DNA of 39,123 bases. Origin: Candidatus Aenigmatarchaeota archaeon (GTDB lineage Archaea; Aenigmatarchaeota; Aenigmatarchaeia; Aenigmatarchaeales; Aenigmatarchaeaceae). The notes under the pieces were generated by a model that worked only from the letters and a program-made list of their open reading frames with translations, did no database searches and had not been told where the DNA came from. Both the position numbers and the translations under genes were made by a program. Where the stretch lies: positions 1-39,123 of the forward strand of contig JAAOXY010000082.1 of assembly GCA_018221065.1 (NCBI GenBank), in the 5' to 3' direction. Positions 1-39,123 of the stretch are shown here, one piece after another (within the stretch, counting starts at the first letter, position 1; each line of letters begins with the position of its first letter).

Positions 1-168
1 GGGATAGTGTGAGATAGTAGATGGACAGTATGAGGGGGAGATAGCATAGTTCCCTATGATCTGAGCGGGAGACTTAGTTTAATACTAGCACCTATGGCGA
101 CTTTGGGAGAGAAACTGTCTCGCTTACTCTAGTGCTATGACTCGCGCTAACAATGAAAGGATGCACTA

Positions 169-336
169 ATGGACGAAAAGGATTGTAGTGGGTGTAATTA
201 TAGAAAGATTGCCGTACAATGTTACAAGTCTATAGATAAAAACTGTCCATGTGCTATATGTATTGTTAAAACAATGTGCTCTGAATCATGTAATGTATGG
301 CATCAATGGTATATAAATAGAGAGAGGAGACCCTAA
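169..336 (+). CDS. small Cys-rich protein, CxGC..CPCxxCxVKxMC family (55 aa)
   Basis: Hand-translated ORF below track cutoff: ATG 169, TAA 334-336. MDEKDCSGCNYRKIAVQCYKSIDKNCPCAICIVKTMCSESCNVWHQWY.. Stop abuts the ATG of the next paralog. Confidence 0.6.
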   Translation: MDEKDCSGCNYRKIAVQCYKSIDKNCPCAICIVKTMCSESCNVWHQWYINRERRP

Positions 337-521
337 TGGATGAAAACTGTGATGGATGTATATGGAACTATGATGGATCACTGTGTGTAAAGTGGCAGGA
401 TGGAAACTGTCCATGTGGGAGATGTGTCGTTAAACCGATGTGCCAGGATCCATGTGACACATGGGGATTATGGTATACAATAGAACATGCAAAAAAACAA
501 AGAAAGGATGGGTGGATATAA
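336..521 (+). CDS. small Cys-rich protein, same family (61 aa)
   Basis: ORF track. MDENCDGC..GNCPCGRCVVKPMCQDPCDTWGLWY carries the full motif. Confidence 0.7.
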   Translation: MDENCDGCIWNYDGSLCVKWQDGNCPCGRCVVKPMCQDPCDTWGLWYTIEHAKKQRKDGWI

Positions 522-522
522 A

Positions 523-681
523 ATGGTAGACTTAGATTATAACAAGTTCTATGAAGAAATACATAATAAGAAACATGCTAACATAACAAAACATGAGCTA
601 AGGGAAGCTATTCGTTGGCCTGTTGAGACATCTCCCGAAGAAGAGGATGTCTCTGATGAGGATATAAACAGTGGATGTTAA
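523..681 (+). CDS. hypothetical acidic protein (52 aa)
   Basis: In-frame ATG 523 immediately after the upstream TAA (519-521). Purine-rich GGATGGGTGG upstream. The longer track ORF from 487 overlaps the upstream gene. Confidence 0.5.
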   Translation: MVDLDYNKFYEEIHNKKHANITKHELREAIRWPVETSPEEEDVSDEDINSGC

Positions 682-1021
682 AACAAGGCTAGTTGATTTC
701 AGTAATAACATATTAGAAGAATATGATATTGACTTGAGTAATAGACCAGTAAGCCCATGTAATGAATGTCTGGTATCTATTATGTGTAAAAAACTATGTC
801 CTGATGTAACCAATTATCTATTTGATTATGAGACATATGATAGAGCCTTAGAAAAAACTCTTATACAATGTGCAACTAACTATCCTCTAAATATGGAAAT
901 ATTTGAACTGAGGTCTCATAGGAAGGGGGAATATAAAAAGTGGGTAGTGCGAACATATAGGGGAAGGATACAAAGCTTTAAAGAGAGGAATAAAGATGAC
1001 AAGTCATCAACTGGTCGATAG
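671..1021 (+). CDS. hypothetical protein with C-half motif PCNECLVSIMC
   Basis: GTG start 671 with GAGGA 8 nt upstream. Contains only the PCxxC-x-V-x2-MC half of the family signature. Confidence 0.55.
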   Translation: MDVKTRLVDFSNNILEEYDIDLSNRPVSPCNECLVSIMCKKLCPDVTNYLFDYETYDRALEKTLIQCATNYPLNMEIFELRSHRKGEYKKWVVRTYRGRIQSFKERNKDDKSSTGR

Positions 1022-1286
1022 TCCATGTAGTATATGTATAGTTCGAACTATGTGTGATAATATATGTCTAGAGGGAACAATATATCTAATTGAACATGAA
1101 GTGGCTGATGAACCAATGCAACGGGTTTTAATACGTGGATGTGATCCTAAGTATAAATCAGACACGATTACAATAAATTCAAACCATAATGGTCAATTCA
1201 GGACATTCAAAATGGAAATTAGAGAGGGTCAAATAACATCTTTCATGCTAACAACTAGAGATCCATTCGATTTAAGGAAGGAATGA
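996..1286 (+). CDS. hypothetical protein with C-half motif PCSICIVRTMC
   Basis: ORF track. ATG 996 preceded by GAGAGGAA. C-terminal architecture parallels 671..1021 (..R.G.I.SF..). Confidence 0.6.
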   Translation: MTSHQLVDSPCSICIVRTMCDNICLEGTIYLIEHEVADEPMQRVLIRGCDPKYKSDTITINSNHNGQFRTFKMEIREGQITSFMLTTRDPFDLRKE

Positions 1287-1290
1287 ATCC

Positions 1291-1332
1291 AAAAAAAAGA
1301 GATAGGGAGACTAGTCCTATTCTCTTTTTTTG
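1291..1332. terminator. bidirectional intrinsic terminator between convergent genes
   Basis: A-run, then AGAGATAGG ... CCTATTCTCT hairpin, then T-run. Lies between the + gene ending 1286 and the - gene ending 1394. Confidence 0.65.
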
Positions 1333-1393
1333 AGCTGTCCCGATGATAGACCTTGGACATTGCGTTTGCTCAGGTTGCCAACTCTTTATTAAT

Positions 1394-1762
1394 CTATACC
1401 GCTGGGCCGCCGATCACCTCTCGTTCATTATCTGGGAGACTTCCTATTTTCAAGCCTTTTGGGAACACCCGACTAAGTACTTGAATACCATACTCATCAA
1501 GGTCATCCCCACGAAGTGCTGCGTTAAGGATATTACTAATCTGCTGAATAACTTGAAATCTAGACTTCATATCCAACAGAAGCTTTTCTTTTGGAACTAC
1601 AGTGTGAAGGCCACCATACTTCGGATGGCTTTTGGGAAATTTCACCTGAGCCATATCACTGTCCGGCTCAATATCAGTATCCACATATAACTTTGTTCCC
1701 TCCGGGATAATAATCCCAGAACTTCTTACCGCTGTACTCTCTCTAAGATATGCTATTTCCAT
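1394..1762 (-). CDS. hypothetical protein (122 aa)
   Basis: ORF track. GGTGGAGGTG RBS upstream of ATG 1762. Confidence 0.7.
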   Translation of the reverse strand: MEIAYLRESTAVRSSGIIIPEGTKLYVDTDIEPDSDMAQVKFPKSHPKYGGLHTVVPKEKLLLDMKSRFQVIQQISNILNAALRGDDLDEYGIQVLSRVFPKGLKIGSLPDNEREVIGGPAV

Positions 1763-1766
1763 AGTA

Positions 1767-1937
1767 TTACACCTCCACCTTTAGATTTTGTATTCTCCAA
1801 TATGTGTTTTCGATCAGTTCTTCCTGGTAAACTTCGGTTTGATAACTGCTATCAAGTTCCTCAATCACTTTGAAGAACACATACGAAGCAGCTAAGAATA
1901 ACCAGCCAATGATTATAAGCACGATTGTTTTTTTCAT
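1767..1937 (-). CDS. small membrane protein (56 aa)
   Basis: Hand-translated: MKKTIVLIIIGWLFLAASYVFFKV.. 57 codons with no internal stop. GGGGGATAAATACT precedes the ATG. Confidence 0.5.
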   Translation of the reverse strand: MKKTIVLIIIGWLFLAASYVFFKVIEELDSSYQTEVYQEELIENTYWRIQNLKVEV

Positions 1938-1942
1938 AGTAT

Positions 1943-2155
1943 TTATCCCCCATATTTAAAGTCTTCTACCATTTCATAGATGATGAGATATAACCTGAAC
2001 ACTGCAAAGAGTATCCACACAACACCAACTATCACTCCAATAAGAGAGAACATAATCCAAACCGGATCCGCAAACATAAATCGAACCAAGTTTATAGATA
2101 CTAGCAGGGTTACAGATACATATAGAGCGACTTTCATGAAATTAAAGAAATTCAT
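1943..2155 (-). CDS. membrane protein (70 aa, 2 predicted TM)
   Basis: ORF track. GGAGGTG RBS. Hydrophobic segments. Confidence 0.65.
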   Translation of the reverse strand: MNFFNFMKVALYVSVTLLVSINLVRFMFADPVWIMFSLIGVIVGVVWILFAVFRLYLIIYEMVEDFKYGG

Positions 2156-2191
2156 TTTTTCACCTCCCTATAGAGTTTTTATATAGACCGT

Positions 2192-2449
2192 TTATGATGC
2201 GAGTCCCATAGGAACTCTTCCCTTATATGCCTTTAATGTAATCAGTGGAGAGACCGTTATACCACCTTCCATAAGCTTCTCCACAATCGGTCTATAGGGA
2301 ACCAATATATCGTCGAATATATGACCGCATATATCGCACTTTGTATATTCGCCCCTGATGGTTAATGCAAGACCCTTTGTAGGACTCTTATGGGGCATGT
2401 CAATAGACTTACATCTGTTACATTTGATTGAAAATGGTAAGTATGCCAT
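2192..2449 (-). CDS. zinc-ribbon-like protein (85 aa)
   Basis: ORF track. CNRC ... CDIC pairs. GGAGGGATATACACT precedes the ATG. Promoter cassette 50 nt upstream. Confidence 0.65.
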   Translation of the reverse strand: MAYLPFSIKCNRCKSIDMPHKSPTKGLALTIRGEYTKCDICGHIFDDILVPYRPIVEKLMEGGITVSPLITLKAYKGRVPMGLAS

Positions 2450-2498
2450 AGTGTATATCCCTCCTTAATTGACTAAGAATTGTTTGTCTTTATTACAT

Positions 2499-2518
2499 AT
2501 TAATATATATAAGGAATT
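2499..2518 (-). promoter_or_regulatory. early promoter-like cassette core (variant ATTAATATATATAAGGAATT)
   Basis: Member of the repeated core motif family, 50 nt upstream of ATG 2449. Confidence 0.45.
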
Positions 2519-2829
2519 GATCTATATGGTCTATTGGATACTGTCCAGGGCACTAATCCGACTGTTTTTTTGGATCATTCGACACTCAGGATGGGGGTTT
2601 GCTCCAACCGACTAGGAACGGTATTTGTTCGTTTGGGATAGGGTCATTAGATAGTTAGCGGGACTGTGAGCAGGGTTTTGCTCGAGATTTAAAGCGATTC
2701 AAATACCAGGGACAAGAAAAGACATAGGGTTTCTTAATCGGGATTTGTGGTTTAGGATGGAGATGTAACCTGTTCTAAAATTTTCATCTCAAAAGAGATA
2801 TGGTAATTTAGAATGGATGTCTAAAATTT

Positions 2830-3024
2830 TTACAATATTTTTTTTCTTATTCTTTCCTTAATGATAGGTGTCCAATACTTATATTTTATAGGGCAATAAT
2901 GATTACCTTTACACATTATTTTAACAAGACACTTCCCGCATGGGCACCCTTCAGAAGTAATTCCAGATCTCATACAATATGAACTGGGATAATTTTGACT
3001 ACAACCAATACAACTATCTAACAT
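2830..3024 (-). CDS. small Cys-rich protein, CxGC..CPCxxCxVKxMC family (64 aa)
   Basis: ORF track. MLDSCIGC..EGCPCGKCLVKIMC. GGAGGTGTG RBS. Confidence 0.7.
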   Translation of the reverse strand: MLDSCIGCSQNYPSSYCMRSGITSEGCPCGKCLVKIMCKGNHYCPIKYKYWTPIIKERIRKKIL

Positions 3025-3057
3025 TTAAACACACCTCCAAAATTTTTTAAAAAAATT

Positions 3058-3076
3058 TTACCATATATAGGGATTT
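3058..3076 (-). promoter_or_regulatory. degenerate promoter-like core (CCATATATAGGGATT)
   Basis: Partial match to the cassette core, about 35 nt upstream of ATG 3024. Confidence 0.3.
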
Positions 3077-3077
3077 A

Positions 3078-3119
3078 CAGAGACATCTAACTGAGTGGTA
3101 GATGTCTCTGCTAACTATC
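3078..3119 (-). terminator. conserved terminator module (GAGACATC hairpin plus TGCTAACTAT)
   Basis: CAGAGACATC 3078-3087 pairs with GATGTCTCTG 3101-3110, followed by CTAACTAT. The same module recurs five or more times. Confidence 0.55.
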
Positions 3120-3126
3120 CCATATA

Positions 3127-3159
3127 TCTCCCGGTCGCGCTTTGCGGGGCCTGTCGAGA
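3127..3159. repeat. GC-rich hairpin element, copy 1
   Basis: TCTC-CCGGTCGCGCTTTGCGGGGCCTGTC-GAGA. Starts 12 nt below the stop of 3171..3410. Near-identical copies at 4884 and 6356. Confidence 0.6.
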
Positions 3160-3170
3160 ATGTCCCTTTA

Positions 3171-3410
3171 TTAATCGTTGATATCAAAAGCAGTGTTATA
3201 ACATTGAATGGCTTTGATCCAGTCTTCTCCGGCGTAGATAATATTGTTGAGATCATATGAATCATTGATATAAACAACATACACAATGACAGGAATGGAT
3301 GGCATCGCCGTTGCATGGAAATATTTTGTTCCTCTCTTATCTATATCTGATGCTATCACATGACTAAATGAAAAAGTTTGTAGATCTAATATGTCTAATG
3401 TGTGTTTCAT
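3171..3410 (-). CDS. hypothetical protein (79 aa), paralog of 9011..9220
   Basis: ORF track. GGAGGAGGG RBS. Shares HV[IL]AS and IY[AS]G.D..KA...YN with 9011..9220. Confidence 0.65.
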   Translation of the reverse strand: MKHTLDILDLQTFSFSHVIASDIDKRGTKYFHATAMPSIPVIVYVVYINDSYDLNNIIYAGEDWIKAIQCYNTAFDIND

Positions 3411-3440
3411 GATATCCCTCCTCCTATAGGATTATTTTTT

Positions 3441-3459
3441 GGAATAATAAGTTTATTCC
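3441..3459 (-). promoter_or_regulatory. 5' leader hairpin GGAATAA-N5-TTATTCC
   Basis: Inverted repeat between the promoter core and the RBS. About 40 nt of the leader is conserved with 5661-5701. Confidence 0.4.
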
Positions 3460-3467
3460 TTTTGTAT

Positions 3468-3490
3468 CATTAATTAATATATATAGAATT
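3468..3490 (-). promoter_or_regulatory. early promoter-like cassette core
   Basis: CATTAATTAATATATATAGAATT, 58 nt upstream of ATG 3410. Confidence 0.5.
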
Positions 3491-3541
3491 AGCAACCAAA
3501 AATAACGGTGCCGCCGGCAGCTAATTATCTCGGACAAAAAA

Positions 3542-3580
3542 AGAGACACCCAACAAATGTTAGATGTCTCTGCTAACTAA
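3542..3580 (-). terminator. conserved terminator module
   Basis: A-run, AGAGACAC ... GATGTCTCT, then GCTAACTA. The TAG stop of 3577..3867 lies inside CTAACTA. Confidence 0.5.
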
Positions 3581-3867
3581 GTGCTAAATGTGTCTATATC
3601 CTCTCTATCAAAATAGTAATCATCTCCATTATCTTCAATCCATGAAGGTATCATAGAATGATACCAATCTGACCACTCCTTACAACTACATCTAGGAATC
3701 ATTTTAACTATACAATTCACACAAATGCATTGCCCCTCATTATGCTCAACACATGACAAATATCTCTTTTCTTTTAGCGATGCATAGATTCTACAACCAT
3801 TACAGTGTTCATTATCTGTAGTAACTTTAATATAAAGATTATTCTTTTTTCTAATCATAGATAACAT
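3577..3867 (-). CDS. Cys-rich protein, extended family member (96 aa)
   Basis: ORF track. ..HCNGC..GQCICVNCIVKMIPRCSCKEWSDWY (CIC in place of CPC). Confidence 0.65.
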   Translation of the reverse strand: MLSMIRKKNNLYIKVTTDNEHCNGCRIYASLKEKRYLSCVEHNEGQCICVNCIVKMIPRCSCKEWSDWYHSMIPSWIEDNGDDYYFDREDIDTFST

Positions 3868-3875
3868 TTTTACTT

Positions 3876-4049
3876 TTACTCTCTTTCTTTTCTTTTCTCC
3901 TCTATTTTACCCTTAGTTTCGTCCAATAAGTTCTCTCCGTCTATTACGAGTTTTGAGACAAATTCAGAAAAGCCACCAGCTTTCTCACATTTTTGAATTG
4001 TTACAACTAACAATATGATAAATACTATGATAAGTATTGTTTTAAACAT
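3876..4049 (-). CDS. small membrane protein (57 aa)
   Basis: In-frame ATG 4049 with GGAGGATAATA RBS. The longer track start at 4085 would sit inside the terminator hairpin. Confidence 0.6.
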   Translation of the reverse strand: MFKTILIIVFIILLVVTIQKCEKAGGFSEFVSKLVIDGENLLDETKGKIEEKRKERE

Positions 4050-4071
4050 TATTATCCTCCTTTCTAAAAAA

Positions 4072-4114
4072 AGAGACAACCCCATAATGGCTAGATGTCT
4101 CTGCTCACTAACTG
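4072..4114 (-). terminator. conserved terminator module
   Basis: A-run, AGAGACA ... TGTCTCT, then GCTCACTAACTG. Directly below the stop of 4115..4438. Confidence 0.5.
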
Positions 4115-4438
4115 TTAACTATATTCCCTCATTGCCACCTGAATGGTCCAGGGTGTATCAACAGCAAACCCTGCCCTATCCAATTTCAAAACTCCTTCAG
4201 TCCCAAAATCATAGTGCCCGAAATGAGGTTCAAGTTTCGCTAACTTCATGTAGTTTTGACATGTACGAAGACTTATATCGAAGGTCTCTTTCACAAAAGT
4301 TTGCCAATTTCCATGACCTACATCCTCTTTCAATTCAAGAAGTTGTTCTCCAATTCTGACAGCACGATCTACATTTCCCTCATTTGAAGTCATCATACAA
4401 GTTTGAATCTCCCTGCTTATTTCAGGTGCTTTACGCAT
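4115..4438 (-). CDS. hypothetical protein, DUF3102-like (107 aa)
   Basis: ORF track. GHGNWQTFVKETFDISLRTCQNYMKLAKL resembles the GxGxW...S.RTA..YM.LA signature. This is recalled from memory, not searched. Confidence 0.65.
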   Translation of the reverse strand: MRKAPEISREIQTCMMTSNEGNVDRAVRIGEQLLELKEDVGHGNWQTFVKETFDISLRTCQNYMKLAKLEPHFGHYDFGTEGVLKLDRAGFAVDTPWTIQVAMREYS

Positions 4439-4475
4439 AGTAATACCTCCTTATAAAATAAGATTTATGTTTATT

Positions 4476-4498
4476 AGTAATTAATATATATAGGGATT
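4476..4498 (-). promoter_or_regulatory. early promoter-like cassette core
   Basis: AGTAATTAATATATATAGGGATT, 38 nt upstream of ATG 4438. Confidence 0.5.
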
Positions 4499-4549
4499 CC
4501 ATCTAAAAATAACGGTGCCACAAGGCATTTATTACATGGGTTAATCATA

Positions 4550-4624
4550 TTAGGTATCTTCTTCTTTATAAGCAAGATGAATACAATTATCTTCTCCTAT
4601 AAAGCATCCCTCACAGTTATCCAT
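4550..4624 (-). pseudogene. N-terminal fragment of the Cys-rich family (24 codons)
   Basis: MDNCEGCFIGEDNCIHLAYKEEDT*. Keeps the CxGC knuckle but lacks the CPC half. Its ATG overlaps the stop of 4617..4790. Confidence 0.35.
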
Positions 4625-4790
4625 AAGACTCACTCTCCCATTTATTCCATGGATCGCATCCCACTCGGCACATAGTTTTAACTAGACAGTAAGTACATGG
4701 GCAGTCTCCATTTGAATTTCGATCTCGAGTTTGTTTAAAACAACCAATAACACATCCTATACAGTTATCTATACAGTTATCTACACTCAT
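4617..4790 (-). CDS. small Cys-rich protein, family member (57 aa)
   Basis: Hand-translated: MSVDNCIDNCIGCVIGCFKQTRDRNSNGDCPCTYCLVKTMCRVGCDPWNKW.. 58 codons. GGAGGAG lies 9 nt upstream. Confidence 0.6.
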   Translation of the reverse strand: MSVDNCIDNCIGCVIGCFKQTRDRNSNGDCPCTYCLVKTMCRVGCDPWNKWESESYG

Positions 4791-4883
4791 GTTCCATGGC
4801 TCCTCCAGCTTATGATTATTTACCTCCTTTATTTAAAAAAAGAGACGGGGCTGGCGTGCTCACACCCCCCGATCTCTTTTCTC

Positions 4884-4919
4884 ATCCTCCGGTCGCGCTA
4901 TGCGGGGCCTGTCGAGGAT
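4884..4919. repeat. GC-rich hairpin element, copy 2
   Basis: ATCCTC-CGGTCGCGCTATGCGGGGCCTGTC-GAGGAT with a perfect 6-bp outer stem. Sits inside what looks like an interrupted terminator module (AAAAAAAGAGAC ... CTCTGCTAACTATC). Confidence 0.6.
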
Positions 4920-4943
4920 ACCTCTGCTAACTATCATAATGTA

Positions 4944-5651
4944 TTACCTCTTTGTTAATTTTGTCTCAGAACAATTGCTGATAACTCTTGACCCGAAACC
5001 GATACCCCAACAATTAGCCGATTTGATTATAGTATGGCCAGTGGTATGAATAGGGGGTTTGATTGATTTTACATCTTTTCTTATGCCATATACTAACGAT
5101 TCAGAAGGATCTGGATCTTCTTTGTTTATTCTGTAGAAATTATATATAGAAGTCCCCGTATATAATCCCCATTCAAGATTGGCGTTTCCACCATTATCAT
5201 CTATCATCCACAGATCACCATCATTGCTACTTGGAGGACTGCTGATAATGTAAAGTCCAGACTGAGCCATTGTAGCTAAAGTATAACCTCTTGTGAAAGA
5301 ACTTTTTCTTGTAGATTCGAAGCTTGTCAATGTAGTGTTGGCTATAGCTTGTAACAGGAAACCTCCACGGCCTATCATTATTCTATCTGATTGACTGAGG
5401 GCATCATAGTTGGTTACAACTTCGTGCATTCCTTGCTGGTCTATATCACCATCCACCAATTCTGCTGCCACATAATGACCTGCTATATGGGTTGCTGCAC
5501 TAGCGGCTGCCCCTATCAGCATCTCTCCAACATCTTCTGCTTTGACTGCTTCATTCACATCAACACCAAGAATATAAAACTTCATTGATTTTGATGATGC
5601 ACACCCACTAAATCCGAGACATAATAAAATGACACAAATAATATATTTCAT
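4944..5651 (-). CDS. putative lipoprotein (235 aa)
   Basis: ORF track. MKYIICVILLCLGFSGC signal peptide with lipobox. GGAGGGG RBS. Confidence 0.8.
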   Translation of the reverse strand: MKYIICVILLCLGFSGCASSKSMKFYILGVDVNEAVKAEDVGEMLIGAAASAATHIAGHYVAAELVDGDIDQQGMHEVVTNYDALSQSDRIMIGRGGFLLQAIANTTLTSFESTRKSSFTRGYTLATMAQSGLYIISSPPSSNDGDLWMIDDNGGNANLEWGLYTGTSIYNFYRINKEDPDPSESLVYGIRKDVKSIKPPIHTTGHTIIKSANCWGIGFGSRVISNCSETKLTKR

Positions 5652-5678
5652 AGTAACCCCTCCTATAGGATTGTTTTG

Positions 5679-5697
5679 GGAATAATAAGATTATTCC
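5679..5697 (-). promoter_or_regulatory. leader or attenuator hairpin GGAATAA-N5-TTATTCC, copy 2
   Basis: Same inverted repeat and flanks as 3441-3459. Overlaps the stop of 5691..5843. Confidence 0.4.
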
Positions 5698-5843
5698 TTT
5701 TCTATTGTTACTTTTACATTGTCGCCTTTCTGGAAACCATTCAAAGTGAACAAATGAACTTCTACTACAAGATAGGTATCTTCTGGCAGATCCCATACTT
5801 TCTCCTGTACTATCGATGTAGTTTCATATTTTTTCTTGGTCAT
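5691..5843 (-). CDS. hypothetical protein (50 aa)
   Basis: Hand-translated: MTKKKYETTSIVQEKVWDLPEDTYLVVEVHLFTLNGFQKGDNVKVTIEKE. GGAGGAATGAATT precedes the ATG. Confidence 0.45.
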   Translation of the reverse strand: MTKKKYETTSIVQEKVWDLPEDTYLVVEVHLFTLNGFQKGDNVKVTIEKE

Positions 5844-6103
5844 AATTCATTCCTCCTTTCTAATATCCTCTCGGCTAATAATGACGCTCTTCATATTTAT
5901 TAAAGATCTATATCTCTATAGATTTTTATGCAAACCCAGTTACCAATCTATCAAACTCGCACGATTTAAACTTCAATTAATATGAAAAGCTGTTCCAATT
6001 ATTATTATCCTCTTTTTTCCTTTGAGTCTGCCTCCTCCGGAAGCCTTACCAGGTAATCAAGAAGTAATAATCAAAACAGTCATTATTAGCAGACAGAATA
6101 TTA

Positions 6104-6146
6104 GTAGAGACATCCAACTGAGTGTTAGATGTCTCTACTAACTATC
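6104..6146 (-). terminator. conserved terminator module
   Basis: GTAGAGACATC 6104-6114 pairs with GATGTCTCTAC 6128-6138, followed by TAACTATC. Confidence 0.55.
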
Positions 6147-6152
6147 ATCCAC

Positions 6153-6339
6153 CTCAATATTTTCCTTCGCATATGTAATTGTCCCATTCAGGACAGCAGT
6201 CATTATTTGCCTTTTGATCAGGATTACATCTCATTACTTTCATCAAACAAATATTACATGGTCATGATTCATCATTAAAAGTATAACATATTAAATCCTC
6301 TATACTATAAAGAGGACACCCCTCACAATTCTTAGACAT
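6153..6339 (-). pseudogene. disrupted Cys-rich family member (in-frame TGA plus 1-nt frameshift)
   Basis: MSKNCEGCPLYSIEDLICYTFNDES-TGA(6262-6264)-PCNICLM, then a +1 shift into KVMRCNPDQKANNDCCPEWDNYICEGKY*. Span is 187 nt (3n+1). Confidence 0.55.
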
Positions 6340-6355
6340 AAAATAATCTCCTTTT

Positions 6356-6391
6356 ATCCCCCGATCGCGCTTTGCGGGGCCTGGTGGGGAT
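6356..6391. repeat. GC-rich hairpin element, copy 3
   Basis: ATCCCC-CGATCGCGCTTTGCGGGGCCTGGT-GGGGAT with a perfect 6-bp outer stem. Directly below the stop at 6393. Confidence 0.6.
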
Positions 6392-6392
6392 T

Positions 6393-6548
6393 TTATCCAC
6401 CAACGGGTTTTCTGTGGGATCTGGGCGGACTGTTGTATTGATAAGAAACGTACCGTTTTTTACTTTTCTTGTATTTGTGGATAACGAAAGGACTGATAAC
6501 AATGATTGTAGCGATGGTTGCATAAAGTGAAATCAAGAATAGATCCAT
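6393..6548 (-). CDS. small membrane protein (51 aa)
   Basis: Hand-translated codon by codon: MDLFLISLYATIATIIVISPFVIHKYKKSKKRY.. GGAGGAGATAAAAA RBS. Promoter core 47 nt upstream. Confidence 0.45.
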   Translation of the reverse strand: MDLFLISLYATIATIIVISPFVIHKYKKSKKRYVSYQYNSPPRSHRKPVGG

Positions 6549-6594
6549 TTTTTATCTCCTCCTTAAAGTTAAATAAGTTTAATAATTTATTATT

Positions 6595-6616
6595 AGTAAT
6601 TAATATATATAGAATT
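6595..6616 (-). promoter_or_regulatory. early promoter-like cassette core
   Basis: AGTAATTAATATATATAGAATT. Confidence 0.5.
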
Positions 6617-6658
6617 AACATCTAAAAATAACGGTGCCGCCGGCAGCTTGCTATCCCG

Positions 6659-6943
6659 TTAAATATCTTGATCTTTCACATCTCCTTTTTTTAAGCAATG
6701 TTTTTGGACACTATAAGGGGGATCCAACTTAAATTCTGCTCTAATACTATTCACAACACTTCTTACTCTGTTAGCTCCAGAATCTTTAGACCCCTTTGGG
6801 CGCTTACTATTTTTAGTAAAGTAATCACATATTATAGAACAATGAACCTGGCTTAATATTGGAGCAACACCTCTATTGTTACTATGTACCATAGCATTAC
6901 ATATAGCAAATGTTATACAGTCTTTACATGGAATTTTACTCAT
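6659..6943 (-). CDS. Cys-containing protein, PCKxCIxxAIC subfamily (94 aa)
   Basis: ORF track. MSKIPCKDCITFAICNA.. parallels 8597..8806. Confidence 0.7.
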   Translation of the reverse strand: MSKIPCKDCITFAICNAMVHSNNRGVAPILSQVHCSIICDYFTKNSKRPKGSKDSGANRVRSVVNSIRAEFKLDPPYSVQKHCLKKGDVKDQDI

Positions 6944-7077
6944 TTGCTTTCTTCCTCTTTATCGTCTTTGTATTTATCGATTGCATCTTTAGCTATTTTC
7001 TGAGCAGTCTTCCATAATCCAACTTCAAGGGAAACTATTTTATTAAGAGCATTTAATAACTCACCAATCGAAGCCAT
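6940..7077 (-). CDS. hypothetical helical protein (45 aa)
   Basis: Hand-translated, 46 codons. ATGA stop/start overlap with 6659..6943. Its ATG overlaps the end of 7061..7267. Confidence 0.4.
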   Translation of the reverse strand: MASIGELLNALNKIVSLEVGLWKTAQKIAKDAIDKYKDDKEEESK

Positions 7078-7267
7078 TGTATCTTTCCTTTCTGCTTTTA
7101 TTTTGTTTTTTCTTAATATAATAATCTTTAATAGTTAAGATGATTGCTATAATTCCACATAAGATAGCCCATGCCACTAGAAAATCAAAGTCATATTTTG
7201 GTTTAGATATTATTCTTAGGAATACAGCAACAACAAACATACTATAGAAAGTTACTTTAATAGACAT
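7061..7267 (-). CDS. membrane protein (68 aa)
   Basis: ORF track. AAGGAGGATAAATTA RBS. Two hydrophobic segments. Confidence 0.65.
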   Translation of the reverse strand: MSIKVTFYSMFVVAVFLRIISKPKYDFDFLVAWAILCGIIAIILTIKDYYIKKKQNKSRKERYNGFDW

Positions 7268-7291
7268 TAATTTATCCTCCTTTTAAAAAAA

Positions 7292-7321
7292 AGAGACATC
7301 CCTTAACTGGGAGATGTCTCT
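7292..7321 (-). terminator. terminator hairpin (AGAGACATC / GATGTCTCT)
   Basis: A-run followed by a 9-bp stem. Lies between 7338..7874 and 7061..7267. Confidence 0.55.
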
Positions 7322-7337
7322 CTATAAATCAAAGATC

Positions 7338-7874
7338 CTATTTATGGATTTTGATCTCGCCGACCTTTTCATCATCATTGACAATCATAACAGTTATTCC
7401 TGTTAATGTCTCATCATTGAATCTCATGTATATCAAGCTGACTTCCTCAACAATTCTATTATTGCTGATCCCTACTCCAGTGTTAAATCCAAAGAATAAA
7501 CCTCTTTGGGTGCGTGTAGTTTGGGTTCCGGCTGGTGTCCCACAGTAATACTTCACTCTATCTATGGGATCGCCTTTTTTAATTTCCTTCCCATCACATT
7601 TTAGGACATTGTCTGATATATCAATTTTGCCCCTATGCCTTTCTGCGGCATCAGATTCAGAGACTCCAACAGCAATCATAAGAGCAACACCAATGAAGAA
7701 AAATATTACTGCTATACAAAACCATCGAATCATCAATCTTTTTAATTGTATTACAATGGGATCCTTCAAACCATATCCTTTTCTTAATCTGTTCTCCCGA
7801 TCTTTTTCAAATGGACTTGCTTTTAGTAATGCAACAATTGCTAGAATCATTGCTAAAGCACCTAGAATAATCAT
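7338..7874 (-). CDS. membrane-anchored protein (178 aa)
   Basis: ORF track. GGAGGTGTCATT RBS. N-terminal hydrophobic segments. Confidence 0.75.
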   Translation of the reverse strand: MIILGALAMILAIVALLKASPFEKDRENRLRKGYGLKDPIVIQLKRLMIRWFCIAVIFFFIGVALMIAVGVSESDAAERHRGKIDISDNVLKCDGKEIKKGDPIDRVKYYCGTPAGTQTTRTQRGLFFGFNTGVGISNNRIVEEVSLIYMRFNDETLTGITVMIVNDDEKVGEIKIHK

Positions 7875-7903
7875 AATGACACCTCCTTTTAATTTAAATT
7901 AGG

Positions 7904-7973
7904 TACCCCGCAGAGGGGTCGAACCTCCTGTGCCGCTTCGTAAAAGAACGGCTGCTCCTAACAGCAACGGGGT
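7904..7973 (-). tRNA. tRNA-like element with a non-canonical anticodon arm
   Basis: Minus-strand read: a 7-bp acceptor stem (ACCCCGT/GCGGGGT), U8, a D-loop GG, a T arm GGAGG-TTCGACC-CCTCT, and a discriminator A followed by CC. The anticodon arm has either a C.A mismatch with loop UUUUACG, or a perfect 5-bp stem CCGUU/AGCGG with a 9-nt loop CUUUUACGA. Confidence 0.4.
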
Positions 7974-7980
7974 ATGATAA

Positions 7981-8520
7981 CTATCCCAATCTACTATCAT
8001 GATCAAACATTTTAACAAATTGTTTTGCCATACCTTTTACTTGGCCTTGTAGTATAATTCCCCAAGTGTCTCTTATTTTTTTTACTGAAAGAATCTCAAG
8101 TTTCTCAAATTCCATTTCCCCCACTTCGACATACATTCGGGCAAGAATGTGACATATTGAATCTCCCTCTGAAACTGATCCGATGATATTCAAACTCTTG
8201 AAATCAACTCCTCCTCCTGCTTCAGAAGCCATCTCTACTGAGTTACGTAAGAAATTTGCGAAGAAGTCTATATCAGACATTTCTTTTATATCTTCTATGG
8301 TTTTTTCACTCCCAAAGAGCCCTTCAAAAAGGCCTGCCGAAAACTCTTCAGGGAATTCTACAGAAGATGCTTCTAATGGGGATGTTATCATAGATTTAAA
8401 CTCTTTCAATGCTTCTGGAGTATACAGTTTAGCAACCTCGTTCCATTCCTTCTTCTGTAGCTTTATAAAATACAATTTGGCCAAGAATTCTTCCGATTTA
8501 ACTACATTGTCTTTTACCAT
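7981..8520 (-). CDS. hypothetical acidic protein (179 aa)
   Basis: ORF track. GGAGGAGATATTACA RBS. Promoter core 40 nt upstream. Confidence 0.75.
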   Translation of the reverse strand: MVKDNVVKSEEFLAKLYFIKLQKKEWNEVAKLYTPEALKEFKSMITSPLEASSVEFPEEFSAGLFEGLFGSEKTIEDIKEMSDIDFFANFLRNSVEMASEAGGGVDFKSLNIIGSVSEGDSICHILARMYVEVGEMEFEKLEILSVKKIRDTWGIILQGQVKGMAKQFVKMFDHDSRLG

Positions 8521-8559
8521 TGTAATATCTCCTCCTGATAAAATAAGATTTTGTTTATT

Positions 8560-8581
8560 AGTAATTAATATATATAGAATA
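8560..8581 (-). promoter_or_regulatory. early promoter-like cassette core
   Basis: AGTAATTAATATATATAGAATA. Confidence 0.5.
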
Positions 8582-8596
8582 AGTCGCTAAAAATAA

Positions 8597-8806
8597 CTAT
8601 CCGACCCGACCATAAACTGGTGGCAAACCAAAGAATCTTCGAGCATTATCAATTGTATCCAAACTATTAGAGTCTATATATTCAAGCAATAGAGAACAAT
8701 CCTTAGACCGTGCTAGATTGGTCACATCCTCAAAAGGGAAAGTACCGATTAAACTTTTACATATAGCTAATACTATACAATTTTTACATGGGACATCAGT
8801 CATCAT
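8597..8806 (-). CDS. Cys-containing protein, PCKxCIxxAIC subfamily (69 aa)
   Basis: ORF track. MMTDVPCKNCIVLAICKS.. Confidence 0.7.
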   Translation of the reverse strand: MMTDVPCKNCIVLAICKSLIGTFPFEDVTNLARSKDCSLLLEYIDSNSLDTIDNARRFFGLPPVYGRVG

Positions 8807-8972
8807 AAGTATTTTTCTTTCTATGACTAAGAAGTCTCATAGATAAAAATGGATGACCGATTTGATCTCTACACCATTTATGCATCGCATCCTCATCTTC
8901 GAACTCCTTCTCCCAAGGCTTCCCGTCAGGAGTTTCCTCATTATATGTTTGGAACGTTCCTATAATTGTCAT
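8796..8972 (-). CDS. hypothetical protein (58 aa)
   Basis: Hand-translated, 59 codons: MTIIGTFQTYNEETPDGKPWEKEFEDEDAMHKWCRDQIGHPF.. Overlaps the start of 8597..8806. Confidence 0.45.
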   Translation of the reverse strand: MTIIGTFQTYNEETPDGKPWEKEFEDEDAMHKWCRDQIGHPFLSMRLLSHRKKNTYDD

Positions 8973-9010
8973 AGATTTAATCCTTTCCTTTTATTAGTTT
9001 CATTAGATTT

Positions 9011-9220
9011 TTAAATACTATTATATTCATGGACAGCTTTCGCTATATCACTTCCAGAATATATAACAGATCCAGCCCTGCATACATTGAATAACATAGA
9101 TTTTATAATAGGGTTTACAGTCATTATAAGATCTTTGTGTTCAGTTCTTCCCCTGATTGAAGCTAAAACATGTTCAATTTTAAAATCCTTTAACTCTTCA
9201 ATACTTATTTGATGTGTCAT
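9011..9220 (-). CDS. hypothetical protein (69 aa), paralog of 3171..3410
   Basis: ORF track. GGAAGGAGG RBS. Confidence 0.65.
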   Translation of the reverse strand: MTHQISIEELKDFKIEHVLASIRGRTEHKDLIMTVNPIIKSMLFNVCRAGSVIYSGSDIAKAVHEYNSI

Positions 9221-9256
9221 TTAATTCTACCTCCTTCCTGAAAAATCTGGCGGGCT

Positions 9257-9293
9257 CACAGTTCCAGAAATTACTTGCATTCCTGGAACTGTG
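9257..9293 (-). other. perfect 11-bp hairpin inside a GC-richer intergenic segment
   Basis: CACAGTTCCAG (9257-9267) pairs with CTGGAACTGTG (9283-9293), 15-nt loop. Enclosed by TCTGGC (9246-9251) and GCCAGA (9362-9367). Confidence 0.5.
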
Positions 9294-9373
9294 ACTTTAC
9301 CTCACCGCGGGATTAGTATAGGAGCTGTCTTTCATCCTTGCGAGAATCAGACGGGCAACCTGCCAGAATTTAT

Positions 9374-9754
9374 TTATCCTATTTTAATATGAAAATCAAT
9401 CTCGATGAATCTCTTGATGAATCTCTTTGCTCTCTTGAATTGGTCTCGGTGTTTTCTTTCTCTACATAACCAGCGGCGTTTTCTTTCTTGACAATAATCT
9501 TCACGCCTTATATGCCGAAAATCGTAATGCCTACATTTACAACATATTCGCTCATCTACATATGCAAGAGAGCAAGTAACTCCATGATAAGGACACTTTC
9601 CCCGAAGCCCATGGTCACTATGTAGATCAGGTTTATCCCAATCACATGCATAGAATTTACAATTACAACAAACTCGCTCATTACCCATACCTTTAAGATC
9701 ACAACCAAAACATCCACCATGATACGCAGCTCCACCACGATAATATCTTCTCAT
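9374..9754 (-). CDS. Cys/His-rich basic protein with internal ER[VI]CCxCxxY repeat (126 aa)
   Basis: ORF track. GGAGGTGAAATT RBS. NERVCCNCKFY and DERICCKCRHY. Confidence 0.7.
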   Translation of the reverse strand: MRRYYRGGAAYHGGCFGCDLKGMGNERVCCNCKFYACDWDKPDLHSDHGLRGKCPYHGVTCSLAYVDERICCKCRHYDFRHIRREDYCQERKRRWLCRERKHRDQFKRAKRFIKRFIEIDFHIKIG

Positions 9755-9797
9755 AATTTCACCTCCTTGAAAAATTTAAGTTTAATAATTATTTATT

Positions 9798-9819
9798 AAT
9801 AATTAATATATATAGAATT
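9798..9819 (-). promoter_or_regulatory. early promoter-like cassette core
   Basis: AATAATTAATATATATAGAATT, 44 nt upstream of ATG 9754. Confidence 0.5.
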
Positions 9820-9826
9820 AGAATCC

Positions 9827-9860
9827 AAAAAAAGATCAGCTAGCTACCCTGATCTTTTTT
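9827..9860. terminator. bidirectional terminator
   Basis: A-run, AGATCAG ... CTGATCT, T-run. Confidence 0.6.
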
Positions 9861-9890
9861 GTATAGGTTCTGTACCTAAGCTCTATAGTT

Positions 9891-10124
9891 CTAGCTTTCT
9901 ATCCGTCTCCGGCATTCAGTTGCGATGGTTTCCACATTCTGAAAGGCATGATACCAACCTGTTACCATAATTGCAAGACTCACAATTCCAAATACCCAAT
10001 AGAACCAAGGCATTGAACCCATCACTTCATAATAATGAAAGATGTTCCATGATAACCAGACACCAATTGAAAACACTATCCAAAACCCAAACGCTTCTTT
10101 CACATTTCTTCTTAAGTCTTTCAT
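9891..10124 (-). CDS. membrane protein (77 aa)
   Basis: ORF track. GGAGG RBS. Two hydrophobic segments. Confidence 0.7.
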   Translation of the reverse strand: MKDLRRNVKEAFGFWIVFSIGVWLSWNIFHYYEVMGSMPWFYWVFGIVSLAIMVTGWYHAFQNVETIATECRRRIES

Positions 10125-10167
10125 AGTGTAACCTCCTATTAAAATAAGTGTTGTATAACTCCTTTAT

Positions 10168-10191
10168 CATTCATTAATATATATAGTAATT
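10168..10191 (-). promoter_or_regulatory. early promoter-like cassette core
   Basis: CATTCATTAATATATATAGTAATT, 44 nt upstream of ATG 10124. Confidence 0.5.
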
Positions 10192-10216
10192 ATTTCTTTC
10201 TTGGGTAAAATGGGTA

Positions 10217-10403
10217 TCAAGGATGCTTTTCTATAATTTCATCAAAATATTTCTGTCTTATTTGACATTCAAAAAATTTTTTACACATAGCTTTAACTAC
10301 ACAAATACCACATAGGACATTTTCCATTATTCAATCCTTCTAAATCACACCCTTTTAAAATCCAGAAATAGTACCCACAACCAGTACAATGTTTATTTTC
10401 CAT
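10217..10403 (-). pseudogene. frameshifted Cys-rich family member
   Basis: MENKHCTGCGYYFWILKGCDLEGLNNGKCP, then one extra base (TGT CCT A TGT), then CGICVVKAMCKKFFECQIRQKYFDEIIEKHP*. Frame 0 stops at 10293-10295. Span is 187 nt (3n+1). Confidence 0.5.
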
Positions 10404-10413
10404 CTTCCTCCTT

Positions 10414-10455
10414 AAAAAAAAGAGATCAGGCCATAAGGACTCCAATCTCTTTTTA
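10414..10455 (-). terminator. intrinsic terminator
   Basis: A-run, AGAGAT ... ATCTCT, T-run. Confidence 0.5.
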
Positions 10456-10537
10456 TCGCAACCTCAAGAAAGGTCCGTTGACTTGGGACCTGCCACAAGC
10501 CAGTTCTGCCACCAAATCAGAAGTATGCGAATTTCAT

Positions 10538-10708
10538 TTAATGAAATGTGAAATTTTCAAATTCCATTCCCAAAAGTTCAAGAGGCATATCTTCATCTAT
10601 GAGCGTTTCAGCTAGGCGTTTATTCTCTAACCATTCTTTTATCACTGGACACATATCACGGCATTCATGTCTACCGGGACATATAGCACAAGGACTATTT
10701 GGATCCAT
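10538..10708 (-). CDS. small Cys-containing protein (56 aa), C-half-like motif PCAIC..C..MC
   Basis: Hand-translated, 57 codons. GGAGGTAATTCGA RBS. Promoter core 40 nt upstream. Preferred over the antisense track ORF 10548..10730. Confidence 0.55.
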   Translation of the reverse strand: MDPNSPCAICPGRHECRDMCPVIKEWLENKRLAETLIDEDMPLELLGMEFENFTFH

Positions 10709-10747
10709 TCGAATTACCTCCTTAAAATAATTAAGATTTTGTTTATT

Positions 10748-10769
10748 AGAAATTAATATATATAGAATT
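10748..10769 (-). promoter_or_regulatory. early promoter-like cassette core
   Basis: AGAAATTAATATATATAGAATT. Confidence 0.5.
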
Positions 10770-10775
10770 AAGAAC

Positions 10776-10943
10776 TTAACTTAATTTTTTAGATTGGTTT
10801 TTATACCACTCATCCCAACTTTCACATCCATAATCACACATCATTTTAACAAGACAATTCGTACATGGACATGAACCATCTTGAATTTTATAACACCTTA
10901 TAGCTATTGTTTTATATGAGCACCCATCACATTTATTCCTCAT
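10776..10943 (-). CDS. small Cys-rich protein, family member (55 aa)
   Basis: Hand-translated: MRNKCDGCSYKTIAIRCYKIQDGSCPCTNCLVKMMCDYGCESWDEWY.. Confidence 0.6.
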   Translation of the reverse strand: MRNKCDGCSYKTIAIRCYKIQDGSCPCTNCLVKMMCDYGCESWDEWYKNQSKKLS

Positions 10944-11112
10944 TATCTATATCCCACTTATCATGATCATCACATATATTGTAGCACATCGGTTTAACGA
11001 CACATATCCCACATGGACAGTTTCCATCATCATTATAATAATTAGAACATACATTGCCTTTAGCGTAACACCCATCGCAATAATTATGATTTATTTCTTT
11101 ATAAGGATTCAT
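10933..11112 (-). CDS. small Cys-rich protein, family member (59 aa)
   Basis: Hand-translated codon by codon: MNPYKEINHNYCDGCYAKGNVCSNYYNDDGNCPCGICVVKPMCYNICDDHDKW.. Confidence 0.6.
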   Translation of the reverse strand: MNPYKEINHNYCDGCYAKGNVCSNYYNDDGNCPCGICVVKPMCYNICDDHDKWDIDNEE

Positions 11113-11295
11113 ATTTAAGATCCTCTTTAAATAAACGCCATTCCCTCCATTTATAGCACCAATCCTGACACATCATTTTTACAATGCATTTGGAGCATGG
11201 ACATGAACCTTCTAGATTAAATTCTCTTACAGAATAACAAGCTCCAATATGGGAGTCACCGGACAACCTTGACAGTTTGGACGATCACCACCCAT
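11099..11295 (-). pseudogene. frameshifted Cys-rich family member
   Basis: MGGDRPNCQGC in frame 0 (stop at 11227-11229). The rest, GDSHIGACYSVREFNLEGSCPCSKCIVKMMCQDWCYKWREW.., is in another frame. Span is 197 nt (3n+2). Confidence 0.5.
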
Positions 11296-11554
11296 AAGAG
11301 TTGGAAAGAAAAGCGGGCTCTACTACAGCCTTTTTTTCTTTATATGTTGGGAGTTTATTCCATGCTTCATATGCTTCTTTGTCACCTCCATGATAAAACA
11401 TATAACTTGCATCACACACGACTTCAATGACATGCTCTTTCGGCATTACTGGAGGTTGCCCATTATCCTCTAAGGCCCTTAAAGAATCACCGCCAATATA
11501 ATCCCATGTTCTTAAAGCCATATTTTGTATTCTTGTTTTCATTCTCTCATCCAT
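11285..11554 (-). CDS. hypothetical protein (89 aa)
   Basis: ORF track. Overlapping-gene operon. Confidence 0.75.
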   Translation of the reverse strand: MDERMKTRIQNMALRTWDYIGGDSLRALEDNGQPPVMPKEHVIEVVCDASYMFYHGGDKEAYEAWNKLPTYKEKKAVVEPAFLSNSYGW

Positions 11555-11804
11555 CTTTTTCCTCCATATTCAAATGTTTTTTAATCTCATCTAAATCATC
11601 TTGAATGTGTATGAGTCTTTCTGTTTTATTAGATTGTTTCCTATGTTGAAGTATATCATCTAAAACTTCTGCTTCTTTTCTACCTGAGACAAATTCCCAG
11701 ATGTAATGACCATATTCAGAAATTAGATGAACAATAACCAAAATTGATAGTATGGCATCCCAATATTTCCATGCCATTAGTGATTGCATTAGATCAAGCA
11801 TCAT
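11547..11804 (-). CDS. hypothetical protein with N-terminal TM (85 aa)
   Basis: ORF track. Confidence 0.7.
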   Translation of the reverse strand: MMLDLMQSLMAWKYWDAILSILVIVHLISEYGHYIWEFVSGRKEAEVLDDILQHRKQSNKTERLIHIQDDLDEIKKHLNMEEKDG

Positions 11805-12114
11805 CTATCTCCTTTTCAACTGTTGGTCTTTCCCCATATGCGTCTAGATCTTTTGGAGCGTCAAATAATAAACTCATTTCTAATGCGCCTCTAATTTGGT
11901 TAAGAAAAAGCGTTTTACACATTGTCCATTCATAGTTTGCAACGCATCTTCCATTTCCGTTTTTAGACCACTCTCCTTCTTTAATTCCATTCTCCCGCAT
12001 AATATTATAAAACTTTTCTTTTAAAGTTTTTATCATTCGTTTGTTTACGGGCATTTTAATAATGTCTTCTGCTACTTTCCTCATCTTTAAATTTCGTTTA
12101 TCATTTTGATTCAT
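11794..12114 (-). CDS. hypothetical protein (106 aa)
   Basis: ORF track. ATGA overlap with the upstream frameshifted ORF. Confidence 0.75.
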   Translation of the reverse strand: MNQNDKRNLKMRKVAEDIIKMPVNKRMIKTLKEKFYNIMRENGIKEGEWSKNGNGRCVANYEWTMCKTLFLNQIRGALEMSLLFDAPKDLDAYGERPTVEKEIDDA

Positions 12115-12309
12115 TTATTATCTCCCTTATATATTCCTTGGGGGTATTGTCTGTTATACCAATCGCTCCATTTGTCACATACCTTTTCATCGTTACACAT
12201 TGGTTTAACCACACATGAAGTACATGGGCAGCCCCCCATTAATATTAATATCATTTTCTGCCTCGCATACCATTGATCCACATCCTATACAATGCCCATT
12301 TTTATTCAT
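12111..12309 (-). pseudogene. frameshifted or split Cys-rich family member
   Basis: MNKNGHCIGCGSMVCEAENDININGG, then a +1 shift at a G6 run (plus-strand CCCCCC 12232-12237), then CPCTSCVVKPMCNDEKVCDKWSDWY..*. An internal ATG at 12239 could start a 42-aa C-half ORF. Span is 199 nt (3n+1). Confidence 0.5.
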
Positions 12310-12314
12310 AGTCT

Positions 12315-12506
12315 CTAAACTCCTTCTATAAATATTTTTTGGTGAACCCATTCCTCTTCCCTATCACAAGTACAATAATGAGGCATCATTTTAACTATAC
12401 ATGTCATGCATGGGCAGCTTTCATCGCTGTTTAATATTGTGCTACATGGCAAAGAGTAGCAGTTTGGGTAATGGCTGCACCCTTTACAATATGGATTTTT
12501 ACTCAT
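12315..12506 (-). CDS. small Cys-rich protein, family member (63 aa)
   Basis: In-frame ATG 12506 (MSKNPYCKGC..ESCPCMTCIVKMMPHYCTC). Overlaps the ligase stop by 8 nt. The longer track start at 12581 lies inside the ligase gene. Confidence 0.65.
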   Translation of the reverse strand: MSKNPYCKGCSHYPNCYSLPCSTILNSDESCPCMTCIVKMMPHYCTCDREEEWVHQKIFIEGV

Positions 12507-13677
12507 AATCTCTAACTGCTTCAGCTTCAGCTGGGACTCCAACTGGTTGAAGTGGAACTCCATCTTCAGATAGTTCTGCATACCTGACAGTTAACATTGA
12601 ACCAATATCATTTGGAAGATTTAGAAGCATTGCTTTACGATCTTCGACTGTGCCTCTTGGCCTGGCATCAAACTCTATTCCTGTTTTGCTAATGCATCTA
12701 TATATGATACATCCCTCATCAGTTCCGGTACCTTCTTTTCCACCAACTATTTCAAACTCATCATCTTGATATGCTTTTACTTTTTCAAGATCATCTGAGT
12801 TATATTGAAATAGATATATTCCGTTTACATTCTTTAACATGGCTCCTTCAAAACCATTTTGAACACAATCATCGTGATATGCTTTTGCTTCAGCGTAGTT
12901 ATGAACTATCTTGCTTGGGGAAAATTTAATAGGACATATCATATCAGAATGATTTAACTCTAGTTTTGTTACTTCTTTCATAATCCATTTTATTCTTTCT
13001 TCAAATGTAGGTCCAATCCAAGCAATATCATATAACCAGTATTCTAAAAGGTGTTGATCTGGTTTTATTTTTTTGGTATATGATCCAATCTTTTGAAGAC
13101 TCCATCCATGAACATATAATTCTCCATGTACTGGAGCTGGAGCCTTAAGTTCTTTCAACCACGAATCAAGATGGGCAAGAGTGTTAAATAAATGACCACC
13201 TCTTGAATGATGAATCATTTGAAAATGTTCTACATCGATTTCAGCCAAATTACAAATGCCATTGAACTTCGGTTGAATATATGCGGGATATACAATCTTT
13301 CCTTTACCAACTCCCTTTGCGAGCTGAGGTAGCATGAGTCTTGGTTCATACTTAGGACCAACATTAGCAGAGCCATTTTTATTAACCTGGGGGTCGAGTA
13401 AGCCCAAATCAAACTCATAGTTGGCAGCTCTCTTAACTGTCAGCTGTGATTCAATTTGAGATTTAGCTTGCTCAAATGGAGTTGTTTCATTTGCTTTTCC
13501 AATATTCTTTCCCTTCTTTATTAGCTTTGGCATTGGTCGAATCTTCTGACCAACATAACCAGACTCAACAATAATAGATGCCGTATGGTTATCATGTTCT
13601 ACAACTTTCGCTTGCCATTGTTTCAATTTCCCTGTTCTACTTACTCCGAATAGTGCTGGAAGTTCTACGTTTTGCAT
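12499..13677 (-). CDS. lig: ATP-dependent DNA ligase (392 aa)
   Basis: ORF track. Nucleotidyltransferase motifs: PKFNG (KxDG-type motif I), EGAMLK (motif IV), LEKVK (motif V). Confidence 0.88.
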   Translation of the reverse strand: MQNVELPALFGVSRTGKLKQWQAKVVEHDNHTASIIVESGYVGQKIRPMPKLIKKGKNIGKANETTPFEQAKSQIESQLTVKRAANYEFDLGLLDPQVNKNGSANVGPKYEPRLMLPQLAKGVGKGKIVYPAYIQPKFNGICNLAEIDVEHFQMIHHSRGGHLFNTLAHLDSWLKELKAPAPVHGELYVHGWSLQKIGSYTKKIKPDQHLLEYWLYDIAWIGPTFEERIKWIMKEVTKLELNHSDMICPIKFSPSKIVHNYAEAKAYHDDCVQNGFEGAMLKNVNGIYLFQYNSDDLEKVKAYQDDEFEIVGGKEGTGTDEGCIIYRCISKTGIEFDARPRGTVEDRKAMLLNLPNDIGSMLTVRYAELSEDGVPLQPVGVPAEAEAVRDYE

Positions 13678-13877
13678 TATATTTCTTTTCCTTTCATTTC
13701 TTTATATCTTTGTCTCCATGCATAATTCCAGTATATCCATTTTGTGCAATCATCTTCTTTATCATGTTTACACATTACTTTAACAATGCAATTATGACAC
13801 GGGCATGAACCATTAATTCCATAGCATACATGAAAGCATGTTTTCTCTACTGAACACCCTCTACAGTTTGTCATCAT
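13677..13877 (-). CDS. small Cys-rich protein, family member (66 aa)
   Basis: ORF track. MMTNCRGC..GSCPCHNCIVKVMC. Stop overlaps the ligase ATG. Confidence 0.75.
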   Translation of the reverse strand: MMTNCRGCSVEKTCFHVCYGINGSCPCHNCIVKVMCKHDKEDDCTKWIYWNYAWRQRYKEMKGKEI

Positions 13878-13881
13878 TTTA

Positions 13882-14070
13882 TTAGTCTTTTAGGTATTCA
13901 TATTCAAGATCATCAGGCTGTTTTCCATATTGCATCTTCATTGTTTCTATTTTACTCTCTGCTGCTTTGGGCAGAGCGAATCCTCCCACAATGCCTTTAC
14001 CATGACAATTCCACCTTGGATCTAATTTAGATTCTAACCACCATGATCCTTCTTTCATACTCATATACAT
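13882..14070 (-). CDS. hypothetical protein (62 aa)
   Basis: ORF track. GGAGA upstream. The in-frame ATG at 14064 has better spacing and may be the true start. Confidence 0.6.
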   Translation of the reverse strand: MYMSMKEGSWWLESKLDPRWNCHGKGIVGGFALPKAAESKIETMKMQYGKQPDDLEYEYLKD

Positions 14071-14118
14071 TCTCCTTTCAGAATAATTATTTTGATTTGC
14101 ATGTCTTCCCTCCTTAAG

Positions 14119-14152
14119 AAAAAAATAGTGCCCCTAAAAATTCGGGGCACTA
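14119..14152 (-). terminator. intrinsic terminator
   Basis: AGTGCCCC ... GGGGCACT 8-bp stem, with a T-run on the minus strand. Below the stop of 14158..14343. Confidence 0.65.
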
Positions 14153-14157
14153 CTTGA

Positions 14158-14343
14158 TTAAAAACTATATTCCATTGCAAGTTCGAGTTCCTTAAGCACT
14201 TGTTCATGAACTGTATCTGGAAGACGTTGACCTGTTTCAAGATCGATGACTTCAAAGATTGATAAGGCTTGTTCAACTTTTGAAAACCAAACCCCATATC
14301 CACAACCGTCGATATAAACATTTTTTGTCATTAGACTTTTCAT
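14158..14343 (-). CDS. hypothetical protein (61 aa)
   Basis: ORF track. GGAGGTAGTACT RBS. Confidence 0.6.
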   Translation of the reverse strand: MKSLMTKNVYIDGCGYGVWFSKVEQALSIFEVIDLETGQRLPDTVHEQVLKELELAMEYSF

Positions 14344-14356
14344 AGTACTACCTCCA

Positions 14357-14623
14357 TCATCGCAGATTTTTGTGCATTATTAAAAGATGACTCCCAACTC
14401 TCTTTCTCAGCTTTGATCTTCTGTTTTGTATGGCAGCTACAGATCTTCCCAAACATCCATGGAGGTCACGATCTGATAGTTCTGATGTAATAATGAGAGC
14501 GTCTTCATCAGCAGTGTATAGTTGACATTTATTTATTGTTGGGTGGAACTGATCATAGTATTTCTTTTTACCTGCTTGCCATATATCCGGATGTTTTACC
14601 CTCCATCTTTTATTCGGTGTCAT
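14357..14623 (-). CDS. putative Myb/SANT-like helix-turn-helix protein (88 aa)
   Basis: ORF track. YTADEDALI...LGRSVAAIQNRRSKL resembles a Myb-like repeat. This is a weak, motif-level call only. Confidence 0.55.
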   Translation of the reverse strand: MTPNKRWRVKHPDIWQAGKKKYYDQFHPTINKCQLYTADEDALIITSELSDRDLHGCLGRSVAAIQNRRSKLRKRVGSHLLIMHKNLR

Positions 14624-14790
14624 TTTTTCACCTCCTTGGTTAGTGACTCTAAAAGTTGAAGACTGGCAACATTTGTATTGTATTTTTTTATCTTCTTTAA
14701 TCGTCTGGCTATTTTTCCACCAGGCCGAAAACGATAGTGATTCATACGTCTTTGATGTTTGAATTTTTTATTCCCGTCTCTTCTTGGCAT
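14620..14790 (-). CDS. highly basic small protein (56 aa)
   Basis: Hand-translated, 57 codons: MPRRDGNKKFKHQRRMNHYRFRPGGKIARRLKKIKKY.. GGAGGAGTTACA RBS. ATGA overlap with the next gene. Confidence 0.45.
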   Translation of the reverse strand: MPRRDGNKKFKHQRRMNHYRFRPGGKIARRLKKIKKYNTNVASLQLLESLTKEVKK

Positions 14791-14815
14791 TGTAACTCCT
14801 CCTTGTTTACAATGT

Positions 14816-15064
14816 TTATTCGGGTTTAATTATGGGGCCGATAACGTAATTCTTTATTTTGTCTAAAACTAAATTTACTTCTGCTGTATCTAAGTTTGAG
14901 GATGTTGCTTGAACATGAAAATTATTTCTATCAATTTTTTCGACGAGAATGACTATACCAGCATTAGGACCTTCAATTTTTTCAGCATCTTTTAACATCC
15001 CCTCTACTGTTTGAAATCTGGTGTCTCCGGTTTTATCATAAAGATCTATGATCTTTCTTGCCAT
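14816..15064 (-). CDS. hypothetical protein (82 aa)
   Basis: ORF track. GGAGGAATT RBS. Confidence 0.7.
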   Translation of the reverse strand: MARKIIDLYDKTGDTRFQTVEGMLKDAEKIEGPNAGIVILVEKIDRNNFHVQATSSNLDTAEVNLVLDKIKNYVIGPIIKPE

Positions 15065-15078
15065 AATTCCTCCTTTGT

Positions 15079-15104
15079 AAAAAAAGGGAATGCCTCAATT
15101 CCCC
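15079..15104 (-). terminator. intrinsic terminator
   Basis: GGGAAT ... ATTCCC stem, with a T-run on the minus strand. Confidence 0.5.
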
Positions 15105-15122
15105 TCTTCCTCTTGATTAGTA

Positions 15123-15317
15123 TTAAACTTTGATAAGCTCAACTTTGTCGCATATGTCATGAGCTAAATTATAAATACCATACCCAAGTAAGTGTGTTGC
15201 TGCTGCATTAAACTTTTCGTTCGCAAGATACACAGTTCCACAATCCATCTCATGAATATTTTCCGGATAGTAATCCCCTTCATCATTTTTCTTTAAGGAA
15301 ACCAATCTTAATATCAT
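15123..15317 (-). CDS. hypothetical protein (64 aa)
   Basis: ORF track. GGAGGTGTG RBS. Promoter core 50 nt upstream. Confidence 0.65.
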   Translation of the reverse strand: MILRLVSLKKNDEGDYYPENIHEMDCGTVYLANEKFNAAATHLLGYGIYNLAHDICDKVELIKV

Positions 15318-15366
15318 TCTTTCACACCTCCTTTCTAATTAAATTAGTAATGAATAACTTCTTACT

Positions 15367-15388
15367 ATTAATTAATATATATAGTATT
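15367..15388 (-). promoter_or_regulatory. early promoter-like cassette core
   Basis: ATTAATTAATATATATAGTATT. Confidence 0.5.
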
Positions 15389-15431
15389 CACATATAAAAG
15401 GAAGGAGTGGGGATAAAAAAAGGGAACATAG

Positions 15432-15626
15432 TTATCCCTTTTTTGGAAGGGAAGATTCGCAACCCCATTCGTAAGTTTTGAATTCTATACATTCTTCTGA
15501 ACACATAACTTTTACAACACAATTAGTACATGGACAAGAGGCGTTTATATTATAGTTGATATATTTACATCGAACGTCTCCACTCTCATAGGAATAGATT
15601 TTACAGCCTTCACAAAACTTATCCAA
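15432..15626 (-). CDS. small Cys-rich protein, family member (64 aa)
   Basis: ORF track. TTG start with AGGAG 7 nt upstream. MDKFCEGC..ASCPCTNCVVKVMC. Confidence 0.65.
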   Translation of the reverse strand: MDKFCEGCKIYSYESGDVRCKYINYNINASCPCTNCVVKVMCSEECIEFKTYEWGCESSLPKKG

Positions 15627-15678
15627 AATATTTCTCCTTTATTCGTCTGCTAAATTAATCAAATCCTCCATTTTTAAT

Positions 15679-15710
15679 AAAAAAAGAGGACCTCCTACTC
15701 CCTCTTTTTT
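15679..15710 (-). terminator. weak intrinsic terminator
   Basis: A-run, AGAGG ... CCTCT, T-run. Confidence 0.4.
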
Positions 15711-15719
15711 GGTTTAAGA

Positions 15720-16028
15720 TTATCGTAAAGTCTGTCTTTTCCATGGTTCTTTTTCTATTCGATAAATATACCAGCCTGCGGATATGAAGACCAGAGCGGT
15801 TACAGTACCACAAATGACCCAGATAGCCCATTTGATATAAACTCCTATTGTTAAGGGCTTATTTCCTTTGATATCCTCATAACTGAATATGGATGCTATA
15901 AATAATCCACAAGCAAACCAGAACATTATCACAAACGTAGTGGGTGGCCATGTGAAATAGAACAGCACAGACATTAGACTACCCCATATGACGAAGAACC
16001 AAATTGGTACGACATTATCTTGTTTCAT
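15720..16028 (-). CDS. polytopic membrane protein (102 aa)
   Basis: ORF track. Three or four hydrophobic segments. Confidence 0.7.
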   Translation of the reverse strand: MKQDNVVPIWFFVIWGSLMSVLFYFTWPPTTFVIMFWFACGLFIASIFSYEDIKGNKPLTIGVYIKWAIWVICGTVTALVFISAGWYIYRIEKEPWKRQTLR

Positions 16029-16059
16029 AAGTTTTTCTCCTTTTTAGATTGTAGATTGC

Positions 16060-16302
16060 TTATACATAATTCCCTATAATATAAACAATCCCACACATGA
16101 CGGTGACTCCACAGGCAGTATACCCAAAAATGATTCCAATTACCTTTACAAACTCAGCATCAATATTCCACCACCATCTTGGCTTATAGTACTTGATGCT
16201 GCCATGTTTGCTTGAGAGATCAACCTGTACTTTTCGATTCTTCTTAATCATGATCAAAAGAATCAGAAATGCCACCGATGCAAACAATATTGGTAGATTC
16301 AT
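16060..16302 (-). CDS. membrane protein (80 aa)
   Basis: ORF track. N- and C-terminal hydrophobic segments. Confidence 0.7.
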   Translation of the reverse strand: MNLPILFASVAFLILLIMIKKNRKVQVDLSSKHGSIKYYKPRWWWNIDAEFVKVIGIIFGYTACGVTVMCGIVYIIGNYV

Positions 16303-16327
16303 AGCTCACCTCCTTACTTTTAATGTA

Positions 16328-16585
16328 TTAGCTCCTGCCCGATTCAAGCTCATAACCTTTTATTTCCATGCACCCCTCAAACACTTTTCTCCAGACTTCA
16401 ACTCGCTCATGATACTTGATGACCCCATCCATAGAAGCTTCATAGGCTTTGGTATTGCAGTAGTCTTTGTCAGCTTCAAACTGATTTTGGCTTTGCATCT
16501 TTAAAGGAGTAAAGAGTTTCTTGGGAGTTTGAGCACATGCTCCAAACATCAAAAACACTAGGGCTATAATCGTTAATTGTTTCAT
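16328..16585 (-). CDS. putative lipoprotein (85 aa)
   Basis: In-frame ATG 16585 with GGAGGAG RBS. MKQLTIIALVFLMFGAC signal peptide with lipobox. Confidence 0.7.
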   Translation of the reverse strand: MKQLTIIALVFLMFGACAQTPKKLFTPLKMQSQNQFEADKDYCNTKAYEASMDGVIKYHERVEVWRKVFEGCMEIKGYELESGRS

Positions 16586-16720
16586 AAGATACTCCTCCTG
16601 TAAAATTATTGAACATCTTGAATTAAGAATAAGACATAACCAATCCACCATAAACTCGCCGCCGTTAATTCATACCACTTGAGTTTATCAATCAACATAA
16701 ATTGATAATCGATTAATAAC

Positions 16721-17194
16721 TTAAGGAGTTGCTTCAATGGTTCCACCTGGCCCATGAACTTCAAACCAATGAAGCGAATTGTCATGTTTGGCGAACATGT
16801 GGTATTGATCAATGCTATGAGTAATAACGATTGTAATATCACTTGAGATATCATTTATTTCCTGACAGGATCCGGTTGAAGCATATGTTTGATAATCAGT
16901 ATAATATGCTTCCTGTGCTAGTACTGCTGTGTGAAGTGCTGACATCGCATCTGTATCAAATGCTCTCACTCGATAATATGCAAACTGAGGAATTGCAATA
17001 GCAGCAAGGGTACCAATGATGGCTATAACTATTATCAACTCGATGAGAGTGAAACCTTTTTCATCGCTTCTAATCTTTATCATCTTTTTTGGTTTTGATC
17101 TAGAACCGAATTTAAGAATCCATAACACCAAGACGACACCGATCATGATTGAGAAACTCCAGATCATAAAATCATCACTTTGTAAATAAGTCAT
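16721..17194 (-). CDS. type IV pilin-like / pseudopilin-like protein (157 aa)
   Basis: ORF track. KGFTLIELIIVIAIIGTLAAIAIPQF is the prepilin N-terminal cleavage/methylation motif. A strong GGAGG RBS serves the long form starting at 17194. An internal ATG at 17083 would give a classic short leader. Confidence 0.75.
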   Translation of the reverse strand: MTYLQSDDFMIWSFSIMIGVVLVLWILKFGSRSKPKKMIKIRSDEKGFTLIELIIVIAIIGTLAAIAIPQFAYYRVRAFDTDAMSALHTAVLAQEAYYTDYQTYASTGSCQEINDISSDITIVITHSIDQYHMFAKHDNSLHWFEVHGPGGTIEATP

Positions 17195-17229
17195 AGTATT
17201 ACCTCCTTTTAATTTAGTATATATTTCTT

Positions 17230-17394
17230 TTATTTTCTGTATTTTTTATTCATTTCTTTAACCAATGGATCAATAATTTCATCTCCCCTTTTAACGAGAT
17301 GTTTAAGTTCATCGTCTTCAATGGTTGTTTCCTTGAGAGTTTTTAACAACATCGCCAAGGTCATAAGATCGGCATCATATATAATAGAACTCAT
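17230..17394 (-). CDS. hypothetical protein (54 aa)
   Basis: In-frame ATG 17394 with AAGGAGG RBS. Promoter core 53 nt upstream. Confidence 0.6.
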   Translation of the reverse strand: MSSIIYDADLMTLAMLLKTLKETTIEDDELKHLVKRGDEIIDPLVKEMNKKYRK

Positions 17395-17446
17395 TTGAAC
17401 CTCCTTTTTTAGGTTAATAAATATATACAAATAGGTCTTTTATTTT

Positions 17447-17468
17447 CATTAATTAATATATATAGAAA
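17447..17468 (-). promoter_or_regulatory. early promoter-like cassette core
   Basis: CATTAATTAATATATATAGAAA. Confidence 0.5.
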
Positions 17469-17525
17469 AACGAAATAAAGGGAACAAAAAAATGTCCGTC
17501 CCTTACACCCGCCCGATAACTATAT

Positions 17526-17548
17526 CAATAATTAATATATATAGAAAG
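17526..17548 (-). promoter_or_regulatory. early promoter-like cassette core (orphan tandem copy)
   Basis: CAATAATTAATATATATAGAAAG. No ORF lies between it and the next core. On the minus strand it is followed by an AAGGGAC..GTTCCCTT hairpin and a T-rich tract. Confidence 0.4.
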
Positions 17549-17563
17549 TGAAACTAAAAAAAG

Positions 17564-17597
17564 GTAGGGGACAACTTATAAATAAGAAGTCCCCTAC
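17564..17597 (-). terminator. 9-bp hairpin GTAGGGGAC / GTCCCCTAC with T-run on the minus strand
   Basis: Seen directly in the strand-switch region. Confidence 0.45.
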
Positions 17598-17691
17598 AGA
17601 AAGGAGATAGATAACTACATGTATACTATTAATAAAGTTGATCCGCGGCATACAAGCGCGAAACTCCAGTATATGAATATACTGGAATAAC

Positions 17692-17700
17692 TAGAACAAA
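17692..17700 (+). promoter_or_regulatory. + strand operon motif TAGAACAAA
   Basis: 19 nt upstream of ATG 17720. One of six copies. Confidence 0.45.
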
Positions 17701-17719
17701 TATCAAAGGAGATTTAGTT

Positions 17720-18322
17720 ATGAATGATTATAATAAAGATAATTATGAGATCAAAAAATCTGATATTCATGGGCGTGGGGTTTTTTCAAATAAGAATTTT
17801 AGCGCAGGTGAATTGATTAATTTGGCTATTGATAATATGCAGGCAACACACTTCGGCGGATTCTTAAATCATTCTGATTCTCCAAATGCCGTTACAAGAA
17901 AAAATAAAAATAAGTATTATACTTTTGCTTTGGCTAGAATTAAACCAGGTGATGAAATAGCAGTTGATTATACTGTCAATAAAGATCTTGAGCAACCAGA
18001 ATCTACATGGAAATATCATCAAGAAGCTTCGCCAAATAATGGAGTATTCACTGATACAAATCCAAAAGTAGATGATGAAACTATTTCTTCTTTATATAAA
18101 GGGACTGTTCCTCAAGGAAAAAATGCTGAAGTAGAAGTTGATGACGATGTTGAAGAAAGCACAACTGCCAATCAACCAAATCCTGGTTTCGCTTCTGGGA
18201 TAGATAAGAGCCCGGACGATTCATATCTTAATCTTCTTAAAAAATCTATCAAACCAACAAAGATAGTAATCAATATAACTAAAGATAATAGGGGAGCTGA
18301 TCCTTATAATAAAGTTCACTAA
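17720..18322 (+). CDS. minimal SET-domain methyltransferase-like protein with acidic low-complexity tail (200 aa)
   Basis: ORF track. HGRGVFS..F.AGELI, GGFLNHSDSPNA (NHSxxPN motif), IKPGDEIAVDY (post-SET-like ELxxDY position). Confidence 0.75.
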   Translation: MNDYNKDNYEIKKSDIHGRGVFSNKNFSAGELINLAIDNMQATHFGGFLNHSDSPNAVTRKNKNKYYTFALARIKPGDEIAVDYTVNKDLEQPESTWKYHQEASPNNGVFTDTNPKVDDETISSLYKGTVPQGKNAEVEVDDDVEESTTANQPNPGFASGIDKSPDDSYLNLLKKSIKPTKIVINITKDNRGADPYNKVH

Positions 18323-18362
18323 AAAATACCACACATAATAGTAACCATGTGTAGTATTTTTG
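18321..18362. terminator. bidirectional terminator
   Basis: A-run, ATACCACACAT ... ATGTGTAGTAT, T-run. Lies between convergent genes. Confidence 0.6.
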
Positions 18363-18370
18363 TTTCTCTC

Positions 18371-18538
18371 CTATTTAGACGATTTCCTGTGATGTGTTGA
18401 TTTTCTCTTTTTGGATTTTTTTCTCTTTGCTTTTGCCTGGAATCTTGCTTCCATTCGTTTCTCTCTGGCTCTGGCGTTCAGTATTGTTACCACCGTACTA
18501 AACGAAAGCAATCCAATGTAAAACCACATTTTTCCCAT
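18371..18538 (-). CDS. small membrane protein with highly basic tail (55 aa)
   Basis: In-frame ATG 18538 with GGGGGATAAATACT, the same 17-nt initiation region as at 1937. Confidence 0.55.
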   Translation of the reverse strand: MGKMWFYIGLLSFSTVVTILNARAREKRMEARFQAKAKRKKSKKRKSTHHRKSSK

Positions 18539-18554
18539 AGTATTTATCCCCCTT

Positions 18555-18740
18555 TTAATTAAACATTTTGAGTCTAGGTTGTGTGAAGACCAGGTCACCA
18601 TTCCTCGGATTTATAACATAATCTTCATATATTTCAAGCGTTCGGAATTTTGGTTTTGTCTCTCTTGGGATGAAATGGAACATCTGGTCAAAGGCTAGAA
18701 ACAAACCGGATAGTAATATTATAAATACTGAAATAGTCAT
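18555..18740 (-). CDS. small membrane protein (61 aa)
   Basis: In-frame ATG 18740 with GGAGGTATTTGCT RBS. Promoter core 25 nt upstream. Confidence 0.55.
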   Translation of the reverse strand: MTISVFIILLSGLFLAFDQMFHFIPRETKPKFRTLEIYEDYVINPRNGDLVFTQPRLKMFN

Positions 18741-18764
18741 AGCAAATACCTCCTTAGATTTATT

Positions 18765-18788
18765 CACTAATTAATATATATAGTAATT
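18765..18788 (-). promoter_or_regulatory. early promoter-like cassette core
   Basis: CACTAATTAATATATATAGTAATT. Confidence 0.5.
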
Positions 18789-18797
18789 CATTTTAAA

Positions 18798-18807
18798 TAA
18801 GAACAAA
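18798..18807 (+). promoter_or_regulatory. + strand operon motif TAAGAACAAA
   Basis: 17 nt upstream of ATG 18825. Confidence 0.4.
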
Positions 18808-18824
18808 TATAATGAGGTAAAAAC

Positions 18825-18986
18825 ATGAGAGAATCTTTTCCAAAAAAAGTTATAAGAGAGTTAAAACAGATGTTAGAAGATGCCCCCTTTCCGGATGAGG
18901 GATCTAAAAAAGATAGTAATGATGTTTTAGATGTTTTAGGGTGGAGACTTAATCTGGATGCTGAAGAAGATTCTGAGGAAGAGTGA
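18825..18986 (+). CDS. small acidic protein (53 aa)
   Basis: Hand-translated, 54 codons. GAGGT RBS. Preferred over the antisense track ORF 18788..19021. Confidence 0.5.
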   Translation: MRESFPKKVIRELKQMLEDAPFPDEGSKKDSNDVLDVLGWRLNLDAEEDSEEE

Positions 18987-19000
18987 ATCTTTTTAAATAT

Positions 19001-19009
19001 TAGAACAAA
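19001..19009 (+). promoter_or_regulatory. + strand operon motif TAGAACAAA
   Basis: 23 nt upstream of ATG 19033. Confidence 0.45.
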
Positions 19010-19032
19010 ATCTAAATTCACTTGGGGGTACT

Positions 19033-19479
19033 ATGATTAAAAGTCTTTCTATAATTTTATTGATATTATTGTTTGCAACAACTGGGATGAGTGCACCTTT
19101 ATCATCACAGCCGAATATACTCAAAGAACAACCAATTCAATCTACTTTTTTATATCATGTTTTTATTCTAGACCAAGAAATTATTCCAGCAATTTATAGA
19201 TATTTTGACTTATCAAACTTTAAAAAAGCTCCAACCATAGAGCAGCAAAAAGAAATTGGTAAAAATATAGAGACTGTATTTTCAGCATATACAGCCAAGT
19301 ATAAATTAGATAAGATGAAGGTAACTTTACAGCTTGTGGATAATGATACAAAATTGATGCTTTTTGTATATTTTTATGAATACAACTCAAGAAGTTCACA
19401 ATATACACTTGCTTCTATAGGCCGGCAAATTCCAATTTTTAAAATGATTAACAATTTTGAACTTGAAACTATGGAGTGA
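19033..19479 (+). CDS. secreted protein (148 aa)
   Basis: ORF track. MIKSLSIILLILLFATTGMSAP signal peptide. Confidence 0.75.
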   Translation: MIKSLSIILLILLFATTGMSAPLSSQPNILKEQPIQSTFLYHVFILDQEIIPAIYRYFDLSNFKKAPTIEQQKEIGKNIETVFSAYTAKYKLDKMKVTLQLVDNDTKLMLFVYFYEYNSRSSQYTLASIGRQIPIFKMINNFELETME

Positions 19480-19484
19480 TCGAT

Positions 19485-19889
19485 ATGACTGCAGATGACA
19501 AATACTTGACAAAAAATGATTTGGCGTTACTAATGGAAAGTTATCAGAATATGTTTTTAATGCATAAAAATATTTTAGATCAACAAAGTGATATGAGCGA
19601 TGATCTGAAGAAAATTATAGATACACAAAATGAGATTGTAAAAGGTCAATCTACAGACCTTAATGAAATAGGTAAAATTGTTAATACGTTAGATTCACTT
19701 TCCAGCAAGTTGGAAAAGACATACGATAGTTTAGATACAACAGAGGGAAAATTGATAGAAAAGATAGATCAGCATAATGTCGAGCTTGTAAAATTTGCTG
19801 GGTCTATAACTAATAAAGTTTATTTAGCATGGGTGGGTAGTGCCACTGTTATTTTGGGTCTTATAGGTTTATTTCTTAAATTAAGTTAA
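19485..19889 (+). CDS. coiled-coil protein with C-terminal TM anchor
   Basis: ATG 19485 lies 8 nt after GGAG (the track uses GTG 19476). C-terminal VGSATVILGLIGLFLKL. Confidence 0.7.
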   Translation: MTADDKYLTKNDLALLMESYQNMFLMHKNILDQQSDMSDDLKKIIDTQNEIVKGQSTDLNEIGKIVNTLDSLSSKLEKTYDSLDTTEGKLIEKIDQHNVELVKFAGSITNKVYLAWVGSATVILGLIGLFLKLS

Positions 19890-19904
19890 GAGGACGAAAA
19901 AAGC

Positions 19905-20441
19905 ATGGAGAAATTAAAAAAAGAACTTGAAGAAACAAAGAAAGAATTAGAAAAAACTAAAACTGCTATTTGGGATATGATGAATTATTCTAGTATGTTT
20001 GTTTTAATTCTTGACGATAAAATGTGTATTCAATTTATCAACTGGAGTTTAGCTACAGCACTTGGTTTTAAAAATGAAGACGAGCCTCTTGGAAAATGTT
20101 GGTTGGATTTTATTCCAATAGAGCAGAGAGAAATTATATCAGGAATACATAATTCAATTAAAAATGCCGACGAAGAAAAACATAGAGAAATGATAAACGA
20201 TATTAAATGTGTCAATGGAGATGTGATGTCTATAAAATGGTTTAATACTAAAATAAACCGTGAACATGAATGGACTTTTAGTTTTGGTTTAGTAGTGGAA
20301 GCAGCCAATCAGGTTACAGAGGAATCTCTTAGATCATATTATCATGATATTATTCAGAAAGATCGAACTGCAATTTTGTCACTGAGGGATAAAATATTGA
20401 ACGGGTCTGTAACTCAAGATGTAGGCGAACCAAAACTTTAA
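19905..20441 (+). CDS. PAS-like domain protein (178 aa)
   Basis: ORF track. N-terminal coiled coil, then a PAS-fold-like pattern (..FVLILDDKMCIQFINWSLATALGF..E.LGK.WLDFIP...R..I...I... .DIKCVNGDVMSIKWFNT). Fold-level guess. Confidence 0.6.
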   Translation: MEKLKKELEETKKELEKTKTAIWDMMNYSSMFVLILDDKMCIQFINWSLATALGFKNEDEPLGKCWLDFIPIEQREIISGIHNSIKNADEEKHREMINDIKCVNGDVMSIKWFNTKINREHEWTFSFGLVVEAANQVTEESLRSYYHDIIQKDRTAILSLRDKILNGSVTQDVGEPKL

Positions 20442-20459
20442 TACACGAAAGGAACAACA

Positions 20460-23105
20460 ATGAATTTAAAGAAGATGCTAAAAATTGAAGGGGAGAATTT
20501 AGATGGTGAAATTAAGAAAAGGAATGATGCTAAAGAGGTATTAATATCAGTTAAATATGCTGATGGTCATATTCATCACATCCTACCAGATGAGACAGTA
20601 TCAAAAGAATTAGTTGAAGATGCTGCATCACAAGTCAATCTAGAGTTTTCCAAAGCAATTGAAAACCTCCCACCAGATGAAATCGTTTTTAAAAACCGTC
20701 AAGCGATTGGCGACATCTTAACCATGACAGCAGGAATACGAGATTTTAAAAGCGCTTTCCCAAATACCAGAGTTGGAGTAATAACAACTGCTATGCATCT
20801 CTGGGATCACAACCCTCATATTGATCATAACTTTAAAGACCCTGAAAAAATTTTAGAGATAGGACCGGGGTTTGCTACAAATAAATCAAACCTATGGAAT
20901 CTACATATGTGTAATGCCTTCCGTATGGATATAGAAAACAAACTTCATATTTCATTTCCACAGGGACCAATACGTCCAGATATATGGATGACACAAGAAG
21001 AATATAAACGACCGCCCTTGATTGATGGTCCATATTGGTTGTTTGTTTATGGTGGAGAACCTGGTTGGCCTGCCAAGCAATACCATTTATGGCAAAGAGT
21101 AATAAACATACTAAAAGATGATATTAAGATTGTTCAGCTTGGAGTTAAGGGTCATCCATATCCGCATCTTGATAATACAGTTGATTATATTGGAAAAACT
21201 GAAGATAGAAACACTGGTCTTAGAGATCTTTTTAATTTGTTTTTACATGCTCAAGGGTCGCTTGGTTTAGTTTCCATGCATATGCATTTAAGTGCTGCAT
21301 TTGGAAACCCCTGTGTAGTTGTTGCTGGAGCGCGTGAACCTGCATGGTTTACAAACTATTTTGGACATCAGTATATTCAATCAAATGGTACTATGTTTTG
21401 TGGTGATCATACAGCATGTTGGAAGTGTAAACTTGAAGGATGTCGTAATCTTATAGATAGTAAGATACCAAAATGTGTTGAGGTAATTGAACCTGAGGAA
21501 ATTGCTGATGGTGTTAGAAAGTATTATAGAGGTGGAAGATTAGAGTATGGGAAAAAGATTCCTAATAAATTTTTTAAGAATATAACCCAAGAATCAAGAG
21601 TGTTTGTCGCTCCAAAAACTGAACAAATCGATAATGACTATTTAAAGAAATGGGGATTCAAATGGGGTGGAGGATGCCTTACAGATAGAGATTGGATGTT
21701 TATGAAAGAGGCTATCAAAAAATATAAAGTTAAAAAGATTCTTGAGTTTGGTGCTGGTTTATCATCTCTATTGTTTGGAACCGTTGCTGATCATATAGTT
21801 ACTTATGAAACAATGCCAGGATGGATAAAGAAAGTAGAGCCATTTAAAACTCCAAAGAATACATTTTTGCTTTGGGATGGAAAAACAATTCCTTCTGTAG
21901 ATAAGTTTGATATGGTATTTGTAGATGGTCCGTCTGGTGGGGAAAATAGACAATGGTCAATCAAATATGCATCTGAACGTGCTGATCTGGTTATCGTTCA
22001 TGACGCAGGACGTGTTCCTGAAAGAGAATGGCAAGCCAAGTATCTTGAACCTGAATTTGAGTTAATAGCTAAAGGCGGGCATCGATGTCACATGTGGAAA
22101 AGAAGAACAGCGATTGTAGTCGATACATCGAAACCATTAGCAAGAATGTTAACCACATGTAGAGGTTATGGTGGAAGCGAAAGATCTACTATCAATATAA
22201 TGCAAATGTTATTAGATAAAGGCTATAGAGTAGAATTAGTACCAACCGGAAATATTAGTGGAGAGTATTTGAAAAATATTCCAGAGGGAGTAGTTAAACA
22301 GAATTGGGGACCTATATTAACAGAACCATCTGATTTGACAGTTTTTTATACAAGCGATACAATATGGAGTTTTAATAAAGAACCATATACTACATTTATG
22401 CCATATCTAAATACAAAAAGAAAGGTCATGGTTTTAAACTATAAAATCGGTGGAGCTGGAAATGTGGATTGGACTTTCGGTTGGGATAAATATTTATTCT
22501 TAAATTCTGAACATGAAGGGGAGATGATTAAGAGGATTCCACAAGCTGTAACTAAGGTGTTGGCACCACCAACTGATTTAACTGAATTTTTTAAAGTTCA
22601 ACCATATTATGGATTCCCTCTAAAACTGATCCGGCATAGTAGTCAAGGAGATAATAAATATCCTGATTATATGAATGATATGATAGAGAATATATTAGAA
22701 ATAAATCCGGGGATTGAGTTTCATTTTATGCCCCCAAGATCAGATTGTATGGTTCATCCACAAGTCCATAAATATGCAAAGAATCAACCTCCTGTATATG
22801 AGTTTCTGAAAAATGGAAATTGCTTCTTCTATCATTTACCCAATAATTATACTGAAGGAGGTCCTCGCACAATTGTAGAAGCTCATGCTTCTGGTTTATC
22901 AGTAATATGTGATAATCACTCTGGACCAAAAGATAGAGTTACAGATGAAACGGGTTGGCTGTGTAATAGTCAAGAAGATTATTTAGAAGTTATAAAAGAG
23001 ATTATAAATAAACCAGAACTTCTCAGGATTAAAGGAGAAGCTGCCAGAGAAAGAGCTAGAAAAGAATTTATTCCAGAAAAATGGATAGAGGAGATATTAA
23101 CATGA
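20460..23105 (+). CDS. three-domain fusion: GT9 (heptosyltransferase-like) / class I methyltransferase-like / GT4 glycosyltransferase (881 aa)
   Basis: ORF track. The N-terminal region has IGDILTMTAGIRDFKSAFPNTRVGVIT (GT9-like). The middle has ILEFGAGLSS...MVFVDGP (Rossmann SAM-like). The C-terminal region has EGGPRTIVEAHASGLSVI (GT4 EX7E motif). Confidence 0.8.
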   Translation: MNLKKMLKIEGENLDGEIKKRNDAKEVLISVKYADGHIHHILPDETVSKELVEDAASQVNLEFSKAIENLPPDEIVFKNRQAIGDILTMTAGIRDFKSAFPNTRVGVITTAMHLWDHNPHIDHNFKDPEKILEIGPGFATNKSNLWNLHMCNAFRMDIENKLHISFPQGPIRPDIWMTQEEYKRPPLIDGPYWLFVYGGEPGWPAKQYHLWQRVINILKDDIKIVQLGVKGHPYPHLDNTVDYIGKTEDRNTGLRDLFNLFLHAQGSLGLVSMHMHLSAAFGNPCVVVAGAREPAWFTNYFGHQYIQSNGTMFCGDHTACWKCKLEGCRNLIDSKIPKCVEVIEPEEIADGVRKYYRGGRLEYGKKIPNKFFKNITQESRVFVAPKTEQIDNDYLKKWGFKWGGGCLTDRDWMFMKEAIKKYKVKKILEFGAGLSSLLFGTVADHIVTYETMPGWIKKVEPFKTPKNTFLLWDGKTIPSVDKFDMVFVDGPSGGENRQWSIKYASERADLVIVHDAGRVPEREWQAKYLEPEFELIAKGGHRCHMWKRRTAIVVDTSKPLARMLTTCRGYGGSERSTINIMQMLLDKGYRVELVPTGNISGEYLKNIPEGVVKQNWGPILTEPSDLTVFYTSDTIWSFNKEPYTTFMPYLNTKRKVMVLNYKIGGAGNVDWTFGWDKYLFLNSEHEGEMIKRIPQAVTKVLAPPTDLTEFFKVQPYYGFPLKLIRHSSQGDNKYPDYMNDMIENILEINPGIEFHFMPPRSDCMVHPQVHKYAKNQPPVYEFLKNGNCFFYHLPNNYTEGGPRTIVEAHASGLSVICDNHSGPKDRVTDETGWLCNSQEDYLEVIKEIINKPELLRIKGEAARERARKEFIPEKWIEEILT

Positions 23106-23278
23106 AAGTAAAAGTTGGAGATAAAGTTTATGATGGGAACGATGTTCCTGTAATGGTTATTTTAAGAAAAGAGGATAAGGAGAATATTAAAAACATGCAT
23201 CCTGACGCAACAAAGTATTGTTCGTATCCAGAATCAATGACTGTTAAGGAAGTTCAGGAATGGATGAAAACTGAATAG
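23102..23278 (+). CDS. hypothetical protein (58 aa)
   Basis: ATG 23102 in an ATGA overlap with the upstream stop. GGAG upstream. Confidence 0.6.
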   Translation: MKVKVGDKVYDGNDVPVMVILRKEDKENIKNMHPDATKYCSYPESMTVKEVQEWMKTE

Positions 23279-23290
23279 AAAGGAGAAAAA

Positions 23291-23896
23291 ATGAATCTAA
23301 TAATTTCGCCTCATATTGATGATGAGGTAATAGGTTGTGGAGGAATGATTGATAAATGTGAAGAAGCATCATATGTTTATTTTTGTGGTGTTGAGGATTT
23401 TCATGAAATAAGTCAGTATGACAGATTAAAAGAAGTTAAAGATGTATCAGAATTCTTGAGCTATGAATGTGAAGTAAACCTTTTTTCGGTTGTTAATGGT
23501 TATAAAGTAGTAGATTTTATTGATATTTTTCAGGAAGTTATTAAGAGAGTAAAACCTGATAAAATATTTATTCCATATGCTTCTTATAACCAGGATCATC
23601 AAGCAGTTTATCATGCTGCTATGATAGCTTTGAGACCACATGACAGAAACTTCTTTGTTAAAAAAGTTCTGACATATGAGGGGATTGGAGCATTTCAATG
23701 GATGAACAATGATTATAAAGTTAATCATTTTGTTCCTATTAATGTTGATACAAAAGAATTAGCTTATGGTCTTCATAAGTCTCAAGTAAGAGAATTTAGA
23801 TCTATGAAGCATGTTAGAGCTTTAGCAGAATTAAGAGGATCACAAATTGGTGTTCCTTATGCTGAAGCATTTATAATAGAAAGGTGGGTAGAATAA
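23291..23896 (+). CDS. PIG-L / LmbE-family N-acetylglucosaminyl deacetylase (201 aa)
   Basis: ORF track. ISPHIDDEVIGCGG matches the PHxDDE signature. Confidence 0.8.
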   Translation: MNLIISPHIDDEVIGCGGMIDKCEEASYVYFCGVEDFHEISQYDRLKEVKDVSEFLSYECEVNLFSVVNGYKVVDFIDIFQEVIKRVKPDKIFIPYASYNQDHQAVYHAAMIALRPHDRNFFVKKVLTYEGIGAFQWMNNDYKVNHFVPINVDTKELAYGLHKSQVREFRSMKHVRALAELRGSQIGVPYAEAFIIERWVE

Positions 23897-24663
23897 TGGG
23901 ATTAGTAGAAAGGAAGTATGGTCATTTATTAGAAATAGCTTTGGAGTTGGGAAAGACATCTTCAGTATTAAGAGTTGAAGATAATAGTTTTACATATGCT
24001 AGAAATCCGCAATATCTTTCAAAGTTAAAAGATACAAAGAAAAATGTTCAGGTTATGGTACCTTTTCCTATATATAAAGAAGCTGAACAGTTACCAATGA
24101 ATGTTGATGTTCACTTTATAGATGGAGAAGATAATATAGAATATATATGGGCTTATATTCATAATGAAGTTAATAAAGACGTTGAACCAGCTCCTATCAT
24201 TATTGGAAATAATTGTTATATACATGAAACTGCAATTATTGGAGTTCATGGAAATACATATGCTCTGGCTCCAGATGGAAGTCGTATTCACTTAAAAGAA
24301 ATTGGCGGGGTTCGTCTTGAAGATGATGTAGATGTCGAAGCTTTGTCAATTGTCCATAGATCATGTTTTAATAATACAGTTATTGGTAAAGGTTCTAAGG
24401 TATGTGTTAAATGTAATATTGGACATAATGTTAGAATAGGAAAAAATTCATTAATAGCTCCTGGAGTCTTATTAGGCGGAGGCACTACAGTAGGGGATAA
24501 TTGTTTTATATGGCAAGGGGTTATTACCCGAAGTTATATAAATATTTGTGATAATGCAATTGTGGGAGCGGGTTCTGTAGTTCTACATGATCTAAGGGAG
24601 CCGGGAATATATATTGGCTCTCCAGCTAGGTATGTAAAACCATATGATGAAACTTTGAGGTAA
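23896..24663 (+). CDS. left-handed beta-helix (hexapeptide-repeat) acyl/acetyltransferase
   Basis: ATG 23896 in a TAATG overlap, GGTGG 8 nt upstream. Hexapeptide repeats IGHNVRIGKNSLIAPGVLLGGGTTVGDNCFIWQGV. Confidence 0.8.
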   Translation: MGLVERKYGHLLEIALELGKTSSVLRVEDNSFTYARNPQYLSKLKDTKKNVQVMVPFPIYKEAEQLPMNVDVHFIDGEDNIEYIWAYIHNEVNKDVEPAPIIIGNNCYIHETAIIGVHGNTYALAPDGSRIHLKEIGGVRLEDDVDVEALSIVHRSCFNNTVIGKGSKVCVKCNIGHNVRIGKNSLIAPGVLLGGGTTVGDNCFIWQGVITRSYINICDNAIVGAGSVVLHDLREPGIYIGSPARYVKPYDETLR

Positions 24664-24666
24664 ATT

Positions 24667-25671
24667 ATGAAAATAGTTGTAGAAGATGTGTTTGGAAAAA
24701 ATCAGTTTAATGCCTGTAAAGAATATAATAGAAGATTGGACGTTATGGAAATTAACATATCAAAGATACATAACAGTTCAAGTAAATCGAGATTTAAAGA
24801 AGGAACTTATGAAAGATGGTATAGGGAGGCTAATACTATTTATATGAATAATAAAAGAGATCAAGATCTGTTTGATAAACTGGGAAAAGATTTATGTGTT
24901 GTTATACCCTCTCATAGATATCAGAGAGTTTGGTTAAAGGCATGTTTGGAAGGAGTTTCTAAGCTTGGCTACTTTTCTATACTGGCTTATGATAATCCAT
25001 TTTTTCAACCAGCTCATAAATTAGATGCAATGCTTCCATCTCCAGCAACTCTTATGTTGGCTGATTATTTATCTTTCAAACCAAGGACTTATCATAGTGG
25101 GGTTGGTTTTCCTCATCTGTGGAATATGTTGTTTGCTGTTACTCAAGCACAGGCGTTTGGTTTTAAATATATATTTTGTATCAATGGTGACTTTATTATG
25201 GAGAGGCCAGAGAATTTTGAACAGCTAAGAGATATGTTGGGGGATGGAGATATATTTCCTTTGGCATGGGATCCAAAAAGACCAACTTGTGGAACTGCTG
25301 CCTTTATAGCAAAAACTGACCATCAGGTAGAATTTTGGAGAAATTATGCGAAAACCTTTTATCAAAATATGGGAAACGCCGAAGCAAGGCTTGGGAAATA
25401 TTATACAAAGAAGAAATTAAAAGTGGTCCATTTTGAGCCAGGCTCTTTATCACATCAGATGCCTAACCCTAAATCTACATGGTATAATACTATTGGTTTG
25501 AGGCATTTACATGCAGAGCATAAAATAAGAAAATGGAATAGGCAAGAACCCATTGAAGAAAAATATTTCGAGAAACAATTTTTTCCTCCTCCCGGAAAGA
25601 ATATAATAGAGCAATATTGGAGGACTGGAGATAAGAAATTTCTTAAGCAATGGTGGGGAAAAGGAAAATAA
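24667..25671 (+). CDS. hypothetical protein, possibly GT-A-like (334 aa)
   Basis: ORF track. CVVIPSHRY and a later NGD are only a weak hint. Embedded in the sugar island. Confidence 0.7.
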   Translation: MKIVVEDVFGKNQFNACKEYNRRLDVMEINISKIHNSSSKSRFKEGTYERWYREANTIYMNNKRDQDLFDKLGKDLCVVIPSHRYQRVWLKACLEGVSKLGYFSILAYDNPFFQPAHKLDAMLPSPATLMLADYLSFKPRTYHSGVGFPHLWNMLFAVTQAQAFGFKYIFCINGDFIMERPENFEQLRDMLGDGDIFPLAWDPKRPTCGTAAFIAKTDHQVEFWRNYAKTFYQNMGNAEARLGKYYTKKKLKVVHFEPGSLSHQMPNPKSTWYNTIGLRHLHAEHKIRKWNRQEPIEEKYFEKQFFPPPGKNIIEQYWRTGDKKFLKQWWGKGK

Positions 25672-25672
25672 T

Positions 25673-26605
25673 ATGGACACAAAAATTTATTATTATTTAG
25701 ATCAGGTAGAAAAACTCAGAAAAGGGGAATGGGTGCCACCTGTAACTTGTGAAATTGATACGTCCAATTATTGTATGCTATCTTGTGATTTCTGTATGTA
25801 TCAGAAATATATTGAAGGAGATAGAAGACATTTATCATATGATCTATATAATTCTCTATTATATGAACTTGATGAAATGGGAACCAAGAGTATAACATTT
25901 ACAGGCGGGGGCGAACCATTAATGAATCCAAAGATAAATCGTATGATTGAAGACGCTCTTAAAATGGAGTTTGAAATAGGGCTGGTTACAAATGGTTTTT
26001 TATTAGACAAAATAAATAATCTTGATAAGTTTAAGTTTATACGAGTTAGTCTTGATGCTTCAAACCCAAGTATGTATCAAGATGTAAAAGGAGTTGATTG
26101 TTTTTCCAGAGTAATAGATAATATTAAGATGACTCTCGAAAAGAATAAAACAGTTGGTTTAAGTTATGTTGTTAATGATAGGAATAATTTTGATTTAGAA
26201 GAGGCGGAGAAATTAGCTGATAAACTCGGAGTATCATATTTACAGTTTAAACCTGCTTGGATGAATGGAAAAGTATTTGATAATTATACTTTACCCGGAG
26301 GAAAAAATGTAATAAAAACAAATAGGTATCTAGCAAAGGATGATCTTCCATGCCTAATAGCTTCTCTTATTGGAGTTGTTGGAGCTGATGGAGAAATTTA
26401 TTTTTGCTGTCAACATAGAGGAAAGCCAAATTTTAGTTTGGGTAGTTTGTATGTTGATAGATTTGAAACTATCTGGAAACGAAGGTTTGATCTACATCCT
26501 GATATTTCAAAATGTCCTATGTGCAGGTATATGAATTATGCTGAGGCTTATAGAACAGTTTTGGAAAGGGGAACATTATTTTTTGAGCATAGGAATTTTT
26601 TATAA
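25673..26605 (+). CDS. radical SAM enzyme (310 aa)
   Basis: ORF track. CMLSCDFC (CxxxCxxC), GGGEP, and a C-terminal Cys cluster CCQH...CPMC suggesting an auxiliary Fe-S site. Confidence 0.85.
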   Translation: MDTKIYYYLDQVEKLRKGEWVPPVTCEIDTSNYCMLSCDFCMYQKYIEGDRRHLSYDLYNSLLYELDEMGTKSITFTGGGEPLMNPKINRMIEDALKMEFEIGLVTNGFLLDKINNLDKFKFIRVSLDASNPSMYQDVKGVDCFSRVIDNIKMTLEKNKTVGLSYVVNDRNNFDLEEAEKLADKLGVSYLQFKPAWMNGKVFDNYTLPGGKNVIKTNRYLAKDDLPCLIASLIGVVGADGEIYFCCQHRGKPNFSLGSLYVDRFETIWKRRFDLHPDISKCPMCRYMNYAEAYRTVLERGTLFFEHRNFL

Positions 26606-26623
26606 TTAAAGAATATTTATTTT

Positions 26624-26632
26624 TAGAACAAA
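26624..26632 (+). promoter_or_regulatory. + strand operon motif TAGAACAAA
   Basis: 29 nt upstream of ATG 26662. Confidence 0.45.
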
Positions 26633-26661
26633 ATATAAATTCGATTAAGTGGGGATCTTAG

Positions 26662-27672
26662 ATGTTACGAGACACTATGATAAGAGGAATAGCATCTGGG
26701 ACTTTAATATGGAAAGGTCCTTGGGTTGACAGTAGTGCCTATGTTGTCAATGATTTAGTCGAAAATAATGGTAGTTCGTATATTGCTACATCGGATCATA
26801 TTTCTTCTCCAGTAACAGAACCAGGAGACGGAACTTCCTGGACTACAGTATGGGATTTAGTAGCTGCAAAAGGCGCTGATGGTACTGATGGAGTAGATGG
26901 TCTTAATGGTTTAGACGGTGTAAGTTTTATATGGCGAGGACAGTGGTCCGATTCTAGTTCATATATAATTAATGACGTTGTATATAATAGCGGTAGTTCA
27001 TATATATCTACAGCAGATCATAACGCCAGTTTCCCAACAGAACCTGGGGACGGAACTTCCTGGACGACTGTCTGGGATTTAATGGCTCAAAAAGGTGACG
27101 ATGGAGATCAAGGACCTCAAGGACCAGATGGCCCACAAGGAGATCCAGGACCTCAAGGTCCAGCAGGTCAAGATGGAGTGTTTGATAGGTGTGATCAATT
27201 AATACTTGAAATGGAAATGGAGTTTAAAACTTCATTTCTTTGTAATTATAAAGAGTTTGCATATAGCGCTCAAAAACTATTAATTGATGTTGATATATAT
27301 ACTGATGCTACAGCTAATGTTAAATTATTTCATAAGGACCTAACATACAATGCTCAGAAACAACTAATCCAAACTGATCTTACGAGAATTTCAGATGGTG
27401 CATTGTTAACTAGCATTTTTTCATATGACGCTCAAAAGAATTTAATTTCAATAGAGAGAAGCGGTTATTGTTCTTGTTCAAGTAGCTCTTCAAGTAGTCG
27501 TAGTTCAAGTTCAAGTAGTAGATCAAGCTCATCAAGCAGTTGTAGTTCAAGTTCAAGCAGGAGTTCAATCTCATCAAGTTCAAGTAGTGCTGCTATTCCA
27601 GAAGGAGCAAGAATAACAGATGATGGAGAAATTCGGATAACAGATGATGGAGAGACCAGAATTATAGATTAA
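26662..27672 (+). CDS. collagen-like tail fibre protein with duplicated CBM5/12-like module and poly-Ser tract (336 aa)
   Basis: ORF track. Two copies of IW.G.W..SS.Y..ND.V...GSSYI.T.DH....TEPGDGTSWTTVWDL, each followed by G-X-Y repeats. Ser-rich tract near 27466-27590. Confidence 0.8.
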   Translation: MLRDTMIRGIASGTLIWKGPWVDSSAYVVNDLVENNGSSYIATSDHISSPVTEPGDGTSWTTVWDLVAAKGADGTDGVDGLNGLDGVSFIWRGQWSDSSSYIINDVVYNSGSSYISTADHNASFPTEPGDGTSWTTVWDLMAQKGDDGDQGPQGPDGPQGDPGPQGPAGQDGVFDRCDQLILEMEMEFKTSFLCNYKEFAYSAQKLLIDVDIYTDATANVKLFHKDLTYNAQKQLIQTDLTRISDGALLTSIFSYDAQKNLISIERSGYCSCSSSSSSSRSSSSSSRSSSSSSCSSSSSRSSISSSSSSAAIPEGARITDDGEIRITDDGETRIID

Positions 27673-27684
27673 GAGGAAAATAAA

Positions 27685-28161
27685 ATGTCAAAAAAAATAT
27701 CAGAGTTAGACAGTCCAACATTACCTTTAACTGGTACTGAATTAATGGAAATGTCACAAGATAGTACATCTGTCCAAGTGACCATTATACAATTAGGAAA
27801 CAGCATTGGTTATGTTGACCGTGGTGATCCTTCTGGGGATGATCTTAATAAAGCAGGTATGACACTAGATAGTGCCTGGAATATTTGGGATGTATCTGCT
27901 GTGGTCCCTGCCGGAGCAACGGCAGTAGAATTGGAAATTACTCAGGTCAATACTAATGTTGGAAAGAGATTAGAATTTAGAAAGAATGGAAATTCAAAGG
28001 AAAAGAATATACTGGCACATAAACAAATAGTTTCCTCAGTCACAGAGGTATGGGGAGGTAAAGTTTCTTGTGATTCTAATCGTATCATAGAATATTTTGC
28101 TACTGGAACTGCTGTACCTTGGATTTCTATAGCAATAGTTATAAGAGGTTGGTACATTTAA
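27685..28161 (+). CDS. fibre-associated protein, tandem paralog A (158 aa)
   Basis: ORF track. About 80 percent identical by eye to 28172..28648. Confidence 0.8.
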   Translation: MSKKISELDSPTLPLTGTELMEMSQDSTSVQVTIIQLGNSIGYVDRGDPSGDDLNKAGMTLDSAWNIWDVSAVVPAGATAVELEITQVNTNVGKRLEFRKNGNSKEKNILAHKQIVSSVTEVWGGKVSCDSNRIIEYFATGTAVPWISIAIVIRGWYI

Positions 28162-28171
28162 GGAAAATAAA

Positions 28172-28648
28172 ATGGAAAAAAAAATATCACAATTAGCAAG
28201 CCCAACATTATCTTTAACTGGTACTGAATTAATGGAAATGTCACAAGATGGTACGTCTGTCCAAATAACAATCATACAGTTGGGAAATAATATTAGTTAT
28301 GTAGACCGTGGTGATCCTTCGGTATTTGATCTTGAAGAGGGTTCTATGATTTTAGATAGCGCCTGGCATATTTGGGATGTATCCTCAGTAGTTCCGACCG
28401 GAGCAGTAGCAATAGAATTGGTAATTACTCAGGTCAATACTATTGTTGGAAAGAGATTAGAATTTAGAAAGAATGGAAATTCAAATGAAAAGAATATACT
28501 GGGACATAAACAAATAGTTTCCTCAGTCACAGAGGTATGGGGAGGTAAAGTTTCTTGTGATTCTAATCGTATCATAGAATACTTTGCTACAGGTACAGCT
28601 GGAAACTGGACTACAGTGCAGGTCGTTATAAGAGGATGGTACATATAA
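28172..28648 (+). CDS. fibre-associated protein, tandem paralog B (158 aa)
   Basis: ORF track. The nucleotide sequence is near-identical to paralog A over most of the 3' third. Confidence 0.8.
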   Translation: MEKKISQLASPTLSLTGTELMEMSQDGTSVQITIIQLGNNISYVDRGDPSVFDLEEGSMILDSAWHIWDVSSVVPTGAVAIELVITQVNTIVGKRLEFRKNGNSNEKNILGHKQIVSSVTEVWGGKVSCDSNRIIEYFATGTAGNWTTVQVVIRGWYI

Positions 28649-28669
28649 CAATTACACCGGAGGAAGAAA

Positions 28670-28861
28670 ATGGCAGTGAGAGATGATCTGTATCGAAAAT
28701 TTGGACCGAAGCTGATTGAGGCATTGGCCTTAGTTATTATGGATGAAATAAATATTTTGAGAGCACAGCATGCATTACCAGATAGGACAGCAAATGATAT
28801 AGTTACAGCTATTGAAAATAAAATTGGTCCAGTAACCAGTTATGATTGGATGGATTCATAA
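28670..28861 (+). CDS. hypothetical protein (63 aa)
   Basis: ORF track. GGAGG RBS. Confidence 0.65.
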   Translation: MAVRDDLYRKFGPKLIEALALVIMDEINILRAQHALPDRTANDIVTAIENKIGPVTSYDWMDS

Positions 28862-28884
28862 TATATCTAAGTAAAGCAAAACTT

Positions 28885-28893
28885 TAGAACAAA
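28885..28893 (+). promoter_or_regulatory. + strand operon motif TAGAACAAA
   Basis: 26 nt upstream of ATG 28920. Confidence 0.45.
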
Positions 28894-28919
28894 AAATAAA
28901 TAAAGGAAGAGGTCAAAAT

Positions 28920-29228
28920 ATGGATAAGCATAGTGAAGAAGAATTGAGGGTTTATTCCCTTTTACAGAAGTTAGAAGAAAAAAAATACCATGAAAATGAA
29001 TTGAAGAAAATTTTTGGCTATAAATGTCCTTTAAACACAACTAGACTTTATAAATATATTCATCTTGAGATTCCAAACATGCAGAATAGATTGTTTACAA
29101 TTCTAAAAGGCGAACTGGTTACTGGAGATGATGTTTCAGGAAGAGAACCCATCTTGAGGGGAAAATATAAAATCACAGCCCTTATCGACGGGGTTCCATT
29201 TGTTTATGTAAAGAAAGGATCAGAATAA
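28920..29228 (+). CDS. hypothetical protein (102 aa)
   Basis: ORF track. Confidence 0.7.
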   Translation: MDKHSEEELRVYSLLQKLEEKKYHENELKKIFGYKCPLNTTRLYKYIHLEIPNMQNRLFTILKGELVTGDDVSGREPILRGKYKITALIDGVPFVYVKKGSE

Positions 29229-29557
29229 TGGGAGAGATGATAGAATTTCCAAATGCAAACGAAGAGCAAAATAAGATATTGAATAAGATTGCTGAACAGA
29301 AAGCTAAGGAATCTAAAGCCAAAAACGATGAATTTGATAAGGAAAAAGATCGAGAAGAGTTCCTTTATTTATGGAAACATTTTGAAGCCCGACTAAATAA
29401 ATATTTAAAAGATTATAAAGAGGATCTTCAACCAAAAGGCTATCATGGATTAGAAGTTTTAATTAGGATTAAGAAGGATGATTCCTCAGATGAATTAAAG
29501 GAGAAGTTTATTTTTAGTGATAAGTTAAAGTTATTCAAGATAACAGAAATAGAATAA
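29228..29557 (+). CDS. hypothetical charged helical protein (109 aa)
   Basis: ORF track. TAATG overlap. Confidence 0.7.
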   Translation: MGEMIEFPNANEEQNKILNKIAEQKAKESKAKNDEFDKEKDREEFLYLWKHFEARLNKYLKDYKEDLQPKGYHGLEVLIRIKKDDSSDELKEKFIFSDKLKLFKITEIE

Positions 29558-29577
29558 CGAGTGAAAGGAAACAAAAT

Positions 29578-30018
29578 ATGAATTGTGATGGGTGTACAAT
29601 GTGTTGTAATTTATTACATATACCCTGGATGGATTCTCCAGCAGGGGAATGGTGTAAACATTGTGATGTTGATAAAGGGTGTAAGATTTATAATACATCA
29701 CCAAAAAAATGCTTGAATTTTAATTGTGCATATAAACAGATGGAGAAAGCATCAATAAATCTACGGCCTGATAAATGTAGTGTAATATTTGAAAAGATTG
29801 GAGATAGAATCTTTATTGGAACTGTGGATCCAAAGGTGACCAAACTTCAAGAAATAGTATTTAGACAAATTGATGCTTTTCTAGCAGAAGGATTTTCTGT
29901 TGTACTATTTAATCAAAAAATCAAAGAGCCTTTGATTTATAATACTTTAGGAATTACACAAGATGAAGTTTGGAAAATTGTCCAAATGGAGGCACAAAAA
30001 TTAGATGACCGCTCCTAA
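29578..30018 (+). CDS. YkgJ-type CxxCxxCC putative Zn/Fe-chelating protein (146 aa)
   Basis: ORF track. N-terminal CDGCTMCC plus further Cys pairs. Confidence 0.7.
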   Translation: MNCDGCTMCCNLLHIPWMDSPAGEWCKHCDVDKGCKIYNTSPKKCLNFNCAYKQMEKASINLRPDKCSVIFEKIGDRIFIGTVDPKVTKLQEIVFRQIDAFLAEGFSVVLFNQKIKEPLIYNTLGITQDEVWKIVQMEAQKLDDRS

Positions 30019-31618
30019 TTATTCGACAGATTTAATATTAATTAATGATGCCGAAAGCGGTACATGGGTAGAAATGGGTTCTCCATATAATGCCGGTGGG
30101 GCACCAGATAATGGAGAGCAAGATTATTTTATTCAAGGTGCTGGTTGCACAAGTCAATCTCTTTCATCATCTAAATCTGGCCTATTATTCTCAATAGCAT
30201 ATGATAACGCTTCAGATTTAAGCGGCTCATTTGCAACAGATGATTGTTTCTTTATGTGGCAGGTACTACTTGCTGGAAATGCTATGGAAACTTTTGCTAA
30301 TGGTGGATTGCGTGCAGTTATAGGAGCAGATCAAAATAATGCTGATGTATGGTTTAGTGGAGGAAGTGATTTCGGTAGAAACCCATATGGTGGTTGGCAA
30401 AATGTTGCTATTGATCCTACCTATACTCCTGTTGATCAAACAATTGGTGGCGGAAGTGGAGGAGCTTGGCAGTTTTTTGGATCTCTTATTAACACTATAG
30501 CAGCTATTTCAAAAGGACAAATGCATGGAGTAGATGCTCTTAGATATGGACGTGGTGAACTTATAGTGGAAGGCGGTGATGGCCCCAATGGTTTTGCTAC
30601 ATTTGATGGGATGGCTGCTAATAATGATTCTCAAAATAACAGATGGGGACTTTTTCAAGATATAGCTGGTGGATTTTTATATAAAGGTCTAATGTCTATT
30701 GGAAGTGATGCAACAGCTGTAAATTTTGTAGACTTGAATAAGGTTATAAATATTGATGTTACTCCCAGAACATATTCTACTTTTAATAAGATTGAAATCA
30801 ATAACTCCAATACTAGAGTAAATTGGGACGGGATACTAATATCTTCTCTTGATGGAACATCATTATCACCAGGACAACTTGAAGTAACAGACGCAACTGC
30901 TGATGTTACCATGATTGACTGTGCGTTTACAGATATGGATACACTTATATTTCAAGAGGGGTGTGCCATTAATGGTACAACATTTCGTAGATGTGGATTA
31001 GTTTCTCAAAACAATGGAACTTTTGACGGGTGCACCTTTGATGAGTCTGATGCTACAGCTTCAATATTTGTTACAAATTTAGATAATATAACTAATAGTG
31101 ATTTTACTAGCGATGGTCTTAATCACGCCATAGAATTAAGTACCGATCATGCTGGAGGTACATTTTCATTAGATGGATGCACATTTAATGAATATGCTAT
31201 TTCAGATGGAGACACGGGAAACGAATCTATTTATAATAATAGTGGCGGAGCCGTGACGATAAATATAATAAACGGTTCTATTCCGTCTGTCAGAAACGGA
31301 GTTGGAGCTTCAACTACTGTAATATTATCTCTTGATTGGTATTTTGAAATTCAAAATGAAGCTGGAACTATCGTAACTAATGCAGAATTTAGAATATATG
31401 ATGATAACGATAATGAATTATATGGAGTTGAGACAAGTAGTGGAACTGAAAAATATACATTTAGCGGAACTATTTCTGGAACTGATGCCAGGATAGTAGT
31501 TCTGAGCCTTGATTATCTATATTTTACACAGACTTTAACTCATCCATCAACATCAAATTCTGCAGCGGCACCTATTGTAATTACTCTTGTTGTAGACAGA
31601 GTTTATGATAATCCATAA
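30005..31618 (+). CDS. putative tailspike / fibre protein with beta-helix-like repeats (537 aa)
   Basis: ORF track. Repetitive N.G.F..C.F segments (INGTTFRRCGLVSQNNGTFDGCTFDESD). The function is an inference. Confidence 0.7.
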   Translation: MTAPNYSTDLILINDAESGTWVEMGSPYNAGGAPDNGEQDYFIQGAGCTSQSLSSSKSGLLFSIAYDNASDLSGSFATDDCFFMWQVLLAGNAMETFANGGLRAVIGADQNNADVWFSGGSDFGRNPYGGWQNVAIDPTYTPVDQTIGGGSGGAWQFFGSLINTIAAISKGQMHGVDALRYGRGELIVEGGDGPNGFATFDGMAANNDSQNNRWGLFQDIAGGFLYKGLMSIGSDATAVNFVDLNKVINIDVTPRTYSTFNKIEINNSNTRVNWDGILISSLDGTSLSPGQLEVTDATADVTMIDCAFTDMDTLIFQEGCAINGTTFRRCGLVSQNNGTFDGCTFDESDATASIFVTNLDNITNSDFTSDGLNHAIELSTDHAGGTFSLDGCTFNEYAISDGDTGNESIYNNSGGAVTINIINGSIPSVRNGVGASTTVILSLDWYFEIQNEAGTIVTNAEFRIYDDNDNELYGVETSSGTEKYTFSGTISGTDARIVVLSLDYLYFTQTLTHPSTSNSAAAPIVITLVVDRVYDNP

Positions 31619-31636
31619 TTCTTCAAAGGAGGCGAA

Positions 31637-31858
31637 ATGGATAGTAGATATTTTTATATAATAGATTCAACTCTGGATTCGTTTCGATCTTTGGAGTATA
31701 CTTGTCGTGGTGAACCTCCTAAGAAGGGTGAGATAATAACACTAACAGATATCAAAACTAAAAAAATAAAAAAGTTTAAGATTGAATTTGTAAAAATTTC
31801 TAGTAATATATACATTCTAAAAAACTCGAATAATACTATAATTTTAAAAAGAAAATAA
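31637..31858 (+). CDS. hypothetical protein (73 aa)
   Basis: ORF track. GGAGG RBS. Confidence 0.6.
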   Translation: MDSRYFYIIDSTLDSFRSLEYTCRGEPPKKGEIITLTDIKTKKIKKFKIEFVKISSNIYILKNSNNTIILKRK

Positions 31859-31870
31859 GGAGACATAAAA

Positions 31871-33235
31871 ATGGCTAAGATAGTTGATCCAGATGATCTA
31901 AATCAAGGAACCGAAATTATCATTGATGCTACGGCATTAACAATTGCATTACAAGTTGCAGGAAATTTATCATGGGATGGGGTATCTTTAAAAGCCCTTT
32001 ACTCATTTATTAAGGAAGAGTGGAGATATGATGCTGATCTTATTCCAGTAGTCTTTCCATTTACTCCTATTACTGATGAACAGTTTGAACTAATCAATGG
32101 ATGGGATTTTGCTGATTCAACATCTGAGCTTCTTATTCGAGATGGTGGTTGGGCTGTAACCGATGTTGGTGTAACTTCAAAATCATTTTTTAATTTAACT
32201 ACGCTTGGATCGTTTGAAGATTCAAACAATGATAGAGCTTATTATATTCAACAAGCAGATCAAACTGCTGTTATATATACAAATTTGGCTGGTGAGGTAA
32301 ACCAGGGTATTCAATTCTTTCAAAATGGAGTATATGACTACTCTGACTTTTTTAAGATTTTCTTAAGAGAGCAGGGTAAAAGATATGATAGTTACGACCT
32401 TTTAACTGAACAGAATTTGACTTCATTGACTTACCGTAAGTATGCGTTGCCTTTATCAAACTCATTAGATGCTAATATTTCTGCTAGTGATAATGATATT
32501 GAAACAGATACTGGAGCCGCATATTCTACTATTACAGTATCGTACTATTCTACTGTGCAAAATAAAGATATTGGAGGTACTTTATATCCATTCCATGTTG
32601 TTATTGATGCTGCTGGTTTGACTAAAGATTTTGTTTATGAAAAGATTCAATATTTACTAAGGCAAGATGCTGATATTGATGCTGGCCCAGATTTTCTATA
32701 TGTCTGGGGTACAGTAACAGATGAATTATTACAATTTATTGGGAATGATCTTTATACCAATCTAACATCATTTGGTGGAACATTTATCGAGAATCATAAT
32801 GTTGACGATGAAAATAATATCTTTTTCACCGATGATAATGGAGTTGTAAGATTTTATCCATTTGTTTCAACTGGACAAATTAACTTTAATGATAACTTAC
32901 AAAATGATCCAGATGCTTTCTTCTGGATGTTCTATACAACAAACCCAAGTGGAAATTATGGAACAAAAGACGCTATTATTGTTCAAGATGCATCGGATTC
33001 AACTGCAAATGATATTGCGGCACTTATTAATGGAGCAGCAGCATATCAATTTACATATGATTATGATAATAATAACCAGGGAGGGAGAACCCCTGCAACT
33101 GATGCAGATATTACGCTTGTAGCTATTGGATTAGATACTGCTCAATATGTTTCAACTACAGGAACGATTGCTAGAGCGAAGAGTCAACAATACTCATTAG
33201 TTGCACCGCTTGAAAGAAACTATTCAAATCCGTAA
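31871..33235 (+). CDS. putative virion structural protein (454 aa)
   Basis: ORF track. AAGGAG RBS. No motif recognised; the call rests on context only. Confidence 0.75.
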   Translation: MAKIVDPDDLNQGTEIIIDATALTIALQVAGNLSWDGVSLKALYSFIKEEWRYDADLIPVVFPFTPITDEQFELINGWDFADSTSELLIRDGGWAVTDVGVTSKSFFNLTTLGSFEDSNNDRAYYIQQADQTAVIYTNLAGEVNQGIQFFQNGVYDYSDFFKIFLREQGKRYDSYDLLTEQNLTSLTYRKYALPLSNSLDANISASDNDIETDTGAAYSTITVSYYSTVQNKDIGGTLYPFHVVIDAAGLTKDFVYEKIQYLLRQDADIDAGPDFLYVWGTVTDELLQFIGNDLYTNLTSFGGTFIENHNVDDENNIFFTDDNGVVRFYPFVSTGQINFNDNLQNDPDAFFWMFYTTNPSGNYGTKDAIIVQDASDSTANDIAALINGAAAYQFTYDYDNNNQGGRTPATDADITLVAIGLDTAQYVSTTGTIARAKSQQYSLVAPLERNYSNP

Positions 33236-33256
33236 AATTTGAAAGGATAGATTTTT

Positions 33257-33823
33257 ATGCCATTTAAAAATGGAAACATTCCTTGGAACAAAGGTAAAAT
33301 TGGTTTACAGAAGGCTTGGAACAAAGGAATAAGTCGGTCAGAAGAAATAAAGAAAAAAATTAGTGAATCCTGTATTGGAAGAATATCTTCTTTTAAAGGT
33401 AAAAGACATACCAACGAAAGTAAAAAGAAAATGTCTCTTTCTAAAAAAGGAATATATTATGGAGTGAATAATCCTAACTATGGAAATGGAGAAAAAATGT
33501 TGGGCGAGAAAAACCCTGCATGGAAGGGCGGATCTTCGTTTCAAGGGTATTGTCAAGTATGGGGCGATTCAGAATATAAACATACTATTAGAATTAGAGA
33601 TTCATTTACTTGTCAAAATTGTGGAATAAGCGAGTTATTATCTTTAAAAGTTTTTGATGAAGTTTTAAGTATTCATCATATAGATTATGATAAACAAAAT
33701 TGTAATCCTAATAATTTAATTACTGTATGTAGGTCCTGTAATAGTAAAGCAAACAACCGAAGAGAAGAATGGATTGAAATATACAAGAATGTGATGGAGA
33801 AAAAATATGGATGTTGTCTTTGA
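33257..33823 (+). CDS. HNH homing endonuclease with NUMOD3-like repeats (188 aa)
   Basis: ORF track. Repeated G..W/HNKG..S.E.KKK.S units. C-terminal HHIDYD...NLITVCRSCN HNH motif. Confidence 0.85.
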   Translation: MPFKNGNIPWNKGKIGLQKAWNKGISRSEEIKKKISESCIGRISSFKGKRHTNESKKKMSLSKKGIYYGVNNPNYGNGEKMLGEKNPAWKGGSSFQGYCQVWGDSEYKHTIRIRDSFTCQNCGISELLSLKVFDEVLSIHHIDYDKQNCNPNNLITVCRSCNSKANNRREEWIEIYKNVMEKKYGCCL

Positions 33824-34301
33824 TGGAACTGCAAGGCTTATTATCATCAACACTGGGATAACAGAGATAGCTGCCGCTGATATTTATTCCTGGTGGAAGC
33901 AATGGGTTCTTGCTCAAAATGCAAATTTTTTAAGAGCATTCAGCACAACGGGAGGAGAACCTGTTTCGCCAACAACTGATATCTCAGCATACTTTTTTCT
34001 AGACAATGATTGGAGACTAAGACCGTGGGAAGGAGATCATCAACTTGTTATACAAGGAAATATCTTTGTTGCAGGCGGTGTTGGTAGTATTGTGGTGCCT
34101 ACTTTAGGTGATTATAATGTTCTTGTGACTAGCGAAGTTTCCCCTCAATCACAGGCAGTCTCAACTGGAGTTGGAACAGTAGACGAAGTTAAAGATGCTG
34201 TTTGGGATACACAAGTTTCAGAACATCAAGATAGCGGAACAACTGGAGAGGCGTTAGATAAGATTGATAAGAATACTACCTTAATACCAGGGACACTATA
34301 A
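33807..34301 (+). CDS. putative virion protein (164 aa)
   Basis: ORF track. Overlaps the HNH gene end by 17 nt. Confidence 0.75.
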   Translation: MDVVFDGTARLIIINTGITEIAAADIYSWWKQWVLAQNANFLRAFSTTGGEPVSPTTDISAYFFLDNDWRLRPWEGDHQLVIQGNIFVAGGVGSIVVPTLGDYNVLVTSEVSPQSQAVSTGVGTVDEVKDAVWDTQVSEHQDSGTTGEALDKIDKNTTLIPGTL

Positions 34302-34313
34302 AGGAGATTAAGC

Positions 34314-34835
34314 ATGCTACAGGGAGTTTTAAACGAACTTGTTTCTGAGCATTTTACTATTGCAGATAGTGATGGTAATTTAGTACCAGGAGTTGATCCT
34401 GCTTCTATTAGTCTCTTTGTTTATAATCCAAGCGGAACAGAAGTATCTGGCTCTGTTGGTGGTTCTATTTCAGAGTTGGGGGATGGAAATTATAAATATA
34501 CATTTACCCCAGATTCTATCGGCGTATGGTATGTAGTTGCTACTCACCCAACGTATTTTCCTTGGGGTAAAACAGATGACGTACAAGTGTTTAATGTTGA
34601 CATTGATGATGTTTATACTGAAGTAGAAAAAACTTTAGGACTATCTAAACATAATATGTTTATTGATGATGCAACTTATGATGAGTATGGGAATATGGTT
34701 TCAGCAAGAGTAAGGACATATTCTGATCCTACATCAGTTGGTACATCAAGCGATGTAATTGAAACATATCGAATAACTGCTGATGGAAGTGAATGTGGGC
34801 AATTCACCTTTTGGAAGCAAGTGGTTGGACCATAA
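34314..34835 (+). CDS. putative virion protein (173 aa)
   Basis: ORF track. Confidence 0.75.
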   Translation: MLQGVLNELVSEHFTIADSDGNLVPGVDPASISLFVYNPSGTEVSGSVGGSISELGDGNYKYTFTPDSIGVWYVVATHPTYFPWGKTDDVQVFNVDIDDVYTEVEKTLGLSKHNMFIDDATYDEYGNMVSARVRTYSDPTSVGTSSDVIETYRITADGSECGQFTFWKQVVGP

Positions 34836-34847
34836 AAGGAGATATAA

Positions 34848-35060
34848 ATGAGCGTAAGTATAGCAACCGGTGGGATGTTTCAAGAGTGTTGTGGATCCCA
34901 AATTAGTACAGGAGGCGCTCCATCTGCTCCAGCATTAGCCGAAAAATATGAGCTAGATCCTTTTAGTGTAAAAATTATAAAAGTTTATTTTGAAGATGTT
35001 AAGAAAAAACACAAACTTCCAAAAATTTCTATTAGGGAAGTTAGATTTGATGATTTTTAA
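34848..35060 (+). CDS. hypothetical protein (70 aa)
   Basis: ORF track. AAGGAG RBS. Confidence 0.6.
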   Translation: MSVSIATGGMFQECCGSQISTGGAPSAPALAEKYELDPFSVKIIKVYFEDVKKKHKLPKISIREVRFDDF

Positions 35061-35071
35061 GAGAGGTAAAA

Positions 35072-35683
35072 ATGTTATATTTAAATCCAAATAAAGAAAA
35101 GACATTGACTTTTGAAGTTCAATTATCAGGAGCTTCTTCAAGTGAGATAACTGGTTATGTTAGATTCATAGTTGAGGGAGTTGAAATTGGATTTCCTGCT
35201 ATAATAAAAGAGGATGAAATACAAGCAGTTATAAGTCCATTGAAAAACTTTTTAAAGAATCCTTTAAAGAATGGTACTATTTTTGAAGCAAATCTAGAAC
35301 TATACACAGAAGAACAAGAATATTTTAATGCATGGAAGGGCGAAATAGAAGTTAAGATGCCAGTTATGATTGAAGCGAAATTAAATGAAGAAGAAAAGGT
35401 TTCTGGTGTTTCTGTTAAAGCCAAAATGGTAGCGCCAAAAGAAAAACCATCACAGGGTAAAGTAATTACGGAAACTAAAATCAGCAAAAAAGAACAACTA
35501 AAAACGAAACTTAGAAACCTAACAGAAGAAGATATCTATAATTATATGGCGAGAGCAGGTACGAAAAATAAACAGATTCAAGAAATTGTTTTATCTGAAG
35601 CTCGAAAGAAAGCTGAGTCAGGAGACTTGTTAAAAGTATTCAAGGAAGTTGTAAACGCTCTAAAAAAACCTAAGAAAAGATAG
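35072..35683 (+). CDS. hypothetical protein (203 aa)
   Basis: ORF track. Confidence 0.75.
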   Translation: MLYLNPNKEKTLTFEVQLSGASSSEITGYVRFIVEGVEIGFPAIIKEDEIQAVISPLKNFLKNPLKNGTIFEANLELYTEEQEYFNAWKGEIEVKMPVMIEAKLNEEEKVSGVSVKAKMVAPKEKPSQGKVITETKISKKEQLKTKLRNLTEEDIYNYMARAGTKNKQIQEIVLSEARKKAESGDLLKVFKEVVNALKKPKKR

Positions 35684-35828
35684 GAGGAAACTCTTGAGAT
35701 TAAACTGGAGACTACGCAGAAGATGGCAAATAAAAGAGTTTAGAAAGGCAAGATGTAAATTAAAGCAAAAGAGGAAATAAAAATATTACAAACGGAAGTT
35801 GAAGGTTCAATGAACCGAGGAGTTGGTT

Positions 35829-36194
35829 ATGAAGAAAGAAATAAAAAACTATTGGAGAGCATTTGGGGTTAAATGTCTTGAAAATTTAGCATCAGTTAAA
35901 GTATGGTTTTTTATATTACCATTTATTGTCTCAACCTTAATATTAGTATGGCTTGTTGGATCACACGTCCTTTTTGTTAAACTGATGCTGGCCAAAGTTG
36001 ATACCCCTACAATGGTAGCTGTTCTAAAAGAAATGAAAACGATTACTGAAACATTTATTGCTTGGTGCACATTTAATGTAAGTTTGGCTGGTACTATAAT
36101 TGTTGTTCGTGAAACATTTAAAGTTAAAAAGTTAATTGCATTAAATGATGAAGAAAAAGATAATTCCGATACCATTGATAAAATGAACGCATAA
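35829..36194 (+). CDS. two-TM membrane protein, holin candidate
   Basis: ATG 35829 lies 8 nt after GAGGAG (the track uses TTG 35823). Two hydrophobic helices. Heads the lysis cluster. Confidence 0.6.
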   Translation: MKKEIKNYWRAFGVKCLENLASVKVWFFILPFIVSTLILVWLVGSHVLFVKLMLAKVDTPTMVAVLKEMKTITETFIAWCTFNVSLAGTIIVVRETFKVKKLIALNDEEKDNSDTIDKMNA

Positions 36195-36204
36195 GGAGGC
36201 GAAT

Positions 36205-36549
36205 ATGGGACCTGAAACTATTTTATATGGACTTGGTGCAATTGGTATTTTTGGGGCATTAGCTTTATTCCTCCCAAAACTATTGGGAAAATCAAAGAAA
36301 AATAAGATTCTTGACAAATTTAAAAAAGACGAAAAACAAAAAGAATTACAAGAAGAATCTGTAGTAATATCAAAAGAGCAACAAGTTATAGCTAAACAGA
36401 TAAAAGCATCAGATCATGCTTCAGAAGAAACCAAAAAGAAAATCAAAAAGAAGCTACAAAAGGCAGCAGTAGAAATTCAAAAAACATTAAAAGAAGATAA
36501 TATAGCTTCAATTGATGAACAGATTGACGAAGAGTGGAAGGATCTATAA
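36205..36549 (+). CDS. N-terminally anchored charged protein (114 aa)
   Basis: ORF track. TM segment ILYGLGAIGIFGALALFL. Confidence 0.7.
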   Translation: MGPETILYGLGAIGIFGALALFLPKLLGKSKKNKILDKFKKDEKQKELQEESVVISKEQQVIAKQIKASDHASEETKKKIKKKLQKAAVEIQKTLKEDNIASIDEQIDEEWKDL

Positions 36550-36550
36550 A

Positions 36551-37087
36551 ATGAAAAAACTAATAGCATTAATAATCATTGGATCATTTGTTTTGTTAGC
36601 TTGTGCTCCGCCACCGTTTAAACCATTTAAACCGGAGATAATTAAGTTTGAACCGTCTCCTTCATATTCAGTTACAGATCAGATTAATGCCATACCAAAA
36701 CCACAACCGCCAAAGAGAATATATGTAAAAAAGATATCTGATAAAGATTTTGAGGTTGTAGCTGCCAAAGAGGAAGCTACTCATATTATGCTGGCTCCAG
36801 CTGAATATGCTAAAGTTGGCGCATTGGTTAAGTTAACAAAAACTTATAAAGAGTTAGTTTTAGATCAAGAGGTATTAATGAATACATATATTGATCAAAT
36901 CAATGCTCTTAAAGAACTTCTTGCAATGGAACAGAGAAAGGCAGAGGTTTATAGAGAACTATGGATGAGCTCTGAAAATGCATACAGATATGAAGTTTGG
37001 GAACACAAATGGGATAACAGGATTAATAAAGCAGGCCTTTATGGAATTACAGTTGGGTCAATTATAGTATTGCTGTTACTACTCTAA
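36551..37087 (+). CDS. unimolecular spanin candidate (lipoprotein signal plus C-terminal TM)
   Basis: In-frame ATG 36551. MKKLIALIIIGSFVLLAC lipobox, a Pro-rich linker, a coiled segment, and a C-terminal LYGITVGSIIVLLLLL. Immediately upstream of the endolysin. Confidence 0.65.
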   Translation: MKKLIALIIIGSFVLLACAPPPFKPFKPEIIKFEPSPSYSVTDQINAIPKPQPPKRIYVKKISDKDFEVVAAKEEATHIMLAPAEYAKVGALVKLTKTYKELVLDQEVLMNTYIDQINALKELLAMEQRKAEVYRELWMSSENAYRYEVWEHKWDNRINKAGLYGITVGSIIVLLLLL

Positions 37088-37097
37088 GGAGAATCAT

Positions 37098-37532
37098 ATG
37101 TATAAACCAAATCATTTTGGAATTAAAGAACTAGTTCCAAAATCTTTATATAATAAATATTCAAGCAGAGGTGATAACTTTTTATTTCAAGTTATATTTG
37201 ATGAACGTCTTTTGAGGATAATTGATACGATCAGAGAAGAGTTTGGATCAATGACTGTAAACAATTGGTCATGGGGTGGACCATTTCAATATCGAGGAAT
37301 TCGACCTCCTGATTCTAATATTGGTGCTGCATTAAGTCAACATAGATTTGGAAGAGCTGTTGATATGACTCCAAAAAATATATCCCCAGATGATATGAGG
37401 AAGCAAATTATTGATGACCAAAATTCTGATAAATGGAAAGATATTGGTGGTCTTGAAATGGGTATAACATGGTTTCATGTTGATGTTAGAGCAAGAACCG
37501 ACGATAAAAAAATAAATTTGTTTTACCCATAA
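37098..37532 (+). CDS. peptidase M15-family endolysin (144 aa)
   Basis: ORF track. SQHRFGRAVD (Hx6D zinc ligands) and WFHVD. Confidence 0.85.
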   Translation: MYKPNHFGIKELVPKSLYNKYSSRGDNFLFQVIFDERLLRIIDTIREEFGSMTVNNWSWGGPFQYRGIRPPDSNIGAALSQHRFGRAVDMTPKNISPDDMRKQIIDDQNSDKWKDIGGLEMGITWFHVDVRARTDDKKINLFYP

Positions 37533-37543
37533 GGAATATTAAA

Positions 37544-37888
37544 ATGGACTGGAAAAAGTTTATAACCCCTGGAATTATTGTGGTTGTTATCATATCTCTA
37601 GTTGGAATAATCTATAATGGGCTTGCTTCTGAATTGAACGAAAAAGCAGATAATAAAACAATTCAGATGTATATTTTACAGCAGGAAAAAGATTCTGTTA
37701 GACGGGATAAGTTTTCTGAGGAACAAAAAAAAGAGAATGAACTAAAGCAGAGAGAACTTGAACTAAAGCAGAGAGAACTTGAACTAAAACAAAAAGAACT
37801 CGAAACCAAACAGTCCGGAGATGATGATAAGTTTATGATGCAACAAAAATCATTAGAACAATTAATAGAAGTATTAAAGGAGAAGTAA
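37544..37888 (+). CDS. N-terminally anchored coiled-coil protein (114 aa)
   Basis: ORF track. TM helix followed by an ELKQRELELKQRELELKQKELE repeat. Confidence 0.7.
   Translation: MDWKKFITPGIIVVVIISLVGIIYNGLASELNEKADNKTIQMYILQQEKDSVRRDKFSEEQKKENELKQRELELKQRELELKQKELETKQSGDDDKFMMQQKSLEQLIEVLKEK
37739..37801 (+). repeat. 3 x 21-nt tandem repeat (GAACTAAAGCAGAGAGAACTT)
   Basis: Units at 37739-37759, 37760-37780 and 37781-37801 (degenerate). In frame and encoding heptads. Confidence 0.8.
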
Positions 37889-38208
37889 TGGATTCAGCTT
37901 TATTTGATGCGATCAATTCTATACAATGGGCGTTACTTTTAAAGTTGGCGGTTGTTGCGGTTCTTGGCTTATATTTAAAAAAACATTTTGATAATTTTGC
38001 ATCTTATATGATGTTTAGATCAAATAAGGACCTTGGAAAAAATGTTAAAGTATTACTCGATGGGAGAGAGGGTTTCATTACTCAAGTTAGTTGGAGGTTT
38101 ATCTATGTAGAATTTCATGATAAGAGTACTGAAAGAATTATTCCTATTACTAAATGGACTTCCTTAAAATGGGAAGTCTGTAAAAATGGAAAAGATAATA
38201 AGGAGTAA
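37888..38208 (+). CDS. membrane protein (106 aa)
   Basis: ORF track. TAATG overlap. One TM helix. Confidence 0.7.
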   Translation: MDSALFDAINSIQWALLLKLAVVAVLGLYLKKHFDNFASYMMFRSNKDLGKNVKVLLDGREGFITQVSWRFIYVEFHDKSTERIIPITKWTSLKWEVCKNGKDNKE

Positions 38209-38211
38209 AAA

Positions 38212-38742
38212 ATGGATAAACTATTATATCTTATTACTGGCTATGAAATAGCAGAGTCAGAAAATTATTCTGATAAAGCTAAAGTACAGCTTATAACTTG
38301 GTTGAATGAAGCTACAGAATCCCAAGTTAAGGCTTTTTTGCTGGATGGAAAAATCGTTAGATTGAATGAACAGGAGGAAGAGTCTGTAAATGATCGATTT
38401 GAAATTAGTGAAGTTGGGGGACGGATTGCCAAGTTGAGAAAATCTTGGTCTAGTCAAGCGGGATCTGGGGCTGGAATGAATGTCTTTTGGCTTGCATATA
38501 GAAAATTAAGATCTATGTTTTCAGCTTGTACTAAAAGGTGTGGTACATATGAAGTTAATACTTCAAGAAGACAACACTGTATGATTAAATGTAAAGTACA
38601 ACAAGCACAGGGTGAAATAGCTGCTGCTAAAAAAGCTAATAATGCTGCCGCAGTTCAGAAAGCTTCAGCAAAATTGGCGAAGGCAAATGCAGCGCTTTCA
38701 AAATCTCAAGCTTCATTTGGATCTCGTGGAGCAGATAGATAA
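38212..38742 (+). CDS. hypothetical protein (176 aa), paralog of 38823..
   Basis: ORF track. The N-terminal 60 aa align with the next gene. Confidence 0.75.
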   Translation: MDKLLYLITGYEIAESENYSDKAKVQLITWLNEATESQVKAFLLDGKIVRLNEQEEESVNDRFEISEVGGRIAKLRKSWSSQAGSGAGMNVFWLAYRKLRSMFSACTKRCGTYEVNTSRRQHCMIKCKVQQAQGEIAAAKKANNAAAVQKASAKLAKANAALSKSQASFGSRGADR

Positions 38743-38764
38743 AAGATCTAATCTGTTGAAATTT

Positions 38765-38774
38765 TAAGAACAAA
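38765..38774 (+). promoter_or_regulatory. + strand operon motif TAAGAACAAA
   Basis: 48 nt upstream of ATG 38823. Confidence 0.4.
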
Positions 38775-38822
38775 TAATAAAATAATTATCTTAATTTCGT
38801 AGAAAAACTAAGGAGCATAAAA

Positions 38823-39123
38823 ATGGACAAGAAATTATTTATTCATGCAGGAGAACTAGTGGTTGAATCCAAGTTAAGCGGACAATCAAAGCTACAATTG
38901 ATTAATTGGATTAAAAAGGAAGCAACCGAAGCACAAATTAAAGCTTTTCTCCTAGATGGGAAAATTACCGCTCTAGATGAGCAAGCAGAAGAAGTTGTTA
39001 ATGATAGATTTAAAGGATCAAACGTACAGCAAATGTTGGAATTTGTGGAACCAGTGTCGACTGTGACAATGGCTCTAGCTGCTGCAGGTCTTATGAAAGT
39101 GTGGGCATTATATCGCATGCAAA
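38823..39123 (+). CDS. hypothetical protein, 3'-truncated by the window end; paralog of 38212..38742
   Basis: Hand-translated: MDKKLFIHAGELVVESKLSGQSKLQLINWIKKEATEAQIKAFLLDGKITALDEQAEEVVNDRF.. AAGGAG RBS. Open to the window edge. Confidence 0.7.
   Translation, partial: MDKKLFIHAGELVVESKLSGQSKLQLINWIKKEATEAQIKAFLLDGKITALDEQAEEVVNDRFKGSNVQQMLEFVEPVSTVTMALAAAGLMKVWALYRMQ

Follow-up and report, generated by a model that had tools for sequence, protein, structure and literature searches.

Diverged copies of an eight-cysteine mini-protein family in the early region of an uncultured sediment phage

Why would a phage devote so much of its early region to diverged copies of one very small cysteine-rich gene? 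The window analysed here (the whole stretch of DNA, 39,123 nucleotides) comes from an uncultured sediment phage. Its Aenigmarchaeota bin is probably wrong, and the host is probably bacterial. A first-pass annotation of the letters had described ten intact loci with a common spaced-cysteine signature, some of them in tandem with overlapping stops and starts and two flanking the DNA ligase, and had read them as zinc-knuckle modules under diversifying selection.

All ten loci are present, as are the overlapping arrangements and the ligase-flanking pair, and the census of the window comes to 10 intact long copies, 5 disrupted copies and 5 short forms (Table 1). The long form follows C-x-G-C…C…C-P-C-x2-C-[LIV]-[VI]-K-x-M-C-x3-C, and the short forms retain the C-x2-C-x5-C core alone. 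The window contains 12 matches to a degenerate DNA pattern for C-x-C-x2-C-[LIVMF]-V-K, against 0.00 expected from 100 dinucleotide-preserving shuffles, and a profile built from the copies finds 15 significant domains, every one inside positions 1-16,000. Shine-Dalgarno (SD) sequences precede the starts of the copies. The ORF at 12315-12581 overlaps the DNA ligase; the ATG at 12506, 2 nt past the ligase stop, is its most likely true start and gives 63 residues. These ORFs are real genes, and they form a previously undescribed family of 55-75-residue eight-cysteine proteins.

Table 1. Family copies, promoter-like repeats and terminator-like hairpins in the window
Coordinates	Strand	Feature	Details	Profile
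169..336	+	intact long form	55 aa, 8 Cys	E 8e-16
336..521	+	intact long form	61 aa; start overlaps stop of 169..336 copy (TAATG); orthologue P0005 77% identical	
671..1021	+	short form	SPCNECLVSIMCKKLC core, then unrelated C-terminal domain	E 7e-5
996..1286	+	short form	SPCSICIVRTMCDNIC core, then C-terminal domain; paralogue of 671-1021	E 2e-5
2830..3024	-	intact long form	64 aa; final gene before repeat 2499-2511	
3577..3867	-	intact long form	variant C7/C8 (KMIPRCSC); then terminator hairpin and promoter repeat	
4477..4681	-	decayed copy	N-terminal fragment (MDNCEGC…) and PCNKCLV fragment, different frames	
4617..4790	-	intact long form	57 aa	
6157..6338	-	long form with in-frame TGA	TGA (6262-6264) at C4; good SD and ATG	
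6659..6943	-	short form	N-terminal PCKDCITFAIC…C; final gene before repeat 6599-6611	
8597..8806	-	short form	PCKNCIVLAIC…C.LL..Y…RRFFGL subfamily; final gene before repeat 8564-8576	
10220..10463	-	frameshifted long form	intact orthologue L010 10542-10769	
10538..10708	-	short form	SPCAICPGRHECRDMC; L010 orthologue 73% identical	
10776..10943	-	intact long form	55 aa; L010 orthologue 93% identical; stop 12 nt before repeat 10752-10764	
10933..11112	-	intact long form	59 aa, very acidic (net -7); overlaps neighbours	
11102..11319	-	frameshifted long form	NCQGC in another frame; intact orthologue L010 9581-9817	
12114..12360	-	frameshifted long form	intact relatives P0074 and L010 8896-9069	
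12315..12506	-	intact long form	directly downstream of DNA ligase; variant C7/C8; ORF open up to 12581	
13677..13877	-	intact long form	directly upstream of DNA ligase (stop/start overlap); missing here in L010	
15432..15626	-	intact long form	TTG start; orthologues L010, P0044 76-86% identical; final gene before repeat 15371-15383	
15371..15383	-	promoter-like repeat core	early; TATATATATTAAT inside TTCTATATATATTAATTA	
10752..10764	-	promoter-like repeat core		
10173..10185	-	promoter-like repeat core		
9802..9814	-	promoter-like repeat core		
8564..8576	-	promoter-like repeat core		
6599..6611	-	promoter-like repeat core		
4480..4492	-	promoter-like repeat core		
3473..3485	-	promoter-like repeat core		
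2499..2511	-	promoter-like repeat core		
6100..6142	-	repeated terminator-like hairpin	AGAGACATCT…AGATGTCTCT family; directly past TGA-containing copy	
3542..3571	-	repeated terminator-like hairpin	directly past copy 3577-3867	

Several points can be corrected for the damaged copies, five in total. The copy at 11099-11266 is more than an N-terminal truncation: its 'NCQGC' lies in another frame at 11230-11319, which indicates a frameshift. The copies at 10220-10463 and 12114-12360 are likewise frameshifted, with intact orthologues in the relative L010 or in metagenomes. The 4550 fragment and the 'PCNKCLV' fragment (4477-4681) make up a single decayed copy. By contrast, the copy previously placed at 6153 has no frameshift; it has one in-frame TGA, precisely at the conserved cysteine C4, and beyond it the frame is intact with every conserved residue retained. 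This TGA may mark a pseudogene or be a selenocysteine codon. Two short-form relatives, at 6659-6943 and 8597-8806, are additional to the earlier annotation.

An in-frame TGA exactly at a conserved cysteine is also seen in two metagenome relatives, both of which have a SECIS-like hairpin as well. This combination makes the two relatives candidate phage selenoproteins.

Beyond the window, the signature stays outside named domains, as first supposed: no match was found in Pfam, PHROGs, NCBIfam, PADLOC, PDB sequence profiles or Foldseek. The family also has no match in 50,697 GenBank phages; with no homologue among cultured phages, no function can be transferred by homology. An exhaustive metagenome search (1.84 billion representatives) recovers about 1,954 clusters at E<=1e-3, with the same cysteine frame across the 150 matches listed. 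The unusual paralogy is general to the family, which is always multi-copy: 723 domains lie in 132 loci, at up to 25 per fetched locus and 5 per kb. Many related uncultured phages have early regions packed with the same family, and viruses of this uncultured lineage carry 10-25 diverged copies each in their early region.

The shared frame is C1-x-G-C2 … C3 … C4-P-C5-x2-C6-[LIV]-[VI]-K-x-[MIV]-C7-x3-C8, with a C-terminal helix rich in aromatic residues after it. Over 507 unique full-length copies, alignment columns C8, C11, C32, C34, C37, C43 and C47 are conserved at about 100%, followed by P33 (97%), K40 (96%), C21 (93%) and G10 (90%), and the remaining columns approach maximal variability, with an entropy of 3.2-4.2 bits. 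Little else is kept, in line with the first description: only the eight cysteines (all retained in 461/507), the G, P and K, and a small number of positions with a hydrophobic or aromatic residue. The loop from C2 to C4 ranges from 12 to 38 residues and net charge from -7 to +10. Long and short forms have the core in common (hhalign 87%, E 4e-6).

What might eight cysteines in so small a protein do? Two four-cysteine sites are likely, but the zinc of the proposed knuckle is not established. WhiB, EndoIII and AddB-type proteins bind [4Fe-4S] with cysteines spaced C-x2-C-x5-C, and clostridial 2x[4Fe-4S] ferredoxins have the same format of 55-65 residues with eight cysteines. Moreover, C5-x2-C6-x5-C7-x3-C8 is the CX2CX5CX3C half of the SPASM motif, an auxiliary [4Fe-4S] binder (PMC5715301), and this spacing occurs in 404/465 copies. 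Given the spacings shared with SPASM and the WhiB/EndoIII/AddB type, Fe-S is as plausible as zinc. Two AlphaFold2 runs were of low confidence (pLDDT 57.5 and 60.5) and so lend the two-site scaffold no structural support, and Foldseek gave no match.

These proteins could go further and be redox or Fe-S proteins in their own right, with one or two [4Fe-4S] clusters (a mini-ferredoxin or a free-standing SPASM-like module) or a redox-active (seleno)thiol centre. If so, host redox or iron-sulfur metabolism would be rewired or sensed in anoxic sediment hosts, as opposed to passive binding. The cysteine spacings and ferredoxin-like format fit this, as does the candidate selenocysteine at C4 in three copies, since selenocysteine normally marks a chemically active site; low AlphaFold confidence is often seen with cofactor-dependent folds, and three of eight weak NCBIfam matches are radical SAM/SPASM families. 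Those matches, each from a single member at E 0.035-0.065, are nevertheless no better than chance, and the ten window copies have none. The first half of SPASM (CX9-15GX4C) is missing, the window's own radical SAM protein and Pfam SPASM and Fer4 give no match, and no profile-level similarity to SPASM, ferredoxin, WhiB or EndoIII chains appears in the PDB at E<=10; membership of SPASM or WhiB was rejected. For a redox carrier, 10-25 hypervariable paralogues of such different charge would also be surprising. We regard this reading as rather unlikely.

Somewhat more doubtful still is sequence-specific nucleic-acid binding, either by zinc-finger-type transcriptional regulators acting on phage or host or by PacI/HNH-like homing nucleases, as suggested for the Cys-rich Opia virus proteins (10.1101/2024.03.22.586370). 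Two sets of four cysteines, together with the weak beta-beta-alpha layout of the second model, resemble the double-Zn beta-beta-alpha-metal proteins of those viruses (10.1101/2024.03.22.586370). The invariant lysine of the core, the 52% of copies that are basic (many with K/R-rich tails) and an insertion-like spread between conserved genes (e.g. around the ligase), which recalls free-standing homing endonuclease genes, point the same way. On the other hand, a DNA-binding role common to all copies is incompatible with the strong acidity of 23% of them (net <= -2, down to -7). The only conserved positions are Cys, G, P and K plus hydrophobic or aromatic ones; there is no conserved His, Asn, Asp or Tyr that might serve in the active site of a nuclease, whether HNH, PacI or another, and the proteins have 55-65 residues against 142 for PacI. 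Neither PacI nor HNH proteins gave a PDB profile match, Pfam HNH gave none either, and the nuclease reading was rejected.

Could the peptides instead be substrates? The window encodes a radical SAM enzyme (25673-26605) with a partial SPASM/twitch match and weak similarity to the peptide-modifying SkfB and YydG, and several precursor genes, each partly conserved and partly variable, are known from some RiPP systems. Formation of sactipeptide- or ranthipeptide-like thioethers is, however, the least probable of the readings considered. The enzyme gene lies on the other strand at a distance of 10-25 kb, beside a tail fibre in the late region and within a cluster for sugar modification (GT1, PIG-L deacetylase, hexapeptide transferase); no RRE/PqqD domain was detected in its product, which resembles MoaA, DesII and cytosylglucuronate decarboxylase to the same degree. 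The conserved part of the family is the central cysteine frame and C-terminal aromatic helix, not a leader, and no NCBIfam RiPP-precursor model matched. Across the 131 further loci with the family (~0.5 Mb, among them arrays of 10-14 kb) there is no homologue of the enzyme, nor any CX3CX2C protein of at least 150 residues, and the reading was rejected.

Turnover of the copies is seen between close relatives, by gain, loss and pseudogenisation through frameshift and nonsense mutation. Syntenic genes of the window and L010 share 70-95% amino acid identity, yet their copy sets differ, and three of the five disrupted window copies have intact orthologues in L010. The closest relative of every window copy is in another genome, never its own; the paralogue lineages are old and common to several genomes, which fits stable phage housekeeping roles as well as an arms race. 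Diversifying selection is not shown: whole-gene dN/dS of window copies against L010 orthologues is 0.12-0.57. These values stay under 1 and do not exceed those of the early genes nearby, and thus they do not demonstrate positive selection. The family genes are under purifying selection.

The copies are also tied to a promoter-like repeat with 12 copies, all on the minus strand: a family member is the final gene ahead of it in 8/9 cases in the window and 6/6 in L010. This tight association, the highly variable copy content and the disruption of 5/15 long copies would suit selfish or near-neutral filler, small ORFs hitch-hiking with promoter cassettes and persisting by duplication with no important phage role. 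We consider this very improbable, as the eight cysteines with G, P and K are strictly conserved over ~2,000 clusters and the 507 sampled copies, dN/dS is low, paralogue lineages are kept across genomes and start signals are kept.

Most likely, the family serves as a kit of host-binding modules. In particular, we favour, at a probability of roughly 0.4, a scaffold stabilised by metal (Zn or Fe-S) whose diversified versions would serve early in infection for host binding or counter-defence; the host-takeover or anti-defence role of the earlier annotation we infer from position, size and evolutionary pattern. The eight thiolates would form two four-ligand metal sites (two Zn, or Fe-S clusters) that drive the folding of a mini-protein with too few residues for a hydrophobic core, and the variable loops and helix would present binding surfaces. 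Produced early in infection, the paralogues may specifically bind or inhibit a range of host proteins, each being directed to one target or target variant. Recombination at the repeated promoter/terminator cassettes and the conserved core could reshuffle the repertoire, and in the short forms the C5-C8 module may have been put to use again as the N-terminus of different small proteins, membrane-anchored ones among them. There are precedents. In T4-type phages, small early ORFs are shuffled by PeSL cassettes (PMC2839356, PMC4122927), and in Opia viruses a hypervariable region encodes Cys-rich double-Zn proteins in combinatorial sets (bioRxiv 10.1101/2024.03.22.586370).

All ten intact loci reported by the first-pass annotation are present in the window, and they share the consensus M-x(2-5)-C-x-G-C-x(7-12)-C-x(6-10)-C-P-C-x2-C-[LIV]-V-K-x-M-C-x3-C-x2-W-x2-W, whose eight cysteines we number C1 to C8 from the N-terminus. 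The back-translated core, C-x-C-x2-C-[LIVMF]-V-K, has 12 matches in the window against 0.00 in 100 dinucleotide-preserving shuffles. A profile of the family finds 15 significant domains, every one of them within positions 1-16,000. The disrupted copies were recovered and refined by a relaxed scan, and two short forms (proteins with the C5-C8 module only) had been overlooked. The copy listed at 12315 most likely starts at 12506, just past the stop of the ligase gene.

Coordinates of family copies and associated features (window contig unless another locus is named)
Feature	Position	Strand	Basis or remark
Frameshifted copy	10220-10463		relaxed scan
Frameshifted copy	11102-11319		relaxed scan
Frameshifted copy	12114-12360		relaxed scan
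Decayed copy in two fragments	4477-4681		relaxed scan
Copy with a single in-frame TGA	6157-6338	-	relaxed scan
Short form	6659-6943		overlooked in first-pass annotation
Short form	8597-8806		overlooked in first-pass annotation
In-frame TGA at C4	L130 2139	+	
In-frame TGA at C4	L057 812	+	
Promoter-like repeat TTCTATATATATTAATTA	12 sites within 2499-18782	-	in L010 too
Terminator-like hairpins, G+C-rich, family AGAGACATCT…AGATGTCTCT	3079-3119, 3542-3571, 4072-4112, 6100-6142, 7290-7323	-	
881-aa protein with C-terminal GT1 domain	in 20460-26605	+	
PIG-L deacetylase	23291-23896	+	
Hexapeptide acyltransferase	23884-24663	+	
Unknown 334-aa protein	in 20460-26605	+	
Twitch-type radical SAM enzyme	25673-26605	+	

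The earlier statement that the signature belongs to no named domain is borne out by every resource searched. The window copies and 133 family members gave isolated chance-level matches only in Pfam, PHROGs, NCBIfam and PADLOC, and a profile search of all PDB sequences (E<=10) returned one spurious match (Kelch/BTB, E 0.8). Foldseek searches with predicted models found nothing in the PDB (searched twice) or in BFVD. Among 50,697 GenBank phage records, neither tblastn of the family consensus (E<=1) nor megablast of window positions 1-16,000 gave a match. A literature search found no prior description of the family and only one analogous case, that of the Opia viruses.

Metagenomic sequences are a different matter. 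The profile search of phage and metagenome protein sets that had been proposed was run exhaustively against 1.84 billion representative proteins and recovered 1,954 clusters at E<=1e-3 (33 at E<=1e-10). Nearly all are 55-90 aa long, with a few tandem two-domain proteins, and the same cysteine frame is present in all 150 matches listed. A word-indexed homologue search recovered just 17-23 proteins, all hypothetical and free of fusions to known domains. At the DNA level, a strict motif scanned across one genome per species (185,579 species) hit only one 37.7-kb contig, binned in a Thermoplasmatales MAG, and it hit two contigs in IMG/VR; the motif scan of metagenomes yielded at least 120 contigs. 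Across 132 loci the family profile finds 723 domains, with a median of 4 and a maximum of 25 per locus and a density of up to 5 copies per kb. These loci are all low-GC (27-46%). One of them, the 88.9-kb contig L009 (IMGVR_UViG_3300037468_000575), carries at least 24 consecutive one-strand copies in about 7 kb (3800-10550), and since this is a much larger viral contig (89 kb), the family is not limited to the ~39-kb genome type. The family is strictly metagenomic and always multi-copy. Altogether, the initial observation is confirmed and becomes a general one: the family is a real one, curated resources do not describe it, and its copy number is unusual.

The anatomy of the protein was derived from 507 unique full-length copies. 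The eight cysteine columns are 93-100% conserved, and 461 of the 507 copies keep all eight. Further conserved positions are the glycine after C1 (90%), the proline between C4 and C5 (97%), the [LIV][VI]K segment after C6 (K 96%), a hydrophobic residue ahead of C7 and two aromatic positions past C8; all remaining columns have entropies of 3.2-4.2 bits. The C2-C4 loop varies from 12 to 38 residues. Short forms carry only (C4-P-)C5-x2-C6-x5-C7…C8 at their extreme N-terminus, followed by C-terminal parts that are unrelated, some with transmembrane helices. The core of the long and short profiles aligns (hhalign 87%, E 4e-6). The genes most often found next to long forms are short forms, whose relatives are hypothetical metagenomic proteins only. 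Two AlphaFold2 models are of low confidence (pLDDT 57.5 and 60.5), too weak for metal-site geometry; a C-terminal helix is the sole element consistent between them, and one model also has two tiny strands in a weak beta-beta-alpha layout.

This pattern bears on three alternative functions. Uniform DNA-binding proteins are contradicted by the net charge, which spreads from -7 to +10, with clearly acidic copies making up 23% of the total and basic ones 52%. A nuclease function has been proposed for the analogous proteins of Opia viruses, ~40-kb viruses of Atabeyarchaeia that encode sequential small Cys-rich 'double Zn-binding' proteins in a hypervariable region (bioRxiv 10.1101/2024.03.22.586370). 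For the present family this proposal is unsupported: no H, N, D, R or Y column is conserved among the 507 copies, which leaves the family without the catalytic-type His plus Asn/Asp/Arg of HNH and PacI enzymes, and there is no HNH match in Pfam and no PacI match in the PDB.

Third, the window encodes a radical SAM enzyme, and the family could in principle consist of RiPP precursors that it modifies. We consider this unlikely. The gene is distant; its neighbours in a late cluster for sugar modification are GT1, PIG-L and hexapeptide-transferase genes, beside the tail fibre. No RRE was detected in the enzyme, and MoaA, DesII, SkfB and YydG are about equally similar to it. The conserved part of the family is its central Cys frame, unlike the leader/core organization of RiPP precursors. 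A link to the enzyme was rejected on two further counts: hhalign found no similarity between the two (probability 0.1%), and none of the other 131 loci encodes a homologue of the enzyme. The cluster itself (20460-26605, plus strand) adjoins a collagen-like/CBM5_12 tail fibre gene (26662-27672) and may modify the virion or cell surface with glycans.

How the copies evolve can be read from L010, a close relative that is syntenic with the window and whose shared genes have 57-100% amino-acid identity. Orthologous family pairs have dN/dS values of 0.12-0.57 (0-0.69 for neighbouring genes), so the copies are translated and held under purifying selection. Diversifying selection, which the first-pass annotation had suggested, does not appear at the level of whole genes, and whole-gene positive selection is rejected at dN/dS below 1. 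The repertoires themselves differ: about nine long copies of L010 (those built on the full C1-C8 frame) have no window counterpart, the window copy upstream of the ligase is absent from L010, and intact L010 orthologues exist for three of the disrupted window copies. Every one of the 10 intact window copies is more closely related to a copy in another genome than to any of its paralogues in the window. By this comparison of sequences, the paralogues do not stem from recent local duplication; their lineages are old and shuffled between genomes.

A possible mechanism of this turnover lies in the layout of the minus-strand early region, which holds twelve copies of a conserved promoter-like element together with terminator-like hairpins. 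At 8 of the 9 repeats between 15.4 and 2.5 kb the last gene before the repeat is a family gene. All six early repeats of L010 lie 7-67 nt past a family gene, and they also follow copies without a window orthologue. Directly behind one window repeat lies a protein of a different kind, 126 aa long, very basic and Cys/His-rich (9374-9754, minus strand) with CFGC, CCNC and CCKC motifs and no database match. In T4-type phages, PeSL promoter/stem-loop cassettes allow modular shuffling of small early ORFs (PMC2839356, PMC4122927). The putative promoters and hairpins organise the early region of the window into cassettes resembling these PeSLs: repeated promoter-like and stem-loop motifs flank variable small ORFs, and content differs between the window and L010. 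Likewise, in T4-type phages repeated early-promoter and stem-loop motifs surround small variable ORFs of no known function, and close relatives differ by insertion, deletion or replacement at the motifs (PMC2839356, PMC4122927). The shuffled ORFs of T4-type phages are mutually unrelated, however, whereas one protein family dominates the window cassettes, and the promoter sequence and phage lineage are unrelated to those of T4-type phages. PeSL-like shuffling at the cassettes would account for the gain and loss of copies.

One class of disrupted copies deserves separate treatment. The copy at 6157-6338 has a good Shine-Dalgarno site and an ATG, and its sole defect is a TGA (6262-6264) exactly at C4 (…FNDES-TGA-PCNICLMKVMRC…). 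Among the 723 domains, stops inside otherwise complete domains occur only three times (in this copy and in one copy each from the family-bearing loci L130 and L057), and all three are TGA at C4; the TAA and TAG controls gave none. L130 and L057 are ~70% identical. Both retain a 33-codon frame past the TGA that ends at the same stop, and they differ by 8 synonymous and 6 non-synonymous changes. Over the first 36 nt past the TGA the two sequences match fully, with zero synonymous change, whereas elsewhere about 42% of codons for an unchanged amino acid differ (p about 0.003). These 36 nt form a 12-bp hairpin (dG -9 to -10; two sequences without covariation) with the apical loop AGUUA 17 nt past the UGA, a position as in bacterial SECIS elements. 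There is no Rfam SECIS match. An in-frame UGA at a Cys position with a conserved downstream frame is what is seen in bacterial selenoproteins, and the L130 and L057 copies are candidate phage-encoded selenoproteins. At the equivalent position the hairpin of the window copy is only weak (6 AU/GU pairs), and the closest relatives of this copy have Cys at C4; its TGA may therefore have arisen by simple nonsense mutation.

Two other ways to account for the internal stops were rejected. Global reassignment of TGA conflicts with its use as a normal stop in these contigs, where it ends 262 of about 700 family ORFs. An ARAGORN 'tRNA-Stop(tta)' call at 7902-7973 (minus strand) would read UAA, not UGA; it has an odd anticodon stem-loop, a C-A mismatch in the anticodon stem and C at position 37, and no Rfam tRNA match at E<=1. 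The call is probably spurious, or else the tRNA is a highly aberrant one. A pattern scan of IMG/VR for more TGA-at-C4 copies gave chance matches only, and phage-encoded selenoproteins did not turn up in a literature search.

A bacterial host is indicated by four features: strong Shine-Dalgarno sites (AGGAGG) in the window, the N-terminus G/FTLIELIIVIAIIGTLAAIAIPQF of the protein at 16721-17194 (minus strand), which is canonical for bacterial type IV prepilins, a 454-aa structural protein (31871-33235, plus strand) 45% identical to Synechococcus phage Syn5 gp53, and the coding-region SECIS-like hairpin of the L130 and L057 relatives. The MAG to which the window contig (39,123 nt) was assigned on deposition is labelled 'Candidatus Aenigmarchaeota archaeon' (GOV02_ locus tags), and the related 37.7-kb contig was binned in Thermoplasmatales. 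The prepilin, the Syn5 gp53-like protein, the tail fibre, an HNH endonuclease, the ligase and the Shine-Dalgarno sites indicate a tailed bacteriophage, and both archaeal assignments are therefore probably binning errors. Several of these genes have further points of interest. The pilin/pseudopilin-like protein (G/FTLIEL…) is a weak ComP_DUS match, and L010 encodes a PilX_N-like protein. The 454-aa protein also matches Maribacter phage Panino and is followed by the HNH endonuclease gene (33257-33823). For the probable large terminase (537 aa, 30005-31618, plus strand) the only match, at 29%, is to 'Virus Rctr197k' of a methane-oxidising enrichment. The gene at 17720-18322 (plus strand) encodes a SET-domain (lysine methyltransferase-like) protein, unusual in a phage; it is 95.5% identical in L010 and among the most conserved genes.

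In summary, the family shows a conserved eight-thiolate frame, free variation elsewhere, an early-region location and multi-copy repertoires with birth and death. Structurally, we read it as a likely metal scaffold, in which two four-ligand metal sites would fold the mini-protein and display variable loops and a variable helix. Functionally, the best available inference is an early host-binding or counter-defence repertoire, and the copies would then form a set of proteins that specifically bind or inhibit host proteins. The full proposal joins these parts: an uncultured lineage of sediment phages would keep metallo-mini-proteins as a combinatorial library, with 10-25 members in each genome and ~2,000 sequence clusters worldwide, on a new eight-Cys Fe-S/Zn fold. 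The library would inhibit host defence or takeover targets in a programmable way and be reshuffled via promoter cassettes, with selenocysteine in place of the ligand Cys C4 in some members. Taken as a whole we give it a probability of about one in five.

If right, this would be one of the largest cases in phage genomes of a single small-protein family expanding, on a scaffold that no model in any curated database matches. It would also be a natural library of about 2,000 variants of tiny metal-stabilised binders, in which new mechanisms of host takeover or anti-defence could be sought and which could supply a scaffold for protein engineering. The promoter-linked arrangement yields a model of accessory-gene reshuffling in phages that can be tested. 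The candidate Sec members would extend Sec recoding to phages and hint at the host group; if true, they would be the first selenoproteins encoded by a phage, linking it to the Sec machinery of its host.

Several known systems resemble the family in part. The zinc knuckle suggested in the first-pass annotation is not supported by curated models: the only CxxC-like pairs are C1-x-G-C2 and C5-x2-C6, short of paired knuckles, and no curated zinc-ribbon or knuckle model in Pfam or NCBIfam matches any of 133 members. A closer spacing is found in the auxiliary-cluster motif of SPASM domains, CX9-15GX4C-Xn-CX2CX5CX3C-Xn-C (PMC5715301). C5-x2-C6-x5-C7-x3-C8 is exactly CX2CX5CX3C in the 404 of 465 copies with an x3 C7-C8 spacing, and the cysteine count would suit two four-ligand sites. 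The family differs in being free-standing (55-75 aa, with no fusion to a radical SAM core) and in its N-terminal half, where C-x-G-C…C with a loop of 12-38 residues stands in place of CX9-15GX4C. There is no SPASM match in Pfam or, at E<=10, in the PDB, and the three NCBIfam radical SAM/SPASM-type matches are chance-level, none from window copies.

C-x2-C-x5-C is a recurrent [4Fe-4S] spacing, and the PDB, Pfam, NCBIfam and window radical SAM comparisons gave no profile-level similarity to any Fe-S family. It recurs in WhiB-like (Wbl) proteins, [4Fe-4S] proteins of ~80-120 aa from Actinobacteria and actinophages with C-Xn-C-X2-C-X5-C, then an aromatic/Trp segment and often a basic tail; phage-encoded Wbl exist and act by binding host proteins (a sigma factor). 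The family shares the small size and has the C3/C4…C5-x2-C6-x5-C7 spacing invariantly, but it lacks the G[VI]WGG turn, has eight cysteines rather than four, is massively multi-copy and resides in low-GC (29-40%) rather than high-GC actinobacterial loci; it has no Whib match in Pfam and no Wbl match in the PDB. Membership in either group was rejected.

A further parallel is AcrID1 of Sulfolobales viruses, an expanded paralogous anti-defence family whose members are not Cys-rich metal binders. It has no sequence or structural relation to the present family, yet there too each viral genome encodes a small protein in many diverged paralogous versions, and their content varies between strains. Opia viruses are set apart by their description: their proteins reach 197 aa with at most 6 per genome, against 55-75 aa and 10-25 copies here, and the family has neither a conserved catalytic residue nor HNH or PacI similarity. 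The window also encodes a bacterial-type pilin, and the Opia hallmark genes PCNA, ParB and Com are not among the window proteins scanned. Both nonetheless come from metagenomes of anoxic soil or sediment and are genomes of tailed viruses, about 40 kb in size, with several consecutive small Cys-rich genes bearing two sets of four Cys, in combinations that vary between closely related genotypes (bioRxiv 10.1101/2024.03.22.586370).

Follow-up and report, generated by a model that had tools for sequence, protein, structure and literature searches.

A repeated AT-rich motif proposed as an early-class promoter of large uncultured phages with their own multi-subunit RNA polymerases

Small leftward genes in the window, the whole 39,123-nt stretch of DNA analysed here, are repeatedly preceded by the same short AT-rich element. 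A sequence-only reading of this DNA had described the element as part of a promoter-like cassette and had offered three options for it: a promoter specific to the phage, an element of the extended -10 or UP type, or an operator. The locus raises the questions of what kind of signal the element is and which RNA polymerase would read it.

The motif in the window

Read on the gene (minus) strand, the motif is the 17-mer TCTATATATATTAATTA. Searching the whole window with the plus-strand pattern TTAATTAATATATATAG and allowing up to 2 mismatches gave 11 matches compared with 0.08 expected, a number reached by none of 100 shuffled windows. All 11 copies are oriented leftward, confirming the repeated cassette before minus-strand genes. 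Counting degenerate copies, the total in the window is 11-13 (Table 1). The most over-represented 12-mers of the window are also derived from the motif (11-12 copies vs. ~0.1 expected). The positions given in the sequence-only reading are correct to within 1-3 nt. However, its copy at 2499, listed as good, is really degenerate, and the copy at 3058, listed as degenerate, is weaker still.

The 15-mer core, again with up to 2 mismatches, has 16 matches in the window, 14 of which lie within 250 nt of a gene that starts in the same orientation. Fifteen of the 16 are intergenic in a window that is 84% coding. The end of the 17-mer lies 39-60 nt from an ATG with a GGAGG-type RBS in between, the exception being the copy at 17529-17545. 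A hairpin terminator often directly precedes the motif, and the downstream genes are small and leftward. The copy at 15369-15385 heads a ~4.6-kb leftward gene array including a DNA ligase (12499-13677), with no further copy before 10766. The spacer conservation claimed for several copies is real: the leader TAATAAAC(A)AAATCTTAT is common to three copies, and a second leader type to two more.

Table 1. Motif copies, cassettes and hairpins in the window
Feature	Position	Strand	Remarks
Early-type motif, degenerate, CTTATATATATTAATAT, 13/17	2497-2513	-	47 nt before ATG of ORF 2192-2449
Early-type motif, weak, CCCTATATATGGTAAAA	3056-3074	-	before ORF 2830-3024; preceded by hairpin 3079-3110
Early-type motif, 17/17	3471-3487	-	60 nt before ATG 3410 (79 aa)
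Early-type motif, 16/17	4478-4494	-	39 nt before ATG 4438 (107 aa); conserved leader TAATAAACATAAATCTTATTTTAT
Early-type motif, 17/17	6597-6613	-	48 nt before ATG 6548 (51 aa)
Early-type motif, 17/17	8562-8578	-	41 nt before ATG 8520 (179 aa)
Early-type motif, 17/17	9800-9816	-	45 nt before ATG 9754 (126 aa)
Early-type motif, 15/17	10171-10187	-	46 nt before ATG 10124 (77 aa)
Early-type motif, 16/17	10750-10766	-	41 nt before ATG 10708 (56 aa)
Early-type motif, 16/17	15369-15385	-	before ATG 15317
Early-type motif, 17/17	17450-17466	-	55 nt before ATG 17394
Early-type motif, 17/17	17529-17545	-	no own ORF
Early-type motif, 16/17	18768-18784	-	before ORF 18555-~18741
Full cassette (leader, motif and upstream block AAAAATAACGGTGCCGCCGGCAGC)	3446-3532	-	from repeat comparison
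Further full cassettes	4453-4539, 6572-6658, 8537-8623, 9775-9861	-	
Intrinsic-terminator-like hairpin, stem AGAGACATC/GATGTCTCT and T-run	3542-3571	-	just upstream of the 3471 motif copy
Sister hairpins	6100-6142, 7290-7323, ~4072-4102, 3079-3110		
Late-type motif TTAGAACAAA	19000-19009	+	20-35 nt before rightward ATGs
Late-type motif, further exact copies	26623, 28884	+	26623 before tail-fibre-like gene 26662
Late-type motif, one mismatch	17691, 18798, 37853, 38765	+	

Occurrence among uncultured large phages

The exact 17-mer was found before an RBS and an ATG in more than 100 IMG/VR loci or contigs. Among the ORF families in its vicinity, the largest is RNAP beta (Rpb2_6, E = 6.8e-45) and another is beta' (Rpb1 domains); both proteins are unsplit and carry the catalytic motif NADFDGD. 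A beta'-anchored search returned at least 505 loci, with two paralogous beta' genes on many contigs, and many motif-bearing contigs encode two beta'/beta sets. In the 31 set-A loci, which were fetched via beta' alone, there are 30 near-exact copies compared with 0.15 expected from simulation, distributed over 18 of the 31 loci with GC contents of 24-38%. Of the 75 motif matches in these loci, 58 are intergenic in sequence that is 88% coding, and 32 have a same-orientation gene start vs. 4 in the opposite-orientation control. Among distant relatives nothing outside the ~20-nt core is conserved, and the flanks cannot be aligned. A search of 596 Gbp of bacterial and archaeal genomes yielded almost only scattered singletons of the 17-mer, the exception being one likely phage contig.

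One motif-rich contig, IMGVR_UViG_3300001782_000005, has at least 5 exact copies and is identical to the 277,131-bp contig WOR52_10000459 of the mReC clade, the multimeric-RNAP-encoding Caudovirales defined in a paper on polymerase phylogeny (Weinheimer and Aylward 2020, PMC7481178). That paper makes no mention of promoters, and a keyword search of its text returned nothing on two polymerase sets per genome. At least one motif-rich contig is a listed mReC contig, and the beta and beta' proteins near the motif are unsplit with NADFDGD as in that clade. The mReC clade is characterised by full-length beta and beta' proteins with the NADxDGD motif that cluster within it; the 39,123-nt window contains no RNA polymerase gene, beta/beta' included. 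Relatives of the window proteins were found only on contigs of the two-polymerase clade, one of them the listed mReC contig, with 28-60% identity, and from these protein matches and the two motifs we infer that the window probably belongs to this clade. The phage collection searched contained no cultured member of the clade.

Homology comparison of the two polymerase sets assigned neither as virion or non-virion. The set B genes are embedded in long arrays of genes with the same direction, which show no clear promoter; the early motif is located ~950 nt upstream of set B in one sub-lineage.

Promoter architecture and alternative readings

The logo of 337 non-redundant instances contains information only at positions -2 to +18, with no conservation at the -35 position and no TG extension. 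The motif thus has neither the TTGACA-like -35 located 16-18 nt before a -10 nor the TG-extended -10 of sigma-70/sigma-A promoters, in agreement with the earlier observation that TTGACA is absent. A sigma-70 scan of the window gave 69 sites vs. 89±10 expected, none of them at any motif copy. However, motif positions 4-9 read TATATT, a 5/6 match to TATAAT that includes A-11 and T-7, and a conserved T-R lies 6-7 nt downstream at a workable start distance. Strong host promoters serve the early genes of many phages, and the motif could accordingly be a host sigma-A (sigma-70-type) early promoter, with TATATT as the -10, AT-rich flanks adding strength and the phage polymerases acting only on later genes. 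This reading is unlikely in view of the blank logo upstream of -2 and the unenriched scan that missed every copy. Also against it are the 83-95% conservation of 9 bases outside the putative hexamer, the retention of the 17-mer in genomes of 24-38% GC, its near-restriction to singletons in cellular genomes and the two polymerases already encoded by the clade.

A compact, AT-rich promoter that lacks a -35 is also found in T4, whose late promoters (TATAAATA, used with gp55) are '-10-only'. By analogy, the host core polymerase might be redirected to the motif by a phage sigma-like factor, and the TATATT match likewise leaves some room for a host enzyme aided by a phage factor. However, no sigma-like protein was detected among the 30 window ORFs scanned (Pfam, PHROGs), and the motif precedes small early-type genes and a gp226-like gene rather than structural genes. 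Such redirection would moreover be unnecessary given two phage polymerases, making this reading very improbable.

The repeat extends beyond the motif. The whole cassette is repeated over 63-87 nt in five copies, including the leader and the upstream GC-rich block, and the further cassettes are 62-84% identical to that at 3446-3532 over 87 nt. This pattern fits cassette duplication, as is known for the T4-type 'PeSL' elements, in which a sigma-70 early promoter and a stem-loop are repeated between small ORFs. The window shares with them a hairpin and promoter unit repeated between small, fast-evolving early genes and the signs of duplication. A further reading denies the motif a promoter function: it may be bound by a repressor as an operator, mark a site of RNA processing, or form the conserved core of a mobile, terminator-promoter-like cassette that has spread by duplication. 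However, in distant relatives it is the core alone that persists; it is asymmetric, not palindromic, always points the same way as the downstream gene and comes after terminators. A unit that follows a terminator requires a promoter of its own, for which the motif is the sole candidate. A non-promoter role is thus highly doubtful. Nor are the cassettes PeSL elements proper, whose promoters are of the sigma-70 type, a pattern that the motif does not follow.

Comparison with known phage promoters

The early promoter consensus of Bacillus phage AR9, AAATATATATTAT-(6N)-G+1, was mapped by dRNA-seq and is independent of protein synthesis (PMC5312081). The AR9/PBS1 virion-RNAP early promoters and the motif have the ATATATATTA core in common, followed 5-6 nt downstream by a T-purine start context (T-G in the AR9 sequences). 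Both lack a -35, recur many times ahead of early operons and have a late-motif counterpart that contains AACA. In both, a promoter directly precedes the gene for the specificity subunit of the non-virion polymerase, gp226 in AR9 and its apparent remote homologue here. The two differ in the 3' half, which is AATTA here and T plus 6N in AR9, and their registers to the start site, which is putative here, are one base off. In addition, the beta'/beta pairs are unsplit here vs. four or five fragments in AR9, and the proteins are only remotely related (≤30% identity).

The early promoters of phiKZ-type phages and phiR1-37 are ~10 nt long, AT-rich and centred near -10 (PMC7598289). They resemble the motif as conserved, bioinformatically findable AT-rich elements before the early operons of two-polymerase phages. 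However, these early motifs vary from phage to phage (PMC7598289), whereas one 17-mer is near-invariant here over many divergent contigs. In general terms, the motif has the make-up of a virion-RNAP early promoter, a conserved AT-rich element of ~10-13 nt or more near -10 and without a -35. It is also distributed like one, in multiple copies before early operons including those of non-virion polymerase genes (11 copies in the window; the gp226-like gene in relatives). The ~23-bp promoters of T7-like single-subunit RNAPs are likewise long, near-invariant, phage-specific and overlapping the start site, but no single-subunit polymerase was seen here and the polymerases of this clade are multi-subunit.

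Among the three options of the sequence-only reading, the comparative evidence favours the phage-specific promoter. The motif is orientation-specific and intergenic, and it keeps a constant short spacing to the RBS and ATG that follow; it lacks a -35 and does not fit sigma-70; it is near-invariant across a broad clade encoding multi-subunit RNAPs; and its core and geometry match the mapped AR9 virion-RNAP early promoter. For these reasons, (t)C-TATATATATTAATTA-n-T-R-A is probably the early-class promoter of an uncultured large tailed phage whose lineage, the mReC clade, encodes its own multi-subunit RNAPs. Its function as a transcription start signal is deduced from position and conservation. 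The label 'early', already used in the sequence-only reading, would suit the small leftward genes and the position before the gp226-like gene in relatives.

The gp226-like gene and the late-type motif

In 13 of 23 diverse set-A loci with unalignable flanks, the motif or a sub-clade variant is located 8-240 nt before a ~485-aa gene that heads the set-A beta'/beta operon. Comparison of this family with the AR9 gp226 family by hhalign gave a probability of 85% (E = 5.8e-6) at equivalent positions, over only 83 columns, vs. ≤0.4% for 15 unrelated families and a reversed control. The ~485-aa protein thus appears to be a remote homologue of gp226, the late-promoter specificity subunit of AR9. AR9 g226, phiR1-37 g245 and BpSp gp281 each have their own early promoter directly upstream.

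The second motif, TTAGAACAAA, resembles the AR9 late promoter AACA-N6-TA/G. In relatives, it lies in front of 7 of 11 terminase genes and of no gp226-like gene; the early motif was found ahead of 8 of 25 gp226-like genes, but of no terminase gene. The two motifs are thus split by gene class, TTAGAACAAA belonging to rightward and terminase genes and the early motif to small leftward and gp226-like genes.

A possible transcription programme

By analogy with AR9 and phiKZ, the virion would carry one of the phage's two beta'/beta enzymes, which would be injected. This enzyme would bind the ~17-20-bp AT-rich element with no need for a -35 or a host sigma factor, initiate at the conserved purine that lies 2-3 nt beyond the motif and go on to transcribe the short leftward units, which hold small genes of the host-takeover type. 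Each unit would be delimited by a hairpin terminator ~12 nt ahead of the next promoter. In relatives, the early promoter would drive the ~485-aa gp226 homologue; with this homologue as its specificity subunit, the second, non-virion polymerase would in turn recognise the TTAGAACAAA-type promoters found at rightward and structural genes. The identity of the reading polymerase, its packaging in the virion, the early timing and the presence of polymerase genes elsewhere in the genome of the window are presumed in this scheme.

How the virion polymerases of large phages find promoters without sigma is an open question, and none of these enzymes had been purified as of a 2020 review (PMC7598289). 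For an uncultured but widespread clade, the analysis supplies a sharply defined, clade-conserved candidate promoter, together with a candidate late promoter and a candidate specificity subunit. As the polymerases of the clade are unsplit, they should express more readily than those of AR9 and phiKZ, which consist of four or five pieces. A more tentative proposal, which we hold to be possible rather than probable, is that an AT-rich early promoter with sigma-independent recognition is an ancient trait of both the AR9/PBS1-type split and the mReC unsplit polymerases, with the 17-mer preserved nearly intact in hundreds of divergent, uncultured phages that infect different hosts. In that event, the motif and the gp226-like factor would offer a handle to reconstitute promoter-specific initiation by an unsplit phage polymerase and would help in dating the split between virion and non-virion polymerases. 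In metagenomic phage contigs, the motif can mark early transcription units and back small-gene calls, and it can flag contigs of the mReC clade, including ones misbinned into bacterial MAGs.

Two copies in the window have unusual surroundings. The copy at 18768-18784 and the rightward late-type motif at 18798-18807 are arranged back to back, and both the direction of transcription and the GC skew switch here. Downstream of the copy at 17529-17545 come ~55 nt with a hairpin and T-run at their end (17502-17481), and then the 17450 copy; this unit might specify a short RNA or represent a tandem promoter that includes an attenuator.

The early motif in the window

The AT-rich element on the minus strand, called here the early motif, is almost certainly a promoter of some kind. 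With up to two mismatches allowed, its plus-strand core, TTAATTAATATATATAG, is found 11 times in the window, always in a single orientation; 0.08 matches are expected, and none of 100 shuffles attained 11. On the gene strand the motif reads TCTATATATATTAATTA, and 12-mers of this form are the top over-represented words of the entire window. The sequence-only reading counted 12-13 copies, of which 11 are good 17-mer matches (see the table), whereas the copy at 2497 has only 13 of the 17 bases and that at ~3058 is weaker. The proposed position of the cores upstream of minus-strand start codons holds, with 39-60 nt between the end of the 17-mer and an ATG with a GGAGG-type RBS. A check of the motif's frequency in coding sequence showed that 15 of the 16 window matches to the 15-mer core are intergenic (84% of the window is coding), and 14 of the 16 have a gene start in the same orientation within 250 nt. 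The window's rightward half lacks copies at ≤2 mismatches.

Several motif copies lie ~12 nt past the T-run closing a hairpin, and the stem AGAGACATC/GATGTCTCT is common to several of the hairpins. The hairpin and the promoter form a stereotyped terminator-promoter unit. The repeat is wider than the core: the alignable stretch is 63 nt for eight copies and 87 nt for five, and it includes an upstream block, AAAAATAACGGTGCCGCCGGCAGC, and the leader. Conservation of the spacer, also claimed from the sequence alone, was confirmed as the leader TAATAAAC(A)AAATCTTATTTTAT common to three copies; two copies share a second leader type. Thus, the hairpins and the extended repeat show the region to be a string of short units, each a terminator, a promoter-like core, a leader and an RBS, before small ORFs. 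The copy at 15369 heads a longer array containing an ATP-dependent DNA ligase. The perfect copy at 17529-17545 (-) has no ORF and is followed by ~55 nt ending in a hairpin and T-run, downstream of which lies a second perfect copy, 17450-17466 (-); the segment 17467-17545 (-) may give a short non-coding RNA or be an attenuated tandem promoter. An operator or a mere repeat is unlikely, given the strict co-orientation, the placement after terminators and the fact that distant relatives conserve only the core.

The early motif in related contigs and cellular genomes

The exact 17-mer occurs at no fewer than 120 IMG/VR loci, 20-70 nt before an RBS and ATG in most of those listed, and copies are numerous on several contigs of 60-280 kb. 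At least five exact copies are present in IMGVR_UViG_3300001782_000005, which is contig WOR52_10000459 (277,131 bp), one of the multimeric-RNAP-encoding Caudovirales ('mReC') phages of Weinheimer and Aylward (PMC7481178). For a motif-independent test, 31 loci of set A, one of two paralogous beta'/beta RNA polymerase gene pairs on related contigs, were fetched via protein. These loci contain 30 near-exact copies (≤1 mismatch in 17) compared with 0.15 in Markov simulations, distributed over 18 of the 31 loci with a GC range of 24-38%. At ≤2 mismatches, 58 of 75 matches to the 15-mer core are intergenic in sequence that is 88% coding, and for 32 of the 75 a gene starts within 250 nt in the same orientation vs. 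4 in the opposite-orientation control. A first, crude gene-association test over all motif matches gave a weak difference (110 vs. 82) because unrelated AT-rich contigs were mixed in and a strict RBS rule was applied. A scan of 596 Gbp of bacterial and archaeal genomes gave, with one exception, scattered, chance-level singletons of the 17-mer and no clue to the host. The enrichment in set-A loci and the near-absence from cellular genomes thus indicate that the motif belongs to the phage clade and is not a general bacterial signal. The exception among the cellular genomes is GenBank CAYYIP010000005.1 (136 kb; loci L246, L250, L259 and L297), a contig with at least six exact copies that was assigned to a 'Hyphomicrobiales' MAG but probably stems from a phage of this clade and was mis-binned.

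Scanned with a consensus, bases 1-19999 contain 69 sigma-70-like sites compared with 89±10 in shuffles, and none coincides with a motif copy. The logo built from 337 non-redundant motif instances in related contigs has the consensus t-C-TATATATATTAATTA-n-T-R-A, with information confined to positions -2 to +18. It shows neither a TG extension nor conservation at the -35 position, in agreement with the earlier remark that no TTGACA is evident. A host sigma-A promoter with TATATT as the -10 hexamer is geometrically possible; however, it leaves unexplained the missing -35, the conservation beyond the hexamer and the invariance of the motif across genomes of very different GC. The early motif is not a sigma-70-type promoter. 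There is a small chance that a phage sigma-like factor redirects the host polymerase, as at T4 late promoters; none was found among the 30 window ORFs. In relatives the heptamer TTGTTCT precedes the motif by 20-25 nt; it was first read as a -35 or UP-like element and then rejected as such, since its spacing is variable and it is the reverse complement of the divergent late-type motif AGAACAA.

Phage polymerases of the clade

Among ORFs of ≥350 aa at motif loci, the largest family is an RNA polymerase beta subunit of ~1370-1400 aa (Pfam Rpb2_6, E = 6.8e-45). A beta' subunit of ~1000 aa with Rpb1 domains 1-5 and the NADFDGD motif forms another family; both genes are unsplit and lie side by side. 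Other recurrent products at these loci are terminase, tail sheath, a PolB-UDG fusion and an SLT-domain virion protein. A search anchored on beta' alone returned at least 505 loci, and at least 21 motif-anchored contigs reappear among the top 80 polymerase-anchored loci. Many contigs carry two paralogous beta' genes, 45-65% (set A) and ~29% (set B) identical to the query, each followed by a beta gene in the loci examined. A term search of the text of the mReC paper (PMC7481178) gave no mention of two polymerase sets per genome. Cultured phages in the GenBank collection have no close homologue of either beta' (≤30% identity). In a comparison made to tell a virion set from a non-virion one, both sets alike gave identities of ~25-29%, to cellular-like phage polymerases and to the less diverged non-virion subunits. 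A set-B beta' gene (L065:1760-4966) contains an intein (Pfam Intein_splicing, E = 1.1e-12).

Comparison with phage AR9 and the late-type motif

The 41 early promoters of Bacillus phage AR9, mapped by dRNA-seq and primer extension, have the consensus AAATATATATTAT-(6N)-G+1; their activity does not require protein synthesis, and they are attributed to an injected virion polymerase (PMC5312081). Those examined in the genome record read c-AAATATATATTAT-ataatTG-a. The ten bases ATATATATTA form a core common to these promoters and the window motif, and in both a T-purine follows 5-6 nt further on; their register is off by one base. The early motif is of a known kind, the AT-rich early promoters of large phages with their own multi-subunit polymerases.

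The gene order of set A is early motif, ~485-aa ORF, TTAGAACAAA, ~148-aa ORF, beta' and beta. When 23 of the ~485-aa proteins were combined into a profile, it matched a profile of seven members of the family of gp226, the specificity subunit of the AR9 non-virion polymerase (hhalign probability 85%, E = 5.8e-6), over 83 columns at equivalent positions (166-249 vs. 184-266); 15 unrelated families and a reversed control gave ≤0.4% and E ≥ 0.13. By this comparison the ~485-aa protein is a predicted remote homologue of gp226. An AT-rich early promoter of the respective phage stands directly before AR9 g226, BpSp gp281 and phiR1-37 g245. Among 23 diverse set-A loci, 13 have the early motif or a sub-clade variant (e.g. 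TATATATATTATATT and TACATATATTTATTT) at 8-240 nt before the ~485-aa gene; the flanks cannot be aligned, and the motif is thus a phylogenetic footprint.

The late-type motif, TTAGAACAAA, lies on the plus strand of the window 20-35 nt before rightward ATGs. At ≤1 mismatch it has 17 matches compared with 8.5±3 expected, a count attained in 0 of 100 shuffles. In relatives, 7 of 11 terminase genes have it upstream, 4 of 7 PolB-UDG genes have AACA-type variants of it, and 25 gp226-like genes all lack it; the early motif precedes 8 of the 25 gp226-like genes and no terminase gene. The two motifs often stand back to back in divergent intergenic regions; in the window they do so at 18768-18807, where the GC skew also changes sign. 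In AR9, the non-virion polymerase together with gp226 recognises late promoters of the form AACA-(6N)-TA/G (PMC5312081; PMC7598289), and the likeness of TTAGAACAAA to them makes it a candidate late or non-virion-polymerase promoter.

It is highly likely that a phage polymerase reads the early motif, and somewhat favoured that this enzyme arrives with the virion. Transcription would start at the conserved purine just past TTAATTA-n-T, and the early products, which in relatives include the gp226-like factor, would arm a second polymerase for AACA-type promoters. As a whole, an early promoter read by a phage multi-subunit polymerase, probably virion-delivered, is the reading we consider reasonably likely. 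A promoter was also sought for set B, where beta' is packed tightly after a small ORF without a promoter-like gap; in one sub-lineage the early motif lies ~950 nt upstream of set B, which does not fit a simple scheme. No phage paper with the motif string was found in the searchable literature, and promoters are not mentioned in the mReC paper (PMC7481178). The near-invariance of the motif across the mReC-type clade, its pairing with an AACA-type motif and the gp226-like gene were likewise not found there. With this motif, it becomes possible to test how unsplit phage polymerases recognise promoters.

Affiliation of the window

The window contains no polymerase gene and could not be extended: exact-protein look-ups led to nothing longer than a 3.3-kb Logan contig of run SRR15671255, which carries an identical gene, or returned no record. 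Neither megablast of 2000-19000 against GenBank phages nor tblastn of the 881-aa protein gave a match. For the 537-aa and 454-aa proteins the matches were confined to tail-type genes of unrelated phages, among them Virus Rctr197k, which was rejected as a relative because it has 63% GC and encodes PolA. Among the contigs compared here, relatives of window proteins occur only on those of this clade. These protein matches and the presence of both motifs suggest that the window quite likely belongs to the polymerase-encoding clade.

Features of the window and of related loci (L-numbers, related loci fetched)
Feature	Position	Strand	Remark
Early motif, good copies (n=11)	starts 3471, 4478, 6597, 8562, 9800, 10171, 10750, 15369, 17450, 17529, 18768	minus	17-mer match
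Late-type motif, exact	19000-19009, 26623-26632, 28884-28893	+
Late-type motif, one mismatch	17691-17700, 18798-18807, 37853-37862, 38765-38774	+
Terminator-like hairpins, stem AGAGACATC/GATGTCTCT	3079-3110, 3542-3571, 4072-4102, 6100-6142, 7290-7323	minus	most with T-run after
Cys-rich small-protein family	2830-3024, 3577-3867, 4617-4790, 10776-11266, 12111-12581, 13677-13877, 15432-15626	minus
Cys-rich small-protein family	169-521	+
Tail and baseplate-like block	29578-34301		31-52% identity to clade contigs
DNA ligase			37% identity, on set-B contig
Protein match	19905-20441		29% identity, contig with both polymerase sets
Protein match	4944-5651		35% identity, mReC contig
Protein match	34314-34835		60% identity to clade contig
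~485-aa gene just upstream of set-A beta'	L143:7906-9363, L148:8013-9458		also 21 other set-A loci
Two unsplit beta'/beta sets per contig	L163 + L212		IMGVR_UViG_3300025713_000650
Two unsplit beta'/beta sets per contig	L151 + L167		3300040758_000214

Other features of the window

At least 12 paralogous small proteins of 55-96 aa share the Cys-rich signature CxGC...(G/S)CPCxxCxVKxMC...W and are also visible as an 11-copy, 51-nt DNA repeat; from this signature they look like a zinc-finger-like early gene family. Rfam gave no match at gathering thresholds. ARAGORN predicts a tRNA at 7902-7973 (-) whose anticodon, UUA, would make it an ochre suppressor; it has a GGTTCGA T-loop and a cloverleaf-like fold and scores below the gathering score of the Rfam tRNA model. 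The window ORFs look intact under the standard code. A GC-rich 45-nt element, on the minus strand ...CGACAGGCCCCGCA(A/T)AGCGCGACCGG(A/G)G..., occurs three times in the AT-rich region (3117-3161, 4875-4919 and 6347-6391), near gene ends or starts, and its predicted folds are unremarkable.

On the plus strand, sugar- and modification-type genes at 20460-26605 adjoin the tail genes and encode the 881-aa protein with a C-terminal glycosyltransferase domain, a PIG-L-type deacetylase and a radical SAM protein. Two tandem 158-aa ORFs, 27685-28161 and 28172-28648 (+), directly follow a collagen-like tail-fibre gene and are 80% identical to each other, with no family match. An HNH/NUMOD3 endonuclease is located within the tail module at 33257-33823.

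Follow-up and report, generated by a model that had tools for sequence, protein, structure and literature searches.

A small GC-rich palindrome between early genes of an AT-rich phage is most likely a sporadic hairpin cassette

Introduction

MITEs and the mitochondrial "GC clusters" are small mobile palindromes of AT-rich genomes. REP elements are imperfect palindromes of 20-40 bp, extragenic and placed chiefly just 3' of genes, between co-directional genes; they are GC-rich compared with their surroundings, plausibly transcribed, and considered to be miniature mobile DNA (PMC3733652). In T4-type phages the hyperplastic early regions contain PeSLs: these repeated intergenic terminator/early-promoter stem-loops lie at the edges of segments inserted, deleted or replaced between close relatives (PMC4122927, PMC2839356), and as terminator-promoter modules they drive the shuffling of cassettes (PMC4122927).

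Here we describe a 36-nt GC-rich imperfect palindrome that is found three times between early genes of an AT-rich environmental phage, in a stretch of 39,123 nucleotides (the window). Most likely it is a small sporadic hairpin cassette, and not a conserved regulatory RNA.

Results

Three copies of a compositionally foreign palindrome

In common register the repeated unit is 36 nt long:

3126..3161, + strand: copy 1, ATCTCCCGGTCGCGCTTTGCGGGGCCTGTCGAGAAT, with its neighbour genes on the - strand
4884..4919, + strand: copy 2, ATCCTCCGGTCGCGCTATGCGGGGCCTGTCGAGGAT, with a perfect outer stem of 6 bp
6356..6391, + strand: copy 3, ATCCCCCGATCGCGCTTTGCGGGGCCTGGTGGGGAT, with the outer stem ATCCCC/GGGGAT

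The copies share an unchanged 19-nt core, for which the chance expectation is 0. This core, TCGCGCTWTGCGGGGCCTG, is found exactly at 3135, 4893 and 6365, always on the + strand; tolerating up to 3 mismatches leaves the count in the window at three, and none of 100 dinucleotide shuffles contains a match. A repeat finder run on the window returned the identical three copies (family D16), and model R1 scores copies 1, 2 and 3 at 59, 61 and 60 bits. Pairwise identity is 30-32/36, and copy 3 is identical in a separate Logan assembly (L139). Among the inner 21 columns two vary, among the outer 15 six (Fisher P = 0.046).

The GC content of the copies is 64-69%, compared with 34.5% in the window. They make up three of its ten GC-rich islands and are the highest-CpG 36-mers in a genome where the CpG observed/expected ratio is 0.53. 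Borders are sharp, flanks are unrelated and the inverted arms are 6 bp long. An initial annotation of the window had reported three GC-rich copies in an AT-rich background, and this is confirmed: 0 are expected by chance, and the copies are outliers in both GC and CpG. The extents given there are right for copies 2 and 3, while copy 1 is slightly longer than the 3127-3159 reported.

The arms had been read correctly as ATCCTC/GAGGAT in copy 2 and ATCCCC/GGGGAT in copy 3, and copy 1 does have the shifted 4-bp stem described for it, TCTC/GAGA; in the common register its arms form 5 of 6 pairs, two of them G-U. The compensatory change proposed for the arms is present as a pair but carries no statistical weight, because there are only three copies and 324 of 500 shuffles equal it.

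The copies lie among early genes and terminator modules

The surroundings of the copies contain the following features:

3171..3410, - strand: gene of a 79-aa ORFan; its stop lies 12 nt before the start of copy 1
2830..3024, - strand: small Cys-rich gene (CPCxxCxVKxMC, family D1), next after copy 1
4944..5651, - strand: gene of 235 aa; its stop lies 25 nt before the start of copy 2
4617..4790, - strand: small Cys-rich gene, next after copy 2
6393..6548, - strand: gene of a 51-aa membrane protein; its stop lies 2 nt before the start of copy 3
6154..6339, - strand: small Cys-rich gene with an in-frame TGA at 6262-6264, next after copy 3
4922..4935, - strand: conserved leader GATAGTTAGCAGAG of a terminator module, parted from the hairpin by copy 2
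4835..4876, - strand: unusually GC-rich intrinsic terminator, GAGAUCGGGGGGUGUGAGCACGCCAGCCCCGUCUC followed by U7; in the sense direction it comes 7 nt after copy 2
3080..3119, - strand: standard hairpin module, leader plus AGAGACATCT...AGATGTCTCT with no T-run, directly downstream of copy 1
6107..6146, - strand: standard hairpin module ~210 nt downstream of copy 3, past the next gene

The distances of 2, 12 and 25 nt to the stops at 6393, 3171 and 4944 are those first annotated. Of the 79-aa ORFan the window itself holds the sole member among 5.8 billion proteins, and the last ~58 aa of the 235-aa gene product have no counterpart in relatives. In the nearest relative the gene that follows the orthologue of the 51-aa gene overlaps its stop, and the spacer is absent; in the window copy 3 is separated by 16 nt from the ATG at 6339. 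The same orientation in all three copies, combined with a gene of the Cys-rich family next in all three, has a chance probability of ~2-4%. This single orientation, the Cys-rich follower gene and the inner columns that are steadier than the arms hint at function rather than at neutral passengers.

In the early region, cassettes edged by repeated terminator-promoter and hairpin modules form a mosaic. True PeSL-like modules form the 87-nt D4 family, and the nearest promoter-like module is at least 200 nt from every copy and overlaps none. The leader GATAGTTAGCAGAG has three exact copies in the window (3106-3119, 4922-4935 and 6133-6146). The first, 6 nt from the end of copy 1, and the third continue directly into the AGAGACATCT stem. 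At the second, copy 2 lies between leader and terminator: ~45-48 nt part the leader from the terminator stem, with AGAG/GAG microhomology at the edges. Copy 2 had been tentatively placed inside a terminator loop. The leader is indeed split from its module, but the terminator at 4842-4876 is complete by itself; with a complete hairpin and T-run beside copy 2, the loop placement is one of two readings. Further, the terminator at 4835-4876 and copy 3 have the 9-mer CCCCCGATC in common.

Distribution among relatives and in databases

The nearest relative of the window (L137, 72-91% nucleotide identity) has PeSL-like modules in common with it and lacks the palindrome at all three sites. Homology breaks exactly at each copy, and starts again at the hairpin module 3080..3119 in the case of copy 1. 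Covariance models and fuzzy searches of this relative found no palindrome. The mosaic region has about 12 breakpoints in 6 kb; since breakpoints are this frequent, a palindrome located at them is weak evidence.

The palindrome was not found in further relatives (~0.3 Mb in total) or in 0.93 Mb of unrelated AT-rich viral loci, and IMG/VR, INPHARED and PLSDB gave no specific match. Metagenome and GTDB scans returned only GC-rich matches, chance- or coding-like in appearance. A scan for the exact 22-nt core in one genome per species (185,579 species) gave three single actinobacterial matches and no array. Rfam gave no match even at E <= 10, and no known repeat or terminator family was matched either. 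No target-site duplication is consistent across the three copies, and no transposase or integrase was seen among the ~45 ORFs scanned on this one 39-kb contig, whose parent genome may be larger than 100 kb.

The well-folding strand is antisense in the window

Single-copy folds of the palindrome are no better than shuffles (z -1.2 to +0.8), with the sense-strand versions at z +0.4 to +0.8. With the native flanks included, a robust prediction of the common hairpin is obtained for copy 2 only, and it is solely on the + strand of copies 1 and 2 that the apical hairpin reaches a probability near 1. This + strand, with a TTT loop and a T-G wobble, is the well-folding one and is antisense to the window genes. 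On the sense strand, flank pairings are predicted to win over the hairpin of copies 1 and 3, and a U-run follows none of the copies. One of the roles first suggested, that of a hairpin for RNA stability or processing in the window mRNAs, is not borne out by these predictions: the sense versions fold weakly, and a sense-RNA role is probably absent for the window copies.

Two probable members in distant relatives

Close copies exist nowhere in the material searched, while two probable distant members with compensated stem changes were found, one per genome (L268 12018-12057 and L273 13041-13079); the whole proposed family has five members in three genomes. Both align without gaps over 36 nt to the window palindrome, with 20/36 positions identical in +/+ and 12/36 in the opposite orientation. 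Random hairpins of equal architecture attain 20/36 with P about 0.005-0.01. In the core 14/19 positions match; 4/5 differences fall in two pairs and pairing is kept. The nested-hairpin architecture is that of the window palindrome, including its mismatch, wobble, loop and 3' bulge. With the window-only model L268 reaches 13 bits (E = 0.45); a model including L268 detects the copy in L273, at 29 bits (E = 1.5e-5); by sequence only, ~0.4 matches with <=5 mismatches are expected in relatives. The compensated changes are not independent evidence, because the L268 hairpin was found by a structure-aware model and they are partly ascertainment. In all, we regard the two hairpins as rather probable relatives of the window palindrome; the link is not secure.

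Each of the two occupies the loop of its lineage's standard terminator hairpin, and L273 also has "empty" modules whose outer stem is the same and whose loops are short and AT-rich. The two hairpins have predicted fold energies of -26 to -27 kcal/mol (z -3.3 to -4.1), the L273 hairpin has a T-run after it, and the well-folding strand is sense in both genomes, antisense in the window. A Gp23 capsid-family match is recorded for an L273 gene, and the phage clade is probably T4-like.

The small inserted element proposed initially is supported by several observations: the sharp borders, unrelated flanks and absence from L137 at three junctions; the splitting of leader and terminator module by copy 2, when two paralogous modules are uninterrupted; and the probable members within hairpin loops of two distant relatives, beside empty modules.

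Discussion

Our leading reading, to which we give a probability of about 0.4, is a palindromic cassette, sporadic in its lineage, which has spread through the shuffled early region via insertion or short-homology recombination and acts as a terminator/stabiliser hairpin only if sense-oriented. The cassette would be a nested hairpin, with an outer stem of 6 bp and within it a core of ~23 nt; this core is again an imperfect hairpin, which contains a conserved G.G mismatch and a T-G wobble and is capped by a T-rich triloop. The cassette would have been gained in three intercistronic spacers after divergence from the nearest known relative, probably via insertion, or short-homology/template-switch recombination, at or beside the conserved terminator hairpin modules, and would form a sporadic family within the probably T4-like clade. 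In L268 and L273 the like core in the terminator-hairpin loop, with the well-folding strand in mRNA sense, would give a very stable stem-loop, which the U-run in L273 would make a terminator. The window copies are all inverted relative to transcription and leave the weakly folding complement in the mRNA; most likely they are therefore passengers, selfish or close to neutral, or have their effect on the level of DNA, and are not tuned RNA regulators.

Four other explanations are less likely than the cassette. A cis-element in sense RNA would be a hairpin of the early polycistronic mRNA whose apical 23 nt are recognised by a phage or host factor, for instance a nut/boxB-type antitermination site, or an endonuclease/stability determinant ahead of terminator modules. 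All copies are equally oriented 2-25 nt past stop codons, copies 1 and 3 come after the first gene past a promoter-like module, copy 2 sits 7 nt ahead of a strong terminator, the arm substitutions leave 35/36 cells paired on the - strand (with G-U wobbles and one double change), and conservation is higher in the core than in the arms. It is nevertheless unlikely: sense folds equal shuffles and are out-competed by flank pairings in copies 1 and 3, L137 has the same promoters and terminators without the palindrome, the probable L268/L273 members are oriented oppositely relative to genes, remaining transcription units have terminators without a copy, and Rfam is silent. A conserved core, unchanged even at asymmetric positions, would also suit a double-stranded DNA site, in which a dimeric protein, for example a regulator or a DNA enzyme such as a homing-type nuclease, binds or cuts the imperfect dyad GGNCNCGC-N3-GCGNGNCC with its outer dyad arms. 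Orientation would then be indifferent, in line with the flip tolerated between genomes; the window encodes an HNH-NUMOD3 homing-type endonuclease (33257-33823), relatives have GIY-YIG and NUMOD3 genes, and the compositional outliers are preserved intact despite a CpG-depleted genome. We find this site improbable, given the distance of promoter-like modules, stem changes that preserve pairing (unexpected if the sequence is read), the lack of a candidate binding protein confined to palindrome-bearing genomes, and recent copying, which may suffice for the invariance.

The palindrome could also be a recombination module that provides shared homology or structure for cassette exchange, like integron attC sites or the PeSLs of T4-type phages, which are a precedent (PMC4122927). 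This would account for flanks that differ on both sides, for the synteny break with L137 exactly at each copy, for direct repeats at gene 3' ends and for the cassette mosaic with its repeated boundary modules. It is doubtful, as exchange requires presence in the recombining population and none of the close relatives sampled has the palindrome; further, the promoter part is absent, and the number of breakpoints makes coincidence likely. The core sites of attC are RYYYAAC/GTTRRRY; they are absent on reading the sequence, and no integrase was found. A CRISPR-repeat mimic (a solitary repeat unit or RNA anti-CRISPR) would imitate a host repeat and titrate Cas proteins. Several solitary, intergenic, partly palindromic 36-nt phage copies do match the description of such units (PMC10651486), but the core scan revealed no array, similarity to canonical I-C, I-E and I-F repeats is not significant (P > 0.05) and the copies are not directly downstream of a promoter, so that this explanation is very improbable.

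Comparison with known systems

Racr solitary CRISPR repeat units resemble the palindrome in being solitary, repeat-sized, partly palindromic and intergenic in phages (PMC10651486); in contrast, no CRISPR repeat that matches the palindrome was detected, and the copies are not promoter-proximal. With PeSLs it shares the region, which is composed of PeSL-like terminator-promoter modules, but it has no promoter part, is shorter and far GC-richer, and is missing from L137. The L268/L273 member resembles the intercistronic hairpins and terminators of T4-type phages, being a very stable stem-loop past a stop codon, with a U-run after the L273 member. In the window, however, the well-folding strand is antisense, there is no sense U-run and fold energies equal those of shuffles.

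As in MITEs and GC clusters, we see a short GC-rich palindrome with terminal inverted repeats in AT-rich intergenic DNA, patchy among relatives and in either orientation. Unlike MITEs, it is below the typical size at 36 nt and has neither a consistent target-site duplication nor a cognate transposase, and its mobility is putative. It differs from REP elements in that neither end has a GTAG or CGTC tag, there are three copies rather than tens to hundreds, and the location is a phage rather than a chromosome; further, the window lacks a RAYT or Y1 transposase, and the genomes of 185,579 species gave no sequence match. Like them, it is short, imperfect, extragenic, GC-rich and downstream of coding regions. 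The kind of element is already known, from REP- or MITE-like repeats and T4 intercistronic hairpins.

A 36-nt palindromic unit after three gene ends

The core TCGCGCTWTGCGGGGCCTG occurs three times exactly in the window, always on the plus strand, and never in shuffled sequences. In register, the repeated unit is an imperfect palindrome of 36 nt, with 30-32/36 identity between copies. All three copies lie 2-25 nt past the stop codon of a minus-strand gene, so the plus strand of the unit is antisense to the mRNA.

Copies of the unit and the genes upstream of them
3126-3161: copy 1, after a 79-aa ORF (3171..3410, minus)
4884-4919: copy 2, after a 235-aa gene (4944..5651, minus)
6356-6391: copy 3, after a 51-aa gene (6393..6548, minus)

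The borders of the unit are sharp, and the flanks of the three copies are unrelated to each other. The copies have a GC content of 64-69%, they are three of just 10 GC-rich islands in the contig, and they are its highest-CpG 36-mers (genome CpG observed/expected 0.53). Variation is concentrated in the outer part, where 6/15 columns vary, compared with 2/21 inner ones (Fisher P = 0.046, from three copies). The outer arms are 6 bp long, ATCCYC/GRGGAT, and differ among copies.

The coordinates, consensus and arm sequences in the initial annotation are all correct, as are its distances of 2, 12 and 25 nt from the stop codons. It had also suggested looking for target-site duplications around copy 2. 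There is an AGAG/GAG microhomology at this copy alone and nothing regular at copies 1 and 3, and hence no consistent duplication.

Folding of the two strands

In the unit a 6-bp outer stem leads through an asymmetric internal loop to an inner stem, which has a conserved mismatch and encloses a 3-nt loop. On the mRNA-sense (minus) strand 35/36 cells are pairable when G-U wobbles are counted, with a double change at one pair. The initial annotation had pointed out a compensatory stem change; with three sequences this cannot be told apart from shuffles, 324 of 500 of which reach it.

The sense-strand RNA hairpins are predicted to be weak (-9 to -13 kcal/mol, z +0.4 to +0.8). In native context the common hairpin is appreciably probable for copy 2 only, and copy 1 folds in a shifted register. 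In copy 3 the unit's own fold is beaten by pairing of the left arm AUCCCCACC with the last codons of the upstream gene, GGUGGAU. Here the left arm ATCCCCACC is complementary to the end codons and stop GGTGGATAA of that gene (6386-6404, minus), a predicted pairing that displaces the outer stem of copy 3. The complementarity is made by the three substitutions that separate copy 3 from copies 1 and 2.

The plus strand folds better than the minus strand, because a T-G wobble takes the place of a C.A mismatch. For copies 1 and 2 its apical hairpin GGTC-G-CGC-TTT-GCG-G-GGCC is predicted at a probability close to 1 whatever the context, both as RNA and as DNA. Since the sense folds are weak and their pairing is at shuffle level, the robust feature is a conserved imperfect dyad sequence and not a stable sense RNA. 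The earlier proposal of an RNA stability or processing hairpin is not borne out by these folds, as the strand that folds well is the antisense one.

Gene content and phage clade

The window is a complete contig of 39,123 bp with 34.5% GC; its strain is represented by SRR15671255. Small early-type genes occupy the minus strand at about 1.4-17.2 kb, and larger genes the plus strand beyond 17.7 kb. The contig is phage-like, encoding an ATP-dependent DNA ligase, a collagen-like tail fibre, an HNH-NUMOD3 endonuclease and a glycan-modification cluster. A T4 Gp23 capsid-family match is on record for one gene of a relative.

Main genes of the contig
12499-13677, minus: ATP-dependent DNA ligase; 248 metagenome relatives at E <= 1e-60 (P0009-P0128 listed)
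16721-17194, minus: type IV pilin-like protein with N-methylation motif
17720-18322, plus: SET-domain protein
20460-26605, plus: 881-aa glycosyltransferase with PIG-L deacetylase, hexapeptide transferase and radical-SAM/SPASM genes
26662-28648, plus: collagen-repeat tail fibre with CBM5/12 domain, then a tandem pair of 158-aa genes (83% identical)
33257-33823, plus: free-standing HNH-NUMOD3 endonuclease

The 120 ligase relatives listed of the 248 are 60-79% identical to the window ligase. Contigs carrying such relatives reach 118 kb, and a few are binned in MAGs labelled Heimdallarchaeaceae or 'Candidatus Glassbacteria'. Judged by these sequences, the ligase relatives mark a large uncultured phage clade.

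Some further properties of the contig can be recorded here. At 7902-7973 (minus) ARAGORN predicts a tRNA of suppressor type, whose anticodon UUA would read UAA; the orthologous region of the nearest relative gives no tRNA call. The late genes are ordinary ORFs under the standard code. CpG is strongly depleted across the window: ACGT occurs at 0.20 times and CGCG at 0.23 times its expected frequency, and CTAG and GTAC are each at about half of theirs. Such depletion may reflect host restriction or methylation pressure.

Position among repeated modules

The early region of the window is assembled from repeated modules. An 87-nt module (TAATTAATATATATAG on the plus strand) is found at 3446-3532, 4453-4539, 6572-6658, 8537-8623, 9775-9861 and other sites. 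It consists, in order, of a short GC hairpin with T-run (GCTGCCGGCGGCACCGTTATTTTT), a promoter-like motif CTATATATATTAATTA and a 5'-UTR hairpin. A 16-mer from it is a specific marker of the clade, with five copies in the nearest relative (contig L137) and none in 137 unrelated loci.

The second module is a hairpin, GATAGTTAGCAGAG-ACATCT...AGATGTCTCT, with or without a T-run. In the form AGAGACATCT...AGATGTCTCT, preceded by (GA)TAGTTAGCA, it lies at 3080-3119, 3543-3581, 4073-4112, 6107-6146 and 7293-7320. In L137 this preceding sequence, the conserved leader, contains the stop codon of the gene before it (GAT AGT TAG).

Copy 1 ends 6 nt from the next such leader, and copy 3 lies between the upstream stop codon and the ribosome-binding site of the next gene. 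Copy 2 begins 2 nt past a leader and splits it from its terminator stem. If about 45-48 nt are excised at the AGAG/GAG microhomology, the canonical junction of two uninterrupted paralogous modules results. The initial annotation had placed copy 2 inside a terminator loop, and the leader/stem junction is indeed interrupted; the terminator just downstream (4835-4876), however, is complete by itself and unusually GC-rich. Therefore 'inside the loop' and 'between leader and stem' are both defensible. The terminator at 4842-4876 also has CCCCCGATC and a GGGGC(C)TGG(C/T)G-like stretch in common with copy 3, as if the halves of the unit were swapped, which may be coincidence or the remnant of a second rearranged unit.

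The gene that follows each copy belongs to a family of Cys-rich genes with 11-plus copies, for which the chance probability is about 2-4%. The nearest promoter-like motif upstream is about 200-310 nt away for copies 1 and 3, with a gene between, and about 1.7 kb away for copy 2. The 79-aa gene beside copy 1 is an ORFan.

The Cys-rich family comprises at least 11 small proteins (CPCxxCxVKxMC) at 2830-15544 (minus), with more on the plus strand at the left end (235-480); it has no Pfam or PHROG match, and L137 has numerous paralogues too. The member after copy 3 (6154-6339, minus) has an in-frame TGA at 6262-6264, at the position of the first CPCxxC Cys of its paralogues (..ES*PCNIC..). The base is identical in a separate Logan assembly, and the gene could be a pseudogene or the codon a recoding site or selenocysteine.

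Comparison with close relatives

The separate assembly, Logan contig L139, spans 4861-6624 with one SNP, and copies 2 and 3 are identical. It is the only identical contig; strain variants with or without the element were also sought through the proteins of neighbouring genes, and four of these look-ups gave no match. The closest relative found, L137, has 72-91% nucleotide identity across much of the early region, and its homology ends exactly at each of the three copies. At the copy 1 site a different upstream gene leads directly into GATAGTTAGCAGAGAC; at the copy 3 site the next gene overlaps the orthologue of the 51-aa gene without a spacer. Around copy 2, L137 has no counterpart to the last ~58 codons of the 235-aa gene, nor to the element, the GC-rich terminator or the gene after them. 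Because synteny breakpoints are frequent in the early region, breakpoint position alone carries little weight.

Neither fuzzy nor covariance-model searches detected a copy in L137 or in about 0.3 Mb of other relatives, and the more distant relatives of the 235-aa gene do not have the element either. No analogous GC-rich repeat family was found in the relatives. A different short GC-rich repeat (CTCGCY-N5-8-CACAYGGCGGGA) is present in contigs L266 (7757-7904), L269/L270 (7629-7757) and L271 (21-60), with 2-4 repeats clustered within about 150 nt of intergenic DNA near a gene-direction switch. This cluster may be an origin or a regulatory array.

Database searches

The DNA collections scanned do not contain the window contig itself. 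Exact scans of IMG/VR gave no match to the core, and none to the GC-rich terminator beside copy 2, which was scanned separately. In metagenomes (JGI/ENA) an exact scan gave 106 matches, all in contigs of 46-77% GC. Many of them repeat a single coding context, and AT-rich or phage-like contigs are not among them. One 25-nt match (L100/L077) was judged to be chance in unremarkable GC-rich surroundings. Among the 185,579 species genomes of GTDB the 22-nt core has three single actinobacterial matches and no array. The metagenome and species-genome matches look like chance in GC-rich DNA.

With blastn, the region against INPHARED and the unit against INPHARED and PLSDB gave nothing below E = 6, and 0.93 Mb of unrelated AT-rich viral loci contain no copy. 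Rfam, named as a check in the initial annotation, has no match in the window at gathering thresholds and none overlapping the copies at E <= 10. A fourth weak model match in the window, at 628-665, is an ordinary hairpin that is also conserved in L137, and not a family member.

A probable wider family in two relatives

In each of two more distant relatives, L268 (SRR14116363) and L273 (ERZ26800074), an intercistronic spacer contains a single GC-rich nested hairpin. The ligases of the two share about 70% identity with that of the window and 80% with each other. The L268 hairpin was found by a structure-aware model.

Hairpins in the relatives
L268, 12018-12057: GGAAGGTCAC-GTCGGTCTTTGGCGGGCTTG-GTGACCTTCC
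L273, 13041-13079: L268-type stem enclosing GTTGGTCTTGGCGGGCTTA, then a T-run

The putative family would have two core types, GGTCGCGCTTTGCGGGGCC and GTCGGTCTTTGGCGGGC. Compared without gaps, the 36-nt units of L268/L273 are 20/36 identical to the plus strand of the window units and 12/36 in the opposite orientation. The core matches at 14/19 positions, and four of the five differences make up two base pairs that are still paired. Both sets have a G.G mismatch, a T-G wobble, a T-rich loop and a 3-4-nt bulge on the 3' side. When hairpins of this architecture are generated at random, they reach 20/36 identity with P ~0.005-0.01. A model built from the window alone scores L268 at only 13 bits (E = 0.45), and by sequence alone about 0.4 matches with five or fewer mismatches are expected in the relatives. 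From these similarities we lean towards the window units and the L268/L273 hairpins being related.

Two more modules of L273 have this outer stem around short AT-rich loops; they are 'empty', so that the GC-rich core occupies a terminator loop. The L268/L273 hairpins are predicted to be very stable (-26 to -27 kcal/mol, z -3.3 to -4.1). The strand that folds well is the sense strand in L268 and L273, and the antisense strand in the window.

Origin of the element

In the account that we find best supported, with a probability of roughly 0.4, the unit would be a small palindromic cassette that members of this phage clade acquire sporadically, either beside or inside their terminator hairpin modules. 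It would spread by insertion, or by short-homology or template-switch events. Such events occur often where DNA is quasi-palindromic; they may turn round a loop that lies between inverted arms, and may yield 'compensatory' changes without selection. With its core in the sense direction, the cassette would give a stronger terminator or mRNA-end hairpin. The three window copies are reversed and would just add weak structure to the mRNA, and for that reason they are probably selfish or close to neutral, or else have their effect as DNA. The ~45 ORFs scanned in the window, which is part of the genome, showed no mobilising enzyme.

A more far-reaching version we regard as unlikely. It would make the units a new class of ultra-small (~20-36 nt) GC-rich palindromic mobile phage cassettes, homing into or beside terminator-hairpin loops in either orientation. 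Recognised as ssDNA hairpins by a structure-specific enzyme via the conserved G.G mismatch and T-G wobble, they would remodel terminators and, in the hyperplastic regions of a widespread clade of T4-like sediment phages, drive the shuffling of cassettes. Among the other explanations, a regulator acting as sense RNA is rather improbable, given the weak sense folds and the flipped orientation in L268/L273. Quite doubtful too is a recognition site in duplex DNA, which conflicts with the positions of the copies, and we give as little credence to a crossover module of PeSL or attC type, against which stands the absence of the element from close relatives. A mimic of a CRISPR repeat, for which no matching repeat was found in the species genomes scanned or among a few canonical repeats, is very improbable.

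At present, with three copies in one strain and a putative function only, the sporadic cassette matters mainly for annotation, and it should not be labelled a terminator or regulatory RNA. Within this large clade of uncultured phages it is also a useful marker of very recent change between members that are otherwise close. Should the family prove both real and mobile, it would give a rare case of REP-/MITE-like selfish palindromes within lytic-type phage genomes, and would suggest a concrete route for rebuilding terminator modules in hyperplastic regions. Interest would rise if the reading as a mobile hairpin targeting terminator loops were confirmed.

Comparison with known systems

Several known site types were considered and rejected. 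There are no T-arm or acceptor features of a tRNA or att-core fragment, and the single ARAGORN tRNA is unrelated. CGCG and GCGC are merely contained in the element, and their genome-wide depletion is general CpG depletion, which speaks against a restriction-site cluster. A Chi-like CCTGGTGG is in copy 3 alone, and only one half-site of a LexA site is present. An N4-type hairpin promoter does not fit with copy 2 directly preceding a terminator, and the helix has neither the length nor the strength for an RNase III site. As for coding potential, the conserved bases give only a trivial translation in frame.

The attC sites of integrons end in an inverse core RYYYAAC and a core GTTRRRY; neither is in the units, and ORF scans found no integrase. 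The lambda nut site combines a boxA-like CGCTCTT with a boxB hairpin bound by an N-type antiterminator. No boxA-like CGCTCTT lies beside any copy, and no N-like protein is recognisable. In contrast to intrinsic terminators, the sense strand past the copies reads AUAUGG, GAGAAAAG and AAAAGGAG, with no U-run, and a terminator scan of the window did not flag the three copies. The L273 hairpin, with its U-run, does resemble one.

The 87-nt module of the window resembles the PeSL modules of T4-type phages (PMC4122927). The 36-nt unit has no promoter-like motif and is absent from relatives sharing PeSL-like modules; it is not a PeSL, because the promoter part is missing. Solitary CRISPR repeat units (Racr) resemble a CRISPR repeat in sequence and structure, usually one belonging to the host. 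They are often directly downstream of a promoter (PMC10651486). The window copies are not promoter-proximal (~200-310 nt, ~1.7 kb), and they have no significant similarity to a few canonical repeats.

REP sequences are imperfect palindromes of 20-40 bp outside genes, mostly downstream of coding regions (PMC3733652). The window unit is like them in being 36 nt long, extragenic and 2-25 nt after stops. However, the unpaired GTAG/CGTC end tag and its complements are absent in and at the ends of all three units, REPs have a high copy number where the element has three copies in a 39-kb window that is part of the genome, and the ~45 ORFs scanned there give no match to a RAYT (Y1) transposase. With the tag missing, a low copy number and no RAYT among the ORFs scanned, the element is not a member of the tagged REP families. 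MITEs share with it the terminal inverted repeats, here the 6-bp arms; these vary between copies, unlike transposase-recognised repeats, and there is no fixed-length target-site duplication. Overall, the element works most like an extragenic palindrome of REP or MITE type, and in the relatives like the stable intercistronic hairpins and the terminators known from T4-type phages. No Rfam family matches it, and it is a variant not previously described within the known REP/MITE-type palindromes.

Follow-up and report, generated by a model that had tools for sequence, protein, structure and literature searches.

The window analysed here, a stretch of 39,123 nucleotides, is the whole of contig C40 from a 644-kb bin of 109 contigs (77.7% complete). 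The tRNAs of this bin have an encoded CCA and introns and therefore look archaeal. C40 looks like a bacteriophage and was probably mis-binned; it encodes an ATP-dependent DNA ligase, a collagen-like tail fibre, a radical-SAM enzyme and a glycosyltransferase and carries GGAGG ribosome-binding sites, a pilin (PF07963) is present in a syntenic relative, and GH108 lysins lie beside distant homologs. Under the standard code (table 11) the 86 crudely called ORFs of the contig are tightly packed, and 57 of them end in TAA.

Two genes of the same orientation, 8520-7981 (P0002) and 7874-7338 (P0001), enclose a tRNA-like element and are followed by a strong intrinsic-terminator-like hairpin. Three further full copies of the element were found, all on metagenome contigs (L025, 10545-10620; L053, 456-530; L061, 302-374); a fourth contig, L026, breaks off 7 nt into the element and is not counted as a full copy. 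The features of the locus are as follows:

7981-8520, minus strand: upstream gene P0002, 179 aa, with an NTF2-like fold (structure model with pLDDT 82; Foldseek matches to NTF2-like domains)
7974-7980, minus strand: 7-nt spacer UUAUCAU from the TAG stop codon to A1, with U at -1; identical in the window, L025, L026 and L061, and UUAACAU in L053
7904-7973, minus strand: tRNA-like element, from A1 to the discriminator A73; a cloverleaf whose upper half is that of a tRNA and whose lower half does not decode
7967-7973, minus strand: 5' strand of the acceptor stem, ACCCCGU; 0/7 differences in 6/6 pairwise comparisons, and also present at the cut end of L026
7953-7966, minus strand: D arm UGCU-GUUAGG-AGCA, beginning with U8; AGG at the end of the loop holds the equivalents of G18/G19, and 4-7 differences are found per 15-17 nt
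7932-7952, minus strand: 21-nt hairpin replacing the anticodon arm, GCCGUUC-UUUUAC-G(A)AGCGGC, which holds ARAGORN's nominal anticodon UUA; 21-22 nt in the homologs
7929-7931, minus strand: short variable region ACA, which the comparison of copies gives as AUCA in L025 and L053
7912-7928, minus strand: T arm GGAGG-UUCGACC-CCUCU; at most 1 of 17 positions differs between copies
7904-7911, minus strand: 3' strand of the acceptor stem, GCGGGGU, with the discriminator A73; 0/8 differences between copies
7875-7903, minus strand: 3' trailer and conserved ribosome-binding region CCUAAUUUAAAUUAAAAGGAGGUGUCAUU, kept in 4/4 loci; GGAGG at 7886-7882
7338-7874, minus strand: downstream gene P0001, 178 aa, a predicted membrane protein with homologs of 72-77% identity
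7290-7323, minus strand: intrinsic-terminator-like hairpin of 13 bp followed by a T run, which closes the two-gene unit

Read along the minus strand from 7973 to 7904, the element is ACCCCGU-U-GCUGUUAGGAGCAGC-CGUUCUUUUACGAAGCG-GCACA-GGAGGUUCGACCCCUCU-GCGGGGU-A and is followed by CC; A1 lies at 7973, A73 at 7904 and the CC at 7903-7902. Its upper half has the canonical features of a tRNA, namely a 7-bp acceptor stem (ACCCCGU/GCGGGGU, including one U.G pair), a 5-bp T stem with a UUCRA loop, the D-loop GG and a discriminator base. The motif GGTTCRANYCC is present as GGTTCGACCCC at 7915-7925, its sole occurrence in the 39-kb contig. CCA is not encoded after A73, the next bases being CCU in the window and UCA in L025 and L053. 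P0002 has no Pfam or PHROG match, its structure model has no RNA-binding signature and so does not suggest an RNA-binding role, and P0001 and P0002 are not paralogues of one another. The stretch at 8510-8597, upstream of P0002, is a repeated intergenic cassette that matches many intergenic places of L025; no such cassette occurs between P0002 and P0001.

ARAGORN called one gene in the window, a 72-nt tRNA-Stop with the anticodon tta (UUA) at 7902-7973 on the minus strand, which it drew with a 7-bp acceptor stem, a single linker nucleotide after it, a D arm GCUG/CAGC and a normal T arm. In the anticodon arm of this drawing, positions 31 and 39 form a C.A mismatch in the stem, the loop is UUUUACG and position 37 is a C. 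The Rfam tRNA models yielded nothing at gathering score for the element; with relaxed thresholds, the best match in the tRNA clan was tRNA-Sec at 15.6 bits (E = 1.6, against a threshold of 47), and the copies in L053, L025 and L061 had no Rfam tRNA match at E <= 10. No tRNA was called by ARAGORN in L025, L053 or L061, so that the window copy alone carries the label. The minimum-free-energy fold is itself a cloverleaf (-28.9 to -30 kcal/mol, z = -2.6), in which the stem of the anticodon arm has 7 bp and a bulged A and is capped by a 6-nt loop, UUUUAC; this hairpin is weak in the window copy, at -6.8 kcal/mol. With the C.A left unpaired, the same arm can be drawn with a 9-nt loop, CUUUUACGA. The D-stem register that the homologs share pairs UGCU with AGCA from U8, as opposed to the canonical drawing (10-13 with 22-25), which is not the conserved one. 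The z-score of the fold, the single occurrence of GGTTCRANYCC on the contig and the return of the cloverleaf at three homologous loci speak against a chance resemblance.

The results from ARAGORN, Rfam and folding indicate that the element had been described correctly in the original prediction, which placed it on the minus strand between two co-oriented genes with no promoter cassette in between; the repeated cassette indeed lies upstream of 8520. The acceptor stem, U8, D-loop GG, T arm and A73 followed by CC that it listed are all readable in the sequence and are drawn in the same way by ARAGORN, and the nominal anticodon UUA with a pyrimidine at 37 reappears as the loop UUUUACG with C37. 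That the anticodon arm is non-canonical was borne out; the two drawings offered for it, in turn, are a single register in which the C.A pair is either counted or not, and the 5-bp stem called perfect holds one U.G pair. ARAGORN, which had been named as a check, called a tRNA-Stop(UUA); the Rfam tRNA models fail. Two known identities were considered and rejected: a canonical tRNA (RF00005), for which there is no match at gathering score, no conserved 7-nt loop with U33 and a purine at 37, and no conserved anticodon; and the tRNA-like domain of a tmRNA, for which pair 3-70 is C-G rather than G3:U70 and no tmRNA was called by ARAGORN.

Homologs of P0002 and P0001 are scarce, amounting to a handful of each among 5.8 billion proteins. 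In every one of the close P0002 homologs (69-76% identity) the element follows the stop codon, and each full copy begins 7 nt after it and ends about 14-16 nt ahead of a GGAGG ribosome-binding site (about 15 nt in the window, where the stop codon is TAG); the stretch UUAAAUUA(A/C)AAGGAGGUGU is conserved downstream of each full copy. The downstream gene in L025 is a different one, of 91 aa, and the element is therefore tied to the end of P0002 and to the ribosome-binding region, not to P0001. P0002 homologs at 37-40% identity lack the element, and two of them (L057 and L058) have a hairpin and T-run terminator in that place.

Searches beyond these loci added no further copy. Megablast of 7000-9000 against GenBank phages found no relatives, and a distant-mode search with the L025 element returned only three 32-nt matches of chance level, in mycobacteriophages. 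Scans of IMG/VR with three patterns (the exact 3' half; a degenerate acceptor plus T arm; the T arm alone) gave 0 matches. The scan of genome contigs gave one match, in Novosphingobium, and no full copy of the element was found in GTDB genome contigs. When the window, L025 and the rest of the bin were scanned for the acceptor plus T-arm module, the element was the only one on each phage contig, with no tRNA cluster, and no other tRNA was found on C40. The element is carried singly by a small clade of environmental phages.

The four full copies have not changed evenly. The acceptor stem, A73, the GGTTCRANYCC motif of the T arm and the D-loop GG are invariant in 4/4 copies; over the six pairwise comparisons, the two acceptor strands differ at 0/7 and 0/8 positions and the T arm at 0-1/17, as opposed to 4-7 of 15-17 in the D arm and 6-11 of 21-22 in the hairpin. 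In all six pairs the D arm and hairpin differ at 24-52% of positions and yet remain paired. The D arm keeps the pattern U(G/U)CU(U)...(A)AG(C/A)(A/G) with a loop that ends in AGG in 4/4 copies, and in L061 one D-stem pair has changed from G-C to U-A in compensatory fashion. Compensatory changes in the hairpin convert C-G to A-U, G-C to C-G, U-A to C-G and G-C to A-U. In all four copies the cloverleaf is the minimum-free-energy fold or lies no more than 0.2 kcal/mol above it, and it contains no non-canonical pair. The hairpins of the four copies, with the loop in brackets, read:

Window: GCCGUUC[UUUUAC]G(A)AGCGGC
L061: GCC-UU-CCC[UUUUC]GGG-UC-GGC
L025: GCACCCCG[GUGA]CGG(U)GGUGC
L053: GCACCCCA[ACGAA]UGG(U)GGUGU

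A 7-nt anticodon loop can be drawn in the window copy only; the loops of the homologs are 4-5 nt long and have no UUA. Across the four copies the loops measure 4-6 nt and share no sequence relationship. The tabulation of these pairs was made by hand with a script, MAFFT having failed to set the hairpins of the two subgroups in structural register. None of the hairpins resembles the GC-rich palindrome cassette of this phage in sequence.

The window is 83% identical to L025 over 12 kb and 81% identical to it at the third codon positions of P0002. If a uniform divergence of 19% is assumed, the 1/34 changes of the upper half have P = 0.007 and the 11/21 changes of the hairpin P = 0.0006, and a Fisher test of one against the other has p = 3e-5. 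The mismatches that separate the two contigs are clustered, however; against this empirical background, 12-21% of equal-length aligned windows are as conserved as the upper half, whereas the divergence of the hairpin is reached in only 1.4% of 21-nt windows. The hairpin (11/21 changed) has moved faster than third codon positions (about 19%). In a control in which the same number of substitutions was placed at random, 0-8% of the sequences reached the observed hairpin energy and 0-2.4% also formed a single hairpin spanning the arm. In view of the empirical background and this random control, the robust signal is the uneven pattern in six pairs together with the kept pairing, and not the conservation of the upper half by itself. 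Covariation statistics are weak, since the comparison comprises four full copies in two subgroups. Template-switch mutation in quasi-palindromes can, moreover, mimic compensatory change.

Together these data make it very probable that the locus holds a conserved, non-decoding tRNA-like element. It cannot read codons, because a plain and fast-changing hairpin replaces the anticodon loop. The copies agree in a 12-bp acceptor/T stack, in the T loop UUCGA and the elbow-forming D-loop GG, in A73 and the U at -1, and in the lack of an encoded CCA. Bacterial RNase P, RNase Z and the CCA-adding enzyme depend on the same determinants, namely the acceptor/T stack, T loop, elbow, A73, U-1 and a CCA that is left unencoded. 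None of these three enzymes is known to require an anticodon. Because the invariant parts are the targets of these enzymes, the host would most likely cut at A1 and after A73. We reason, with a probability of roughly 0.55, that the element is derived from a tRNA, does not decode and is kept for its tRNA shape, with processing by RNase P and RNase Z. In the mechanism that we propose, host RNase P and RNase Z would cut the two-gene early transcript at A1 and after A73; the cuts would separate the two cistrons and give each its own mRNA, and a tRNA mimic of about 70 nt, to which CCA could be added, would be released. The terminator found at the same spot in distant relatives fits a putative role of the element in forming the 3' end of the upstream mRNA. 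An RNase P or RNase Z signal that splits the polycistron was among the explanations put forward in the original prediction, and it is the one favoured by the comparative data and by the mid-operon site after a stop codon and before a ribosome-binding site. Three observations sit less well with processing: the upper half is unexceptionally conserved between the window and L025 when set against the empirical background (12-21%); change in the hairpin exceeds that at third codon positions, which constraint on structure alone does not predict; and a ribosome terminating 7 nt upstream would briefly unwind the acceptor stem.

The readings that would have the element decode, or serve integration, agree poorly with the other copies. 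A working suppressor tRNA would read UAA through its UUA anticodon or, with an expanded loop, cause +1 frameshifting at the disrupted Cys-rich family genes. The tRNA-Stop(tta) label from ARAGORN, the 9-nt loop that appears once the C.A is unpaired and the disrupted Cys-rich copies nearby all point in this direction, but C at 37, the C.A mismatch at 31/39 and the single linker nucleotide past the acceptor stem do not suit a suppressor, and the three homologs have 4-5-nt loops, no UUA and no tRNA call. Signs of ochre recoding were also looked for: TAA ends 57/86 ORFs and is not depleted as a stop, the genes are tightly packed under the standard code, and the one in-frame stop in a family gene is TGA. 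The disrupted genes would need four unrelated events, none of which fits the loop: readthrough of an in-frame TGA (6262-6264), shifts at CCU-A and at a G6 run, and a frame change of opposite direction. As TAA is the main stop and the disrupted genes involve TGA, CCU-A and a G6 run, the element is not an ochre or +1 frameshift suppressor, a function that we regard as highly improbable; the tRNA-Stop(UUA) label is an accident of the loop of the window copy. The expanded-loop frameshift suppressor suggested earlier loses its footing, given the short loops of the homologs and the heterogeneous shift sites; the link had rightly been rated as weak by its proposers. Scarcely any credence is left for an attP-type remnant, also suggested earlier, in which a partial copy of a host tRNA gene would serve site-specific integration. 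The acceptor and T arm do resemble real metagenome tRNA-Arg(CCU/UCU) genes, but this is resemblance and not identity, and scans of viral, metagenome and genome sequences gave no tRNA with the same 3' half; the cloverleaf is complete, and the 5' acceptor strand and D arm are conserved as well. A search for the tyrosine integrase family PF00589 gave no match on the contig, the only one in the bin being on C57, and the ten largest ORFs match no integrase or recombinase family.

Two further explanations accept a tRNA origin and part over what, if anything, the element does now. The lower half changes faster than synonymous sites, which is unexplained by a punctuation role alone and leaves room for a trans-acting decoy. 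Such a mimic, which extends the processing reading, would be processed and CCA-tailed, its acceptor/T half would bind a host tRNA-binding factor, and its lower half would be under diversifying selection; its partner might be a defence toxin that targets tRNAs, a processing enzyme or a synthetase. The decoy gains from a frozen upper half next to a D arm and hairpin that outpace third codon positions in each pair, from a hairpin divergence matched by only 1.4% of the 21-nt windows aligned between the window and L025, and from the retention of the element where the downstream gene differs (L025). We nevertheless consider it doubtful: no partner protein is evident, the NTF2-like P0002 being without an RNA-binding signature; no tRNA-repair or CCA-adding gene was found; and with n=4 sequences positive selection cannot be separated from replacement or template switching. 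Still less credit is due to its most specific form, an excised and CCA-tailed phage decoy whose acceptor/T half may engage a factor that reads tRNA ends or the elbow and whose lower half may be in an arms race. The speed of the hairpin could reflect replacement, quasi-palindrome template-switch mutation or diversifying selection. A decaying tRNA pseudogene, with no present function and inherited within a narrow clade, would account for the tiny family (four full copies, none in IMG/VR or GTDB genome contigs), for the non-canonical D arm and weak window hairpin (-6.8 kcal/mol), and for the conservation of the upper half, which alone is not significant against the empirical background. Decay is at odds, however, with the contrast, seen in 6/6 pairs, between a lower half that differs at 24-52% of its positions and 32 upper-half positions of which 0-1 differ, with at least five pairs that changed on both sides and are still paired, and with a hairpin that random substitutions seldom keep and a cloverleaf at or near the minimum free energy in 4/4 copies; we judge it unlikely. 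The degenerate tRNA of the original prediction therefore survives as far as derivation from a tRNA is concerned, but not as a drifting pseudogene, which is countered by the compensatory changes and the region-specific constraint.

A tRNA-shaped element with predicted processing at both ends, the reading preferred here, has precedents in several systems. The t-elements of plant mitochondria, non-canonical cloverleaves defined by the GGTTCRANYCC motif in the T arm, are substrates of RNase P and RNase Z (Forner et al. 2007, PMC1920247). The phage element shares with them the non-canonical cloverleaf, the T-arm motif, an acceptor stem, a position in a polycistron near mRNA ends and the lack of decoding; the site lies, as it does for t-elements, inside a polycistronic unit at an mRNA boundary, the transcript being predicted in this case. 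Cleavage by RNase P at the 5' end and RNase Z at the 3' end has been partly shown for t-elements and is proposed for the phage element. Unlike t-elements, it belongs to a phage operon and not to an organelle, it is present as a single copy at the 3' end of one gene, and its lower half is hypervariable but paired. Other tRNA-shaped modules, namely mascRNA, MEN-beta (RF01684) and the RNAs of murine gammaherpesvirus 68, are contained in a longer transcript, excised by RNase P and RNase Z, CCA-tailed and not used in translation. The mascRNA-type and gammaherpesvirus elements are eukaryotic or animal-viral and meet a different host machinery, and the phage element is likened to them by its shape within a predicted transcript; it has no Rfam match to RF01684 at E <= 10.

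Among phages, the stable RNAs C and D of T4 have tRNA-like features. These RNAs, also termed species 1 and 2, are of unknown function (PMC9697503). Like them, the element is phage-encoded, non-decoding and, in its case probably, linked to the tRNA-processing pathway; the T4 RNAs, in contrast, are longer and lie in a tRNA cluster, whereas the element stands alone between two protein genes. With canonical phage tRNA genes (RF00005) it has in common the acceptor stem, T arm, D-loop GG, discriminator and lack of an encoded CCA, and it is unlike canonical and suppressor tRNAs of phages in that RF00005 fails, no 7-nt loop, purine 37 or anticodon is conserved, and TAA is the main stop. A 2023 survey listed "tRNAs or tRNA-like structures" among thousands of candidate phage RNAs, uncharacterised (PMC10690425). 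What is new here is the combination of a frozen upper half and a hypervariable lower half in a non-decoding tRNA-like element that stands alone within an operon; the t-element type of shape was already known.

For annotation, the example means that phage "tRNA-Stop" or suppressor calls can be non-decoding look-alikes, and that surveys of stop recoding should ask if relatives conserve the anticodon loop. A clean, single-copy tRNA shape between two phage cistrons would be the bacterial-virus counterpart of mitochondrial tRNA punctuation and of plant t-elements. The split between an invariant upper half and a fast lower half offers an easy experimental handle on the use that phages make of host tRNA-processing enzymes, be it for mRNA ends or for tRNA mimics.

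As to its origin, the pattern scan of metagenomes gave 25 matches, none of which is a relative of the element; 21 of them are ordinary tRNAs, mostly tRNA-Arg(CCU/UCU). Because the tRNAs with the acceptor pattern are mostly of this type and share the GGAGG/CCUCU T stem, the element may plausibly descend from a tRNA-Arg of a phage or from a similar tRNA; most of the shared positions were fixed by the search pattern itself. Synteny with the DNA ligase was followed at 24 loci of only 32-35% identity; the element was found at none of them, and one has a tRNA, a tRNA-Arg(UCU).

The position of the non-decoding tRNA-like element (window 7904-7973, minus strand), which lies between the upstream gene P0002 and the downstream gene P0001, a predicted membrane protein, was compared among relatives. 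In L057 (1971-2034) and L058 (979-1042), a hairpin + T7 terminator is located 3' of the distant P0002 homologs, occupying the exact position held by the tRNA-like element in the window. In the close relative L025, which carries its own copy of the element, an additional gene of 91 aa (10648-10923) has been inserted, with the tRNA-like element on one side and the P0001 homolog on the other; the conserved ribosome-binding region is used by this 91-aa gene in L025 and by P0001 in the window.

P0002 (7981-8520, minus strand) is predicted with confidence to adopt an NTF2-like fold (structure model, pLDDT 82), and the model resembles the N-terminal domain of PBP2a/PBP5 as well as YchJ-type proteins. 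Among relatives, first codon positions of P0002 have diverged about as much as third positions, which suggests that the gene is under relaxed or positive selection. L054 and L055 have approximately 1.2 kb in common, including a distant P0002 homolog, P0006 (598-1146), with a leader resembling a signal peptide or lipobox; beyond this segment their bacterial contexts differ, one containing a ROK kinase and the other LpxC and DciA, and P0006 may lie at a mobile element's boundary.

On the window contig, a G+C content of 66% or more over 36 nt is reached only in the known copies of the GC-rich palindrome and in the tRNA-like element:

3127-3167
4839-4927
6353-6394
7900-7942

In one copy of the Cys-rich family, the CPC motif has an in-frame TGA (6262-6264, minus strand) where its first Cys would be, and the reading frame is otherwise open through this codon.

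The bin (644 kb, 77.7% complete) has tRNAs of its own that look archaeal or DPANN-like, because they contain introns and an encoded CCA. Bacteriophage traits comprise GGAGG ribosome-binding sites in the window, and a PF07963 pilin and GH108 lysin in its relatives; this phage contig was probably mis-binned. Elsewhere in the bin, contig C57 encodes an AT-rich tRNA-Val(UAC) without CCA (316-388, minus strand), adjoined by the bin's sole tyrosine integrase (1826-2344, minus strand); together these look like a separate integrative element.

Follow-up and report, generated by a model that had tools for sequence, protein, structure and literature searches.

How should a gene be read when its two halves lie in different frames, one base apart, at a run of six G on the coding strand? 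This question is raised by the copy of a small cysteine-rich gene family at 12111-12309, for which the original prediction had left three readings side by side: a sequencing error, a slippage-based switch, or decay. The comparative evidence that we collected speaks for decay, and more precisely for a recent inactivation, since the orthologues lack the G run and are read in one frame, the sister lesions in the same phage are of other types and lesions occur only in this family. The switch, in turn, was left without positive support.

The DNA analysed here (the window) is the whole of a 39,123-bp contig (C40) from a 644-kb metagenome-assembled genome (MAG) of 109 contigs, and has a G+C content of 34.5%. 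It appears to be a piece of a large environmental phage: its left 17 kb carries small minus-strand early genes, and its right part plus-strand structural and glycosylation genes. Megablast and blastn searches with the window found no DNA-level similarity to GenBank phages. In IMG/VR, searches with the ligase and with an 89-aa gene of the window returned only distant relatives (31-35% identity) without family copies nearby, and an exact 29-mer had no match. The 89-aa gene found relatives of 41-63% identity at best among metagenome contigs, no relative of the contig was found in genomes from the MAG's family, and an exact look-up of the ligase showed it not to be on record elsewhere. Close relatives were nevertheless recovered. 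A search with the read-through product of the split copy found one protein, P0001 (63 aa, 74% identical), on contig L027 (3155 bp), which is syntenic with the window at a DNA identity of 91-92%. Further relative contigs (L029, L030, L031, L033 and L032) were obtained through the cluster that includes the 89-aa gene, a conserved neighbour, L029 being 20 kb taken from a 33.6-kb contig. An exact 23-mer common to the window, L027 and L033 was absent from the metagenome contigs and genome contigs searched. L032 comes from the Logan assembly of run SRR15671255 and is 100.000% identical, without gaps, to window positions 9906-11722 (1817 bp). Its ends, at window positions 11722 and 9906, fall near points where the window and its relatives lose collinearity (the boundary of a 106-aa cassette, and a break at about 9900), and co-existing strain variants in the sample may be the cause of these end positions.

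Table. Features of the split family copy, its neighbours and the sister lesions (positions in the window).
Feature	Positions	Strand	Sequence or basis
N half of the disrupted family copy	12232..12309	-	ATG 12309-12307 through Gly26, MNKNGHCIGCGSMVCEAENDININGG (26 aa)
G6 homopolymer with one surplus base	12232..12237	-	formed by the last two Gly codons of the N half
ATG in the C-half frame	12237..12239	-	ATG GGG GGC TGC
Zero-frame TAA	12205..12207	-	after 8 out-of-frame residues, LPMYFMCG
C half, +1 frame	12111..12231	-	CPCTSCVVKPMC...GDNK, stop TGA 12113-12111
ATGA overlap, C-half stop / start of 106-aa gene	12111..12114	-	sequence reading
106-aa gene	11794..12114	-	own AAGGGAG ribosome-binding site seven bases before the ATG
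Intact neighbouring paralog	12315..12506	-	63 aa from MSKNPYC
Sister lesion, one base missing	11099..11295	-	TGTCC-GGTGAC vs TGTCCTGG in four orthologues (alignment A4)
Sister lesion, CPC motif with one base added	10217..10403	-	TGT CCT A TGT vs TGT CCG TGT in L027
Sister lesion, first Cys codon of CPC replaced by an in-frame TGA	6153..6339	-	sequence reading

The two halves belong together. The N half bears the invariant Cys7, Cys10 and Cys15 and is identical to the intact orthologue P0001 at 22 of 26 residues, while the C half, whose frame runs from the junction as CPCTSCVVKPMCNDEKVCDKWSDWYNRQYPQGIYKGDNK to the TGA at 12113-12111, bears Cys27, Pro28, Cys29, Cys32, Cys38 and Cys44 (columns from alignment A1). 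Against a family HMM that was made from intact copies, the N half matches profile positions 2-27 (E=3e-4) and the C half positions 20-55 (E=1.9e-14), and such complementary positions identify them as two parts of one domain rather than a chance resemblance. If both frames are read in turn, all the invariant residues (C7 C10 C15 C27 P28 C29 C32 C38 C44) are encoded. Read from the ATG at 12309, whose GGAG ribosome-binding site is contributed by the 3' end of the intact paralog next to it, the gene ends at the TAA at 12207-12205, a stop formed out of frame by the conserved Val-Lys codons (GTT AAA). This gives a 34-aa peptide with only three of the eight conserved Cys, so that the frameshift divides them 3 + 5 between the pieces. 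The run at 12232-12237 is one of only two runs of six G/C in the window. Base by base, the separation of the halves by a single base at this run was borne out; the ATG at 12239 had been placed correctly in the C-half frame, and the overlap of the C-half stop with the next gene at 12114 is real on a reading of the sequence.

The ancestral state can be read from the relatives. A single uninterrupted frame crosses the junction in three of three orthologues, those of L027 (63 aa), L029 (57 aa) and L033 (partial). The junction codons are GAT GGA AGC TGT CCA TGT in L027, AAT GGA AGC TGC CCA TGC in L033 and GAT GGA AGT TGC CCT TGC in L029, compared with AAT GGG GGG C TGC CCA TGT in the window, which has exactly one extra column against the three (alignment A3). 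No slippery G tract stands at the junction in any of these aligned relatives, from which the window differs there by two A-to-G changes and one added G. With Gly-Ser-Cys encoded in one frame and without a G run in the orthologues, the ancestral state is a single ORF, and the G run is lineage-specific. Exact look-ups of ten possible G5 or G6 products found none of them on record in any other assembly.

The family to which the split copy belongs has the motif CxGC...C...CPCxxCxVKxMC...C and is represented in the window by about 10 intact copies besides the broken ones, by a divergent copy at 10538-10708, and by two longer proteins (668-1018 and 948-1283) with the C-half motif only. Across an alignment of 31 members C7, C10, C15, C27, P28, C29, C32 and C44 are invariant, and G9, K35, M37 and C38 nearly so. 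A profile search of 1.84 billion representatives returned 2733 proteins at E<=1e-3, mostly of 55-80 aa; 143 members had no match in Pfam or PHROGs, and the family profile had none among PDB chains. AlphaFold2 models of the intact orthologue reached a pLDDT of 56 when 31 sequences were aligned and of 63 with 143 sequences, values too low to make a fold search meaningful. From the spacing of the eight Cys we infer a metal-binding or disulfide-held mini-domain. Several of the best matches in the database are proteins of 108-142 aa that carry two tandem family domains (P0015, P0017, P0018, P0021-P0023, P0025, P0027, P0028), so that fused double copies exist elsewhere. One conserved copy, RRNILDKFCEGC..., present in the window (15432-15638, minus strand) and in L029 (6557-6751), lacks, in both, any ATG, GTG or TTG in its open frame ahead of CxGC.

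The lesion at 12111 does not stand alone. Four broken copies among about 15 had been counted, and these are confirmed (12111, 11099, 10217 and 6153), with a degraded fragment at 4477-4681 in addition. The base missing at 11099, a T in TGTCC-GG, is not in a long homopolymer and the same gap is seen in L032; the extra base at 10217 likewise lies outside homopolymers and is identical in L032, which was independently assembled. The orthologues of both copies are intact in the relatives (L027, L029, L031, L033), where all of about 30 family copies are single-frame. The lesions are also confined to the family: 26 non-family L029 orthologues (53 to 580 aa) are single-frame against the window, and the probability that three random lesions would all fall in the family's fraction of the orthologue-comparable coding sequence is about 0.0013.

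The positions of the breaks within the copies are a separate observation. Three of the four single-lesion copies are broken at most 7 nt from the first Cys codon of CPC: the G6 run (12232-12237) lies just before it, the extra base of the second copy falls within CP^C (10310-10320), and the third has its TGA at 6262-6264. Apart from this TGA, the last copy keeps a single frame, which leads from MSKNCEGC to ...CLMKVMRCNPDQ...EGKY and a stop. In the degraded fragment, too, the break comes immediately ahead of PC (4540-4560). Under random placement such clustering has a P of about 0.003, a rough and post hoc figure, and no mechanism was found for it.

Is the surplus G real? The sequence could truly be G5 (GGG GGC, Gly-Gly) and the gene intact, the extra G being a miscall or a minority variant that entered the consensus. 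The break does sit in a G/C run of the longest class that the window has, and only in a homopolymer would a consensus miscall be plausible. The G5 version would be a perfect family member with every invariant residue; the dN/dS of this copy is not raised, and the lesion lies outside the reach of the independent contig, as L032 stops at 11722 and so covers two sister lesions but not the G6 run. Yet the assembly has no general indel problem, the 26 non-family orthologues being single-frame, and frame breaks were not found in other homopolymers or genes. Intact window ORFs of at least 100 aa contain 22 long homopolymers (counting A/T from 7 and G/C from 5 bases up), A/T runs of 7-9 among them, and elsewhere in the MAG the open frames around G6 runs extend over 284-1204 codons. 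The earlier argument against generally poor sequence quality is thereby supported. Moreover, two sister frameshifts outside homopolymers match base for base in a separate assembly and, since they are reproduced in L032 while the relatives are intact, genuine frameshifts exist in the family in this phage. We therefore consider an artefact unlikely. If the base is real, it might instead be put to use, either because G5 and G6 interconvert as a heritable on/off switch or because the ribosome makes a +1 shift on G GGG GGC. A +1 slip on GGG GGG C restores exactly ...NGGCPC..., the P-site tRNA-Gly would re-pair perfectly, GGG is of the less used class of Gly codons, at 9.1 per 1000 codons making up about 13% of them, and an in-frame GGG GGG pair occurs in no other long ORF. 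For a switch, six-base runs are known as frameshift hot spots in T4-type replication, and low-level reversion is expected anyway. Against both, the tract is absent from three orthologues, all of them single-frame. The codons that enter the A site after the first GGG are GGG and CUG, with no stop and with GGG only moderately rare; no ribosome-binding-like element stands about 3 nt upstream, the nearest GAGG lying about 22 nt away; and the 106 nt spanning the run and its downstream region fold no better than shuffled sequence (z=0.30). The run thus lacks the combination by which a programmed +1 site is recognised, namely a conserved site and a slow A-site codon or stop together with a stimulator. 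The sister lesions, for their part, would need a -1 shift, a +1 shift at a non-slippery site and stop read-through, and no single mechanism fits them. With six bases, the tract is also below characterised contingency tracts. Because a six-base run is a hot spot, rare G5 revertants must exist in any large population; these expected revertants are a by-product of chemistry and not evidence for a regulated switch. Use as a switch or a recoding site appears to us quite improbable.

A further reading is that the two pieces are separately useful products, a 34-aa N peptide and a C-half peptide made from the ATG at 12239 or by re-initiation. C-half-frame ATGs do occur at 12239 and 4 nt past the zero-frame TAA, of which the latter invites speculation about re-initiation, and the two longer window proteins carry the C-half motif alone. 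Neither ATG, however, has a ribosome-binding site ahead of it (none was seen 5-12 nt upstream of ATG 12239, the nearest GAGG being about 22 nt upstream), no relative has such a split and the invariant Cys are shared out between the pieces, so that we regard two useful products as extremely improbable. The C half had also been described as still translationally coupled to the gene that follows. The ATGA overlap stands but coupling is overstated: ribosomes from the ATG at 12309 terminate about 90 nt before it, and the 106-aa gene has its own AAGGGAG and needs no coupling. In L027, L031 and L033 the stop of the copy overlaps the start of an 85-aa gene in like manner, and the overlap is inherited from this ancestral arrangement. 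The 106-aa gene is missing at the corresponding position in L027 (443), L031, L033 and L029 (9751), and its absence in these four relatives makes it a lineage-specific cassette. It is precisely inserted between the family copy and the 85-aa gene. Its homologues, at 49-70% identity, are located on other phage contigs among different neighbours, and the exact protein was not on record elsewhere in an exact look-up.

Unusual decoding was also considered and rejected. ARAGORN predicts a tRNA at 7902-7973 on the minus strand (72 nt, 61% G+C) with the anticodon UUA, which would read UAA, and with a C-A mismatch in the anticodon stem. Quadruplet decoding by this tRNA fails, the UUA anticodon matching no four-base word at a codon boundary from Cys15 to CPC, and the sister lesions would need different four-base words. 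It would be surprising if the tRNA worked as an ochre suppressor where UAA serves as the main stop, at the end of 31 of the 42 long ORFs of the window. An alternative code with TGA as a sense codon was discarded, since TGA ends 5 of the 42 long ORFs and the 12111 copy as well.

We thus consider the split at 12111 to be probably a real and recent slipped-strand +1 mutation, which made a null allele of a redundant paralog. In the sequence of events that we propose, the ancestral GGA AGC (Gly-Ser) would have become GGG GGC by two A-to-G substitutions, which created a G5 run, and slipped-strand misalignment during replication would then have added one G. The 34-aa peptide would be unable to form the metal- or disulfide-held core, giving a null allele, and the C half would persist only because there has been too little time for decay. 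The 106-aa gene downstream would be translated from its own ribosome-binding site, and the loss of the copy would be tolerated with about 10 other intact paralogs in the phage. Against L027, dN/dS is 0.41 for the 12111 copy, 0.34 and 0.37 for intact paralogs and 0.42 for the broken 10217 copy, values of low power at 62 codons. All eight Cys codons of the 12111 copy are kept and it has no second lesion. Together, its dN/dS and its retained Cys codons indicate that the break is young relative to the divergence of about 9% from L027. Relaxed constraint, with a dN/dS near 1 and secondary lesions, is not what this copy displays, and a pseudogene reading is therefore compatible only with a very recent inactivation. 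That no secondary decay is seen would be expected of an artefact, or of a gene still in use, just as much as of a very recent mutation.

Several known systems resemble this locus in part. Classical T4 rII frameshift hot spots lie at six-base runs, and the lesion shares with these Streisinger-type slips a one-base addition in a 5-6-base run of a phage gene, null and revertible; it differs in that the run is of G and not A, was first made by two substitutions, and is environmental rather than laboratory-selected. With phase-variable loci of Neisseria, Haemophilus and Campylobacter it shares a G tract in the 5' part of the ORF whose length sets the frame. The tracts of characterised contingency loci, however, are usually no shorter than 7-8 bases and are kept as tracts from strain to strain, whereas the tract described here has 6 and is absent from all orthologues. 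With the +1 frameshift of prfB/RF2, whose site is CUU UGA C with an upstream Shine-Dalgarno-like element, it shares the direction of the shift and a possible perfect P-site re-pairing, but it has no in-frame stop or starved codon, no correctly spaced stimulator, no conservation and no structured RNA. A parallel to the family as a whole is the birth-and-death turnover by which accessory multi-copy families change in the plastic early regions of large phages, with tandem and scattered paralogs, copy gain and loss and occasional dead copies. Gain and loss are seen here too: the 10933 copy and the 106-aa cassette are absent in L027, which has an extra copy at 1894-2079. In L031 (595-870) a deletion joined an 11099-type copy, with the frame preserved, to the C-terminal tail of a 10776-type copy, giving a 91-aa product, which is a further mode of turnover in the same tandem run. 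Dead genes in phage genomes are normally purged fast, and the four to five dead copies in this one phage, compared with none among the roughly 30 copies of its relatives, are an unusually high pseudogene load. The event at 12111 is thus ordinary in kind, and the unusual part is the load that the family carries in one lineage.

It could be hypothesised that the cluster of lesions reflects selected silencing and not neutral decay, with a host defence that senses the paralogs and with the G6 run acting either as a leaky +1 site or as a switch of the Streisinger type that can be reversed; we hold this to be very improbable, and if it were true, the phage population would be keeping the 12111 gene in reserve. 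On the preferred reading of a recent inactivating mutation, the direct importance of the lesion is small, one dead accessory copy, and it marks the members of the family as individually dispensable. The family itself is abundant, with thousands of representatives, yet it has no relative in Pfam, PHROGs or the PDB, and natural knock-outs like the 12111 copy are a cheap pointer to testing what its proteins do.

Follow-up and report, generated by a model that had tools for sequence, protein, structure and literature searches.

A probable bacteriophage PilA-type prepilin with a conserved, predicted membrane helix in its leader

Does a pilin gene on a contig filed with an archaeon encode a prepilin whose leader itself spans the membrane and, if so, to which genome does it belong and what might such a precursor do? 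The locus lies in the window, the whole 39,123-nucleotide stretch of DNA analysed here, which is all of contig C40, the longest in a 644-kb bin rated 78% complete. A complete precursor gene (16721-17194, minus strand, 157 codons plus stop) was delimited from the list of open reading frames, profile matches and homologues. The encoded 157-residue protein contains, in order, an extension, a prepilin site and a pilin. The prepilin site falls at G47/F48 within EKGFTLIELIIVIAIIGTLAAIAIPQF and reads EKG/FTLIELIIVIAIIGTLAAIAIPQF; no second prepilin motif occurs in the window or elsewhere in the genome bin.

The ATG at 17194 is preceded by the Shine-Dalgarno sequence AAGGAGGT (17201-17208, minus strand) with a 7-nt spacer. 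The same Shine-Dalgarno-ATACT-ATG layout recurs before many other genes in the window and is kept in four related contigs (L002, L003, L004 and L005). An internal ATG at 17081-17083 (M38) would give a leader of 10 residues, and the sequence upstream of it, tcaaaaccaaaaaag, contains no Shine-Dalgarno motif. There are no stop codons between 17194 and 17083.

The known clade consists of six contigs, the window and L002-L006, all of them metagenomic, and the five relatives are syntenic fragments of related viruses. The pilin closest to that of the window, at 83% identity, is P0002 on L003 (GCA_044343285.1, contig JAZHCI012430905.1). An extension is also present in P0003 on L005 (65% identical to the window protein), P0005 on L006 (59%, cut by the contig end), P0004 on L002 (56%) and P0007 on L004 (45%), and in each of these it is in frame with the pilin. 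Neither L004 nor L006 has an ATG downstream of the helix and ahead of the cleavage site, so that the long form alone is possible there.

Selection on the extension was estimated by the Nei-Gojobori method over residues 3-31. Comparison of the window with L002 gave pS 0.66, pN 0.23 and a dN/dS of 0.17, comparison of L005 with L002 gave a dN/dS of 0.11, and comparisons with the more distant L004 gave approximately 0.49. Among the first 31 codons aligned between the window and L002, 10 are identical, 8 differ only synonymously and 13 carry mostly conservative replacements. The ratios of 0.11-0.17 in the pairs with L002 indicate that the extension frame is translated and selected. The 47-residue extension is a real coding sequence under purifying selection, and translation starts at 17194 to give the 157-residue precursor. 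The sequence-only reading of this DNA had placed the start at 17194 behind a strong ribosome-binding site, with 47 residues ahead of the G-F site as the real N-terminus and an internal ATG at 17083 devoid of such a site; each of these points was borne out.

By its sequence, the window gene is a genuine PilA-type type IVa prepilin, as that reading had proposed. Membership in the class III signal, or type IV pilin, family was tested as PF07963, TIGR02532 and IPR012902. The window protein scored 35.1 bits against Pfam PF07963 N_methyl (cut-off 21.2) and 32.6 bits against TIGR02532 (cut-off 16.3). The class III pattern of Gly or Ala at -1, 20-25 mainly hydrophobic residues and often Glu at +5 is present and can be read directly as G47/F48, E52 (+5), G61 (+14) and P69 (+22). 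A protein search with the window pilin returned 6309 matches at E<=1e-3, and the best cellular PilA matches are 45-55% identical along the entire mature part; the similarity thus reaches beyond the motif. The nearest cellular pilins are from Zetaproteobacteria, Nitrospirae and Desulfobacterota MAGs. In a search of PDB sequences, the nearest solved relative was Geobacter PilA-N (7tgg, E 7.4e-17), Thermus PilA4 (6xxd) matched residues 48-147 (E 5.2e-12), and Myxococcus PilA was also among the nearest solved structures. No NCBIfam equivalog cut-off was reached by the window protein, the best match being PilA_Myxo, at 52 bits where 400 are required. Given the matches to PilA and the equivalog scores, the protein is described here as a PilA-like type IVa pilin outside the named orthologous groups. 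A type II secretion pseudopilin was considered and set aside, since the GspG score of 33.8 bits falls short of its cut-off (88.85) and PilA proteins are the best matches over the full length.

The leader is where the protein departs from its family. Its 47 residues exceed the short (5-10 aa) leader of the PilA subclass. The leader of class III signals is defined as hydrophilic or neutral and cytoplasmic (PMC10191384), whereas the window leader includes an 18-residue helix and only its last 20 of 47 residues are hydrophilic. Because the leader holds a hydrophobic helix, the protein is filed as a variant and not as a typical class III member.

Four segments can be distinguished in the precursor. 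Residues 1-9 (MTYLQSDDF; 17168-17194, minus strand) form an acidic N-tail that is predicted to be periplasmic and in which the motif YLQxD[DE]F is kept in alignments. Residues 10-27 (17114-17167, minus strand) form an extra predicted membrane helix, TM1 (MIWSFSIMIGVVLVLWIL), indicated by hydropathy (mean Kyte-Doolittle value 2.49), by the AlphaFold2 model and by purifying selection. Residues 28-47 (17054-17113, minus strand) form a basic loop of net charge +6 that is predicted to be cytoplasmic, contains the internal ATG and closes with DEKG; the hydrophobic helix and the basic stretch after it had both been noted in the earlier reading. Residues 48-157 (16724-17053, minus strand) form the predicted mature pilin of 110 aa, supported by PDB sequence matches, AlphaFold2 and invariant columns. 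The mature part comprises a predicted alpha1 helix with F+1, E+5, G+14 and P+22, a predicted four-stranded head and a C-terminal GPGG motif. It contains a single Cys and therefore no D-region disulfide. The AlphaFold2 model, which was built from a shallow alignment and has a mean pLDDT of 64.7, places a helix at residues 3-32, disorder at 33-49, the alpha1 helix at 50-99 and four strands thereafter, an arrangement in keeping with the lollipop fold of type IV pilins, in which a long alpha1 helix carries a head with a four-stranded antiparallel sheet. A Foldseek search with this model (mean pLDDT 64.7) returned noise, with no significant match.

The same physical pattern is repeated in the relatives. 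In all five extension-bearing copies the N-tail has a net charge of -1 to -2, the 18 residues of TM1 have a mean Kyte-Doolittle hydropathy of 2.3-3.0, and the basic loop has a net charge of +2 to +6 and closes with an invariant [DNT]EKG. The positive-inside rule would put the loop in the cytoplasm and both the N-tail and the pilin head in the periplasm. This charge pattern would set the scissile G/F bond at the cytoplasmic face of the membrane, where prepilin peptidase acts; the active site of that enzyme is on the cytoplasmic face (PMC10191384). In an alignment of seven sequences (the window protein, P0002-P0005, P0007 and P0008), E45, K46, G47, F48, T49, L50, I51, E52, L53, P69, Q70 and F71 are the same in every sequence, down to 46% identity, and G61 (+14) is replaced by Ser in P0003. 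The head domain is far more variable than the processing site, with 45-83% identity among the relatives.

Fused, split and internally initiated forms of the precursor occur within the clade. L003 encodes the extension apart from the pilin, in a 49-codon ORF (MEMIYLQSTNF...) that is preceded by a strong Shine-Dalgarno sequence of its own and overlaps by 11 nt a prepilin gene beginning MKNEKG/F. Removal of one G from a G5 run would join the two ORFs, and the split could be an assembly error at that run. In L002, AAGGAGGAG is followed by six bases and then by an ATG inside the loop, from which MTNEKG/F would be made beside the long form. The extension and the pilin are therefore separable. If the fused form is cut at G/F, all three arrangements would yield the same products, which lends indirect support to cleavage. 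The window extension is approximately 95% identical in DNA to that of L005 and strongly diverged from that of L003, whereas the window pilin body is closest to L003 (83% at the amino acid level). These mixed affinities indicate recombination near the conserved GATGAAAAAGGTTT junction.

The extension was found with the pilins of this clade only. A search with the 47-residue extension alone returned no stand-alone homologue. Translation of the upstream frames at nine cellular pilin loci, picked among the best 80 in named genomes (Zetaproteobacteria, Nitrospirae, Desulfobacterota, Solirubrobacterales and others), did not reveal the extension. It was likewise absent from the short-leader pilins of the protein search, and the cellular leaders inspected are short and hydrophilic, of 6-14 residues. 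Several cellular pilins, L030 and L042 among them, were considered as carriers of the extension on the basis of tblastn alignments running into residues 12-24, and were rejected, the upstream sequence being untranslated or non-hydrophobic. Phage records gave no match to the pilin by tblastn nor to 24 kb of the window by megablast. Scans of IMG/VR with the pilin, the pilin alignment, the SET protein and the SET alignment returned three generic pilins and no relative. A metagenome pattern scan with back-translated IGxVLVLWIL gave 120 chance matches on hydrophobic helices, none followed by a prepilin site.

The pilin gene is the second in a leftward, presumed early, operon beside the strand-switch region, and no terminator-like sites were detected between it and its neighbours. 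Directly upstream in the operon is a gene for a small acidic protein (17230-17430, minus strand; start probably ATG 17394), for which L002 has a counterpart of 56% identity, likewise ahead of the pilin gene. Three genes follow the pilin gene on the same strand, in agreement with the lipoprotein and membrane-protein genes reported beside it earlier. The first encodes an 85-aa lipoprotein (MKQLTIIALVFLMFGAC...; 16328-16585, minus strand) with counterparts in L003, L005 and L006, in which the Cys at the end of the signal peptide is kept; it gave no Pfam or PHROG match. The second encodes an 80-aa protein with two membrane helices and the motif RWWWNID (16060-16302, minus strand), with counterparts in L002, L003, L005 and L006, and the third a 102-aa polytopic membrane protein (15720-16028, minus strand), the last conserved member of the cassette, with a 50% identical counterpart in L002. 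The order shared by the five relative contigs is a divergent SET-domain gene, the small acidic gene, the pilin, the lipoprotein, the two-helix protein and the 102-aa membrane protein. The lipoprotein gene comes next after the pilin gene in every case but L002, which has other genes inserted there. The L002 cassette additionally encodes an HExxH lipoprotein and a PilX_N protein (which scored 35.2 bits, above the cut-off of 25.5), and these additions strengthen the link to pili. The possibility that the lipoprotein and membrane-protein genes next to the pilin are a lysis cassette was considered and rejected, since the endolysin and spanin-like genes sit at 36.2-38.2 kb.

The content of the contig is that of a phage. 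An endolysin of the M15 peptidase type (37098-37532, plus strand) matches phrog_894 (E 7.5e-19, 69 bits) and Peptidase_M15_4 (E 1.4e-4), and its H-x6-D motif is visible in the sequence. Adjoining it is a gene for a spanin-like protein (36551-37087, plus strand), recognised in translation by its architecture, a FVLLAC lipoprotein signal and a C-terminal membrane helix in the layout of a unimolecular spanin, with no family match. A collagen-like tail fibre (phrog_5073), an ATP-dependent DNA ligase (phrog_114), an HNH endonuclease and a sugar-modification cluster are also encoded. The viral origin claimed for the pilin from the letters alone is upheld by the endolysin, the tail fibre, the ligase, the HNH endonuclease and the lysis cassette. 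Pfam and PHROG scans of the contig gave no integrase-family match, and the carrier is probably a virulent bacteriophage.

The bin itself is archaeal: a match to archaeal RNA polymerase A' was obtained with its Rpo1N (E 6e-290), and further long ORFs resemble archaeal PolB, EF-2 and MCM by eye. The contig differs from the bin in its translation signals, with a Shine-Dalgarno-like motif before 67% of ORFs of at least 100 aa versus 10% in the rest of the bin, and GGAGG at 2.04 versus 0.47 per kb. The tetranucleotide correlation between contig and bin is 0.959, which is low for a contig of this length. The bin contains neither an A24 peptidase (Peptidase_A24) nor another pilin. The contig was almost certainly mis-binned by composition in the archaeal MAG. 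With mis-binning, the missing Peptidase_A24 is to be expected and the archaeal bin says nothing about the host. From the gene content we conclude that the phage host would be double-membraned, murein-walled, AT-rich and a strong Shine-Dalgarno user, the murein wall being suggested by the M15 endolysin and the double membrane by the spanin-like lipoprotein.

The explanation to which we lean, with confidence a little above even, is that the phage makes a type IVa prepilin of the PilA type, that a conserved membrane helix has been added to its leader, and that the protein is cleaved and enters the host pili. The precursor would adopt a helical hairpin in the inner membrane of the host, with the acidic tail (residues 1-9) outside, TM1 (10-27) across the membrane, the loop (28-47) in the cytoplasm, alpha1N across the membrane and the 87-residue head in the periplasm. 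The invariant EKG/FTLIEL site would then lie at the cytoplasmic face, where the host prepilin peptidase (PilD) would cut, leaving a mature pilin of normal form (110 residues) and a membrane peptide of 47 residues. We know of no long prepilin leader that contains a membrane helix, nor of a natural prepilin of this kind that is cut by PilD, and cleavage by PilD is assumed here. The mature pilin would enter the host type IVa pilus machinery and either co-assemble and alter the pilus surface or perturb assembly. The benefit would most likely be an infected cell that is protected from pilus-dependent competitors or remodelled at its surface, a view suggested by the position of the gene in the leftward, presumed early, arm with a conserved envelope cassette and by published precedents. 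By analogy with those precedents, the phage pilin is likely to tamper with host pili, through decoration or blockade, and may act in superinfection exclusion.

The released 47-residue leader probably has a function of its own as a small membrane protein, as suggested by the retention of its periplasmic motif and by its occurrence as a separate gene in one relative. A further version, which we hold tentatively and as a minority view, is a two-in-one membrane polyprotein in which the PilD cut would free a decoy pilin together with a bitopic peptide whose YLQxD[DE]F tail hits another envelope target.

The main rival to a cleaved prepilin is an anchored poison subunit. Here the helix would block or slow cleavage, and the pilin would dock via alpha1N and remain stuck in the membrane, so that host pilus assembly is jammed or PilD is titrated and the pilus receptor is lost from infected cells. 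In favour of this rival, class III signals are defined by hydrophilic leaders (PMC10191384) and a leader with a membrane helix is a departure from them, the extension shows both conservation and specificity, and truncated phage PilA stubs have been proposed as assembly inhibitors (PMC12952977). However, a plug that is never cut would have no need of G-1, F+1, E+5 and the whole EKGFTLIEL block, all of which are invariant, and a full, diversifying head is kept, again at 45-83% identity among relatives. L003, through its split genes, and L002, through its internal Shine-Dalgarno sequence and ATG, would moreover be able to make an ordinary short-leader prepilin. An anchored subunit is therefore regarded as unlikely, if a serious contender.

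Somewhat less likely again is that the extension is an insertion aid, that is, a signal-anchor that improves membrane targeting of the prepilin in infected cells and, once discarded after cleavage, does nothing further. The hydrophobicity of the helix, its uniform charge pattern and the failure to find stand-alone homologues would suit such a role. Against it, the YLQxD[DE]F tail is kept in the divergent L004 and in the split ORF of L003, where a generic anchor would not need a motif, and cellular relatives insert well with leaders of 6-14 residues. It is very improbable that the short prepilin from the ATG at 17083 is the sole product, with the upstream 37 codons an untranslated leader or a separate small gene: the public gene call (P0001) is 119 aa long and leaves the extension out, and the nearest relative, L003, is called as 116 aa with a separate upstream ORF, but the stop-free frame from 17194 to 17083, the strong Shine-Dalgarno sequence at the first of these positions and its absence at the second, the purifying selection in the extension frame and the lack of the internal ATG in L004 and L006 all argue otherwise. 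Least probable of all is that the gene belongs to an archaeal genome or its virus and that an archaeal prepilin peptidase handles the product, a view favoured by binning with an archaeal MAG (that of the Rpo1N match), a similar GC content, the tetranucleotide correlation of 0.96 and a KG/ cleavage context compatible with archaeal prepilin peptidases, and opposed by the M15 murein endolysin, the 67% versus 10% Shine-Dalgarno use, close pilin relatives that are all bacterial PilA with E+5, a bin that holds no other pilin and no A24 peptidase, and a tetranucleotide fit that is low for such a length.

The preferred reading, a cleaved phage prepilin, has several known counterparts. In a recent report, F10-like Pseudomonas prophages encode P-FimU, which is built into pili and blocks tip-binding phages, and P-PilA occurs in Xylella prophages and virulent phages (Cell Rep 2026, PMC12952977). 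The window protein resembles them in several ways: each is a phage-borne imitation of a host pilin in which the class III signal is preserved, identity to cellular PilA is approximately 50%, non-temperate phages are included, and entry into or disturbance of the host pilus is proposed to act against pilus-dependent phages (PMC12952977). The window pilin, too, is encoded within a phage genome, as indicated by phrog_894, phrog_5073, phrog_114, the HNH endonuclease and the syntenic relatives. The available portion of that report mentions no membrane-helix leader (PMC12952977), whereas the window protein adds a conserved 37-residue membrane-spanning part before an ordinary-looking leader end, and its gene is accompanied by those for a lipoprotein and two membrane proteins in a conserved cassette. 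Phage PilA-like proteins are thus already known, and the novelty is the membrane-spanning leader.

Cellular type IVa major pilins (Geobacter, Desulfobacterota, Zetaproteobacteria and Thermus; 7tgg, 2m7g and 6xxd) share with the window protein the EKGFTLIEL...AIAIPQF alpha1N segment, a mature size of 110 aa, the absence of a D-region disulfide and 45-55% identity in the mature part. Unlike the window protein, those inspected have short hydrophilic leaders and none carries the extra helix. Long and short prepilin isoforms with separate roles, both cleaved by PilD, are described for Geobacter sulfurreducens PilA, with a 29-residue leader in the long isoform (Richter et al. 2012, as cited in PMC6201914). 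The two genes are alike in having two in-frame starts and a short leader of 10 residues, which in the window would arise from the internal ATG. In contrast to the Geobacter isoforms, the internal start of the window lacks a Shine-Dalgarno sequence and is not conserved among relatives. The 29-residue Geobacter leader presumably lacks a membrane helix, as does its part visible in 7tgg_A. The haloarchaeal provirus SNJ2 encodes pilins from which the host machinery builds filaments on the host surface (PMC12426801). It thus resembles the present case in that viral pilins are handled by host machinery, and differs in that its pilins are archaeal, the virus is temperate, the filaments serve as receptor for a second virus and the accessible text reports no leader membrane helix (PMC12426801). 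Leaders of 15-30 residues in type IVb pilins and in S. sanguinis are described by length only (PMC10191384), as is the 29-residue Geobacter leader (PMC6201914), and no description of a membrane-spanning prepilin leader was found in literature searches on long prepilin leaders or in that review (PMC10191384).

The case illustrates how a host can be misassigned when a phage contig lies inside an archaeal bin. The layout of membrane helix, short cytoplasmic loop, prepilin site and pilin may represent a type of precursor that recurs and has so far gone undescribed, and the fused, split and internally initiated relatives constitute natural controls for experiments. The functions suggested for the window protein, superinfection exclusion and interference with pili, would agree with those of the published FimU and PilA mimics (PMC12952977). 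If the precursor is cleaved, a conserved prepilin with a membrane-crossing leader would widen the known substrate range of prepilin peptidase. It would show a phage maturing its own membrane protein through a host protease, and would add a design to the small, growing set of phage pilin mimics in phage-phage competition.

The pilin gene of the window (16721-17194, minus strand) appears from sequence comparison with two related phage contigs, L005 and L003, to be a mosaic of different ancestries within a single gene. The portion encoding the N-terminal extension (17054-17194) shares about 95% DNA identity with L005 94-231, while the nearest match for the pilin body is found in L003. The apparent junction is located at the conserved GATGAAAAAGGTTT (DEKGF). 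In L003, the closest relative, the extension (1778-1927) and the pilin (1917-2267) are encoded by two overlapping ORFs, which are separated by a one-base frame difference at a G5 run. The frame difference could be explained by a genuine split of the gene, by a slippery site or by an error in the assembly.

The public record for the window's pilin gene, P0001, is a 119 aa protein with the N-terminus MKIRSDEKG. Its start corresponds to an ATA codon following the internal ATG (17083), and the extension is therefore hidden in the public annotation.

Additional genes were observed within the pilin cassette of the related phage contig L002 (4743-6855). The insert encodes a 178 aa lipoprotein with an HEGGH metalloprotease-like motif and a weak match to Peptidase_M50B, a secreted protein of 107 aa, and a 333 aa PilX_N protein. 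The 178 aa lipoprotein displayed 30% identity to a 235-aa ORF of the window (4944-5651).

An almost invariant core, CTATATATATTAATTA, occurs twelve times on the minus strand of the window, located 5' of leftward genes (2499, 3468, 4476, 6595, 8560, 9798, 10168, 10748, 15367, 17447, 17526 and 18765). Two copies occupy the strand-switch region that lies 5' of the pilin operon, and ahead of several copies there is a GC-rich hairpin with a T-run. The core resembles a promoter specific to the phage.

The region 36205-38208 is a probable lysis cassette. The product of its first gene (36205-36549) combines a membrane helix with a charged coil; next comes a gene (36551-37087) whose product, with a lipoprotein signal and a C-terminal membrane helix, resembles a unimolecular spanin in layout. 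The M15 endolysin gene (37098-37532) comes third, followed by a gene (37544-37888) for a protein that has a membrane helix and a coiled coil formed from the repeat RELELKQ and, lastly, by one for an additional small membrane protein.

The contig (C40, 1-39123) is the longest in its archaeal small-genome MAG. Despite its placement in an archaeal bin, it is a bacteriophage. An SD-like motif precedes 67% of its ORFs compared to 10% in the remaining bin, a murein endolysin is encoded, and the tetranucleotide match to the bin is low given the contig's length. Another contig of the bin, C68, carries a 2596-aa ORF opening with K/R-rich repeated motifs (..AAHKGRS..SASMKGRTLSDAHRKKI) that resemble NUMOD3-type repeats; C68 is possibly a second contig of foreign (viral) origin in the bin. 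Inferring the host of the phage contig C40 via its bin would give a wrong assignment.
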